A stretch of DNA of 64,000 bases. Origin: Scenedesmus sp. PABB004. Lineage: Eukaryota. Position 1 is the first letter of the stretch. Each line of letters opens with the position of its first letter. Below are positions 1 through 64,000 of this stretch, in pieces. The position numbers and the translations under genes were made by a program. Location of the stretch: assembly GCA_014905635.1 (NCBI GenBank), contig JABVCE010000004.1, positions 558,001 to 622,000 of the forward strand, read 5' to 3'. Below the pieces are notes generated by a model. That model made no database searches. It saw only the letters and a program-made list of their open reading frames with translations, and was not told the DNA's origin.

Positions 1-897
1 CCTCCTCGTCGTCCGACAGCGTGAGCTGGCTCGACGCGTAACCCGCGCTGCCGGCGCTGCTGACCGTGCTCGCGTAGCTGCTCGCGAGGCTGCCCGCGCG
101 CAGCGGCGTGCTGCCGCCGCTGCTGCAGCCGCCGCCGCGCGGCGGCGGCGGCGGCGCCGCGCCGCCGCGCAGGCTGAGCGCCGCGAGCGCGAGCTCGAGC
201 TCGCCCGACGCCTGCGGCTGCGCCAGGCCGTAGGGGCCCGCCAGCTGCAGGTGCGGCGCGTCGTAGGCCCCCGCCGGGCCCAGCTGCCCACCAAACGCGC
301 CGCCGTGCAGGTGCTGGTGCTGGTGCTGCCCCGGCCAGCACTGCTGCTGGCCAAACGCGGCCAGGCGCGCCGCCTCGGGCGCGGCGGCGTGCTGCTGCGG
401 CCACGCGGGCTGCTGCGGCCCGCCCGACGCCGCGAGCACGTAGGCGGCCAGCGCGCTCTCGCTCGCCGCGGCGGCCGCCATCGCCTGCTCGAGCAGCACC
501 TGCTGCACCAGCGACAGCCCGCCGGGCGACAGGGCCGCCGCCGCGGCGAGCTGCTGGGGCGTGGGCAGGCTCAGCGTGGGCAGGCCGGCCGGCTCGAGGC
601 CCAGGCCGGGCGGCGGCGCCTGCGGGCGGCGGGGCGGGCGGGCGGGCGGCGCGCGTGTGAGGGGGGGCCGCCAGCCGCGCGCATCCTCCGCTGCCGCAAA
701 AGAGTGCCGCAGCTGCGGGCGTTCCAGGGCGGCCAGGCCGGCCCCGGAACGCCGCGCGCCAGGGGCCGCGGCGCGGTGTGCGGTGCGCGGAGGGCGGCTG
801 GGCGGCGTCCCATGTTCCGAGGAACGGCGGCCGACCGCGCGGCGCGTCGCACCTGCCCGTGCGAGCCGACGTAGGGCATGAACATTAGCTCCTGCAT
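1..897 (-). CDS. Hypothetical Ala/Gln/Ser-rich protein, 5' portion (continues past window start)
   Basis: ATG at 897 (MQELMFMPYVGSHGQ), GT donor at 852, CAG acceptor at 620. The phase-0 join continues open to base 1 (APPPGLGLEP...LASSYASTVSSAGSAGYASSQLTLSDDEE). No recognisable domain. Confidence 0.55.
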
Positions 898-2096
898 CGC
901 GTCAGCAGGCCTTCAGGACGCGACCGCGGGCGAGGACGCGTGCCTGTGTCGCGGTTGCCCCGAGCGCCGCGTTCTGGCTCCGCGGCGAGCGGTGGGAGGT
1001 CCACGAGCTCCTCCGACGTCGTGGGGATGCGAGGGTGGGCCGCCTGGTCCGCTGGGCCGCCGGCGAGGGCTGGGCGCGGGCAGGGGTCGCTGCACGCGCG
1101 CGGGGTCGCAGGGCTGCTGCGCGAGAGCGTCGATGCAGGAACGGGGCGTTGAGGCTCTGGCGGTCGCGCCGGGCGCGCGGGCAACAGGGGCGGGCGAATT
1201 GGCGACGACGGGGCCGGCGCCGTTCCACGGCGTGGCGCCGTTTGCGTGCCGCCCGATCCCGGGCGCGCGGTGGGAGTGGCGTGGCCGGAGGCGGCGCGCG
1301 GTGGCGGCCTTGGCCGCGCGCTTGGGGGGCGGGTGCGCGGGGCACACACTACACTCCCACGGCGAGGTAGGGAGGGGGTAGGCAGGCCGCGCGCCGGGCC
1401 GCGGCCGCTGCAGCGCACGCGGGGCCGCCGGGGCGGTGCGCAGGGCGGCACGCGGGGCGGCGAGGGGGCGCGCGCGGCGCGGGGCGGCACGGTCCCATCC
1501 CCGCGATGGCGCGACCCCCACCCGTCACGGCTCCCCGGCGGCCCGCGCCGGTCGGCCACGATCCGGACGGAGCAAGCAGTGGTATCACGCCGCCGAGCTC
1601 GCGCGGCGCGCGCTCAGGCAGCCGGCCGCCACGCCGCGGATCGCGACGCGCGCGCGGCGTTCGCGCGGCGCGCACCGGCCGGCCGCGACGTCAGCGCCGC
1701 TCACATGCTCTTGCCGATGCGCCCCCGAGCGTCAGCAGGCTCTGGTAAGATGCCAGCGCGGGCGGCGGCAGCCCGCGGGCGCGCCCTCTGACCGGAGCGG
1801 CGGCGGAGATCGCGGCGCCGTCCGGCCTGGCGCGCGTCGGGGCCGGCCGCGCGGCAGTGCGCATGCGGCGCGTCGGGTCAGGCAGAGCCTCCGCGGCGCA
1901 CCCACGGCCCGGCGCCCGGCGGCGGCCACGTCCTCGAGCCTGCGCTCATGGCAGGGCGCGCCAACCGACGCGGGCGGCGGCTTTGCAAGCGGTTCTGGTG
2001 CGCCGCCGCCGCGGTCGCGACATCCCCGCCAGGTGGTTGGCGGCGTTCGCGCAGAGCCAGAATATCTTGCGATCGCCCACCCACCGCCCGCGCCAA

Positions 2097-5000
2097 ATGG
2101 AGGGCGGCGGCGGAGACAGCAAAGCGGGCGCCGGCCCGCCGGCCGCAGCGCTCTGGTTCCTGCTGGCCGGCGGCCTGGCCCTGCTGGCGCGGCTGCTGCC
2201 GCTGCCCACGCTCTGCGCGGGCGCGGCGTGCGTCGCGGCGGCGCTCTGGCTGGCCGGCGGCAGCGGCGGGCAGCGCTCGGCAGCAGCAGCGCCGGCCGCG
2301 GCGGCGCCGCAGGCGGGCGCGGGCGACGGCGGCGCCAAGGTGCGGCGCATGGGCGCGCGTGCGGGCACGAGCGCGGCGCGCCGGGCCGTGGAGCGCGCGG
2401 GCGGGTTGGTGGCGCGGGGCAGCCGACGGCCGACGGGCCGCGGGCGCGGGGGTGCTCCCCCCACCGTCCAGCGGCTTCCTCAATCTCAGCGTCTCACCAT
2501 AGTCGCAGCCGGCGGCCAGCAGGCGCAGCAGGCGGCGGCAGTCGGCCGCTGCGCGCGCGGCGCCGCTCGTTCGCCGCCCCTGCCGGCGCCGGGGCGCGAC
2601 AGCTGACAGCCGCGTGGCCGTGCAGCAACAGCGGCAGCAGAGCAGCAACCGCGGGCCGCGCCGGCGCCAGCAGCGGCGCCGCTCGGCGCTGACCGCTGAC
2701 CGGCGCCGCCGGCCTGCGCCGCCGGGCGATGTCGTGCCGGGAGGCCTTTTACTGGCTCTGCCTGAACACCCGCCTGGAGGTGCCGCCCGCCCGCCCCAGC
2801 ACACACAGAGCGGCGACCGCCGCTGCCGCGGCGCGCCGCTGACCGCTGACCGCTGACCGCTGCCCGCAGGATGAGGACCTGGGCCTGCCGCCGCCGAGGC
2901 CAGTGGCCGCGCGCAGCGGCGCGGCGTCGCGCAAGTTCAGCGTGAGCGAGGCGGGCCGGGCAGGCCTGGGACCTGCACCGGCGGCGGCCAACGGCGAGCG
3001 CGCTGCAGCAGCGGCGGCGGCGGCAGCGGCGTCCGCGGCGGCGGCGGCCGCAGCGGCGGCGGCGGCCGCCGATGGCGGGCCCAGCGGCCGCAGCAGCGGC
3101 GAGCCCGCACCGCCGCCCGCGCCGGCGCCGGCGGCAGCGCCCGCGCCCGCGCCGGCCGCGGCGGCGGGCGCAGAGCAGCAGGCGCCCGTCGCGCTGACCG
3201 GCAGCGCGGCGATCCTGGCCAAGCTGCGCTCGCAGCGCGCCGGCGGCGCCGGCGCCGCCGACGCGGCGCGCGGCGCGCGCGGCGCGCCGCCGCCGCCGCG
3301 CGCGGTGATCGTGTATGCGAGCCAGACGGGCACGGGGCAGGAGATCGCGCGCGGCATCCACGCCGAGTGCGCGGCGCGGGGCCTGCCCGCGGACGTGTCG
3401 TCGTTCAACGAGCTCGGCTGGGACGCGCTCGCGCCGCCGCGCACGCGGCTCGCCGTCTTTGTCGCCGCAAGCACCGGCGACGGCGACCCGCCCGACGGCG
3501 CGGCGGCGGCGTACGTGGCGATGAAAAAGGCCTGGCCGCCGGGGCGCCTCGCGGGGCTGCGCTTCACCGTGCTCGGCCTCGGCGACTCCAACTACACGCG
3601 CTTCATGCACGTCCCGCGCGCGATCAAGGCCAGGTGCGGCCGCGCGCGCCCGCGCCGCGCCGCGCGCGCCCGCGCCCGCCGGCGCCGGCGCCAGCGCCCG
3701 CCGAGCGCGCGGCCCGCGGCGCCGCCGCCGCCGCCGCCGCTGGCTGGCGCGCAGGCTGTCGGAGCTGGGCGGGGAGTGCTTTTATGCTTGCGCCGAGGCG
3801 GACGAGGTGGACGGGCTGGAGGACACGGTGGACCCCTGGTGCGAGGGGCTCTACCCCGCGCTGGCGACCGCCCTGGCGGAGCTGCAGCGGGAGGCGGACC
3901 CGGAGCAGGAGCAGGCGGAGCGGGAGCGGCGGCCGAGCAGCGCGGCGGGCGCGGCGCCCGCGTCGCGGCAGCCGACGGGCGGGCTGTCGGCGGAGCAGAG
4001 CAGCGCGGCGCTGCTGGGCGCGGTCACGCGCGGTGGCGGCAGCGCGGGCAGCACCGGCGAGCCGCGCGTCGCCGTGGAGCTGTCGGCCGGGTCGGCCGCG
4101 TCGGGCCAGGCCTCGCTGCTGGGCGAAGGTGCGCCTGCGGCGGCATGGGCCTGGGTGGGCCCCAGAGAAGCAGCAGCCGGGGCTGCGCGGGCGGCCGCGC
4201 TGACGGCGCCGCCGCCCGACCCCGCCCGCAGACTCGGCCACCAGCCAGGCGGCCGCCGCAGGAGCAGCGGAGGAGCCGCCAGCAGGCGCGCCGGCGGCAG
4301 CGCCCGCGGCGGCGGCGCCGCGCTCGGCGCGGCCGACAGCCTCCTCGCGCGGCGCGGCGTCGCCGCCGCCGGTGGCGCTGGTCAACGGCCTCGCGCCGGA
4401 GGGCGTCGACCTCGCCGGCGCGCCGGCGCTGGCGCCGTGCCGCATCGCGCTGCGGCCGCTGGCCGGCGCGGAGGCGGACGCGGCGCGCGCCAAGGACGCG
4501 GCGCCCAGCGACGAGCAGACGGCCCACCGAGACCCGGCGGGGCTCTACAGCGCGGCGGAGCCCTTCTGGGCGACGCTCTCCAACGCCAGGTGCGCGGCGC
4601 GCCGGCTCGCGGCGGCGGCGGCGGCAGCCCGAGCTAGCAGCCGCGGCAGCGCCCGCCTGAGCCCCCTCGCTCCGCCGCCGCAGGCTGCTCACAGCGGAGT
4701 GGTCTGACCGCACCGTGCTGCACCTGGAGTTTGACGTCACCGGCAGCGGCATGCGCCCCGCGCCGGGCGACGCGGTCGGCGTGTTGCCGGCTAACAGCGG
4801 CCCGCTGGTCGCCGGCCTGCTCGCGCGGCTGGGCGCCGACGGCGACGCCGTGTACGACGTGGCGCCCGCCTCGGGTGCGCGCTGTCGGGTGCCACGCGCC
4901 GCAATGCAGCGCCGCTCGCGCCCGGCGGCCGGGCCGCCTGGGCGCCGCAGGCGCGCGCGCGCGCCTCCTCCGCGCCGCCGCCGTGCTCACACCGCCGCGC

Positions 5001-6286
5001 CGCCGCGCCGCCGCGCAGGCGAGGCCGCGGGGCAGGCCCTGCTGTCGCACATCCCCTGGCCCTGCAGCCTGCGCACCGCGCTCACGCGCTGCGTTGACCT
5101 CACGGGCGTGCCGCGCAAGTCGCTGCTGCGCCTGCTCGCGGAGCACTGCGCCGACGCCGACGAGCGCCGCACGCTGCTCTACCTCGCCAGCCGCGCGGGG
5201 CGCGCCGCGTACGCCGACGAGATCACCGCCGGCCAGCCCTCGCTGCTCGACCTGCTGCGCCGCTTCCCGAGCGCCGCGCCGCCGCTCGACGCGCTGCTGG
5301 ACGCGCTGCCGCCGCTCGCGCCGCGCATGTACTCGCTGTCCAACGCCCCGGGCGCGGGCGGCGGCGGCGGCGACGGCGCGGTGCGCGTGCAGGTCGCCCT
5401 GAGCGTGGTCGAGCACGCGACGCCGTACGGCACGCGGCAGGGCGTGGCGTCCACCTGGCTCGCGCGGCTCGCGCGGCCGTGGCTCGCGGGCGAGGGCGCG
5501 CAGGGTGAGGCGCGGCGCGGCGCCGCCCCGCGCGGCCGCGGCGCGCCGCCGCCGCACACCCACGACTCGCCCCTCCGCCGCCGTCGCCGCCGCGCGGGCA
5601 CGCGCGCAGGGGCAGCCGGCGCCGCCGTGCGCGTGCCGCTCTTCCTGCGCCGCGCGGTGGACTTCCGGCCGCCCGCGTCCCTCGGCACGGCGCTGGTCAT
5701 GATCGGCCCCGGCACGGGCGTCGCGCCGTTCCGCGGCTTCCTGCAGCAGCGGCGCGCCGACATGCAGGCGCGCGGGGGGCGCCGCGCTGCGCTGCGTCGC
5801 GCCTCACGCCTGGCCGCGCACCTGTGCGCGCCTGCCCGCCCTGCGCGGCCGCCCATTGCGCGCGCGCCGCGCTCCGCCGCGCGTCCTCTCTCTCACCAAC
5901 AGGCGGCGCCCGGCGCGGAGGCGGGCGCGGCGCTGCTCTACTTTGGGTGCCGCCGGCCAGACGAGGACTACTTGTATGAGGCCGACTGGGCCGCGCTGCG
6001 CGATGCGGGCGCGCTCAACGAGCTGCGCGTTGCATTCAGCCGCGCGCAGGCGGACAAGGTGTACGTGCAGCACCTGCTGCGCGACGACGCGCGCGCGCTC
6101 GCGCGCCTGCTCGCGGGCGGCGCGCACGTGTACGTCTGCGGCGACGGCGGCGCGATGGCGCGCGACGTGCACGCCGCGCTCGCGGCCGTGCTGCGCGACC
6201 AGCTCGGCATGACCGAGGCGGAGGCGGGCGCGGAGCTGGCGGCCATGGCCAAGGCGGGGCGCTACGTGCGCGACATCTGGTCCTGA
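2097..6286 (+). CDS. MTRR: Methionine synthase reductase-like diflavin (FMN/FAD/NADPH) reductase, multi-exon
   Basis: Flavodoxin motifs YASQTGTGQEIA, STGDGDPPD, LGLGDSNYTRF, ADEVDGLEDTVDPW. FAD-binding LAPRMYSLSN, GVASTWL. NADPH domain MIGPGTGVAPFRGF, LYFGCR, AFSR, KVYVQH, YVCGDG. C-terminus YVRDIWS*. Intron 2340-2869 joins an N-terminal hydrophobic exon. Confidence 0.8.
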
Positions 6287-6396
6287 GCGCGGCGCCGGGC
6301 GTGGCGCTGGCGGCCCGCGTTCCCTGCACAAGCGCTGCTGTCGGCTGGCGCGAGTGAAAACAAGAGCGGCGTATCGTCCCGGCGTGCCGTTCTGAC

Positions 6397-6401
6397 TTAC
6401 A
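6397..6401 (-). terminator. Putative TGTAA polyadenylation signal of DCC1
   Basis: TTACA on + strand (TGTAA on -), about 100 nt after the DCC1 stop. TGTAA is the known chlorophyte poly(A) signal. Confidence 0.55.
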
Positions 6402-6497
6402 GCCGCTGCTCAGCCCGGCCGGCGCGCGACCGTTCAGCGGCTGCAGCGCAGCACCAGCCGCCGCCGCCGCGCTGTGCGCACGCGAGAGAGGCTGGCG

Positions 6498-8911
6498 TCA
6501 CCGCGCCACGAAGAGCGGCGTCGGGTCGGTGGGGCTGCGCTGGCTCGCGCGTGCGTGCTTCAGCAGCAGCATCTCAACCGTCTGCCCCGGCACCTGCGCC
6601 GCAGCGCCGGCGCGGCAGCGGCGGCGGCGGGCGGGTCAGCAGCAGTGCAGCGAGCCACACACCCCGGCAGAGGCCCCTGCTGCCATGGCCAGGCGGCCGT
6701 CGCACGCGCTCCGCGCGCCGCCGCGGGTCGGCCACCAGCGCCGCCCGCGTCCCCGCCGGTGGCACGCGGCCCGCCCGCGCTCTCACCTGCATGCCCGCCA
6801 GGTACGGGTCGAGCTGCTCCCGCGTCCAGCGCGGCTGCGCGGCAAAGAGCGCGGCGAAGCGCGCGCCCGGCGCCGCCGGCAGGCTGCGCGCGGGCAGGCT
6901 GCGCAGGCGCGGCTCCGGGAAGCCTGCGCAGGGCGCGGCACGGCACGCGGCGCGCGGGGACGCGGCGTGGGCGGCTGAGCAGGAGCTGTGGCTGGCGGCA
7001 GCCGCTGCCGGGCGCTGGCAGCGCCGGGCAGCGGCGCGCCGCGCGCCCGCACCTTCGCTCGGCTCCGGCTGCAGCAGCAGCGCCTCGCCGAGCAGCATCT
7101 CCTCCCGCGGCGCCCAGCAGCCCGGCACGGCGGCGCGCCAGGCGGCCATGAACTCCGACTCGGGCCACGCGTCGCGCTGCGACAGCAGCTTGCGCGCGTA
7201 GTGCAGGCACGCGCGGCGCTCGTCGAGGGCGTACGAGGCGCCGCCGGCCTGGGGCGCCGCGCTGCGGTCGCCAAAGACCTCCAGGCAGTGCTGCGTGATG
7301 GCAGGGATGTAGCTGCGGCACGGGGCGGCCCGGGCGCGCGCGGCACGGCGGCGGGTGAGGCGGCGGGTGAGGGGGCGGGAGCCGGCACGCGCGGCGCGCC
7401 CAGGCCAGCCGCCGCCGCCGCCGCCGCACCCGTCGGGCTGCATCGCGGCGACCGCCTCCTCCAGGGGCAGCGCGTCCAGCGGCCAGCCCCGCTCCAGCGC
7501 GCTGCGGCGGCGGCAGGGCGCGCCGCGCCGCGCGTCAGCGCGTTTGCGGCGCCCTGCTGCCCGCCGCTGCGCTGCCGGAGCGTGCAGCAGCGCCTCTGAT
7601 GCCCTCTCCCTGCCTCCCTCCCTGCCTCGCTCACGTCATTGTCAGCATCTCCAGCAGGCCGCCCAGGTAGGCCTCGTCCACCAGCCGCCACACGCCGCCC
7701 AGCTGCACGGCGCCCAGCCGCCGCAGCTCCGCCAGCAGCTCCGCGCGGCTCGCCTGCGCAGGCCGCGCAGACGCGGGCGCCCGGCCGCCGAGTGGGCCGG
7801 TGCGCGGCTGGCCGCGCGCCGGCGGCGTCAGCCGCGCGGTCGGGGCGCGGGCGCCGCCGGTGCGCACCTGCACGCGCTCCAGCAGCTGCTCGGTGGTGTG
7901 GCAGCCGAGCGCGCGCGGCGCGGCGGCGCCGGGGCCGTCTGCGTCCATGGCCTCGCCGCCGGCGCCGGCGCCCGACGCCTCTGCTGCCGCCGCGTCGCCG
8001 CCGTCGTCCTCGTCCTCCAGGGAGTACGGCCGTTCGCCCAGCAGGCGCGGGAGCAGGTCCAGCCGCGGCGCAACCTCCACCAGCTGCGCCGTGGCGGGCG
8101 GGCGCGCGGGCGGGCGGGGGATGCGTCGCGCGGAGCCTGCTGCCGTGCCGCGCCGCGGCCGCACGGCGCGTGCCCACCTCGATGTGCGACGCCGCTGTGG
8201 CCACGGCGGTCAGCGGCGGGTGGTCTGCCGCGGCGGCGTTCTGCAGCGCCGCCAGCGCCGGCGACCGCATGGCGGAGGGGCGGCGGCGCTCAGCTGCGCG
8301 CTTTGCGGCGCGCGCCCCGCGCGCGCGCGCGGCGTGCGCGTCACCTTTTGCAGCTGCGTCTGCAGCCCCACGTCGCGCTGCCCCGCCGCATCTGGCGGCA
8401 GGCTGGGCACGGCGTGGAAGTCAGCGTCCAACTCCTGCGCGCGCGGGCGGCCGGCCGGCGGCAGCTCGCACGCGCCGGGTGCGTGGTCGGCTGCCGCCAC
8501 GCTGCCACAGCGCCGCCACCGGGCGCCTGCCAGCATGCGGCCGCACCGGCTGCGGCGGCAGCAGCAGGAGGCAGTTGGTCGTCTCCACGAGCTTGAGCGC
8601 GTACGTCTTGGCCGCCGTGCACAGCACCGCGTCGCCGCCCGGCTCGCCCTTGATCACGACGCTGCGGCGCAGCAGCGTGCTGGGGGTCATGCGCCCGCGG
8701 CGAGGGCCGCTCCCCGCGGCGTGCTGGCAGGGGCGGGCGCGGCGGGGCATCCGCTGCTGCCGCCGGCGCCCGCGCGCCCGGGGGCGCACCCCTCCTCGCC
8801 GCCGATGGCGCCCAGCAGCTCATCGTCCACCTCGAGCAGCCTCAGGTCCGTGCGCAGCCCCCCCGGCGCGTAGGCGAGCGCCCGGGGCTTGGCTCTGCTC
8901 AGCTGCAGCAT
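6498..8911 (-). CDS. DCC1: Sister chromatid cohesion protein DCC1 (Ctf18-RFC subunit), multi-exon
   Basis: LRLLEVDDELL...VVIKGEPGGDAVLCTAAKTYALKLVETTNCLLL; VQASRAELLAELRRLGAV..GGVWR; RFAALFAAQPRWTREQLDPYL; ends LLLKHARASQ...FVAR*. Confidence 0.88.
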
Positions 8912-9086
8912 CGCGTGCGATTGGGCGGCGCCGCAGGCTGGGCGCGGTGCGTGGCGCGCTGGCGCGCACCGCGGGCGGCGAGCGGCTGCGCGGCGGCGCG
9001 GTGGCGGCGCCGCTTCGGCGCGAGTTCAAATTCCAGGGCTCAAGCGCAGCAGCGATGCCCGCCCGGTGCACCCACGCCACTGATGG

Positions 9087-12000
9087 TCAGAACCGCCCCA
9101 CCACGGCCGCACTCGAGCCGCGGCCGTTGGCGTAGACGCCCACCAGGCACGGCGCGGCCTCAAACACCGCGGGCCGGTGGCTGACCAGCAGGTACTGCGC
9201 CGCCGGCGCGCCGTCGCCGCCGCCCGCGCACGCGTCGGCGACGAACGCGGCGACGCGGCCCGCGGCGGCGCCGTCGAGGGCGCAGTCGACCTCGTCGTAG
9301 ACGTAGAACGGCGAGGGGCACAGCGCCTGGCGCGGCGCGGGTGGGCGCGGGCGGGCGCGGGCCAGGGCGCGGGCACGGGGCGCCGCCGGGCGCGCGCGGG
9401 TGGCTGCGTGCGCACGGGCGGCCCGCCGCACGCGCGCGCCCACGCGCGCGCGCGCGCGTCGCACCTGCAGCGCAAAGCTGAGCGCGAGCGCGGCGAGCGC
9501 CTGCTGCCCGCCGGAGAGCGCGGCGAAGCGCCGCCACGCGCCGCCGTCGGGCTGCGCGTGCAGCGACACGCCCTGCACAAACAGCAGGCTGCGCTCGGGC
9601 GTGTAGGCCAGGGTCGCCGCGCCGCCGCCCGAGAGGCGCCGGTAGGTGCCCTCCAGCGCGCCGTTGAGCCCCTGCGCGCGCGCGGGGCAGGGGCGCGCGT
9701 GGCGCAGCGCGCGCAGCGCGCGCAGCACCAGCCAGCCGCGCGGCAACGCGCCTGCAGCACGCCCAGCAGCTGCGCGTAGCGCCGGTCCAGCAGCGCCTCG
9801 CGCGCCGCGACCGCGGCCTCGCGCGCGGCGCGCGCGCGCTCCAGCGCCGCCAGCGCGGCCGCGAGCGCCTGCAGCGCCGCCAGGTCTCGCTCGACTGCTG
9901 CCTCGTCCACGCCGGCGCGCGCCGCCGCCACCTCGGCGCCGCGCGCCTCGAGCGCGGCCGCGCGCGCCTCCAGCGCGGCGCCGGCGGCGGCCAGCGCGGC
10001 AGGGCCTGCCCGCCCGCCGGCGGCGTCGCGGGCGCGCCGCCCGCCGCCGCCCCGCCTGGCGCGCTTGCCCGGGCGCCTGCCCTCGCCCTCGCTGTCGCCG
10101 CCGCTGTCGCTGTCGCTGTCAGCGCTCTGGCTCTGGCTCGCGTCGGGGCTGCCGCCACCTCCGGCCGCGGCGCCCTGCTGCGGGCCCGGCCCAGCGGGCG
10201 GGCTGCCGGGCCCCCCGCTGTCCACCTCCATGGCCTGCTCGCCGTGCGCCGCCTCACTGCCGGCGTCGGCCTCGCCAGTCGCTGCCAGCTGGCGCTGCAG
10301 CCGCTCCACCGCCGACACGTGGCGCTGCTGCGTGGCCCGCAGCTCCTGCAGCTCCGCGCGCTGGCGCCGCAGCTCGGCCGTGCAGGCGTCGCTCGCGCGC
10401 TGCGCGGCGCCGCGCGCCTTGGCCGCCGCGACAGCCGCCTGCCGCGCGGGCTTGAGCTGCGCGGTGAGCTGGGCGCGCTCCCCGGCCAGCTGCTCCAGCT
10501 CCGCCGTCGCGGCGGCGAGCTGCTCCTCCGTGGCTGCGAGCTTCGCCTGGGTGGTGGCGACGGCGGCGGTGGCGAAGTGAGGCGCGCCTCCGCCTGGGCG
10601 GTGGCGGCGCCAGCGGCGGGGGGCGCGCTGCCCCAGCAGTGGGCTGGGCTGAGCCGCTGCCAGCCCCCCCCCCACCCCACCTGCAGCGCAGCCCGCTCCT
10701 GCTCCTGCTGCTGCCCACGGGCGCCGCGCACGCGAGCCAGCTCCTTGACCAACGCCGCGGCGCGGGCGCACGCGTGCTTCTGCTGCTGCTTGGCGGCGTC
10801 GGCAGCGGCCCAGGCCGCCTCCACCTGCGCCGCCGCGGCCGCGGCCGCGTCGCGTGCCGCCTCCAGGCCGCCGCTGGCTGCCGCACGCGCTCGCTTGCCC
10901 CTGCCCCTGCCGCCGCTCGGCTGCGGCTCCTGCTGCAGCGCCTGCTGCCGCGCCTCCAGCTGCTGCACAGCCGCAGCGGCGGCGGACGCCGCCTCCTCGG
11001 CCGACGCGAGCTTGCGCTCCGCCGCCGCCAGCTGCTGCCGGTCGTCCTGCACGCCGTCGACGCGCGCCGATGCCGCAGCAGCCTGGCCGCGCAGGCGCTG
11101 CACCGCGCGCTCCGCGGCCGCGCGCGCCTGCTGCTGCTGCAGTACGTGCTCCCGCGCGCCCGCCAGGGCCTCGTCCGCTGCGGCAGCTGCTCGTGCGGCG
11201 TCCGATGCCCGGCGCTCCAGCTCGGGCAGCGCGTGCAGCGCGGCGGCGCGCTCCGCCTCGGCCTCGCGCGCGGCCGCGGCGCTGCCGGCGCCGTCGCGCG
11301 GCGCATCGATGGGCGCGGGGCTGCCGACCGGCACGGCGCAGGGTTGCGCGGCAGGGCCGCCGCCGCCGCCGCGCGCTGGGAAGTGCGCCACAATCTCGCC
11401 GTCTGCTTTGAAGACCTCCCCTGCCCGCGTGACCAGGTGGCGACGCAGGTGCAGCAGGCGCCGCGCCGCCGCGCGGTCCTCCACCAGCAGCCAGCCGCCC
11501 AGCAGCTGGCCCAGCAGCGCGTCGAGGCCCGGCACAGGCACGCCCGGCGCGCCGCGCACACAGCCGAGCAGCGCACGCGCGCCCGGCGGCGGCGGCGGCG
11601 CCGGCGCCGGCGCGGCCAGCTCCGACAGCACGCGGCACTGCGCCACGCCGACGCGGTGGGCGCTGAAGTGTTGAATGACCGCGGCTGCGGTGGCACGGTC
11701 GGTGACGAGCAGCGTGCGGCTCAGGTCAACCGTCTCCTGCAGCGCCGCGTTGACGGCGGCGGCGGCGCCAGCGTCACACACCGCCAAGGCGTTGTGCAGG
11801 CGGCCGTGGAAGGTGCCGGGCAGCGCGCCGCCGTCGCTCAAGGCTTTGAGGTGGGCCACGGCGGCGTCGTAGCTGCGTTGGCCGGGCGGGGGCTGGCCGC
11901 CGCGCGTCTTCGCGCCCGCGCCCGCCCGCGCCCGTGCCAGCTGCTCATGCAGCTCCCGCAGCTCTGTGTGCGCGGCGCGCCACTCGCCCTCCACGCCCCC

Positions 12001-14099
12001 CACGTCCGCAGCGGCCGCCTCGGCCGCAGCCGTGGCGGCAGCGAGCGCTCGCAGGGCGTCGTCCAGCTGCTTGCTCGCCGCCGCGGCCGCAGCCTGCGCG
12101 CCGCCGGCGGAGCTGCGCAGCGACGCCACCGACGCGGCGCCGCGCGACGCGCGTGCTGCCGCGAGCGCCTGCCTGCCGCGCGCCTCCGCAAGCTCGCAGT
12201 CGAGCGCCGCCAGCTGCTCGCGCAGCGCGGCCGCCGCCGCGCCGTTGGGCGCCCCTTCGGCGTGCCCAGCCTGCTCAGCCCGCCTGGCCGCCGCGCGCCC
12301 CGCCGCCTCCTGCGCGCGCTCCTGCAGCTCGCGCAGCTCCGCGTGCCGGTCCGCCACGGCCTGCTTGTGCTGTGCCTCCTCGGCGCGCAGCTTGGCCAGG
12401 CGCGCCTCGAGGCTGGCCTGCAGCTTGCGCTGCCCCTCCAGCGCGCCCGCGAGGCTGGACAGCTGAAAACGCGCGGCCACCGCGGCCGCCGACAGCTTCT
12501 GGCTCTGCAGTGCGGACAGGCAGGGAGAGGGGCGGCCGCGTGCCGCGCAGTAGGCCCAGGGCGCGCGCGATGTGCGCGACGCGCGCGCGCGGCCGCAGCG
12601 GCTGCGGCGCCGGCGGCACGCCGCCCGACGGCGCCCCGCGCACCTTGCCCTGCAGCGCGTGCTCCCGCCTCTTGCCGCCCGCCAGCCGCTGCGCCAGCTC
12701 CGCCTCGCGCTGCGCCAGGGCGGCCGCCTCGCCCGCGACCGCCTCCAGCTCGCTGCCGGCCGTCGCGGCGGCTGCGGCGGCTGCGCTCACCTGCGGCGCG
12801 GCGCGGAGCGGCGGCTGGGCGTCGGGCGCGGCGCCGCGGCGCGGTTCGAGGCTGCCGCTCCTCAGGCCCTGGCTGGCGCACCACGTCCTGCTGCCGCTGA
12901 AGCCGCGCAGCACCGTGCGCCTGCTGGTCTCGCGCCAGCTCGAGCCGTGCGGTCAGCAGCTCCGCCTCCTGCTTCTGCACGCGCTGCCAGCGCGCCACGA
13001 GCGGCGCCAGGCGCTCGCGCTCGCACTCGAGCCTGCGCGCCGCGGGCGGGCGGCGCGCGCGCCGCGGGCGGGCGGCGCGCGCGGCGCGGCGCGGGTCGGC
13101 GCGCGCGCATCCGTGGGTCGCCGCGCGCAGAGCGTGCCGCGTGGCGCGGCGCACCCGGCGATCTGCTCCTGGGTGGCGTTGATCTGCGCCGCCAGGCCCT
13201 CCACGTCGCGGCTCTGCTCCTCGATTCGAGCCTCGAGATCCCCCGCGCCTGCGGGCAGCCCGCGGCGCAGGGCGGCGGCTCCGCTCTTTGACGCGCGGGG
13301 CGGCCGCGCGCCGTGGCGCAGCAGTCCTCCCCCAGGCCTGGCGCCGCCGCGCACCAGTGAGCATCTCCAGGCGCCGCACGAGGCGCACGGGGTCGCCCAC
13401 GTCGACGGCCTGGCGGCTCTGGGCGACGATGAATCGGTCCAGCGCGGCGGTCTGCAGCCCGTGCCGCGCGAGCACTGCCTGCAGCTCCGCCTGGCTGACC
13501 GGCGCCCAGGCGTCGGCGCCGGGCAGCTTGACGGCGCTGTGCGCGGCGTCGCCGCGCAGCGTGCGGCGCACGCCCAGCCACTCGAGGGCGGGCTGCGCGC
13601 CGGCGCCGGAGACGGCGCCGGCGCGGTCGTCGCCGCCGGGGAGCAGGTCAAAGCGCAGCGCGACGTGCGCCGTCCGGTGGCCCGCCGCGCGGCGCGCGGT
13701 GTTGAGCAGCGCGGGCAGGCTGCCCACGCGCAGGCTGCGCCGGCCGCCGCCGAGCGCAAAGGCCACGGCGTCGCTGAGCGCGCTCTTGCCGCAGCCGTTG
13801 GGCCCCACGATGGCGGTGAAGTCGCCCAGCGGCCCGGCGACCGTGCGGTCGCGGAAGCTCTTGAAGCCTGCGCGGCGGCGGCGCGGCCGCCGCGTTTGCT
13901 TGCGCCGCCCGCCCCCGGCCGCCGCGCGCCCGCCCCGCCCCGCCCCAGCGCCGGGGGCGGCTCGAGGCTCACCCTCGACCTCGATCTCGGACAGCCGCAG
14001 GCGCGGCGGAGGCGCTGGCGCGGGCGCAGCGGGCGCCGCCGCTGCTGCGCCCGCGCCGCCGCCGGCGGGGGCCTCTTCCGCGCTGCCCGGGGGCGCCAT
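9087..14099 (-). CDS. Divergent SMC-family ATPase (SMC1/SMC4 class), about 9 exons
   Basis: N-head IEVEGFKSF..GPLGDFTAIVGPNGCGKS (Walker A); Q-loop RFIVAQ; coiled coils; hinge (GTFHGRLHNAL...LVTRAGEVFKADG); signature LSGGQQ; Walker B/D-loop PSPFYVYDEVDCALD; H-loop QYLLVSHR. Confidence 0.85.
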
Positions 14100-14353
14100 G
14101 ACGCGGAGCGTGGCGTCCGGGACGCGCTGCGCGGAGCTTAGGGCCCGCGGGCTGCACGGGGCCCCCGGGCCCTGCCGCCGCGCGCCGCACGCTGCGTTCG
14201 AACGAACAACAATCGCGGCGGCGGCGCTGCGGCTGTGCGATTGCTCTGGTCCCACTGCGCGGCGGGAGGCTTGAGGTCGCTGCCGCGACACACGCGCCGG
14301 AGGGCTTTTCCCTAAAACCCGCGCGTTTAAGCGCGCGCTGCGCCCTCGAGCCG

Positions 14354-15226
14354 TCACGCCGGCTTCTTGCGCGCACCGCCGCCCCGGATCAGCTCCGTCG
14401 TCGTCACCGACGCCGAGAAGCCCCGCGCCTCCTGCAGCGCTGCCGCGGCCGTGCGGCCCTGCAGCTTCGAGTGCGCGTGCCGCGCGCGGCTGACGAGCGC
14501 CGCGGCCTCCCGCTCCATCCCCTTGAACGTCGCGAGGTCGCCCTCCAGCTGCGCCGCCGCCGCCGCGCGCAGCGCCTGCTTGTGCGCAATGTCCGCCTCG
14601 AGCCGCGCCTGCGCGGCACGCGGTCGGCCGGCCGGCCGGTCGGCCGGGCGCGGGGGAGGAGCGCCGCGCCGGCCGCGCCCGCCGCCCTGCAGGCGCGGCT
14701 GCCGGCAGCCGTCGCGGCGGCGCCGCGCGCCGCGCGCACGCGGCCTGCGCGCGCGCAGCGCACCAGGCAGGGCGCGATGTGCGTCGCGATCGTCGCATCG
14801 ATTTTCTGCAGCGCCCCCTCATCGCACCGCACCGCCTCGCTGCGGCGGTGCTTCTCCGCCATCATCCTGTGCATCTGCCGGTCCAGCTGCTGCGCTCCCC
14901 CGGCGGCCACGGCGCGGCGGCAGAGGCGGCGGCCGCGGCGGCCGAGCGTCGGCGGGGCCGCCGCGAGGCCGAGCGCCGGCCGGCCGCTGGCGACGCGCCG
15001 TGCGCCGCACCGCAATGAGGCGCGCAATGAATTTGGGGTCGCGCCGCATGAGCTCCCGGATCTTGGCCTGCGCCACGCGGCGGCGAACAGGCAGTGGGGG
15101 CGTGAGCGGCTGGCTGTGGGGCCCTCGGAGGCTTTCAGGCTTGGGCGACGCAGGCGGCAGGAGCAGCGGACGAGCCTGGTTGCCCCGCAGCGCCGCCACG
15201 TCGAGCTCTTCCTCCTGCTCCGCCAT
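14354..15226 (-). CDS. Small coiled-coil protein of unknown function (4 exons)
   Basis: MAEQEEELDVAALRGNQ|AKIRELMRRDPKFIARLIA|..QLDRQMHRMMAEKHRRSEAVRCDEGALQKIDATIATHIAPCL|ARLEADIAHKQ...GGARKKPA*. Splice sites restore the frame; heptad-like helical pattern. Confidence 0.65.
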
Positions 15227-16118
15227 GGCCCGAGCGTGGACTGCGAGCGCGTGCCGGACTTGCGCTGCAGTGAGCGCAGGAGGCGGAGCTGCAGCGGGGG
15301 CCGTCGTCGCACGCGGCGCCGCGTTGACCCGCGCCGTCCGGGCTCTGTGAGCGGCTTCCCGGTGCGTTGGAGCGCTGGACTGGCGCGCGAGTGGTCGACG
15401 TGGCCCGTGGGCGGCGAGGCGGGGGTGCTGCGGCAGCAGGAACGACGATTATACCGCGGAGCCACTCGCGCAGCCGAGCGCGCAAAAAAACCTGCCTGCC
15501 GACGACGCGCTGATCGGGCCGAGTCGGGAGCGCCAGCAAAAACCAACGTGTGCGCGCCGGCGCCGCCCGCTTCGGCGCATTCGCGCCTGTGTGGGGAAGC
15601 GGGCGGCGGCGGGCCGCCGGTGCACAAACCATCGCAGTGCCGGTGATGAGGGAGGAATGCAGCGCGCTGGAATATGGCAGCTGCCAGCCGCGCGCCCCAT
15701 GTGCTTATTGAGCTCAGTGAGTGCTTGGCGAGGGCGGTCGCGGACGGGCCGACGCGCGCGTGCCACGCCGCACCAGCGGCGCGCTGCAGCGCAGCTGGCG
15801 CAGCATGCGTGTGTGGGCGGCAGCGCGCACCGGCGGCCGCACAAGCGGGCGCGCGCGCGGTGCTGCGCCGCGCCGTGGGAGCGCACACATGTGCACGGGT
15901 GAGCCTACTCTCCCTCTCTCATCTCAGTGCGCAGTCCTGGGTGCTGGAGGATCCGGGCGCCGCGCCGCGGCCCCTGCAATGGACGCACGGACCGCGCGGC
16001 GCAAGAACAAACAAGAACTCCGGGCAAGCACAGGCTCCCCGAGGGGCCGCGGCGGCAGGCAGCACAAGCTGCCCGCTGCGCCGCCCCGCCGGCGGCGCAG
16101 AGGGAGAGGCCCGGCACC

Positions 16119-19033
16119 TCACCACTGCCCGCCCTGCGCGCCGCGCGCGCCAAAGAGGCCCCACGGCGGCGACAGCATGTCCCACGTCAGCGAGTGCTGC
16201 GCCGCGGGCGGCCGCGGGGCCGGCTGCGGAGGCTGGAGGCCGAGCGGTGCGCCGCCCGCCGGCGGCGCGTCCCACGGCGTGAAGAGCGACGCCCCCGCCG
16301 GCGGCGCCAGCTGCAGCTGGTGCGCGAAGCCCTGCTGCAGCAGCGCCGCCTGCGGGCCGCCGCCGCCGCCGCCCGGGGCGCGCCCGCGCCGCCGGGCTGC
16401 TGCAGCTGCAGCGGCGCCGTGGGCGTCTCGGGCGGCGACGGCGCGGTGGACGCGGTGCTGTTGCTCTCGCGCTGCTCCTTGGCCTGCCAGGCGCCGTCCC
16501 GCCGTGCGGTCGGCGCGCCCGCCGCGGCGTCCGGCTGCAGCTGCTGCCAGTCCGCGCCGGCGTGGCCGGGCTCGCCCGCCGGCGCCGGCGCGGCCCTGCT
16601 GCACGCGCCGCCGCCTGCCGCCATGGCGCCCGTCAGCCGCGCGCCGGGCGGCGGCTGCTGCTGGTCGGCCGCGCGCGCCTGCGCGCGGCCCGCGTCGAGC
16701 GCGCCGCGGCTGGCGCCGCCCGGGCGCCCGGGCCACGGCGCCGCCGCGTGGGGCGCGTGCGCCGGTGCGCCCTGCCCGCCGCCGCCGCCGCCGCCGCCCG
16801 CGTGGGCCGCCGCCACGGCCGCCGCCGCCGCGGCCTTGCCCTCGACCGCGCGGCGCACATTCAGGAAGAAACCGTCCACGATCGTGCCGTGCAGCCCCGC
16901 GATCGCCGCGTCGACCGACGCCGGGCCGTTCTTGAACTTGCAAAACGCAAAGTTCTGGGCCGGACACAGGAGGGGAGGACGTCGTGAGGGGCGGCGTTGG
17001 GGCGCGGCGCCCGGCGCCGCGGCCCGGCGCGCGCGGCGGCGGCCGGCGCGGTCGAGCGCGGCGCGCGGCGGCGCACCTTGTCGCGGCCGTTGCGCAGCGT
17101 AAAGTACTTGATTTTGCCAAAGCGCGTTAGGAGCCGCCGCACAGCCTCCTCGTCCCACGAAAGCGGTAGGTCTGCACGGCGCGGGGTGGGGCCGCGGGGC
17201 GCGGCGCGGCGCGGGGGCGGTTGGCGGACGTAGCGCGCGCCGCGGGTGACCGCTTGCGGCGGGCGGGACACGCAGGGGCCGCGCGCCGCGCGGCCCGGCG
17301 CGGGCGGGGCGGGGCGCAGGCGGCGCGGGGCTCACCGCCGATGTAGAGCTCGTTGACATCATACGGCTTGCCGCCGCCGCCAAAGGGCCCCCGGGCCCGG
17401 GGCCCGCCGCCGCGAGCCGCGCGCCGCCGCCGCCGCCGGCGGCGTCGCCGGCCGCGAGGCCGCAGCCAGCCGCTGCAGCCGCCGCCGCGGGGCCCAGGCC
17501 GCCGCCGGCACCGGCTTGCGGCGCGAGCAGCGGCGCGCCAAACAGGCCGTCGCCGACGCTGCTGCCGCTGCTGGTGCGGTGGTGGTGGTGGTGGCGGAGC
17601 GGGAAGGCCCCGCCCGGCGGCTCGGCCCCGCCGCCGCCGCCGGCCGCGTCGCGGGCGCGCGGCCCGGCGCCCTTGCCGTCGGTCGCGCGCTGCACCGCGA
17701 GCGTCTTGCCGTCCACCGGCCTGCGGTCGAGCTCCGCGATCGCGCGCGGGACGATCGCGGGGCTGGCAAACACCACAAAGGCGTAGCCCTGCGGCCGGCG
17801 AGGTGAGCAGCGACGCGGCGGCGAGGTGAGGGGCCTTGACTGAACCCCCCGTGCCGGGTGTGGCGTGCGCGGCGGACGGGCGGGCGCGCGCCGGACGCAC
17901 GGCGCGGGCACGCGGCGCGGGCGGCGCGGCGGACGCGCGGCGCGCGCCTTGTTCTTGCCGGTCGCCGCGTCCATGGCCACGCTGAGGCTCTTGAGCTGCC
18001 CGTAGGGCGCGAGCAGCTCCTTGACGTGCGACGGCTTCCAGTGGCTCGGCAGGCCGCCAATGAACACCTCGTCCGGCTTGCTCTGGTCCGCCGCCGCGGG
18101 CACCAGGTCGCGCCCGCCGGGCGGCCGCGGCGCGGCGGCCGCCGGCGGCGGCGGCGGCGGCGCGAGGTGCGCGCCGCCGCGCGCGCCGGCGGCCGCGGCG
18201 CCGCCGCCGCACGCGGCGCCGCACGGGGGCTCGCCCGCAGCGAGCTCGCCGCCCGGCGCCAGCAGCGCCGGCGTGCCGCCCCGGCCCGCGCGCTGCAGCG
18301 ACGTGAGCACGGCCGGGTCGGGCGTGCAGGGGCCCAGCAGCACGGCGACGTCAGGGTCGTAGTGCTGTGGCCGCCGGATCTGCGGGCGGCGCGCGGCACG
18401 GGCGCGCGGCGCGGGCGCGCGGCGCGGGCGGGGTCGGCGGCAGCCCTCCGGGTGCGGCGCGCCGGGCCCCTGCGCGCCCGCGCCGCGCCCCGCACCTTGA
18501 GCGGCACGCCCTGGAACGTTACGCTGTCAAACGCGAGGCAGTTGCTCGCCTCAACCGCGCTGCGCATCTGCAGCAGCGCCGCGCCGCGGTCGTGGCCGAG
18601 CGGGCTGCTGTCCGTCACGGGCGCGCCTGGCGCGACGGCGGCGCCGTGGGCGCGCATGAGGTCGACCAGAAAGGCGACCAGGTCGTGCTGCGGGCGCGGC
18701 GGCGCGCCCGCCGGCGGTGTGAGGGGCCGCGGGCGCCGGCAGCTGCCGCGCCGCCTGCGCGCGCGCCGCCGCCGCCGCCGCCCTCCGCCTCATGGTCCTG
18801 AGGCTCACCTGCTGCGTGCCGTCGGGAATGCGTTCGACCCAGAGCTGGGTCGCCAGCTGGAGCGACGGCAGGGGCAAGGGCGCACCGCTGGCGCCGGCCG
18901 CCAGCGCCGCCGCCTGTTGCCAGGCGCGCCAGTGCTGCAGCTGCGCCGAGAGCTCGCTCAGCTCGTCCCGCATCGCCCCCCGCGCCGCCGGCGGAGGCTG
19001 CGCCGACGCGTGGCCGGGCTGGGCGGCCTCCAT
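16119..19033 (-). CDS. U2AF65 (U2AF large subunit)-like three-RRM RNA-binding protein
   Basis: RRM1 ending MRSAVEASNCLAFDSVTFQGVPLK|IRRPQHYDP; RRM2 DEVFIGGLP..VKELLAPYGQLKSLSVAMDAATGKNK|GYAFVVF; third RRM ELYIG|DLP...NFAFCKF. Apparent 1-nt indel near 16376. Confidence 0.75.
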
Positions 19034-19608
19034 TCGATGTGGGGCGCGCGCGGCTGCTAAGCTCAGCCCGCCATCTGGCCGGCGGCGCGGATCGCCCGCC
19101 CGGCGCCGAGCGCGGCCGCTGCAATGGCCGCCGCGCAGCTCGTGCGGGAGTGGGTTCGGGGCGCGGTGGGCGTTGGAAGTCTTTTGTTGTGCCGCGCCGG
19201 TGCGCTGTGTGCGGAGCGTGGGCTGGAGACTGCCTTGCGGAGCGCGCCCGGGACGTCGTCCGGTGCGCACGCTCTTGTGGCCCCGCGGCCCACCCCGCGC
19301 CCCCGCTGGGCGCGGCCTTTTGCCCGGGCGCGTGTGCTGCCGCCGCACCGGCAGCGTGCGGGGTGTCACGATCGCCGCGAGGCTGACGCCCCCGCATTGC
19401 CGCCACGCTGAGCAAGCGGCGGAGCGCGCGCAGCGGCGAGCGTTTGACCCGCGCCCGCCGCCCATCCGCCGGCTGGCCCCTCGCCCTGCGCCTGGAGCTC
19501 CGCGCGGCGTGGCTTTCAGGGAGCGCAGCCTGCGCGGCGCAGGCATTACCGGCGCGCCGGGCGCCGCCGCCGCCAGGCTTCGCACAACTCGCCGCAGCAT
19601 GCCGCCGG

Positions 19609-21937
19609 TCACCAGCCCTCGATGTCCAGCGCCAGGTCAGGGCCGGGCCGCTCCGCGAGCTTGTTGGCCTTGCGCTTCTTCCCGCTGCCAGCCGCGGCGG
19701 CCGCGAGCGCCGCCGCGCCACCGGGCGCGCCCTTGGCCGCCGCGCGGCGCGCGGCCGCGAGCGCCGCGACCTCGGCCTGCCGCGCCTCTGCCTTCTCCCG
19801 CCGCTCGCCCGTCACGTAGCTGACCACCTTGCCGCGCCGCCGGCCCGCGGGCTTGCGCGGCTCGATGAGGCCGCGCTTCTGCAGCGCCTTGAAGCGGTCG
19901 GCCGACACCAGGAAGCAGGGCGTGATCTCGCGCAGGCTGCCCGTGACCTCGTCGCTCGTCAGCACCGACGTCGGCGCCGCCTCAAAGCGCTGCTTGCCGA
20001 GCCGCGGCGGCGCGGCCGCCGCTTTCTCCGCCGCGACGACCTGCGCCGGCGCGCGCCGGCCGGCGGTGCGTCGGCGGCGCCTGACCGGCGCCCGCAGCGG
20101 CGCCCGCCCCGCCCCAGCGCGCGCGGCGGCGCCCGCCCCGGGCGCGCGGCTCGCACCTTGCGCCGCGTGCGCGCCGCCTCGCGCGCCGCCTCCTCCGCGT
20201 CGAGCTGCTCCTGCAGCCCGCCGAGCGCCTCCAGCTGCTGCCGCTGCGCCTTGAGCGCGCGCCGCGCCGCCGCGTCAGCCTCGGCGGACTTGCGCCGCGC
20301 CTCGCGGTTGCGGTCCTTGCGGCTCTTGCGCTGCAGCGCGGCCCCGCCGGCGCCGCCGCGCGGCGCCGCGCCGGCGGCGAAGCTCGGGCCGCCGCTGCCG
20401 CCCAGCGCGGCGGCGTCGCCGTCAGAGTCCTCATCCAGCGGGATCGCGTGCTCGTCGCGCGCCGCCAGCGCCAGCCGCTGCTGCTCGCCTGCAGGACGGG
20501 CGGCGGGCAGGGCGCGGCGCGCGCGCTCGACGGCCACCCCGCGCACCCGCGGGCTGGGCGCCGCCGGGCGGCGGCCCCGAGCGCGCGCGCCGATGCCGCT
20601 GCGCGCGCCCGCGCGCCCCCGCCGGCGGGCCGCCGCTCACCGCCGCCCTCCTCCTCGTCGTCCTCGTCCTCCGGCGCCGCCTCGCCCAGCAGCGCCTCGA
20701 GCTCGTCGGCGGGCGGCGCGTGGCCGGCGGGCGCGTGCAGCGGCGGCGCCGTGGGCGCGAGCTCCGCCCGGAGCTGCTTGCGGTACTCTGCCGCGACTGC
20801 CACCGCCAGCGCGTCCTGGTGGGACTCGTAGTCTGGGTTGAACGAGCAGCCAGGCAGGTCAACCTCGACTGCCGAGATGGGCACCGGCGCCGCGGCCCGC
20901 CGGCGGCCCGCCCGGCCGCCGCCGCGCGGCGCCGCCGCGTCGGGCTCGCCCGCCGCCTTGCGCTTGCCCAGGCGCAGCAGCTCCACGCCGGGCGCGGTCG
21001 CGGTCCAGTCGAGCGCGCGGCCCGTGCCGGCGGCGGGCTCGTCGGCCCAGACGTCAGCCGCCGCGAGCCGCGTGCCTGCGCGCGGGCAGCGGCGCGGCGC
21101 ACGCGTCGTGGCGCGGGCGCGCGTCCGCGTGGCCCACCGCGCCGCGGGCTGCGCGCAGCGACAGCAGCGGCCGGCGGGCGGCGGCCGGCCCTGCGCACCC
21201 GGCGCGCGGCGCCGCGGCTTCTTGGCCGGCCGCGCCTCGGCGGGCGGCGCCGCGCGGCTCAGCGGCAGGCCGGAGCCCTTGGGCTTGCGCGGCGGCTGGG
21301 CGGGCATGGGCTTCACGCCCTCGCGCAGGCTGTCCAGGATGAGCTGCGCGCGCAGCGGCTTGGGCTCGCGCCGCCCCCGCCGCCGCACCGCCGCCGGCAC
21401 GGCGCCGTCGTCGGCCGCCTGTGCGCGGCGGCGCGCGGCGCGCGTGAGCGGGGCGGCGAGCCGCGCCCGGCCCGGCCGCCACGTGCGCGGCGCCCCCGCG
21501 CCCGGGCGCCCGTCCTGCGAGGCACGCGCTGCGCTCGCTCGCGCGCCGCCCGGGCAGCGCGGCGCACCGTGTCGAGCACGAACAGCTCCTCATCCTTGAG
21601 GCTCTCCACCGCGGGCTCGCGGCGCTGCTTGTGGCCCTCGTCGACGATGAACTCCTCGATCTGCGCGCGCGCCGGGGAACAGGGCGAGCGCGCGCGTGCC
21701 CGTGGGCGCGAGAGCAGCGGCGACGCGGCGCGGCGCCGGGCAGACGGCGCGCCACCGCAGGCGGCCTGGGTGCTGGGGCAGGGCGAGCGCGCCGCGCGGC
21801 CGCGCCGTGCGGCGCCGTGCGGCGGCGCCGCGCTCGGCGGCTGCCGCTGCCGACGGCGGCTGGCGGCGCACCTCGGTGGCGTCGATGTTCTTGCGCCATG
21901 CCTTCTTTCCCTTGCGCGACGCCTTGGGGATGCCCAT
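19609..21937 (-). CDS. NOP53: Ribosome biogenesis protein NOP53/GLTSCR2
   Basis: N-terminal KASRKGKKAWRKNID..LKDEELFVLD; AVEVDLPGCSFNPDYESHQDAL; C-terminal VLTSDEVTGSLREI..DRFKALQKRGLIEPR. Confidence 0.9.
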
Positions 21938-22335
21938 GGCGCGGCCGGGCGCGCGGCGAGCGCGGACGACGCCGCGCGGGCGGGCGAGCGCGCTCGGGGC
22001 GGCGCGGGACGGACTGCTGTGGTCCTGCGGGCGGTGCTGCGGCGTCACCGGGTTGTGTGAGCCGCGCGTGAGACTCCGCGCCGTGCGGCGGGGCGCGGAG
22101 TGCAGCGCGCGCGGCGCGGCGGGGTCGAACAGTTGCAGCGTGTTAGGCAGGCGGGCTCGGGCTGCGCAGCTGGGCCGCGCACCAGTGCCGCGCGCCGCCC
22201 GCGGCTCGCCCACCTCACCGCCGCCGCCGTCGGCATCGCCGCCGCCGCCGCGCCGGCAGGAGCGCGCGCTGCCGCTGCCGCTGCTGCCGCCGCTGCGCGC
22301 GCCGCCGCCGGCTGCGCCCAGGGGCGGCGGCAGCG

Positions 22336-25300
22336 ATGATGGAGGCGCTGGTGGCTTGGGCGGTGGCCCAGGTGAGCGAACGGCCGCCGCTGCCGCCACG
22401 AGCCCGCCGCCGCCGCCACGCGCGCCCGGCCGCTGACGCCCGGCCTGCCGCCGCCGGCCGCCGCAAGGGCGCGACCGTGGCGGCGGCGCCGCGCGCCGGC
22501 GCGCCGCGCAAGCTCTTTGCGGCGCGGGACATCACGCCGGGCGACGCGGCGGTCCGCCTGCCCGCCGCGCTGCTCCTGCACGGCGGCGCCGCGCTGGGCG
22601 ACGCGGAGTACGGCCGCGCGTTCGCCGCGCTGCTGGCCGAGGCGCCGCCGGGCGCGACATGGCTCGACGCGCGCGGCCTGCTGATCCTGCTGCTCGTGCT
22701 GGAGCGCTGCCGCGGCGCCGCCTCGGCTTGGGCGCCGTATGTCGACGCGCTGCCCGAGCGCTTCGGTGCGCGCCGCACGCTGCGCCGCGTGCCGCGCCGC
22801 CCGCGGGGTGCACCGCCCAGCGCCGCCGCTGCCCCGCCGGCGCCGCAGACGACCCGTCCTGGTGGGCGCCGCCCGACGTGGCGCTGCTGCGCGGCACGCG
22901 CCTGGCGCAGGCCGTGCGGCGCTACGCCGACGGCCCGCCCGAGGGGCTGGGCGCGCTGCACGCGTGGCTGCTCCGCCTGGAGGCGCTTCACCGGCAGCAG
23001 CACGGCGGCGCGGGCGGCACGCTCAGCGCCGCGCTCGGGGGCTGGGGCCAGACGCGCGAGGCGGTGCGCTGGGCGCGCTCTGCGGTGTGGTCGCGCGCGT
23101 TCGCGGTCAGGGGCCTGCGCGCCGGCGGGCCGCCAGGGAGCGGCGGCGCCGCAGAGCCCGCGGCGGTGGTGGCGCTGGTGCCGGTGCTCGACATGGCAGA
23201 TCACCGTCCGCAGCTGCGCGTGTCCTGGCGCGTCGTGGACGCGCCAGGGGCGGCCGGCGGCGAGGCGGCGGCGCAGCAGGTGTTTGAGTGGACGCCGCTC
23301 ACGCCGGTGCCGGAGGTGCGCCCGCGCGCGCGCACGCGCCGCGGTCGCTCGACGCCCGCCGCCGCGTCGCTCGACGGCGCCGCGTCGCCGACGCCGACGC
23401 CGCTCGCCTCCGCCCCACTGCCTCACCACGCCAAGGGCGCCGAGCTGTTCACAAACTACGGCGCCGCCAAGAGCAACGAGGAGCTGCTGTTGGGGTTCGG
23501 CTTTGTCCTGCAGGACAACCCCAACGACACCTTCCTGGTCAGCATAGGCCACGGCAGCGACGCCGACGGCGACGGCGGCGACCCGGACGAGGCGTGGTGC
23601 GACGCCGCCGCCGAGTGGCAGCGGCGCCTGCGCGCGCTCGCTGCCGGCGGGCTGGCGCTGGAGGTCGCGATCAGTGCGGCCGCGCCGCTGCCGGCGCGGC
23701 TGCTGGACATGCTGCTGCTGGCGGCCGTGGCGCCGGCGTGGCAGCTGCCGCGGTTGCACCGGGACGCAGCGGCATGGCTGGCCGCGCGCGCCGGCCAGGC
23801 GCAGCCCGGCAACGAGCAGCCGCCGCCGCAGCAGCAGCAGCTGCAGGGGCAGCAGCAGCAGGAGCAGCAGCAGGGGCAGCAGGAGCAGCAGGAGGGAGCG
23901 GAGCGCCTGCAGCAGAAGCAAGGCGACTCGCCGGGGCTGCACGCCGCTGCGCCGCTGGGCCAGCAGCTGCTGGTGCTGCAGGCGCTTCAGGTACAGCTGG
24001 CCACCAAGCTGGCCGGCATGGTCCCCGCGGCGCAGCTGCTCGAGGCGGCGCTGGAGGAGGCGACGGAGCAGGGCCAGCAGGCAGAGGGCGCATCCAACCC
24101 CGCGCACGCGCGGCTGGCCGCCGTGTACGTGCTGTCGCAGCAGCAGGCGCTGCGCGCCGCCCTGGTCGCGGTCAGGAGGGAGGCGGCGGCGCTGCTGCTG
24201 CGCCTTGCGGCGCCGGCGGCCTGCGCGCCAGGGCCCAGCGCCTGCCCCGCGGGCCTCGAGCTCGGGCCGAGCGTGCGCTGGTGTGAGCGCTGCCAGACGC
24301 TCAGCACGGGCAGCACGGTCGCGGCGGGCGCGCCCGTGCTCCGCGCGCCGCTGGCCAGCTGCATCAGCGGCGAGACCGGGGTGCAGCTGGTCGTGCGGTT
24401 AATGCTCGCGGCCACTGCCGGCGAGGCGCCGGGCAGCGGGGCCGCGTCCTACTGGGCGACCGCGTGGCGGCGGGCGCAGCAGGGCGTTGAGGGCGCGCAG
24501 CACGCGCTGCCCTGGTGGCTGCAGCCGCAGCACACCGCGCTCGTGGAGCTCCTGCAAGGTGGGAGTCGTGTGCCGCATGCCGCGCTGCACCGCGCGCCGC
24601 CGTTGTCAACCAGGCTGCACCGCTGCCCCGCAGACACGCCCGCGGGGCAGGAGGTTTTGGACGTCTCCGACGTGCTTCAGGCTGGCTTTGGCGAGCTGCT
24701 CGCGGCGCAGCAGGAGGAGGCCGCCGCGCAGCATGGCGCAGCAAGCGAGGCGGAGGCGGTGCTGCGGCTGGTGCAGCGGGACCCGGCCGCGGCGTTCTCT
24801 CTCTTCTGCTGGGCGACGCGGCTGCTGGAGCGCGGCGCGTTCGCCACCTCCGGCGGCGGCGGTGACGAGCAGCAGCTCAAGGTTCTGGTCCCGGGCGTGG
24901 AGGGGGTGCCGCAGGTGGGGTGCGCGCGCGCGGGGTCGCGCGACGCGCCGCAGCGTGCGCGCCGCCGCAGCAAGCCGTGTGCCCGGCCGCTGGCGCAGGT
25001 GCTGCGTGAGCTGGCGCTGGAGCTGCGCCTGCCGCACGACGGGGCGCAGCCCGGCTGGGCGGCCGTGCACGCGGCGTGCGACCTGCCAGCGGGCCTGCAC
25101 CTCGCCGACGGGGCCCGCCTCGCGGCGCCCTGCAGCGCGCAGCAGCTGCTCGTGCAGCGCGGCCCGGCGGCGCTGGCGGCCGCGGCGGCCGCCGTGCAAG
25201 CTGGCTGCACCGGGGAGGCTGGCGGCGGCGCCGCGCCGCCGGCGCCGCAGCACGTCTACGAGCTGGCGGTGTGCCCTCCCGGCAACGACCCGCACAGAGG

Positions 25301-26078
25301 CTCCAAGCTGCAGCTGCTGGCGGCCGCGGGGCTCGGGCTGAGCCAGGCGCTCACGCTGCCGGCGCCCAGTCCCGGCGACGGCGACGGCGAGGGCGGCGGC
25401 GGCGGCGCCGTGGAGCAGCTGGAAGCCGTCCTTGCGGCCATGGCAGTCGCGCTGAGCGACGACGCCGCGGCGCTGCAGGCCGAGGTGGTGCAGCGCGTCG
25501 CGGCGCAGCAGCGCGCGGCGGTCATGCCCGTCACGCGCGGCGCGGCCGTGCCAGCGGGCGGGGGCATGCTCGCAGACGCCGCCGCTGGCGCGGCGCCGGA
25601 GGCGCCCGCGGCGGCCTCGGCCCCCGCGGCGCCGCGCGAGGAGGAGCGGGCGCGGGAGGAGGAGCAGGCGCACGAGGCGCACGCCTGGGCGCAGCTGCGC
25701 CAGCAGCTGCTGGCAGCGCACGGCAGGGCCGCCCGCAAGCAGCTGGCGCAGGGCCTCAAGGCCGACGCGGCCGCGGTGGCGGCCGCGCTGCAGGCGCTGG
25801 ACGACGTGCCGCCCGGGGACGATGCGTCGCCACAGGCCGCCGGCAGCGCCAGGGGCTGCTGCTGCGCCGCGAGCGGCGTTGCTGGCGGCGACGGCGCGGG
25901 CGGGGGCGCAGCAGCAGCCTCGGCTGGCGCGCGCGTGTACCTGCAGGGCACAGCGGCCGTGCTGGAGGCGTGGCTGGCGCTGGCCAAGGGTCGGGGGAGC
26001 AGCGGCAGCGCCGGCAAGGGCCGCAGCGGCAAGGGCGGCGGCGGCAAGGCGGCCAAGAAGCAGCGGCGGGCGGCGTGA
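22336..26078 (+). CDS. SET-domain (Rubisco LSMT/SETD3-type) protein lysine methyltransferase
   Basis: LFAARDITPGD..VRLP; SAWAPYVDALP; WARSAVWSRAF; LVPVLDMADH; ELFTNYGAAKSNEELLLGFGFVLQDNPND; basic C-terminus KAAKKQRRAA*. Confidence 0.8.
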
Positions 26079-26471
26079 GCTGCCGGGCGCGAGGGAGTTC
26101 GCGCGCTGGCCGCGAGCGCTCGCGTGTGACGGCCGCAGCTCGACGCCAGCGCCGTTGCAGACTCAGGCCCTCTCACGAATAGCTGTTCAGCGACCCGGCG
26201 AGCCGCCAGGGCGCGGGCGGCGGGCGAGGCGCCCGCCGCAAGCAAACTCTTCCCCCGACGCCACACCAGCGCGGGGCAACGCGCGCGCGGCAGCGCGCCA
26301 AAAAAAACTGCACAGCAGGCGGACTGGGCGCTGATGCGGCGGCGTGCTCCCCTCCCAACCCTCCTGAGCCGACTCCCATACCGTGCTCTCTCGTGTACAA
26401 CGCCAGTGCGGCAGCTGGCCAGGCACCCGCCGCGCAGCCCGCACGAGCGGCAGCGCCCGCCGCGGCCGCCG

Positions 26472-28963
26472 CTAGAGCGGCCCTGGCCCCGGCCGGCTGC
26501 TGCTGACGGCCGCGGGCTCGCTGGCCTCCCGGGCGGCGCCCGCGGCGCCCGGCTGCTGCCTGCTGCCGCTGCCCGCGCCGCTGGCGCCGGGCAAGATGTT
26601 GTTGTTGCTCCCCACCGCGTGCTGCTGCTGCTGCTGCTGCTGCGGGGGCTGCGGTAGATGCTGCTGCTGCTGCTGCTGCTGCTCCGCCGGCGTCTGCGCT
26701 GCGCTGTGGCCTCCGGCGCTGCCGGTGCTGCCGCTCTGCTGCCCGCTGGAGCTGGGCGACGAGTAGGCGCCCGGCCCGCCCGCGAGCTGGCCCACGCTCT
26801 CAAAGCCGTTGGCCGCCAGCTGCTGCTGCAGCTGCTGCGCCGTGAGCACCACGTGCTGCGCCGCCGGCGCCTGCTGCGCCGGCGCCCGCGCGCCCTCCGC
26901 CGCCGCCGCCGCCGCCGCCGCCTGCTGCTCCCGCGCCGCCGCCGGCGGCGCCTGCTGCGCCGCCGCCGCCGCCTGCGCCGCCGCGGCTGCGGCGGCGCGG
27001 CGCGGTTCGTCCTCGTCCGACGACGTGCCGAGCGAGTCGAGCTCAAGCAGGCCGTACTCGTCGTCCGGCAGCCACTGCATGAGCCACGGGTGCGCGAGCG
27101 CCTGCGCGACCGTCATGCGCGCGCCGTAGTCGCGCGTGAGGCAGCGCGCCATGAAGTCGCGCCCCTCGCCGCTCATGCCGCGCCAGGGGCCGTAGTCGAG
27201 CGCGATCGGCGCCTCGGCGACGAGCAGCGCGACCTCGTCGAGCTTGGCGTGCCGGCACTCCTCGTAGGTGCGCCAGAAGGGGAAGCGGCGCGCGTAGAGC
27301 TGGTACAGCATGATGCCGAGGCTCCACATGTCCGCCTCCCAGTGGTAGTCGCGGTCAAAGATCTCGGGCGCCATGTAGACTGTGCGTGGCAATGGAGGGA
27401 GGGGAGAGAGGAGTTGAGAGAGGGGCGGCAGCGGTGCGCGGGGTGCGCGACGTGTGAGAGCGCGCGCGGGGCGGGGGCGGGCCGGGGGCGGGGCGGAGGC
27501 GGAGGCGCGCGCGGCGGCGGGAGCGGCGGCGGCTGGGGCGCACCCGGCGTGCCGGTGCGCTTGCTGAAGCGCGCGGGGCTGAGGTACTGGGAGCACCCAA
27601 AGTCGATCGCGAGCAGCCAGGGCTTGCCGAAGAGCAGGTTGATGTCCTTGCTGAACAGCGGGTTGCGCGTGCGGTCGACGAGCACAAAGTTGGCGGGCTT
27701 GACGTCGCCGTGCAGGATGCCGAGCTCGTGGCACTTCTCCACGACCTGCAGCACCTCGTACGCGATCAGCGCGACCGCGCGCTCCGGCAGCGCGCCGTGG
27801 TCCTGCGCGCGGGCGGCGCCGCGGGCGGGCGGCGCCGCGGGCGGGCGGCGCCGCGTCGGCGGCCGCGCGGCGCGGCGCCGCCTGCAGCCGCCGCCGCCTG
27901 CCGCGCGTGCGCCGCCGCCCGCCGCCGCTGCGTGCGCGCCGCGCGCCGCGCGCCGCGCGCCGCGCGCACGTCTGAGAGCTTCTGCAGGTCGCCGCCCGAG
28001 CAGAGCCCCGTGACGACCATGACCTCGTCGGGCGCCTCGTAGCAGCCGAGCAGGCGCACGGTGTTGCGGCAGGCCTGCATCTTGGTCAGGATGCCGACCT
28101 CCTTGGCCAGCTTCTGCAGCGTGCGCTCCTTGGTCAGCTTGCCGCGCTGCTTGGGCATGACCTTGATCGCGACCTGCGGGGGGCGGCACGGGCGCACGCG
28201 TGGAGCCGGGCGGGGCGGGGCGGCGGCGCTCAACCGCGACCGCGCCGCCGCGCGCCGCCGCGCGCGCGCGCTGCCCCGCCGCCGCCGGCTGCCGTCTGGC
28301 TGGTGCCGCGCCGCCGGCGCACCTCCTGGCCCGTGTGCAGGTCGATGCCCAGGTAGACGCTGCCGAAGCTGCCCTGCCCGATCAGCTTGCCCTGCGCGGC
28401 GGCGGCGGCGGCGCGGCGTGCTCGGAGCGCTGCGGCAAGGGGCGCGCACCGCCTGCGCCCGCCCGGCGCGGGCCAGCGGCGCCGGCAGCGCCAGCGGCGC
28501 CGGCGTCGCGCTGCCACCGCGCGCCGCCGGCGGTTGCGAGCGCGTGGCGACAGCGCGACGCCGGCGCCGCCGCCGGCGGCGCCGCTGCTGCTGCTGCCGC
28601 GCGCCTTGACGTAGTGCTGCGCAAAGTCCACGGGCCAGCCGAGGTCGGAGGATGCGGGGGCTGGGTCGGGCACCGGAATGGTGGCCCGGCAGGCCAGCCG
28701 GCCGCGCCGGGCGCGCAACAACAGCCTGCGGGCGACGGCATCGGCGGTCGGGGCCGTGCCACGGCGCCTCCCGTGCCCGCAGCGCGGCTGCGGCGCCGCC
28801 GGGCGGCGCCCCGAGACGGCACGCACCCCGGGCGCGAGCGCTCGGGCTGCCGGCGCGGCTGCGCAGCGGCGCGGGCGGGCGCGGGCAGCAGGGCGGGGGC
28901 GGGCCCCCGCGCCCGCGCCGCGCCCGCTGGCCGCGTCCCGAGCCGGCAGTGCTGCAGCGCCAT
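26472..28963 (-). CDS. Ser/Thr protein kinase, CDPK/CaMK-related, no EF hands
   Basis: IGQGSFGSV, VAIK, HGDVKPANF, IDFG, TGTP|VYMAPE, DMWSLG, RMTVAQALAHPW. Arg/Ala-rich N-terminus and Gln/Ala-rich tail. Confidence 0.88.
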
Positions 28964-29368
28964 CGCAGCCGGCCTGCGGGCCGCCCCCGAGCGCGCCCTG
29001 CTGAGAGGGGGCCGCCCCGAGCGCGGGCGGGCGCGGGGGCCGTTGCTGCGTGACCCGGAGGGCGCCCTGATCGGCGGGCGGCTGTGGCGGCGGAGAGCGC
29101 GTCGGGGCCGCGGGGGCCCGCGAGTGATGTCGTCAAAAAACCCGCCCGCTGAGCGCCCTGAGCTGGCGCCAGCGGGTCGCGCGCATCGGGCGCCACGCCC
29201 TGGGCACGCCTGCAGCTCGCCGTTGCACACAGCCGAGCGGCGGCGGCGGCGAGCGCTGCGCGGTGCGCGCGCCGCGGCAGCGCGCGCGCTGCGCCGAGTT
29301 GCTCGCTGCAAGCGACACGCCCGCTCTCGCGACAGCAGCAGCACCAGCACCAGCAGCAGCAGCTTGCA

Positions 29369-30271
29369 CTACGTGCTGATGCGCCGCGCGCCGCCCGCCT
29401 CGGCCTCGTCGCCCTCGCCCTCGCCGCCCTCGCCCTCCTCCGGCGGCTCGGGCTCCCGCAGCATCCCCGCCGCGCGCCAAGCCTCCCAGGCGCGCGCGCG
29501 GATGATGCGCGCGGCGGCGCGGTCGACGCGCGCGTCGGCCCGCCGCTTCTCCGCGAGGCGCCGCTCCCACGCCTCGCGCCAGCGCTGCTCCCGCAGCGCC
29601 GTGTTCTTGGCCCACATGCGCCGGTACCTGCAGCAGCCACGCCGGCGCGGGGGTTGGCCGGCGGCGCGGCGCGCGTGCGCGGGCGCGTGACGGCGCCGCG
29701 GCCGCCCGCCCCCGCCGGCCAGCGGCGCTGCTGGCGGCCGCGCGGCCGCCGCGCCCGCCGCGCCCTGCGCGCACCGCTTGCGGTGGTGGCGCGGGCGGCC
29801 GTCGAAGTAGAGGGCTCGGTAGTCTTTCTCGCGCGCGCGCGCGGGCGCGTACGGCGGCAGCGGCTGCGCCGGCAGCGGCAGCATGGGGTCGTAGCCCGGG
29901 TCGCAAAAGTGCCACTGGTGCCGCGCGGGGCGCTTGATGGCGGGCTTGCGGCTCGCGATGGTCGCGCTCAGGCCATTCCAGAAGTACGGCGCCCGCGGCG
30001 GCGGCAGCACGCCGCCGGGCGGCTGCGCCGCCGCCGCGTCGGCGTGGTCCGCCTGCTGCGCCTCTGCCGGCGCGGCGCTGCTGAGGCCGCGCGCGTGCGC
30101 CGCCGGCGCGCGCCAGGGCTGCGGCGCGGCGCCCAGCAGCGTGGCCAGCGCGCCGGCGCCGCCGGGGTCGGCGCCGGCGAGCCGCAGCCACGCGCCGCCG
30201 GTCGGCGCTGCTGCCGGCAGCAGCGCGCTCGCGCGCCCGCCGGCGGCCAGGCGGGCCAGGCCGCGGAGCAT
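29369..30271 (-). CDS. Uncharacterised basic protein with mitochondrial-type presequence (2 exons)
   Basis: MLRGLARLAAGGRASALL...HARGLSSAA resembles a presequence. The core YFWNGL..KPAIKRPARHQWHFCDPGYDP...HHRKR|YRRMWAKN..REQRWREAW looks like real coding sequence. Confidence 0.65.
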   Translation of the reverse strand: MLRGLARLAAGGRASALLPAAAPTGGAWLRLAGADPGGAGALATLLGAAPQPWRAPAAHARGLSSAAPAEAQQADHADAAAAQPPGGVLPPPRAPYFWNGLSATIASRKPAIKRPARHQWHFCDPGYDPMLPLPAQPLPPYAPARAREKDYRALYFDGRPRHHRKRCAQGAAGAAAARPPAAPLAGGGGRPRRRHAPAHARRAAGQPPRRRGCCRYRRMWAKNTALREQRWREAWERRLAEKRRADARVDRAAARIIRARAWEAWRAAGMLREPEPPEEGEGGEGEGDEAEAGGARRIST

Positions 30272-30809
30272 GCTGGGCGATGCGCCGCCGGGCGCGGAAT
30301 TCGAGGAGCTGCCGCCCCCGCCGCGCCGGGGCCTGGCTGCGCGCGTGCGGCCGCCGCCTGCAGCGAGGGGATCTGCAGCGGCCGCCGCCGCCCGCCTCCG
30401 AGTCGCGCGACTGGCCGCGGCGGCGCGCCGATGGGCGTATGGCGAGAGCCCTGGCAGCCGCTTGAGGCAACGAGGAACGAGCGGCGCGGCGGCGACGGAC
30501 GGCCGCTGCGCTCGCCGGCGGCGGCGGCGCACGCAGGGCGTTGGGCGGCAGGGCGTGTGGAGGCGAAGGGGCAGTGGCGCGGGAGTGCCGCACGCAGCAC
30601 CTCTCACACGCGCCGCAGCAGCAGCAGCGGTTGCGAGCACGTGACGGTCGCAAGGGCTCAGTTGAGCCGCCCGTGCGCTGCCCTGAGCACGGCACTGCGT
30701 CGCCCGTGCCAGGCTGCAGCTCGAGAACATGCGCTGACGGCAGGGGGCGAGAAGGGCCTGAGCTCGCACGCCGCGCACGCGGCCGCCCTTGGAGCCTGCT
30801 GGGCACACC

Positions 30810-33800
30810 ATGCCACCCAGTGGCGAGCCCAAGGATGATGACCAGCAGATGCCTCCCGCCAGCCCCCGGTCGGGCGGCAGGCTGCGGCCGCGGTGGAGGG
30901 CGGCGCCGCGCGCCAGCAGCGGCGTCGCTGCCGAGCCTGCAGGCGTGACGTCGCCGAAGCACCGGCTCTCGCTCTCCGAGATCGACGAGACCATCTCCCA
31001 GCTCCCCACCTGGCAGCAGCAGCTGACGCTGCGCGGGCTGCTCGTCGGTGCGCTGCCAACCGCCTCCGCGCCGCGCGCGCGCTGCCAACCGCCCCCGCGC
31101 CGTGGCGCGCTGCCAACTGCCTCCGCGCCGCGCAGCCGCGGCCGCCGACGCCGCGCCGCACGCCACCACGCGCCGCCAGGCACGGGCCTGGGCCTGCTGT
31201 TCACCATCATCACGCTCAAGCTCTCCCTCGGCAGCGCCGGCATCGTGCCGTCGCTCAACATCCCGGCCGGGCTCATCTCGTTCGCGCTGCTGCGCTCGTG
31301 GACCGCGATCGGCGCGAAGCTGCACCCCGAGCGCTCGCCCGCCGCGCTGCGCGCGCTGTTCGCGCCCTTCACGCTGCAGGAGAACGCGGTGCTGCAGACC
31401 TTCACCATCAGGCGCGCGCGCCGCCGGGCGCTGCGGGGGGCGCGCGTGCTGTGCACGAGCACCTCTCACGCGACGCTCGCCGGCCCAGCAGCGCCGCCCC
31501 CCGTCCCCCGCCCCGTCCCTCGCTCCTGAACACCCACTGCACACACACTGACAACACGCACGCACCCGCCCACTCACCTCCCACGCCCCCCCCCCCCCCC
31601 CCGCAGCTTGAGCGGCATCGCCTTTATTGGCGGCTTTGGCACGTACCTTACCGGTGAGCGCGCACGCAGCCACGCAGCCACGCACGTCCACACACCCAGC
31701 CTCACACACACACGCACACGTCCACACACCCAGCCTCACACACACACGCACACGTCCACACACTCAGCCTCACACACAACGAGTGTACACGCGCGCAGGC
31801 ATGGACTACCAGGCGTACCTCAACCTCGGCGGCGCGCCGCGCGGCGACCCGGGCTTCCGCGGCGACGAGGTCTTCGACCCGCTGCTCTCGCGCTCCATAC
31901 CCTACCTGCTGCTGGTCGTGGTGCTCGGTGTGTTCATGCTCACCCAGCTGCGGCGGCTCATGATCATCGACTGGCGCCTCCCCTTCCCCAGGCGCGGCGC
32001 GGCGCGCTGCGTCGGCGCGCAGCAGCGCGCGCGGGCGCGCGGGCGGGGCCGTGCTGCGGCGGCGACGGCGCGCCGACGCGCCGCCCGCCGCGCGCGCGCG
32101 CGTCGCCCCCGCGCAGCGGCACCGCGAGCGGCATCATGCTGACCAGCTTCCACACGGCGGTGCGGGGCGGGGACGGCACGGGCAGGCGCGGCCGTGGGCG
32201 CGGGGGCGGGCGCGGCCGCGGCGGCGCCGCACCCGGTCACGCGCGCCGCCGCCGCGGCCGCGCAGGCGGGCGAGGCCGAGGCGATGCGCAAGGTGCGACT
32301 GCTCTCGTGGACGGGGCTCTCCTCGTTCCTCTTCAGCGTCTTCAAGTGGATCTTCTCTGGCGCAGACTACGGCTGCGGCCTTGGCGTGTGGCCGACGTTT
32401 GGACTCAAAGCGCTCGACTACACGTGGAGCCTCGACTGGCAGCAGAACTACATAGGCGCTGGCATGATCTGCCCCCACATAGTCAATTGGTCGATGCTCC
32501 TCGGGGCTGTGCTCAGCTGGGGGATCATGTGGCCGCTGCTCGAAAAAAGGGCGGGCGACTGGTACCCGGCTGGCCTCACCTCGCGCGACTTCAAAGGCTT
32601 GTTCGGATACAAGGTGCGGCGCGGCCCACGCTGGTGGTGTTCCAACGCGCTCGGCCCACGCCGTTGTTGGAATGCTCGGGCCACGCTGGCGTTCCAGTGC
32701 TCCGCACGCTGCGCGCGCTGCGCGCGCCGCGCGCGCTGCGAGCGCCGCGCGCGCTGAGCGCCGCCGAGCGTGCGCCGGACTCCCGCGCCGCCGCAGGTCT
32801 TCCTGACCATCGCGCTGCTCATGGGCGAGGGCGTGTACATGACCCTGCGCGTGCTGATCTCCAGTGAGCCCGCGGCCGCGGCGGCGGTGGCGGCGGGGAC
32901 GGCGGGGACGGCGGTGGCAGGCCGCACGCGCGCGGGCCGCCGGGCGCGGCGCGCGGCCGCATCGCCTCCCGCTCACGCGCGCGCACGACGCCGCCGCCGC
33001 CGCACGCGCAGGCGCCCGCGACGGGCTGCGCCGGCTCGCCGAGGCGCGCGCCGCGCGGCGGCTGCCGCAGTACCGGCGCGGCCTTCCCAGCGAGCCGGGC
33101 GTGGCGCCGCTGGACCTCGATGATACCCCAGGTGTGTGCTCGCGCCCGTGCAGCAAAGGCGGGCGAGCGCGCCACAGCACGGCCGCCGCAGCGAGGCCCC
33201 GAGCCCCCCCCCCCCCCGCCCCGGCCGCCCGCCGCCTCGGGCGCGGCAGGCGCCGGCGCGGGCGGCGCGAAGGCCGGCGGGCCCGCGCTGCCGGACGGCA
33301 CGGCGAGCGGCTCGCCGCTCGCGGCGGCCGACTCGGGCGCGGGGCACCTCGCCCAGCCGCTCGCGGAGGAGGACGATGGCAAGCACCTCCTGCAGTTCAG
33401 GGAAACCGAAAACGAGGTGCGCCGCGCGGCGCGCGCCGCAGCGCGTCCAGCCTCGCCGCGCGGCGCCCGCGCCAGCGCGGCGCCGGCCGACCCCGCCGCG
33501 CCCGCGCGCGCGCGCACGCACGCGCAATCTGGCAGCGGCTGCTGCGCTCCGAGGTGTTCCTGCGCGAGACGATCCCCTGGTGGCTCGCGCCGCTCGGGTA
33601 CGGCGGGCTCGCGGTGCTGAGCACCATCTGCATACCCTTCATATACCCGCCCGTCAAGTGGTGAGCCGAGAGAGGCCGCCCCGCCCGCCCTTGGCTCAGG
33701 CGGCGCCGGCGGGGCTCGCGGCAGCGCGGCAGGGGCGGCGGCGCCCGCGCGCCGCGGCGCGCGGGGGCGCGACAAAACCGCCGCCAAAACCGCCGCCAAA

Positions 33801-35973
33801 ACCGCCGCAGGTACTACGTGCTCGTTGCGTACGCCATCACGCCCCTCTTTGCGCTGCCCAACTCGTACGGCGCTGGTGAGAGCGCCCGCCCGCTGTCTCA
33901 AGGGCTTGCGGGGGCAGGGGAGGGGCGTCCTGTCAGCGCGCCGAGCGCCCCCTGACGTGGCCGCGCCGATTCGGTGCCCTCGGTGCGCGCCAGGGCTCAC
34001 CGACTGGGACAACTGCAGCATGTACGGCAAGCTGGTCCTCTTCATGTTTGCCGCCTGGGCCGGCGTGGCGGTGCGGGCGCGGCGGCCGCACAGCTCCGCC
34101 GCGGCGGCGCAGCGTAGCCCCGCGCGTGCTCGCGCGCCCCGCGCTGACCCGCCGCCGCGGCGCGCGGCGCGGCAGGGCAACGGCGTGATCGTGGGCCTCG
34201 GCATCTGCGGCGTCGTGTTTGCGGCGACCAGCAGCGCCGCGACGCTGATGGGAGACTTCAGGCGCGCGGCGGCATGCGCGCGCTTGCGTGCGCGCGTGTG
34301 TGTTTGTGTTTGCGTGGAGGGAGAGGGGGGGGGGTCTGCCGCTGCACGCCGCGCTCAGCGCTCGGCGCCGAGCGTGCGCGGCGCGTGAGCCTCGGATACG
34401 CCCCTGCCCGCAGGACTGGCTACATCTGCCTGAGTGCGCCGCGCGCGATGTTCTGCGCGCAGCTCGTCGGACAGGCACGCCGGCGCCCGCGCCGGCGCGC
34501 CGCGCCCGCGCCGTGCCGGGGCCGCACTGGCGCCGGCCCGCGCCCGCGCCGGCCCGCGCGCCGCGGCGCGCCGCGCGCTTAATGCCCCTGCCGCCGCCGC
34601 CCCGCAGCTCTTTGGTGCAGTCCTGGCTCCGGTGGCCTTCATGCTCTTTTACTCCACCGGCCAGGTCCGCACGCCCCCGCGCCGCGCGCGCGCCCGCCCG
34701 GCGGCCGCCGCGCCCACGCTGGCTGGCTGCTGCACCCTGCGCCGCCGCGGCCTGCGACATCCGCTATGCGCAGGTCAACGTGCCGGGCGGGCCCTACCCG
34801 GCGCCCTTCAGCACCATCTATCGCAGCATGGCCCTGATAGGCACACAGGCGCGGCCCCGCGCTGCTGGCACAGCTCTGCGCTGCGCGGCGCCCTGCACTG
34901 CGCGGTCCGCGCGGCGCGCCTGCGCCGACCGCGGCCGCGCCGCGGGTGCGCCACCCACCGCGCAGGGCCTAGGCGCGCTGCCGCGCTACTGCGGCAGCCT
35001 CATACTGGCCTTTTTTGTCGGCGGTGCGGCGCGCGCGGCCAGTGCGCCGGCCCGCGCCGCTGCCGGCCGCGCCGCCAGCGGGGCCGCCGCGCGCCGAAGG
35101 CTCCGCGTCACCCGCCCCGCGCGTGCCGCGCCGCCGCCCCGCGCCCGCCGCAGGCATGCTCATCTGCCTCGCGCGCGACCTGCTGCCGCCGCGCTTTTCG
35201 CGCTTTGTCCCCAGTCCAATGGCAATGGTGCGCGCGGGGCGCGGCGCGCCGCGGCGCACATCCGCGGCGCCCCCCGCCCACGTTGGCGAGGAGCCTGTCT
35301 GCGCAGGCCTGACGGGCCGCCGCCGCGCCCCGGGCTGCCGCCCCGGGCTGCCGCCCCGGGCTGCCGCCCGGACTGCCCCGCCCCAGACTGCCCCGCCCCG
35401 CTGCCGCCCCGCCCCGGGGCTGCCGCCCCGCTGCCGCCCCGCTGCCCCGCCAGGGCATTCCCTTCTACATCGGCGCCTCCTCTGCGCTCAACTTCTGGCT
35501 CGGCAGCGTGCGCGCGCGCCCCCGCGCACGCCGGCCGGCCGCGGCGGCCGAGCGCGGCGCCGGCGCAGCGACCGGCAAGTCCAACGCTCGCCGCGCCGCC
35601 GCGCCGCTGCGCCCCGCAGGTCGTCATGCACATTTGGGAGTGGGTCAACAAAGAGGCGGCCACAGAGCTCGGCCCCACCGTCGGCGCGGGTGAGCACAGC
35701 ACGCGCAGCGCGCGTCGCGCCCCGCCGCGCGCGCTCGGCGCAGCGCGGCACGCGCGGCGGCGGCGCCATCGCTCACACCCCGCGCGCCCGCTGCCGCGCG
35801 CAGGCCTGCTGGTGGGAGACGGCGTGTGGGCCATCCCCAGCAGCATCCTCGCCATCGCCCACCGCGAGCCGCCGCTGTGCCTGGGCTGGTGGGGCCGCGG
35901 CGTGGCCGGCTGCACGCTGCCCTACTGCGGCGGCGTCTGGCGCGGCGGCAGCGACCTGGTGCCCACAGCGTGA
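30810..35973 (+). CDS. YSL (Yellow Stripe-like)/OPT family transporter, many exons
   Basis: [121 protein letters not shown]. Confidence 0.92.
31030..31135 (+). repeat. Intronic tandem repeat, 3 x ~29 nt (GCGCTGCCAACCGCCTCCGCGCCG-like)
   Basis: Three near-identical copies in YSL intron 1. Confidence 0.75.
31680..31780 (+). repeat. Intronic CA-rich minisatellite, 3 x ~33 nt (CACGTCCACACACCCAGCCTCACACACA)
   Basis: Directly visible tandem copies in a YSL intron. Confidence 0.8.
35325..35450 (+). repeat. Intronic degenerate tandem repeat (CCCCGGGCTGCCG / CTGCCGCCCCG units)
   Basis: Multiple 11-14 nt units in a late YSL intron. Confidence 0.7.
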
Positions 35974-36020
35974 GCAACGGAGCCGAGCCAGAGCGCGCAG
36001 CGACTGACCGCGCTGCGTGC

Positions 36021-36025
36021 TGTAA
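36021..36025 (+). terminator. Putative TGTAA polyadenylation signal of YSL gene
   Basis: TGTAA 48 nt after the stop codon at 35973. Confidence 0.6.
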
Positions 36026-36146
36026 CGCTGCCACGTGCACGGCCGCGAGCTGCACTGGGCGGCGACCGGTCAGAGGGTGCGCGCACGTTGCCTGCCGCCC
36101 TGCCACAAGCCCGCCGCGTCGCCGCGCGCTGCCGGCCCGGCCGCGC

Positions 36147-36727
36147 CTAGTCCGCGCCGCGCGCCAGGAGGCGCTTGAGCGCCGGCAGCCCCCCGTTGGC
36201 CGCCTGGCGCGCGCCCCGGCTCAGGCTGCGGCACGACCCCAGCGTGAGCTCCTGAAGGCCAGGCAGCGCGGCCAGCAGGTCGCGCAGGCCTGCGCGGGCG
36301 GGCGGGGCGGTGCGCGTGGGCGGCGGCGCGCGAGCGCGCGTGCGGGCAAATCCGCGCGAGCCGCCGGCGGCCCGCCTGCTGCCTGCGCGCAGCTCACCAG
36401 CCTCGGTGACGCTGCTGCTCGTGAGGTCGAGGCTGGTGAGGCGCCCGCAGCCGCGCAGCGCGCGCAGCCCCGCGTCGCTCACGGCGGCGCCCGCGTTGCG
36501 CAGGACCAGCTCCACCAGCGAGTCGCCGGTCAGCTGGCCCAGCAGGACGAGCCCCGCGTCGTCCGCGAGGCCGCGCGCGCGGCTGAGGTGCACGCGCGTC
36601 AGCGCCAGCCCGCTCGGCAGCGCCGCCGCCGCCGCGCCCTCCGCGCCCTCCGCGCCGCCGCCGCCTGCCGCCCCGCCCTCTGCCGCGCGCGGCGCCGCGG
36701 CCTCCTCCGCTGCCGCTGCCGCGGGCA

Positions 36728-36758
<31 letters not shown>

Positions 36759-38686
36759 CGGCTTGAGCGCGGCGAGCTCCGCGGCGAGGCCGGCGAGGCC
36801 GTTGACCGTGACGTTGGTGCCTGACAGGTCCAGGTCAGCCAGGCCAGGCGACTTGCTGGCGAGCCACAGCAGAACGTCATCGCCCACGTTGCTGCTCCCC
36901 ATGCGAAGCAGGCCGCTCGGCAGCTGAAGCATCGCCGCTCCGACGTGCAGCGTGTGCAGGCGCGGGAAGCCGGGCAGGGCCGCCGCGCTGCGCACGCTGG
37001 CGGTCCAGCCTGCGGCCGGGGACCAACGCGCGCGGACGGGCGCGTCGCGGCGGCGGCGGCGGCGCGCTCGGCGGAGCCTCGCGCGGCGCCACGCACCATA
37101 GAAGCCGCCAAGGCCGCTGAGCTTGAGAACCTGCAGCAGCGGCATCGCGGCCTGCGCACGCGGATGCATGCGGCGCGTGTCAGCAGCGCGGAGCAGCGCG
37201 CCGCGGGCCGCTGGAGGCGCCGAGAGGCAGCCCTGCGACCCTGCACCCTGCACCTGCAGGCCTTCCAGCTGCAGCTCAATGCCGCCGCCCACCCCCGTGG
37301 CCGAGCAGCTGAGGTCCAGCTCCGTTAGCTGCGGGAACGCGGGCCCGGGCGCGCGGCGCGGCGGCGCAGCAGCCTGCGGGCTGCTGGGCCCCGGCGCCTG
37401 CGCCGCGGACGCCCCTGCGCCCTCGCTGCCGCCGGTCGGCGCTGCTGGCGGCTGCGGCCGGCTCGGCGGCGGGCAGAGCGCCCGAACCTGCGCAACGGCG
37501 GCGCCGCAGCTTGATGGGCGGCGTGCGACAGCGTGCACGGGACCGGCCTTGCACGCCCCCGCTGCGCAGGAGCCCCCAGCCACGTGCTCACCGTCCGCTT
37601 GCCAAGCATGGGACAGCTCTCGGCCACCAGCCGCGTGAGCGCCGGCCGGCCGGTCGCCGCCGCCTCGTCCAGCACCCGCCGCACCGCTGCGTCGAGCCCC
37701 GCCACGGGCGTCATGCGCACGCCAGCGAGGTGCAGCTCAACGAGCGCCGGCATCGCCAGCAGCGCGTCGGCCAGCTCCTGCGGCGCGCACGTCGGCGGTC
37801 AGGTCAGGCGGGCGCGGTCAGCTGCCGGCGGCCAGGCGGCGGCAGTCAGGCGGCGTGGCAGCGCTGCCCGCCGCGGCCTCATCACCTCGGCACGAAAGGC
37901 GGGGGCGCCGCTGATCGTGAGGCTGCGCAGCTCCGGGCAGCGCGCCGCGAGCGCCGCGAGCGTGGCCGCCGTGACCTCTGGGCCGCCGGCGCCGCCGGCA
38001 CCCCGGCCGGCCTCGTCCGCAAAGAACGTCGGGTCTTCCAGGCTCAGCTCCGCCGTGCCCGGGCACGAGAGCCGCAGGCGCGCCAGCCGCGCGAGCCGCC
38101 CCGACTCGGCCCACGCGCGCAGGCCCGCGTCGGCCGACGCCGGCACGCGGCCGCCGCCGCCCGGGCCGCCGCCGCGGCCGCGCGCCTTCTTGGCCGGCTT
38201 GGCGCTCCGGCGGGCGCGGGCCGGCAGGTGCGCCGTATCGAGCGCGGCCCACAGCTCCGGCGCCTCGGACACCGCCGCCGCCCAGGCGCTGCACACGCAC
38301 GCGAGGCGCGGCGCCGCGGGCAGCGCGCCCGCTGCGCACGCGGCGCCAAAGATCTTGGCCAGCACGGGCCGCGGCAGGTTGTCCCAGGCCGCGAGGAGCG
38401 GCGGGTCGCCAGGCGGCTGCTTCGACGGCGGCGCGCGCCCCGCCGCCCGCGTGGCCGGACCCGGCACGAGGCGCGCGCGCCGCTGCGCGAGCGTCTCCTC
38501 GCCGCCGCCGGCGTCGCTGCCGCTGCCGCCGGCGCCGTCGCTGTCGCTGGCGCTGCTGCCGCGGTAGCGGGGCGGCCGAAAGTCGCTGTCGTCGTCGCTC
38601 TCGTAGCGCGGCGCGCCGAGGATGCCGCGCTTCGTGGCGCCGCCGCCGCTGCTGCCGCCGCGCGCGCGCTGGCGTTTCGGGCCCAT
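36147..38686 (-). CDS. F-box/LRR-repeat protein
   Basis: F-box-like WDNLPRPVLAKIF...LACVCSAWAAAV..PELW..LD. LRRs CPELRSLTISG, LTELDLS, LADLDLSGTNVT, LTSLDLTSSSVT, LQELTLGSCRSL. Confidence 0.82.
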
Positions 38687-38702
38687 CGCCCGCCGTTGGC
38701 GT

Positions 38703-39023
38703 TCACCACACGCCGGCGGGGCTGTGGATGCTGGCGTACAGACGCTCCTGCTCGGGCGTCAGCACCAAGCCCTTTGCCTGCGCCTGGGCGAGCGTGACGC
38801 GGCCGACGAGCATCAGTTCGAACAGCCCGCTTCCGGTGTGGCCCTTGCGCCGCCGCTCCTCCCCGTCCAGCGTCCAGCGTCCAGCGCGCGCGTCGCTGAG
38901 GTCCTGCGTCGCCAGAGCGCCGCCGCGGGGGCTATCGTGCTGCTGCTGCGGCGGCGGCGGTGGCTGCTGCTGCTGCTGCCACGGCTGCTGCTGCGGTTGC
39001 TGCTCGGCCTTGAGCCGCTTCAT
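38703..39023 (-). CDS. Small intronless ORF (106 aa), unknown function
   Basis: ATG in gccATG context. Poly-Q/P N-terminus, then a complex segment LSDARAGRWTLDGEERRRKGHTGSGLFELMLVGRVTLAQAQAKGLVLTPEQERLYASI, with codons typical of real exons here. Confidence 0.6.
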   Translation of the reverse strand: MKRLKAEQQPQQQPWQQQQQPPPPPQQQHDSPRGGALATQDLSDARAGRWTLDGEERRRKGHTGSGLFELMLVGRVTLAQAQAKGLVLTPEQERLYASIHSPAGVW

Positions 39024-39111
39024 GGCCGGTGCCGGTCGGGTGTGTGTGATGGCGGGGGAGCGTCGCATTCGGCGCCGAGCGTCACCACACGCAGGCTTCG
39101 GCCGCCGCGCG

Positions 39112-45119
<6,008 letters not shown>

Positions 45120-45198
45120 GCCGCGCGATCGCGCGAGCTGGTGCAAGGTTTGCCGTTGCCGCAGCTCCCGTTACCCGCGCCCCCGCCGCCGCCGCGCG

Positions 45199-47397
45199 TC
45201 AGTACGCGCGGTGGTGTTGGTGCCCGCCCAGCAGCGACGTGCGCCGGCTGCCCGCCGACTTGACGCCGCCGTCGTCGTCGCCGCCGCCGCGCGCGCAGCG
45301 CCAGACCACCAGCGCGAGCGTCACAAACGCGCAGACCGCGGGCAGGCCCCACCAGCGCGCGTGCTCGTCGCGCCCCATGCAGACGAGGTCGGGGCTGAGC
45401 GTGGCCTTGAAGTGCTTGGTGATCCTGGCGGGGGCGGGGCGTGGCGGGGAGGGCAAGGGTGCGCGGGAGGGGCCGCGCAGGGCGGCGGAGGCGGGCGCGC
45501 TCAGATTGCGCGGCGCGCAGCATGCGCAGCGCGTGCACAGTGTGCGCGCACTTGTGCAGCGCGGCGACGTCCTCCACCGTCGACGCGGCGAGGCCGAGCG
45601 CGAGGCCGTGCTGCCCCGCGCCGAGCGCGGCGGCGGCCTCCTTGATTTTGAACAGCAGCAGCGCGATGCGCTGGTTGTACGGCAGCACCTGGCGGCAGGA
45701 CGGGGGCAGGCAGGGCGGGGCGCAGGGTTTAGGGAGGGGAGGAGAGGAGGGCGGGACGCAGGCCGACAGTGAGGCAGGGCGGGGCGCCATGCCCGGCGGC
45801 GGCAGCGGGCGCGGGCGGCGGCCCGGGCGACGCCCGCGCCGGCAAACGGGGCTGGCTGCGCGCGCGCGCCGTGCACGGCACGCCGCGCCTGCTCGGGCTG
45901 CAGGAAGCTCTTCACGTGCCGCAGGTGCCCGTCGGGGCGCAGGACCTCGAAGCCGCCGATGAGCGTCGCGGCGTGGGCCATGCTGCTGTTGAGGTACGCG
46001 AGCGCGAGGTTGCGCCCCGCCGCGTCGCGCTGCACAAAGCTCAGCGCGCGGCCGCTGCTCAGCGCGCCAAAGGGCGTCCCGCCGACGCTCCACAGGAAGC
46101 TCCACGCCTTGCCCGTCGCGGCGCTCCAGCTCAGCGCGCCGTCGGCGACGCCATACGCCTGCTGCAGCACCGCCGCGAGCACCGGGCGGTGGATGGCCCG
46201 CGGGTCCAGCCGCATCTGGGCGCTGAAGCAGCCAAAGAACGTGGGCACCGGCTCGCCCGACGTGCGCACGGCGACGACGTCGCCGGCGCCGAGGCCCGCC
46301 GCCTGCAGCAGCCCGTCGAGCAGCACCGGCTCTGCTGCCGGCAGGTGACGCGGCGGCGCGAGGGGCGGACGGGGGCGTGTCGGCGGGCGCGCGCGCCCGG
46401 CCGGCCCGCCGCCCGTGCGCGGCGCGGCGCGGCGGCCTGCCGTGCCGCGGCTGCTGCGCGGCGGCCCGGCGCCGCACCCCGCGTGGGCAGGTCAAAGATG
46501 AAGACCGGCAGGATCGCCGCGCCGCCGTGCTCCGTGTCCCAGTTGACGCCCGCCTCGCTCAGCAGCGCGTCCCGCCACTCGCGCAGCCAGACCTCCAGCT
46601 CGGCCAGGTCCAGGTAGTGGCTGGTCGCCATGGTCAGCCCCTTGCCGCCCGGCACGCGCGACGTGCGCGCCTTGAGCGCGCTGCGCGCGGCGCCGCGGCG
46701 GCGGCGGCGGCGGTGGGTCGGAGGAGCGCGCCGCGCGCGCGCGCGGTGCGCCGTCCGCTGCTGTGCCGCGCCGGCGCGTCCGCGCCCCAGCTGCCTGCGC
46801 GCTCACCCCGCAAACGCCGTCACGCAGTGGTCGCAGTCTGCGAGCAGCACAAAGTGCTCCGCCACGCTCACGGCCTGGCCGAGCGGCTCCGCGACCGCCG
46901 TGAGCTCGCGCTGCAGCGCCGCGACGTCGACGCGGCCGTCGCCGGGCGCGGCCGGGCGAGGGCCTCGACCATGTACACCAGGTGCACCTCCAGCGCCTTG
47001 CTGTGGCTCAGCACGCCGTGGTGCAGCGGCGGCCACACCAGGTGCTGCGGCGCGGCGGAGACCGTGGCACGCACGTCGGCGGCGCGCCGGCGCGGCCGCG
47101 CGAGCGCCGCGCGAGCCGGCGGCCGCCCGGCGCTGCGCCGCGCGGCGCGCGCCTGGCACCCCGACCACACGAGCGCGGCAAGGTCGGGCAGGATTGCGCG
47201 GTGCAGCGTGTCTTTCTTGTAGTGCTGCAGCAGCGGCGTGCTGTGCGCGAACACCTGCCCCCGGCCGCCGGGGCCCGGGCCATAAAAGGTGAGGTTGGCG
47301 GTGAGGTCGAACCAGGCGTAGCGCTTCGCCCCGACCCAGAGCGAGCCGGGGCAGGACGCGTTGCCCGCGGGGCCGGCGCTGCGGCGGCGCGTGCGCG

Positions 47398-47429
<32 letters not shown>

Positions 47430-48905
47430 CGTGGGCGGCGCGGCGCGCTCCCTTTGCCGCTCCCCGCCTGCACGCCCCGCCTGCGCCCCCCGCCCGCGCT
47501 CCCCTCGTCCCGCGCGCCGCGCGGCTCACGGGTCGTCCACGTAAGAGTAGGCGTACGGCGCGTGCGCGGGCGGGTTGAGCAGATAGATCGTCAGCGCGCC
47601 GTCGCCGTGGGCGTAGTCGTCGGCGATGACCGCGTCGACCGCGGCCGCGGGGACGAGGTGCAGCGGGTAGGGCGCGTACGCGCTGCTCGCTGCGGGGGGG
47701 GGGGGGGGGCACGGGCGCGCACGCACGCGCGGGCGGCGGCGGCGGCGGCGCGGTCGGCGCGGTCGGCGCGGCGCGGCGCTGCGCGGGTGCGGGCGTCGGT
47801 GCGGGCGCGCGGCGCGGCGGCTGACGCGCGGCGCGCACTCGTGCCGGCGTTGATGGCCTGGTTTATCGCGCCCGCCACGCGCGGCGCGAGCTCGTAGTAC
47901 GCCGGCTGCACGCGGAACTGGACCTCCGGCTTCACCGCCTGCGCAGCGAGAGGCGCGCGGCGCGCGGCGCGGCGGGGGCGGCGGCTCGCTGCGCCGCTGG
48001 GGTCCGCCGCTCCGCCGCGCGCCCGCGGCGCCGGCGCCGGCGCACCATGTAGCTGGGCGCCGGGTGCAGCGCGACCGTTTCGAGCTGGTTGTGCAGCGAC
48101 TTGAGGAACGCCTGCAGCTCGTGGTCCGCAAGGTGCAGCGCCATGTTGCTGCGCGCGCGGCCGCGGCGCGGGCGGGCGCGCGCGCGCGCGGCGTCAGGGG
48201 CAGCGCGCGCGCGCGCGGGCGGGCGGGCGCGGGCGGGCGGGCGGGCGGGCGGGCAGGCCGCCGCTGCTGGCTGGCCCCGCGCCGCACCCGTCGCCGGCAA
48301 AGCCGACGAGCTTGACGTCGACGGTGATCGGCACCGCGAGCTCCGTCAGCGCCTGCCGCCCGCACGGCGGGGGCCCCGTGAGCGGCGGCGCGGCGACGCG
48401 GCGGCCCCACGCCGCGCGGGCGTCGCAGCAGCGGGTGCGGCGGCGCGGGCGGCGCGGCCGCACCGCGAGCGTGTCGTTGATGGTGTAGCCGAGGTCGTGC
48501 GACCATGCCACGCGCTGCGCGTCGCTGAGCTCGCCCAGGTAGTCGACGCCCAGCGGCATCCCGCCCGCCCACTGCGCCCGCGGTGCACCCACGCAGGGGC
48601 GCGCGGTCGGCGGCCGGCGGCCGGGCGGCGCCGGCGCCGCCGCTGCCGCTGCGCTGCGCCGCGCTGCGCTGCGCTCGGCCGCGCACCCGCTTTATGTGCT
48701 CCCTCATGCCGCGGTTGACCTGCACGTGCCCGCCGCGCGCGCCCGGCGCCAGCGCGAGCGCGAGCGCCGCCAGCAGCAGCGGCGCGAGCCAACCGCTGCA
48801 CCGCCGCCGCCGCCGGCCGCCGCTGCTGCTTCTGCGACGCTCTGCGTGGTGAGCTGGCAGCTCCGGCGCCCGATCCAGGGCGCAGGGGTCCGGCTGCTGC
48901 GCCAT
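45199..48905 (-). CDS. Type-I membrane protein of the KNS3/At3g28720-like family
   Basis: Signal-like LAPLLLAALALALA; VDVKLVGFAGDG; IYLLNP; LWVGAKRYAWFDLTA...YGP; ILPVFIFDL; WSVGGTPFG.LS..LSFVQRDAA.RN; C-terminal TM segment and short tail. Family match is from memory. Indel near 46955. Confidence 0.65.
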
Positions 48906-49182
48906 CCCGCGAGACCGGGGCCGGGACGGCAGTGATGGGCTCTTCTACGCGCCCATGGCCACGCGCCGTTCACCGTCGGGCTGTCCCGGTCGTGGGTCGA
49001 CGGATCGGCGTTCTCAGCTCAGCCCCGCGGGGACTGAGCACGTCACTGCGCCGCTGAACCACGCCGCGTCGCTGCCGCCGCGCCGGACGGCCCGGCGCCG
49101 CGCTCGATCGCGCCCCCCACACTCCAGCTCGCCCTCAAGCCGCGCCCCGCTGCTCCCGTCCGAGCGCCTGAGGGCGCGCTCG

Positions 49183-49794
49183 ATGGACAGCGCGCCGCCG
49201 GCGCAGCAGCAGCAGCAGGACGCGCCGCCGCCGCCGCCGCCGCGCCGAGGACGACGTGGCCGCCGCGCTGACGGCGTCGCTCCGCGGGCTGGTCTCCAAG
49301 CCCGACCTGTACCTCATCAGGGCGGCGCAGGCCAGCACGTGAGCGGGGCGCGGCGCCGCGGCCGCGGCCCGCCCGCCGCTGCTGCTCCCGCCGTGCACGC
49401 AGCCAGCGGCCGAGCCCCCGCCGCCGCCGCGCGCGCTACGCCGCGCGCGCAGGCTGCGGCAGCTCAAGAGCGCGCGCACGCTGCTGCGGGACTTCAACGC
49501 CGCGGCGCGGCACCAGCTCGAGGCGCAGGTCGCGGCGAGCGAGGCGGCGGTGGGGCAGCTCGGCGCGATTCGGGAGGACCTGGACGCGACCTACGCCGCC
49601 ATCCGGTGAGGCTCGACTTGGCAGCTGGCTGCGCGTCGCTGCGCGGCGTGCCGCTCCCTGCACGCGGCGTGCCGCTCCCTGCACGCGGCGCCGACGCGCC
49701 CGCGGCGCCGCGCAGGGCGCTGAAGCGGCAGCTGGAGCAGGACCGCCAGGAGCTGTACGCGCAGCTGCAGGCGGCGCTGGCGGCGCAGGAGTGA
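49183..49794 (+). CDS. KXD1: KxDL-motif protein (BORC/BLOC-1-associated KXD1-like)
   Basis: AAQAST|LRQLKSARTLLRDFN...IREDLDATYAAIR|ALKRQL..QELY matches the KXD1 'KxDLd.if.rIR.LK.kl' pattern. Indel in the (CCG)n run near 49240. Confidence 0.65.
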   Translation: MDSAPPAQQQQQDAPPPPPPRRGRRGRRADGVAPRAGLQARPVPHQGGAGQHVSGARRRGRGPPAAAAPAVHAASGRAPAAAARATPRAQAAAAQERAHAAAGLQRRGAAPARGAGRGERGGGGAARRDSGGPGRDLRRHPVRLDLAAGCASLRGVPLPARGVPLPARGADAPAAPRRALKRQLEQDRQELYAQLQAALAAQE

Positions 49795-49915
49795 GCGACG
49801 TTACCGTCGAGCGCGCACGCGGCGCAGCTGCAAATGCTGCAGATGCTGCACGCAGGGCCGTTCGTTGTTGGGGCCGGCGCTCGCGCGAGCAAGGCAACAC
49901 AGCCCCACCCGGCGC

Positions 49916-50013
49916 TCAGGTCAGGCTCTCCGTGGGCGCCGCCGACGTGCCGCGCTGCCGCGGCGGCGCCGCTGGCGGCGGCGCGCCCGTCCACGCTGGC
50001 GGCGGCGCGCCCG

Positions 50014-50049
<36 letters not shown>

Positions 50050-53000
50050 CCGCCGCCGCCCCCTCGGGGTCCAGCAGCGTCATCGCAAAGGCGAGGCGGT
50101 TGGCCTCCACCTCCGGCGGCGCCGCGCCGCCAAACCACGCGCCCGCGAGCACGCGCGCGAGGCCCTGCAGCGTGACCCCGCTCGCCGCCGCGGCGCGGGG
50201 CGCGAGCGCGGCGCGGAGCAGGGCCAGGCAGTGCCGCAGCGTCGCCCACTCCGCCACGCTCATGCCGTCGCTGAGCAGCGAGCTGCAGGCCTGCGGGTGC
50301 GGCACGCAGTGCGCGAGCGCCGCCGACACTGCGGGCGGCAGCAGCGGCTCCGGCAGCTGCTGCGTCATCAGCAGCAGCGCCGCCGCGGCCTGGTGCGGCG
50401 TGACGTGTGCCGGCAGGGGCACGCCTGCGTCGAGCGCCCACCGCACCGGCGCCGTGGCCGCCAGCAGCGCGAGCTGGTCGGGCTGCGGCTGCAGCTCCCC
50501 CGGCAGCAGCTGCTGCTCCTGCTCTGCTGCGCCGGCGCTGCTGCCGCTGCAGCAGATGCGCGCGCTGTGCACGAACAGGCCAGGCGTGTGGAGGTGCGCC
50601 TGCGGCGGGCGGGCGGCGGCGGCGCCGACGACGTGAGCAGCTTGCTCGACGGCGCGGATGCACCGCCGGCATCACGCCGGCAGCGCGTCGAGGGCCCGCT
50701 CACGTGCAGGAAGCTGACCAGGCGCTGCACCTCCTTGGGCACCCGCCCCTCCAGCCCCGTCCGCAGCTCCGCCGCGCCGCCTGCGGCCGCGTCGCCGTCG
50801 CCCAGCGCGAGCCCCTCCACGCCGGCCGACAGCTGCGCCGCGCCCCCGCCGGCGGCGCCGCCGCGCGGCGCCAGCCCCGCGGCCAGCAGCGCGTCGCCGC
50901 CGTCGCCGAGCGCGTCGCGCGGAAGCACTGGCGCGGCGCCGAGCGCGAGCAGCGCGTCCAGGTCCATGCCGAAGCAGCTCGGCAGCGCGGTGCCGCGGCA
51001 GCTGATGAAGCTGTCGGTGCCGTCCTCGAGGCGAAGAATCAGGATCGTGTCCAGCCCGCCGGCGGGGCCCCCCGGGGGCGCCGGCGCCGCCGCGAGCTGC
51101 GCCGCCGCGCTGCTCGGCCCGCCGCCGGTGATGAGGGCAGTGAGCGTGATCGTCGCGGACTCGCCTGCGCCGCGGCGGCAGAGACGGGCGCTGCCAGTCA
51201 GCGGCGGGCGCCGCCGCCGGCTCGGGGGACCGCCGCTACGGGCGCACGCGCGCCCGCCAGAGGCCCCTCCCCTCCCCTTGGTCCCCACTGTGCCACCGCG
51301 CGCGCCCGGCCCGCGCACCTGGCGCGACCTCGCCCTCCGTCGGCTCGACCTGCAGCCAGGGCGGCGCGAGCGGCTGGCTGTCGTCCCACTGCATCACGCC
51401 GCCGCTGCTGAGGCGGGGCATGGGCGGCGCAACGAAATAGAAGCGTGCTGGCGCGGGCCCGACGTTGGCCAGCGTCACGGCCGCGCGGCGCGGCTCGCCA
51501 AAGGGCACCGCGTGCAGCTCCACAAAGTTGGGGCTCAGCGTGCAGCTGCGCCGGCCGGGCGAGGCAGGGCACGGCGGGGCGGGGCACGCAGTGGGGCGTC
51601 CGCGCGGTGCATGCGGCGACCGCGCAGCGGTGCCGCCCCGCCCGCGGCGGCGCGCGCGCCGCACCGCGGGCGCGAGGCGTTGTCCGACACATCCAGCGCG
51701 CGGCGGCACGACTCGGCCAGCTGCCGCACGGCGTCGCGGTCGTACCTGCGGCGCGCGTGCCGGGCCCCAGCGGCGGCGGCGCTCAGCGCAGCCCCGTCAG
51801 GCGCAGGCGCGCTCCGCGCAGCACTGCCCGCGGCCTGCGGCGCGCGCGCACCTGTGCGCCTGCAGCAGGAACGCCGCCGCCACGGGGCGGTGGTCGCTCA
51901 CCACCAGCTCGCCGCGCCCGTACGCGAGCTGGTGCAGCGCGCCGCCCGCCAGCCACAGCACGCGGTCGCACCACGCGGGCGTGCGTCGCTTCTGCTTCTC
52001 AACCGCCGGCGAGTCGCGCCCCGCGCCGCCGGCCTCGGCTGCGCGCCGCGGCGGGGCGGCAGCGCGCGTTGGGTCCCCCGACCACCACCGCCGCGGCCCG
52101 CGCCGGGGCGGGCGGCGGCGCTCGCGACGCAGCGCAGCGCGCACCCTCCGCGCCGCCCGCCGCGCCGTCGCTGTCGGCGAGGCTCGCGCCGCTGTCGACG
52201 GCACGCAGGCCGGCCGCGAGCCCGGGGGGCAGCGCGTCGCCGCTGTACACGTTGCAGCCGAGGTGATACTTGTAGGTCGGCGGGAAGGAGATGGGCCCCT
52301 CGCGCCACCCCTGGCCACCAGGCGCGCGCGCAGGGGACGGCCCGTCAACGGGCGGCGAGCGCGTGCATCAGCAGCGCCGCGCGCCGGCGCGCGCGCGGCG
52401 GCCACCGCGCGCGGGCGCACCGCAAACACGCGGCCCGCCTCCATCTCCCGGCTGAGCTGGTCGTAGCGCAGCAGCGCCTCCAGCCGCCCCGCGCGGAGCA
52501 GCCTGGCGGCGGCGCGGCGCGGCGCGCGCGTCGCTGACCGCCGCGCCCTCGCCCGCGCCCGCGCCACTGCGCCCCTGCGCCGTGCCGCCGCCGCACCGCC
52601 CCGCCTCGTCGGCGCTGCACGTCAGGCGGTAGTTCAGGTCGCCGAGCCAGATGACGTTGGTGTGCTCCGCGATGGCCGCCAGCCCGCCCCAGTGCCCGCC
52701 GGGCGCCGGCGCCGCGCCGCCGCCGCCGCCAAACGTGCAGCGCCGCAGAATCTCGGCCGCGTCGGCGTTGCGCCGCGCCTCGTCGCCCTCGGCGTCGCCC
52801 GACGCGAGGTGCGCCGCCACGACGACGAGCGACGCGTCGTGCACGCGCAGGCGCAGCGCGGCGGCGCCCTTGTTGCCCAGGTACCCGCCAAAGCCGGTCG
52901 CCGCGGCCGCCGCCTCGACGCCGCGGATGCAGCGCGCGGTGGCCTTGCGCGCCCAGAGCGAGACGTACACGCCCACGAGCTGCTTGCACGCGACCTGAAG

Positions 53001-54228
53001 GTGAGTGCGGCCGGGCGCGTTGGCGGCAGGCGGGCAGGCCGCGGCCGCCGCAAACGCGTCGCAACGCGCCGTGCTGGCGCGCCAGCCCACCTGCACGTAG
53101 ACGTCGTCCCCGTCCTCGGCGCTCTCGAGCGCGAGCGCGAGCCGCGCCTGCTGCGCCGCGTCCTCGCCGCCGCCGGCGCCGCCGCCGGCCCAGACCTTGT
53201 CCATTGCGCCCACCACGCTGGCGGCCTGGCTGGAAATCATGTTGTACGCATACGACGCCTTGGGCGCGCGGCGGGGACGGGCGGCGGACGCGGGCGCGGC
53301 GGGTGGCCGAGCAGGCGGGTGGGCGCTCGCTGCGGCGCGGGCCGGCGGCGCGCCCCCGGCCGCGAGCGCGCCTCGTCGGCCCCGAGCGCACCTGGCTGCC
53401 GGCCTCGGCGGCCGGCGCGGAGCCAAAGGTGCGGCCGAAGTTGCGCGCCGCCCAGTCGTCGCCGTTGAGCGTCGCAGCGAGCGTGTGGTCCCACGCGTCG
53501 GCGCCCGCGGCGCTCGGCCCGGCGATGACGTTGCCGGCCGACAGCGGCACGACCTCCTGGAAGCCCACGACGACGATGTCGGGCCCGCACGCGCCGCCGC
53601 CGCGCGGCGCCGCGCCGGGCCAGCACGCGCGCCACTGGTCCAGCCACTCGTGCAGGCGCAGCCCCGGCGGCGGGCGCTTGCCGGCGACGTTGTAGGTGCC
53701 CGCCTGCGCCGCCGTAAGGTGCGGTCGCGCGCGGCGAATGTGGCCCGGCGGCCGCGCGCTGCGCGCTGCGCGTCGCACGGCGGCGGGCGCACCAGGACCC
53801 TGACGTCGTGTGTCTCGGTGTACTCGCCCGCCGGGCGCGCAAAGAACTGCGCGTGCAGCTTGGCGCTGCGGAAGTCGCGCAGCAAGTGCTCCAGCACGGG
53901 GTCGGGCCGGCCCGGCGCGGCCGCGCCGCCGGCGCCTGCGGGCGCAGCAGCGGCGGGTGGGGCGGTTGCGCTGCCGGCCGCGGCGAGGGGCCCGGCCCTG
54001 GCCTATCCCGCTCTGGCCTGCGCAGGCGCAGCTCCCAGCTCTCACCGCCAGCAGGCGGCGCCGGCTCCAGCTGCTTGCCCTGCGCAGCGCAGCGCCGGGC
54101 GGCGCAGCGGCGGTCGCGCGGCGCTCGAGCGGGCCGGCGGGCCGAGCGCGCGGCCCAGCCGTTTCCCAGGCCCACCCACGCAGCTCACGCACCACCAGGC
54201 CCGCCGCGCGGTTGAGCAGCGACTTCAT
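49916..54228 (-). CDS. Inositol polyphosphate 5-phosphatase with ASH and RhoGAP-like domains (OCRL/INPP5B architecture)
   Basis: TYNVAG, DIVVVGFQEVVPL, KQLVG, GYLGNKG, HLASG, WLGDLNYR, DQL, FPPTYKY, TPAWCDRVLW, SDHRPV. Then ASH-like segment, LDTILILRLEDG.DSFI..PSCFGMDL, and VPKEVQRLVSFL..HTPGLF. Confidence 0.9.
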
Positions 54229-54451
54229 CCCGCCGCCCGCGCCTGCGTCCGCTGCTCCGCCGCAGGGCGCTGCACGACCGGGCCGCCAACCGGGCCGCCA
54301 ACCGGGCGTGTGGGGAGCGGGAAGCGCACTGCCAACTGAAGGAGGTTGGGCGGCGGCTCGGGTTCCCCGCGGACTGACGCGCCGCGGCGCAGCGTTCGAC
54401 GCTCAGCGCCGCTCGCCGTGCGCCAGACCCGTGGCGCGGCGAGCCGGCAGC

Positions 54452-55629
54452 ATGTCGGCGTTGTCACGGCTGGCTGTCAGCTTGGACGTGGGAACCAGCA
54501 GGCGAGCGGCGGCAGCAGCGGGCCGCGCACGGCTGCGCGCGAGCTGACCGGCCGCCGCGCCGCGCGCGCAGGCCCGCCACCGCGTGCGGCGGCGGCGGCT
54601 CGCTCAGGGAGCCTGACAGCAAGGGCGCGCCGCCGCCGCAGCCGGGGAGCAGCCGGGGAGCGCGGCCAGGTGGTGCCGCGCCACAGGCGGCTGTGGCTCC
54701 GGCGCCGGCGCGCCCGGTGAAGCCCCTCGTGTGCTGCCCAGTGGGGAGCAGCTTGCGCGTGTCGCAGCAAGCAGCAGCGGCGGCAGCAGCGCCAGCAGCT
54801 GGCGCTGGCGGAGGCACGCTGCGGCGCATGCGGTGTGTGCCGCTGGCGAGCGCCGGCCCGGCGAGGCCGTGCTCAGCTGCGGCCGGCGCTCGCCCACCGA
54901 CGGCGGGGCCGCCGCTGCGGCCTGGTTCGGCGGCGGCGGCGCGCATCCTGCGCAGCTGCCGGCGTGCAGCGGGCGGCGGCCAAGGGTGGCAGCACTGCTG
55001 GCAGCTGGGCACGAAGCAGCCGCAGCCGCCGGCGCCGGACGGGGCACCCAGCTGGTGCCGCGCCGGGCCGCCGAGCGGCGGCGCGGACGACCCGGGCCGC
55101 CCCTCGACCGCCGCGGTGCGCGCGCTGCTCGCGAGCGCGGACGGCCTCGCCGACGGCGTGGCGGAGCGGCTCGCGCACTATCGAGCCATCAACAGCGCCA
55201 ACGACGCGTGCGAGGAGGGGCTGGACCTGCTGCACAACCCAGCGAGCGCGGCGGCAGAGGCCGAGGAGGCCGCGGCGGCCGCGCGTGAGCCCCGCGCGCG
55301 CTCTGCGCTGCGCGCAGCTGGGATGCCGCTTCGCGCCCTTGAGCTGCGCGTCGCTTGACCTGCAGCCGCCGCCGCCGCGCGCAGGCCTGCTGCCGGCGTG
55401 GCTGCGGCCCGGCTCGGCGGCCGCGGGCGCGCAGGCCGCGCCGATGGTGCTTCGACTCGACGCCGCTGACGGCGGGACGACGGCGCCCAGCGAGGCGGCC
55501 GAGGCCGCGCTGCTGTCCGACGCGCTGGCGGCTGAGCTGGAGCACCTGAGCCTGGCACAGCTGCGGGAGCTGCTGGCGCTCGCGCGGCAGGCCACGGGCG
55601 GCGCGCCGGCGAGTGCACGCGAGCCGTGA
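54452..55629 (+). CDS. Hypothetical protein (about 3 exons)
   Basis: ATG 54452, GC donor 54502, long exon to about 55285, last exon LLSDALAAELEHLSLAQLRELLALARQ...EP*. No recognisable domain; second intron phase uncertain. Confidence 0.45.
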
Positions 55630-56073
55630 TCGGCAGCGCGGGAGCCGGCGCCGCGCCGCCGCCGCCACGCGGACCGGGCTGTCGATGCGGCGATGCGGTG
55701 AGGCGACATCTCGCCGTCGGTGGGGGCCACGCCAGGTCAAGATAAGTCACGAGCGCAGCCTGGCCTCGGGCGGCTCCGTGGGCAGTGCGCCGCGGTCGCG
55801 CGCGACCTGGCAGTGGCTCATCGAGTTCATCGAGCTGAGAGAGAGCTTTTGCGCAGCTCGTGGGACTCAGCGTCGCTAACACCACGCGCGGCTGGCCAGC
55901 ACCCGCACATAACACGGCCCTGGCTGCCCGGCGCAGCGCTCGCGCCGCCCCCGGCCAGGCGCACACACTCCCTGCCACCCCCGCGTGCTGCCCCACCCCC
56001 CCGGCAGCACTCCATCACCTCCCCGAGCCCCCCCACACCCCCCATCCATCCCACCGCAGTTGCATCCCCGACC

Positions 56074-58758
56074 ATGCCGTTCTCGCCGCAGCAGCAGTTT
56101 GCCGGGCAGACGGTGCTACTCACCGGCGGCCTGGGCTACCTGGGCAGCATCGTTCTGGAGCAGCTGCTCCGCCTGACCGAGGTGCGGGGAGCTGGCGATG
56201 ATGGCCGCGCCCGTGCCGCGCGCCGCCCGCCCGCGACGGCGCGGCGCGCGGCAGGCGTCGCGATGGACCCGTCACACGTCGTGCCAGCCCTGGGCGGGGC
56301 CTCCGGCCGCGCCGCGGCACGGCACGCTGTTCCCGCGCTTTCGCGCCCTCGGCAGCAGATGCGCCGTGCCCGAGCGCCGCGCCGCCGGGCCCGCGCGCCG
56401 ACGCGCGCAGGTCAAGCGCGTCTACCTGCTCGTCCGCGGCAAGCGCCAGCACAGCGCCGCGAAGCGCGTGGAGGACCTGCTGTGCGGGCCGCTCTTCCAC
56501 CTGCTGCACAAGGACGCCGCCGCCGATGGCGCGCGCAACCCCTTTGCCGCGGTGCAGGCCGTGGAGGGCGACCTCACGCAGCCTAGCCTCGGCCTGGCGC
56601 CGGCGGACCTGGAGATGCTGCAGCGCGAGGTCAGCGTCGTGCTGCACTGCGGCGCCAACATCGAGCTCGACGCCGACGTCCAGATGACCCTGAAGTGAGC
56701 TCGGCCCCTGCACGCGGCTGCAGCAGCAACGCAGCGCGGCCAGCACGGAGCCGGCGAGCGACCCGGGCGCCGCGGCAGCAGCGGCCGGCGGCGGGGTTTG
56801 GGCCCGGGGCGCCGAGCGCCGAGCGCCGCCGCGCCTGCCGCCGGCTCGCAGGAACAACTACATGGGCACCATGGAGATGATGCGCGTGGCGTCTGGCATG
56901 ACCAGCCTGCGCTCCTTTGTGCACGTGTCGACCTACTTTGTGAGCCGCCGCAGCGCGGCAAGCCAGCAGCCGCGCCGCGCCGCGCGCCCGCGCCTCTCCG
57001 CCCAGGACCCGGGACCCGGCCCACAGCGGCGCCGCCGCCGCTGCCGCCCAGGTGAACAACCACCTGCCGCGCAACAGCGTGGTCAAGGAGCAGATCTACC
57101 CCGTGCCGCTGCAGGTCGGCGGCGTCGCGATGAGCCACGCCGAGTACGTGGCCGCGATGCTCGCGATGACGCCGGAGCAGGCCAACAAGCAGACGGCCGA
57201 GCTCATGGCCGCCCTGAACTTCACGAGCACCTACGCCTTTGGCAAGCACCTGACCGAGCAGCTCGTGGACGCGACGGTCATCCGCCCCGGCGTGAGCCGC
57301 GCGATCGTGCGGCCGAGCCTCATCGCCAGCATCGCGCACGAGCCCTACCCCGGGTGCGCCCCGCGCAGCGGCCCCGGCGCCCGCTCCCCCGCCCGACCGC
57401 GCGGCCGCCGGGGCGTGCTGCGCGGCCGCGCGCGCACGCGCGCCGGCGCGCGCGCCCCGACGCCGCGCCGCGCCGCGCCGCGCCGCCGCAGGTACATCAA
57501 CAGCTACGCCGGCGCGGGCGGCTACACCATGGGTGCGCGCCGGCAGCGCGTCGCGTCGCGTCGCGCGCCGCCGCCGCCGCGCCGTGGCGCCGCCGCCGCC
57601 GCCGCCGCCGGCGCGCGCCGGCCCCGCCCCCCGCGCCCCGCCCCGCCCACGGCCGCGCCGCCGCGCGGCGCGCGCGCGCGCCCGCCCCCGTGCCAGGCTA
57701 CGCGCTGGGCTTCTTCCAGGGCGTCAAGAGCGTAGCCTACGCGTCTGACACCATCCTCGACCTCATCCCCGCCGACGTGGTCGCCGCGCTCGTCATCGCC
57801 GCCGGCGCCGCCGCGGCGGCGACGTCGGGCTCCGCCAGCGCCGACCGCGCGGCCGTGATCTTCCACGCCGCGAGCGCCGAGAGCGGGCCGCTGAGCATCG
57901 GGCGCTGCTTTGAGGCGATGGCGCGCTTCTGGCGCGCCAACCCGCCGCCGCTCTGCCTGCCCGCGACGCGGTGCGGCCGCGCGGGGCGCGCGCGCGCGCG
58001 CGCGCGCGGGGCTGGCGCGCAGCCTCGGACGCGCGCGCGCACATTCACACGCACACCCCGCCACGCCCGCGCGCTCTCACACGCTCTCGCACGCGCGCCG
58101 CGGCCGCCGCCGCCGTCGCAGGTACGTGCGCATGAAGGGCGCGCACGAGCCGACGCAGGAGGGCATCAGCCGCGGCGCGGCCGCGGCGCGGCTGCGCATC
58201 AAGCTCGTCGGCGGGCTGCTGAAGCTCGCGGGCAAGCGCCGCGAGTGCCGCGCGCTCAAGATGGGGTTCAAGGCCTTCAGCGTGCACAACTCGATCGCGT
58301 ACGGCAAGTCAATCGTGTGCGCCGTGGACAACTGCCGCGCGCTGCGCGCGCAGATGAGCGCCAAGGAGGCCGGCGCGTGGCCGATCGTGTGGGAGGAGAC
58401 GCCCGGCCACACGTGGGAGGACTACGGCCAGACGTTCATGGCCGGCGTGCGGCGGCTGCTCTTCCGCATGGATGCGACGAGCAAGCGCGCGATCGGCAGC
58501 GGCGTCGACTTCAAGGCCATGCCCGCGGCGAGCCCCGCGGCGCTGCACCGCGCCGGCAGCGGCGGCCCGCAGCGCGCGGCCAGCAGCGGCAGCGACGGCG
58601 CCGCGAGCAGCTCGCTCGGCGACAGCGCCGCGAGCGAGCGCTGCGGCGGCGGCGCGCCCGCGGCCGACGCGGCGCTGGCGGCCAAGCAGGCGGCGGCGGC
58701 GGCGCTGGCGGCCGAGGCGCAGCAACCGCAGGAGCTGCTGAAGGCGGTGGCGGCCTAA
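56074..58758 (+). CDS. FAR: Fatty acyl-CoA reductase (alcohol-forming, male-sterility/NAD_binding_4 family)
   Basis: TVLLTGGLGYLGSIVLEQLLR, VYLLVRGKR, AVEGDL, VVLHCGA, FVHVST, TYAFGK (YxxxK), IVRPSLI..EPYPGY, DLIPADVV. Confidence 0.88.
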
Positions 58759-59591
58759 CGCCGCGCCCCCGGCGGGCGCGGGCGTGGGCGGGCGAATAGA
58801 GCGTGCAGAGGCCTCGGACCCCCCAAGCGCCTGGCTTGGCCCGCCGCCGCTGCGACACGCGGCCGCGCCGGCCGGCGGCCGAGTGCCCTGCCACGCGCGC
58901 GCGCGCGCGCGCGCACCCCCCGGACACCCCGGCCAGCGCGCTGCGCGCCTGCGCAGGCGCGCAGCGCCTGCCCCAGGGCCTTGATTCGTCAACGATGTGA
59001 GGGCCCTCGCGCCGCCGCCGCGAGGGCAGGCGGCGGCCGCCCGCCGCGCCGTGTGGGCGGCGCGGCGGCCTGTGCAGGCTTGTGTGTGCTGTGCCCGTTG
59101 AGCGGCGGCCCTGCAGAACCAACCGCAGCGCCGCGGCGCGCGCGTCGGCTGGCGCGGCCCGGCGCGGCACGGCGCGGCGCGCGCGCTGCCGAGGCTGCAC
59201 CGGCCCCTTCTCAGCTGTGCTGGCTCACTGCGTGCTTGAATAAGCGCACCTCTGGCTGTTGTGGGCGGGGTGTGCGTAGAAAGCCGAACGGTCGCCCTCG
59301 CGCGGCTGCGCCGTCGACGGCGGCGACCCAAACTCGACACCTGGCGCCCTCTGCGCCCCCGCTCGATTCACCAGCAGCGGCGGTGATGCGCCGGGCCGAT
59401 CTGTCTGGGCTGCAGGCCGCCCCCGGAGCTGTAAACCTGTGAGAGGCCTGCCTGCCGCGGCGCGCGAGTCGGCCCTCGCCGCAGTTACTCCGCGCAACCT
59501 GCCCGGCTGGTTGCGAAACCGTGATGCCGCACAAAATCAAAGCCAGGCGCTCCTCGGCTGTCGCGCCTCAAGCCTCAAGCCACGCCCGCCG

Positions 59592-59828
59592 CCGCGCTGC
59601 CACCGCGGCGGTCGGGCACGCCAGCCCCTGCCCCCATGTTTCGAGCGCACGCGCCCGCGCTGTCACCGCGGGCGCGCCACGCGCTCTCGCGCCACGCGCT
59701 CTGCCCAAAGCCGCACACACACGCCGCCGCCGCGCTGCCACCGCGGCCGCCTCCGCCGGCTCTAACCTCCGCCGGGAGCCCATGCCTCGAGCCACGCGCG
59801 CGCGCACACGCCCGCGCTGCCACCGCGG
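59592..59828. repeat. Four-copy array of a 17-nt palindromic core CCGCGCTG(C/T)CACCGCGG with variable spacers
   Basis: Cores at 59592, 59655, 59730 and 59812. Confidence 0.8.
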
Positions 59829-60187
59829 GCGACGTGCGCACGCGGGCGCCAAGCTTTGCCGCCGCCGCGCGCGTGCATGCCCTGCACGCGGCGCCTGCGC
59901 CGCCAGCCTCGACCTGCCGGGCCTGCCGCCCTAGCCGCAGCTCCGTCACTCACTCCGTCCAGGGGACCCGCCCGCGGCGCGCGCACCCGCGCCGCGCGGT
60001 CCCACTCGCTCCCGCAGGCTCGTCTGCGCGGAGCATCGCCACCAGCCCAAGAACAGAAATAGCCGCCGCAGTCGGCGCGGCGGCGAGCACTCAACCAGGG
60101 AGCGCCCCGCCGCCGAGCGCTGCGCACGCCAGCGAGCGCGCGGTGCCGCCGAGTCGGGCCGCCGCGCGCTCGCGCGCGCTGCCGCGC

Positions 60188-62226
60188 TCAGCCTGCGACG
60201 CCGCAGAGCTCGAGCAGGCTGCCCAGGTCATCGTCGTCGTCTTCATCTGGCGCGGCGCTGCCCAGCCCCGCTGCCATAGGCACGACGCCATAGCCGCCGT
60301 GGCCGCCGGCCGCGCCCGCCGCCGCCTTGGCGGCGACGGGGTCGCCGCCCGGCCAGGAGAGGCCGCCGCCGCCAAAGGCAAAGGCCGGCGGCTGGGGCGC
60401 CGGGGGCGCCGGCCGCGCGGTGAACGCGGGCAGCTGGAAGGGTGGCGGCGCCGCCTTGGCGAGCGGCGCGGGCGCGAAGGCCGGCGCGGGCGTGAAGGTC
60501 GGCGCGGGCGCGAACGCCGGCGCGAACGCCTGCGCAGCGCCGGGCTGCAGCGCGCCCGACAGGATCTCGCGCTGGCGCTGCATCTCCTGCTGCAGCGCAA
60601 AGTCACGCATCGACGCCTCCATCGCAGCCGCCATGGCTGCCGCCTCGTCGTCCGCGCCAGCCGGCGGCGCGGCCGGCCCGCCGGCGTCGCCGCCGCCGCC
60701 GCTGGACGCCGGGCCGGACGACGCACCGGTCGCGCCCGACGCGGCGGGCGAGAGCCCCCGGCTCCACTGCGCGTGCGAGCCCGCCTCGGAGCCCGCCGCG
60801 TCGCCGGCGTCGCCGCCGTCGTCGCTCGCGGCGCTCTCGTCGTCCGAGTCGGACAGGCCGAGCATTCTGTTGTAGGCCTTGAGGTCCGTCACCGCCCTGA
60901 AGCCGCCCATGAGGCCGCCGCCGCCGCCGCCGGCCGCGGCGGCGCTGCTGCCCGCGCCGGCGGGCGCGCTGAAGGTGCTGAGGCTCGACGCGTCGGCTGT
61001 GTCGGCGCTCGCCTCGCTGCCGCCCTCGCCGAGCGCGGCGGCCTCCTTTTTCTTGCGCGCGCGCGCCAGGTTTCGCTTCTGTGCCTTGGTCAGCGCCTCC
61101 TCCAGCACCAGGCCGACGGTCTCGGCCTTGGGCGCGTCGGGGTCGCTGCGTCCGGTGCCGAGCGCCGCGGCGGCCGACGCGCCCGGCTCTGGCACCGCGC
61201 CGAGCCTGTCTGGCGCGGGCCGCACCCAGGCGTTGGGCACGGGCGCCGGGGCGGGCGGTTCACCCTGCGGCGCGCGCGCGCGGCGCGGCGCGGCGGGGCG
61301 GGGCGGGGCGGGGCGGGGCGGGGCGGGGCGGGTCGGCCGCGAGCGGGGGCGGCGCGGCGCCCGCGGCGGCCGCTGCTGCTGCCGGGCCGGCCGCCGCGCG
61401 CGCGCGCGCGCCACTCACTGCAACTTTGCAGCGTTGACATGGTGCGCCTTGGGCGCAGCGGGCGCCTTGGGCTTGGCCGGCTTGGCCGCCGCCGCGGGCG
61501 CTGCCGCCGCGGGCGCTGCCGCCGCGGGCGCGCCGCCCTTGCTGCCGGGCTTGGCGCTCGGCACGACCTGCTGCACTGGCGGCGCCTGGGCCTTCTTTTT
61601 CTTCTCCTCGTTTCTGGGCACGATGGGGTGAGACTTGTCGACCTGCGGCGCGCGGGCGGGGCGGAGTGGTGCGTGGGCGCGGGGGGGGGGGGGGGGGGGG
61701 GGCGGCGCGGCGCGCGCGCGGCTGTCGTCCGCCCCGGCAGCAGCGCCGCGCGCCGCGCGCACCTTTCCCTTGCACTCGTCAGGGAACTTGGTGTTCTTGC
61801 CGCGCCCGCGCGGGCAAGGGAAGCCGGCCTTGCGGTTCCTGCGCGGCGCGGGGCGGAGCGGGGGCGTCGGCGCGCCGCCGCGGCGGCCAGCCGCCGCAGC
61901 GCGCGATCAACAACCGCGCGCGGGCGCCGCACATCTCGAATCCATGCTTCTTGAGATACTTCTCTATGCAGCCCTGGTGGTACATGAGCGAGTCGCAGCG
62001 CGGACACGAGATGGCGACGCATATCTGCGCGCGGGGCGGGGCGGGCTCATTCATGGATGCGCTCGAGAAGCTCCCCGCCCGCCCGCGCGCGCCGCGCCGC
62101 CGCCGCGGCGCTCCCCGGCCGCACCTCTGCGTCGGGGTGCACGTCGTCGCCGCAGAGGTCGCACACGCAGCCGCGCATGTCGCGCAGGCGCGCCACGTCG
62201 CCCGTGTCCACCGCGTAGGTCGGCAT
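60188..62226 (-). CDS. C4HC3 (PHD/RING-variant-like) zinc-finger protein with UIM-like motif
   Basis: Spliced N-terminus CDLC...CPRC..YHQGC..YL...CP(x12)C; Lys/Ala-rich middle with LTKAQKRNLARARKK; DDEAAAMAAAMEASMRD (UIM-like); acidic end DDDDLGSLLELCGVAG*. Confidence 0.65.
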
Positions 62227-62685
62227 GGCGCCACCCGCGCGCGAGGCGCCGTCGAGGCGGGCGCGGGCGCCAAAGCCCGGCCCAGCAGGGCCGGGGGCGG
62301 GCGCGAGGCGGGCCGGGCGCAGGCGGGTGCTGCAGCGAGGCGGGGGATGGGCGCGCGGGGGGCGCCGGTGGGTGCCTGGGCCGTGGCGGGGGCGGGGGTT
62401 GCGGCGGGGGCCGGCGGGGGCACCAGGCACGCCGCTGTTCGAGGGCCCAAGCCTCGCGGTCTAGCGGCGCCCCCGAGGCCGCGCCGAGGCGGCCCTGTGC
62501 AGCCCGGCTGGCCTGTGCAGATCCGGGCGGGCGAGGCGGCGCTGCCAGCGGCAGCGGCGGCGAGCGCGCGGCGCTCGAGCGGCAGCGCGCTGACGCCGTC
62601 GCCGAGCCGCTGAGCGAGGGCGCCGCCGCGTGAGGCGGAGCGTGCGGGGGCCCTCACGACTGACGTTGCACCAGGGATCGCCCCG

Positions 62686-63932
62686 TCACTGCGGGCGCGC
62701 CGGCGGCGGCGCCGCGACGCTGCCCAGCGGCTCGCCCGAGACGGTGCTGGCGGGCGCGCCCGCGAACGAGGGGCCCGCGGGCGCGCCCGACGGCGCGCCG
62801 GTGCCGCCCGACGGCGCGCCGCCGCCGGTGCCGCCCGTGGCCGAGGGCGTGGGCCCGCGCGCCGCCGCCGCCGACGTGACCTCCAGCCCGCCGCCGCCGC
62901 GCGCCCCGCCGCCGCACACCGAGTCTGCGCGCGCGGGGCGGGGCGGCGACGGCCGGTCAGCTGCGGCGGGGCGGGGCGGGGGCGGGGGCGGGGGCGGGGG
63001 CGGCGCGCGGCGCGCGGCGCGCACCCGACTGGCTGTTGCTCTCGGTCGGCTGCGCCGCCTGGCTGGAGGGGTGCAGCGACGCCGTGTGCTTGCGGCCCTG
63101 GCTGTCCGCGGGCGCCGGCTCCTGCTGCGGCGGCTCGCTCGCCGCGGCGCCGCCCGCGCCCCTGATCGGCTCCAGCAGCCGGTCGGCGACGGCGACAAAC
63201 GTGTCAAAGATGCTCTCGGGGTGCAGCACAAACTCGACGTACGACAACGCGCCGATGCCGTCGCGCACCGCGCCCAGCGCGACCTGCGGCCGCCGCAGGT
63301 CGGGCGGCGCGGCCGCGGCGTGGGCCGCGGCGGCCCGCCGCGGGAGCTGGCTGCCGGGGCGGGCTGCCCCGCGCGCGCCTGCAGCTGCCCAAGCGCCCGC
63401 GCTGCGGCGCGCGCGCGCGGCACGCGCCTCTGCGGCCTCCTCGGGCGGGTAGCCGTACACGCCGGTTGAGATGGCGGGGAACGCCAGGTTCTCCAGGCGC
63501 CGCTTGTTGGCCAGCTCCAGGCACGACCTGCGCGCGTGCGCGTGCGGTCAGCACACGGCGCGGCGGCGTGCGCCGGGCGCGGCGCGGCGCGCAGCGCCGC
63601 AGGCGCGCACAGGTACGCCTTGCGCAGCAGCGGCGCCGACTCCTCGGCGCTCTTGTAGATCGGGCCGACGGTGTGGATCACAAACTTGGCCTGCAGCCGC
63701 CCCGCGCTGCGGACGCGCGGCGCCGCGCGGCGGCGCAGCGGCGGGCCGTCAGGCATGGCCGGCGCGCGGCGCGCGGCGCCCCGGGCCGCCCGCGCCCGCT
63801 GCGGGCCGCGGGGCGCGCGCGGGCCGCACCTGGTCATGCGCGCCTCGCCGGTGGGGCAGCGCACGTCCGGCGCGACCTCCGGCACCTGCTGGCACGCCGC
63901 CAGCAGCTTGGGCCCCGCCGCGCGGTGGATGG
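62686..63932 (-). CDS. Macrodomain ADP-ribose glycohydrolase (MacroD/YmdB-like), 5' end beyond window
   Basis: AIHRAAGPKL, RCPTGEARMT, FVIHTVGPIY, LAFPAISTGVYGYPPEEAA. Confidence 0.9.
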
Positions 63933-64000
63933 CTGCGCGGCGCGGCGCGGGGCGGCGGCGCGGCGTGGGCGCGCGCGCCGGCCAAGCGCGCGCGCGCCGC

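Follow-up and report, generated by a model that had tools for sequence, protein, structure and literature searches.

The 64,000-nucleotide stretch of Scenedesmus sp. PABB004 analyzed here (the window; positions 558,001 to 622,000 of contig JABVCE010000004.1) raises the question of whether an appreciable fraction of its introns begins with GC rather than GT, and if so, whether this calls for a spliceosome that differs from the usual one. An earlier note on this DNA had listed 14 such donors, largely on the ground that each was needed to keep a reading frame, and had suggested relaxed or rewired recognition of 5' splice-sites. Direct reading of the sequence shows an AG followed by GC on the gene strand at all 14 coordinates, with the intron starting as GCGCG in 12 of them, as GCACG at 34475 and as GCTCG at 15175. 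The argument from the frame itself carries little weight: the window has a G+C content of 77-82% (about 80%) and contains 394 ORFs of at least 100 amino acids spread over all six frames, so that an open frame is no evidence for a donor. The motif CAGGCGCG is likewise common by itself, with 45 occurrences on the two strands of the window, and the weight accordingly rests on its coincidence with exon ends that are fixed by homology.

Such exon ends were located with a purpose-written spliced protein-to-genome aligner, using 8 homologues of ELP3, 7 of the YSL/OPT transporter and 3 full-length homologues of a KNS3-like (DUF7906) protein; a fourth KNS3-like homologue is a 300-aa fragment and was uninformative. 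Alignment to homologous proteins puts the exon boundary precisely before the GC at 12 of the 14 sites, namely two in ELP3, five in YSL, two in the KNS3-like gene and one each in genes encoding a CPR/MTRR-like diflavin reductase, an SMC protein and a U2AF65-like protein. At each of these 12, removal of a segment that starts with GC and ends with AG rejoins the reading frame without a gap relative to the orthologues. Alignments permitting GT and GC scored above those restricted to GT and above controls permitting GT+CG, GT+GG or GT+CC in 8/8 ELP3, 7/7 YSL and 3/4 KNS3 runs. Furthermore, when all 16 donor dinucleotides were offered at equal cost, the same nine sites in ELP3, YSL and the KNS3-like gene were called as GC in 8/8 runs, the remaining non-GT calls being confined to poorly conserved stretches.

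In the ELP3 gene the two introns (42445..42568 and 43164..43306, forward strand, both phase 0; donors cag/GCGCGTG and cag/GCGCGCG, the slash marking the exon-intron junction) are each recovered with 8/8 homologues. The junction at 42445 is seamless within a near-invariant block, and use of the GT 6 nt upstream (42439) would remove two conserved residues; for 43164 the sole GT within 90 nt is 51 nt downstream, and splicing there would lengthen an invariant block by 17 residues. The YSL gene, on the same strand, has five: 31412..31606 (phase 2, cag/GCGCGCG, 6/7 homologues, gapless against the closest homologue P0121, with the acceptor at either 31606 or 31612), 31992..32116 (phase 2, cag/GCGCGGC, with the junction in a conserved block), 34262..34413 (phase 2, cag/GCGCGCG), 34475..34607 (phase 0, cag/GCACGCC) and 34849..34965 (phase 0, cag/GCGCGGC), the last four with 7/7 homologues each. 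In the KNS3-like gene, on the reverse strand, the introns at 45689..45888 (phase 0, cag/GCGCGGC) and 47045..47152 (phase 0, cag/GCGCGCG) are supported by 3/3 full-length homologues, the latter also by P0121. Use of an in-frame GT 12 nt downstream of 45888 (45876, GTGCAC), a possible alternative donor, would lengthen a conserved block by 4 residues. The assembly is not error-free, with at least one apparent 1-nt frameshift, found in this gene.

Alignments to known structures fix two further junctions. The 135-nt phase 0 intron of the CPR/MTRR-like gene (5768..5902, forward strand, cag/GCGCGCG) interrupts a sequence that is contiguous against Arabidopsis CPR (residues 514 to 517) and human CPR (329 to 334). 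It has two usable acceptors, both in phase 0, and the sole GTs in phase with it are those at distances of 48 and 72 nt upstream, within conserved sequence. A 159-nt phase 0 intron (17789..17947, reverse strand, aag/GCGCGCG) splits RRM2 of the U2AF65-like protein inside the RNP1 motif, where chain numbering is contiguous in 3/3 printed U2AF65 alignments (72/72, 80/80 and 43/43); the closest in-frame GTs here are at -33 and +36 nt. Support from homologues is moderate for the 80-nt phase 0 intron of the SMC gene (9672..9751, reverse strand, cag/GCGCGTT), which was recovered with 3/8 homologues in one alignment run and 3/6 in another, the rest being too divergent in this region. The three informative homologues (P0276, P0308 and P0312) align without a gap when the GC donor is used, and the GT 9 nt upstream (9760) amounts to a 3-residue deletion.

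These alignments bear directly on the suspicion that the GC donors are artefacts of the gene models, with the true junctions at nearby GTs or the segments remaining unspliced as in-frame coding insertions. The frames are all open, so stop codons cannot exclude retention; several of the introns, such as 5768..5902 and 17789..17947, are multiples of 3 in length, and three sites have in-frame GTs only 6-12 nt away. However, the alternative GTs cause loss or gain of residues within near-invariant blocks, and retention would add 45-53 residues to the FNR domain of the reductase and to RNP1 of the RRM. The segments in question also lack codon periodicity, their acceptors are CGCAG or CCAG as in the GT introns, and a CAG/GCGCG signature would not be expected from an artefact of this kind. 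We hence regard this explanation as very improbable. In-frame GTs do lie 6-12 nt from three of the homology-fixed sites (42439, 45876 and 9760), and these could be used in a part of the transcripts. Errors of the assembly that read the T at +2 as C and so disguise ordinary GT donors are even harder to credit: the apparent frameshift by a single base in the KNS3-like gene shows that the assembly is imperfect, but the errors would have to strike about a dozen times in 64 kb at precisely +2 after CAG, while the identical 10-mer with T (CAGGTGCGCG) also occurs 4 times and CAG/GT donors are present in the same genes. Moreover, cDNA documents the phenomenon in other GC-rich algae (Feldmesser 2014, PMC4028052).

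The share of GC donors was estimated in two ways. In ELP3, YSL and the KNS3-like gene they account for 9/41 homology-fixed introns (22%), a figure biased upwards as these genes were picked for the sites claimed in them. Across the whole window an ab initio model, which on its own training genes recovered 40/41 of the homology-fixed introns, predicted about 15 NAG/GC donors among 120-137 introns. These 15 belong to 32 GC calls in total, of which the other 17, with no AG before the donor, are at the level of the control dinucleotides; AG preceded 2/25, 0/14 and 2/25 of the control calls. Thus, roughly 1 in 5 to 8 introns of the window would start with GC, and the claim of the earlier note that they exceed 10% of introns holds for this window.

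The ab initio model also identified the intron at 5768, where forbidding the site caused the largest drop in score of all (10 nats). The two claimed sites beyond the reach of homology fared differently. The one at 63427, after a Macro domain, is probably a GC-AG donor (putative intron 63284..63427, reverse strand, gag/GCGCGTG, ab initio, with the acceptor uncertain between 63284 and 63347). Both Pfam and PDB alignments of the Macro domain stop at the exon end, the region scores 124 with GC compared to 108 with GT only and 118 with the best control, and forbidding the site costs 4.3 nats. The support for GC at this site comes from the ab initio model alone. The GT that follows 4 nt downstream belongs to phase 1, and its sole phase-matched acceptors would give introns of 39-60 nt; a search for a homologue of the exon downstream of the putative intron found none. 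The candidate at 15068..15175 (reverse strand, cag/GCTCGTC), claimed for a 'coiled-coil' gene, has its AG and GC in the sequence as read, within a region whose coding signal is nearly absent (ab initio chain of 20 nats, drop of 2.2 nats) and no hit in a Pfam search; its donor is atypical in having T at +3, which is found in none of the homology-fixed donors. A further, weak candidate from the ab initio model, outside the earlier list, lies N-terminal to the kinase domain in a protein kinase gene (28392..28604, reverse strand, aag/GCGCGCG; drop of 0.3 nats).

The most informative feature of the GC donors is their context, of which the aligner makes no use. A comparison of the 12 homology-fixed GC donors with 33 GT donors showed that the exon ends in CAG in 11/12 of the former and 2/33 of the latter (Fisher p 9e-8), and in AG in 12/12 versus 8/33 (p 4e-6), with A at -2 in 12/12 versus 9/33. 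Positions +3 to +5 are GCG in 11/12 GC donors, and their common pattern is a strict (C/A)AG exon end followed by GC(G/A)CG. Out of 9 positions, those that can pair with an assumed canonical U1 5' end average 6.1 in GC and 5.7 in GT donors. In length and acceptor the two classes are alike: median lengths are 134 and 132 nt, respectively, and the acceptors of all 45 introns are C/G-rich without a U-rich tract, just as the earlier note had described (55% C, 32% G and 7% T at -20 to -4, with C at -3 in 44/45).

Based on these observations we propose, with reasonable confidence, that these are ordinary spliceosomal U2-type nuclear introns of a chlorophyte green alga (the nearest protein relatives come from Tetradesmus, Raphidocelis, Monoraphidium, Micractinium and Chlorella), in which the T at +2 has been replaced by C under GC pressure while U1 remained unaltered. 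The genome would have been pushed extremely towards G and C, apparently by substitution pressure. The T at +2 would then be nearly the last A/T base left in the intronic part of the donor, because the introns are 85% GC and the GT donors have no A/T at +3 or +6 and mostly C at +4 (24/33). This T may be dispensable where the exon ends in CAG, since the exonic CAG would offer three extra pairs with an unaltered U1 5' end, offsetting the pair lost at +2, and GC-AG introns would settle at a high steady-state proportion. In the ab initio set GC is used by 12/28 exons ending in CAG, compared to 2/14 ending in AAG and 1/9 in GAG. The GC donors are stricter than the GT donors, as expected from extra exon-side pairing to ordinary U1, and so far as the sequence can tell, the strictness of CAG before GC follows the compensation logic classically known for GC-AG introns and is no new rule. 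The metagenome loci examined for orthologous introns of lower-GC relatives had no introns in common with the window.

The opposing proposal, that the machinery is altered so that GC is taken as readily as GT, whether through the U1 5' end, U6, base modifications or U1 snRNP proteins such as U1C, appears unlikely. It gains from a GC share far above the 1-2% of animals, fungi and plants (Frey & Pucker 2020, PMC7072748), from the use of GC in 12/28 CAG-ending exons of the ab initio set, and from the description of the abundance in Aureococcus and M. pusilla as an 'enigma' for which base modifications or U1 snRNP proteins were proposed (Iwata & Gotoh 2011, PMC3033335). Yet indifference to +2 predicts that GC should follow every kind of exon end. 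AG precedes the GT donors here in 8/33 only, whereas the GC donors occur exclusively after NAG and in the forms GCGCG or GCACG, as compensation by an unaltered U1 predicts. The same survey reports a canonical U1 5' end for Aureococcus and Micromonas pusilla, the two algae with the most GC-AG introns, more than in this window; no snRNA gene was found within the window. On what the sequence shows, the suggestion of relaxed or rewired recognition is left without support. In a related, rather doubtful variant +2 may be near neutral after CAG, with donors read mainly via -3 to +1 and +5, which a change in a U1 snRNP protein or in proofreading of +2 may allow; if true, no known core chlorophyte would be richer in GC-AG introns, the share in Chlamydomonas being 2%.

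Compensation by an unaltered U1, our preferred reading, agrees with what is known of other GC-AG introns. GC donors generally match U1 more strongly in the rest of the donor than do GT introns, and those of the window resemble ordinary U2-type GC-AG introns in this respect and in their GC and AG termini. They differ in their intron side, which is GCGCG after the GTGCG of this lineage, and not GCAAGT, thereby placing the compensation on the exon side (CAG). In this window they are also about 10 times commoner than in animals, plants and fungi. Among algae, the reported shares are 39.6% in Aureococcus anophagefferens, 22.2% in Micromonas pusilla, 7.7% in Chlorella NC64A, 2.0% in Chlamydomonas and 2.4% in Volvox (Iwata & Gotoh 2011, PMC3033335), 56% of 241 curated junctions in Emiliania huxleyi (Feldmesser 2014, PMC4028052), and about 14-17% in Aureococcus and Pelagomonas (pelagophyte preprint 10.1101/2024.10.30.620910). 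Judging from the portions of these sources compared here, the GC-rich algae share with our window a high proportion of GC donors, the normal AG acceptor, very high G+C and similar lengths of the two classes, and the abundance has been credited to G+C content. The present case differs in lineage, its proteins being nearest to Sphaeropleales and Trebouxiophyceae, and in its local G+C of about 80% versus 65-70%; a strict CAG/GCGCG context, as documented here, was not found described in the parts of that literature compared. As far as this window goes, the high GC-AG share repeats what is on record from other algae of very high G+C.

Minor introns of the U12 type, which are similar only as a non-GT-AG minority class, were rejected: none of the 45 introns has an RTATCC(TT) donor or a TCCTTRAY branch site near the 3' end. 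An origin of the GC-AG introns by recent insertion of introners, i.e. intron-generating mobile elements carrying a GC donor, is extremely unlikely. Aureococcus and Micromonas pusilla, the two species with the highest GC-AG shares in the survey above, are also rich in introners, and the real introns of the window give 473 weak matches to one another versus 172-225 in shuffles. Nevertheless, no shared repeat family was detected among the 45 introns, as the best pair scores 67 bits compared to 54-65 in dinucleotide-preserving shuffles; GC-GC pairs make up 4.4% of the hits against 6.7% expected, which is no enrichment, and the lengths match those of the GT introns.

The abundance of GC-AG introns here raises no new question; what it contributes is a chlorophyte case, at about 80% G+C, for the established relation of such introns to G+C content. 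The clean rule of compensation, with CAG preceding GC, favors a U1 that is unaltered over a spliceosome that has been rewired. Alignment runs restricted to GT deprive ELP3 of 2 conserved residues or add 17, and leave YSL short of one exon. Gene finders that insist on GT would thus mis-model a sizeable share of the genes of this genome.

The window comes from the nuclear genome of a chlorophyte green alga and has a G+C content of 77-82% along the whole 64 kb. Pfam matches to ORFs in the six frames place about 20 eukaryotic genes, rich in introns, on it. Among them are genes for a CPR/MTRR-like reductase, Dcc1, SMC, Nop53, an RRM protein, a protein kinase, an OPT/YSL transporter, an F-box protein, a sucrose-phosphatase-like protein, ELP3, DUF7906 (KNS3-like), an inositol 5-phosphatase, a Macro-domain protein and a fatty acyl reductase. 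The nearest protein relatives are from Tetradesmus, Raphidocelis, Monoraphidium, Micractinium and Chlorella, and an Rfam search of the window gave no matches. Stop codons are rare because of this base composition, and 394 ORFs of at least 100 aa lie open across all six frames; hence the argument of the earlier note, that GC donors are needed to keep the frame, carries no weight. Its 14 coordinates do all show AG|GC on the gene strand. The codon periodicity of exons is strong, with a third-position G+C of 0.92-1.0, and the coding-segment ends of a simple periodicity HMM fall on, or no more than 9 nt from, 8 of the claimed sites. Such periodicity is an intrinsic line of evidence; the decisive one for these predicted donors is homology.

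Homologues were therefore run through a purpose-written aligner of proteins to genomic DNA, which models introns as states and lets codons be split by them, allowing GT donors alone, GT and GC, or GT and one of the control dinucleotides CG, GG and CC, which are similarly or more abundant; non-GT donors always cost 3 points beyond GT. ELP3 has 11 introns; two of their donors, at 42445 and 43164, came out as GC with 8/8 homologues, and the GT and GC setting scored highest in every one of these runs. Both junctions lie inside near-invariant sequence (...DPYVQ / ARSRV... and ...EIGLQ / SVYED...), and the GT-only solutions either lose 2 conserved residues (GT at 42439) or gain 17 residues (GT at 43215). 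The same setting gave the top score in 7/7 runs for the YSL gene, whose donors at 31992, 34262, 34475 and 34849 were recovered with all seven homologues and that at 31412 with six, every GC junction being inside a conserved block. For the KNS3-like gene the donors at 47152 and 45888 were found with all 3 full-length homologues, a fourth query being a 300-aa fragment that gave no information; use of the in-frame GT 12 nt downstream of 45888 would place 4 extra residues in a conserved block. When all 16 dinucleotides were permitted, with every non-GT donor at equal cost, the nine sites of these three genes came out as GC in 8/8 runs, and further non-GT calls were confined to poorly conserved stretches. 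As GC makes up 22% of the dinucleotides of the window, simple arithmetic gives a probability of about 1e-6 for nine out of nine by chance. The motif CAGGCGCG occurs 45 times in the window and is thus too common to be informative in itself; the evidence is its coincidence with exon ends fixed by homology. In the ab initio model described below, forbidding single donors discriminated poorly, because adjacent GC dinucleotides substitute for them.

Three further sites were confirmed by homology in other genes. The SMC homologues, taken from a representative library, are mostly fragments or too divergent, and the alignments of 5/8 were worthless, being broken up by numerous false introns of short length, but the 3 that align locally around 9751 are all gapless with the GC donor, the GT at 9760 requiring a 3-residue deletion. 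Structure alignments of the CPR/MTRR-like protein are contiguous over 5768-5902, the nearest in-phase GT being at least 48 nt away. The RRM gene encodes a homologue of U2AF65, and in 3/3 printed alignments the numbering is unbroken across 17947-17789, inside RNP1. In this way 12 of the 14 proposed GC donors were confirmed, and the other two, at 63427 in the Macro-domain gene and at 15175 in a coiled-coil gene, stay candidates; when the exon that follows 63427 was used to search for similar structures, there were no matches at E values up to 10. At 42445, 9751, 63427 and 15175 a GT lies exactly 4 nt downstream (GCNC|GT...), placing an out-of-frame GT-type donor just inside the intron. The conserved protein could not be made from it, and it might act as a decoy or alternative site.

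Other features of the KNS3-like gene emerged from the same alignments. A short "GC intron" called by the aligners at 46957 was rejected as an artefact of an apparent frameshift: at about 46,930-46,960 on the reverse strand the frame matching 3 homologues shifts by 1 base, with no space for an intron, and 24-25 gapped homologue residues are legible in the adjacent frame. This appears to be a frameshift of a single base, due to an indel in the assembly or to a genuine mutation. One homologue from a related alga used as a query, P0121, is a gene model of 1394 aa in which a DUF7906 (KNS3-like) part is fused to an OPT/YSL part, whereas in the window 10 kb separate the two genes, which are on opposite strands. 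Probably the model was joined wrongly, or else the genes are adjacent in the source alga of P0121.

GC-AG introns account for 9/41 homology-fixed introns in ELP3, YSL and the KNS3-like gene, a share of 22% that is biased upward because these genes were chosen for having most of the claimed sites. For a window-wide estimate we used an ab initio codon log-odds model trained on the same three genes, in which it recovered 40/41 verified introns. Over 20 gene regions it predicted 137 introns with 32 GC calls, 15 of them after AG, namely the 14 claimed sites and a weak one at 28604; 11/20 gene regions had no NAG|GC call. In ab initio runs with control dinucleotides AG preceded the non-GT calls in only 2/25, 0/14 and 2/25 cases, implying that the 17 GC calls lacking AG are at background level; one of these is the frameshift artefact at 46957. 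A fair reading of these models would put the share of GC-AG introns at 12%, with about 15 among roughly 120, which bears out for this window the earlier proposal that they exceed 10%.

The 12 GC donors and 33 GT donors fixed by homology differ on the exon side. CAG precedes 11/12 GC donors versus 2/33 GT donors (Fisher p = 9e-8), and AG precedes 12/12 and 8/33 respectively; this signal is independent support for the GC donors because the aligner was blind to exon-side bases. Within the intron both classes favor G at +3 (GC 11/12, GT 31/33), C at +4 (12/12, 24/33) and G at +5 (12/12, 33/33), and their median lengths are 134 and 132 nt. The acceptors are similar in the two classes, with C at -3 in 44/45. 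The pre-acceptor tract is C-rich with only 7% T over the 45 introns, in a genome that encodes a U2AF65 homologue; proteins of this class bind the polypyrimidine tract, and the gene (about 16,120-18,970, reverse strand) itself has a GC-AG intron. A CTNAY-like motif 10-60 nt ahead of the acceptor was seen in only 11/45 homology-fixed introns, and the sequence shows no obvious branch-site signal for this alga. No U12 motifs and no shared repeat family were found among the 45 introns. Intron-intron blastn matches (473 versus 172-225 in dinucleotide-preserving shuffles) are in excess, with best scores not above those of the shuffles, and this weak similarity is probably due to common low-complexity GC-rich repeats and shared ends. 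An intron of the YSL gene and one of the KNS3-like gene, which are unrelated, both end in 16 C followed by GCAG (at 31,587-31,606 on the forward strand and 47,690-47,709 on the reverse strand).

The canonical motifs are AUACUUACCUG for U1 and ACAGAGA for U6. With the canonical U1 5' end a mean of 6.1 of 9 positions can pair at GC donors and 5.7 at GT donors. The earlier note had suggested a relaxed or rewired recognition of the 5' splice site; the rewired reading is unsupported, and the data point the opposite way. Our conclusion is that the introns are of the normal U2 type and that the exonic CAG offsets the lost +2 pair. The high number of GC-AG introns would reflect the G+C pressure that has also stripped A/T from donor positions +3, +6 and largely +4, and from the pyrimidine tract. 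We infer that the GC donors originated by substitution. ELP3 loci from metagenomes (80 kept of 397 confirmed) are uninformative on orthologous donors, as the 6 of the 80 chosen for alignment are from organisms of 43-66% GC and have 1-2 introns each, at other positions.

About 98% of the introns of animals, plants and fungi are of the GT-AG type (Frey & Pucker 2020, PMC7072748). For algae, published GC-AG shares are 39.6% for Aureococcus, 22.2% for Micromonas pusilla, 7.7% for Chlorella NC64A, 2.0% for Chlamydomonas and 2.4% for Volvox, with canonical U1 5' ends reported in Aureococcus and Micromonas pusilla (Iwata & Gotoh 2011, PMC3033335). Likewise, GC donors are described at 56% of 241 curated junctions in Emiliania, some confirmed by RT-PCR (Feldmesser 2014, PMC4028052), and at 14-17% in pelagophytes (2024 preprint 10.1101/2024.10.30.620910). 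The literature searched gave no GC-AG figure for Sphaeropleales. The Scenedesmus window shows the same phenomenon as these GC-AG-rich algae, but its G+C is higher and it belongs to another lineage of green algae. It is a fresh example of a documented phenomenon, and its chief use is as a caution for gene prediction in this genome.
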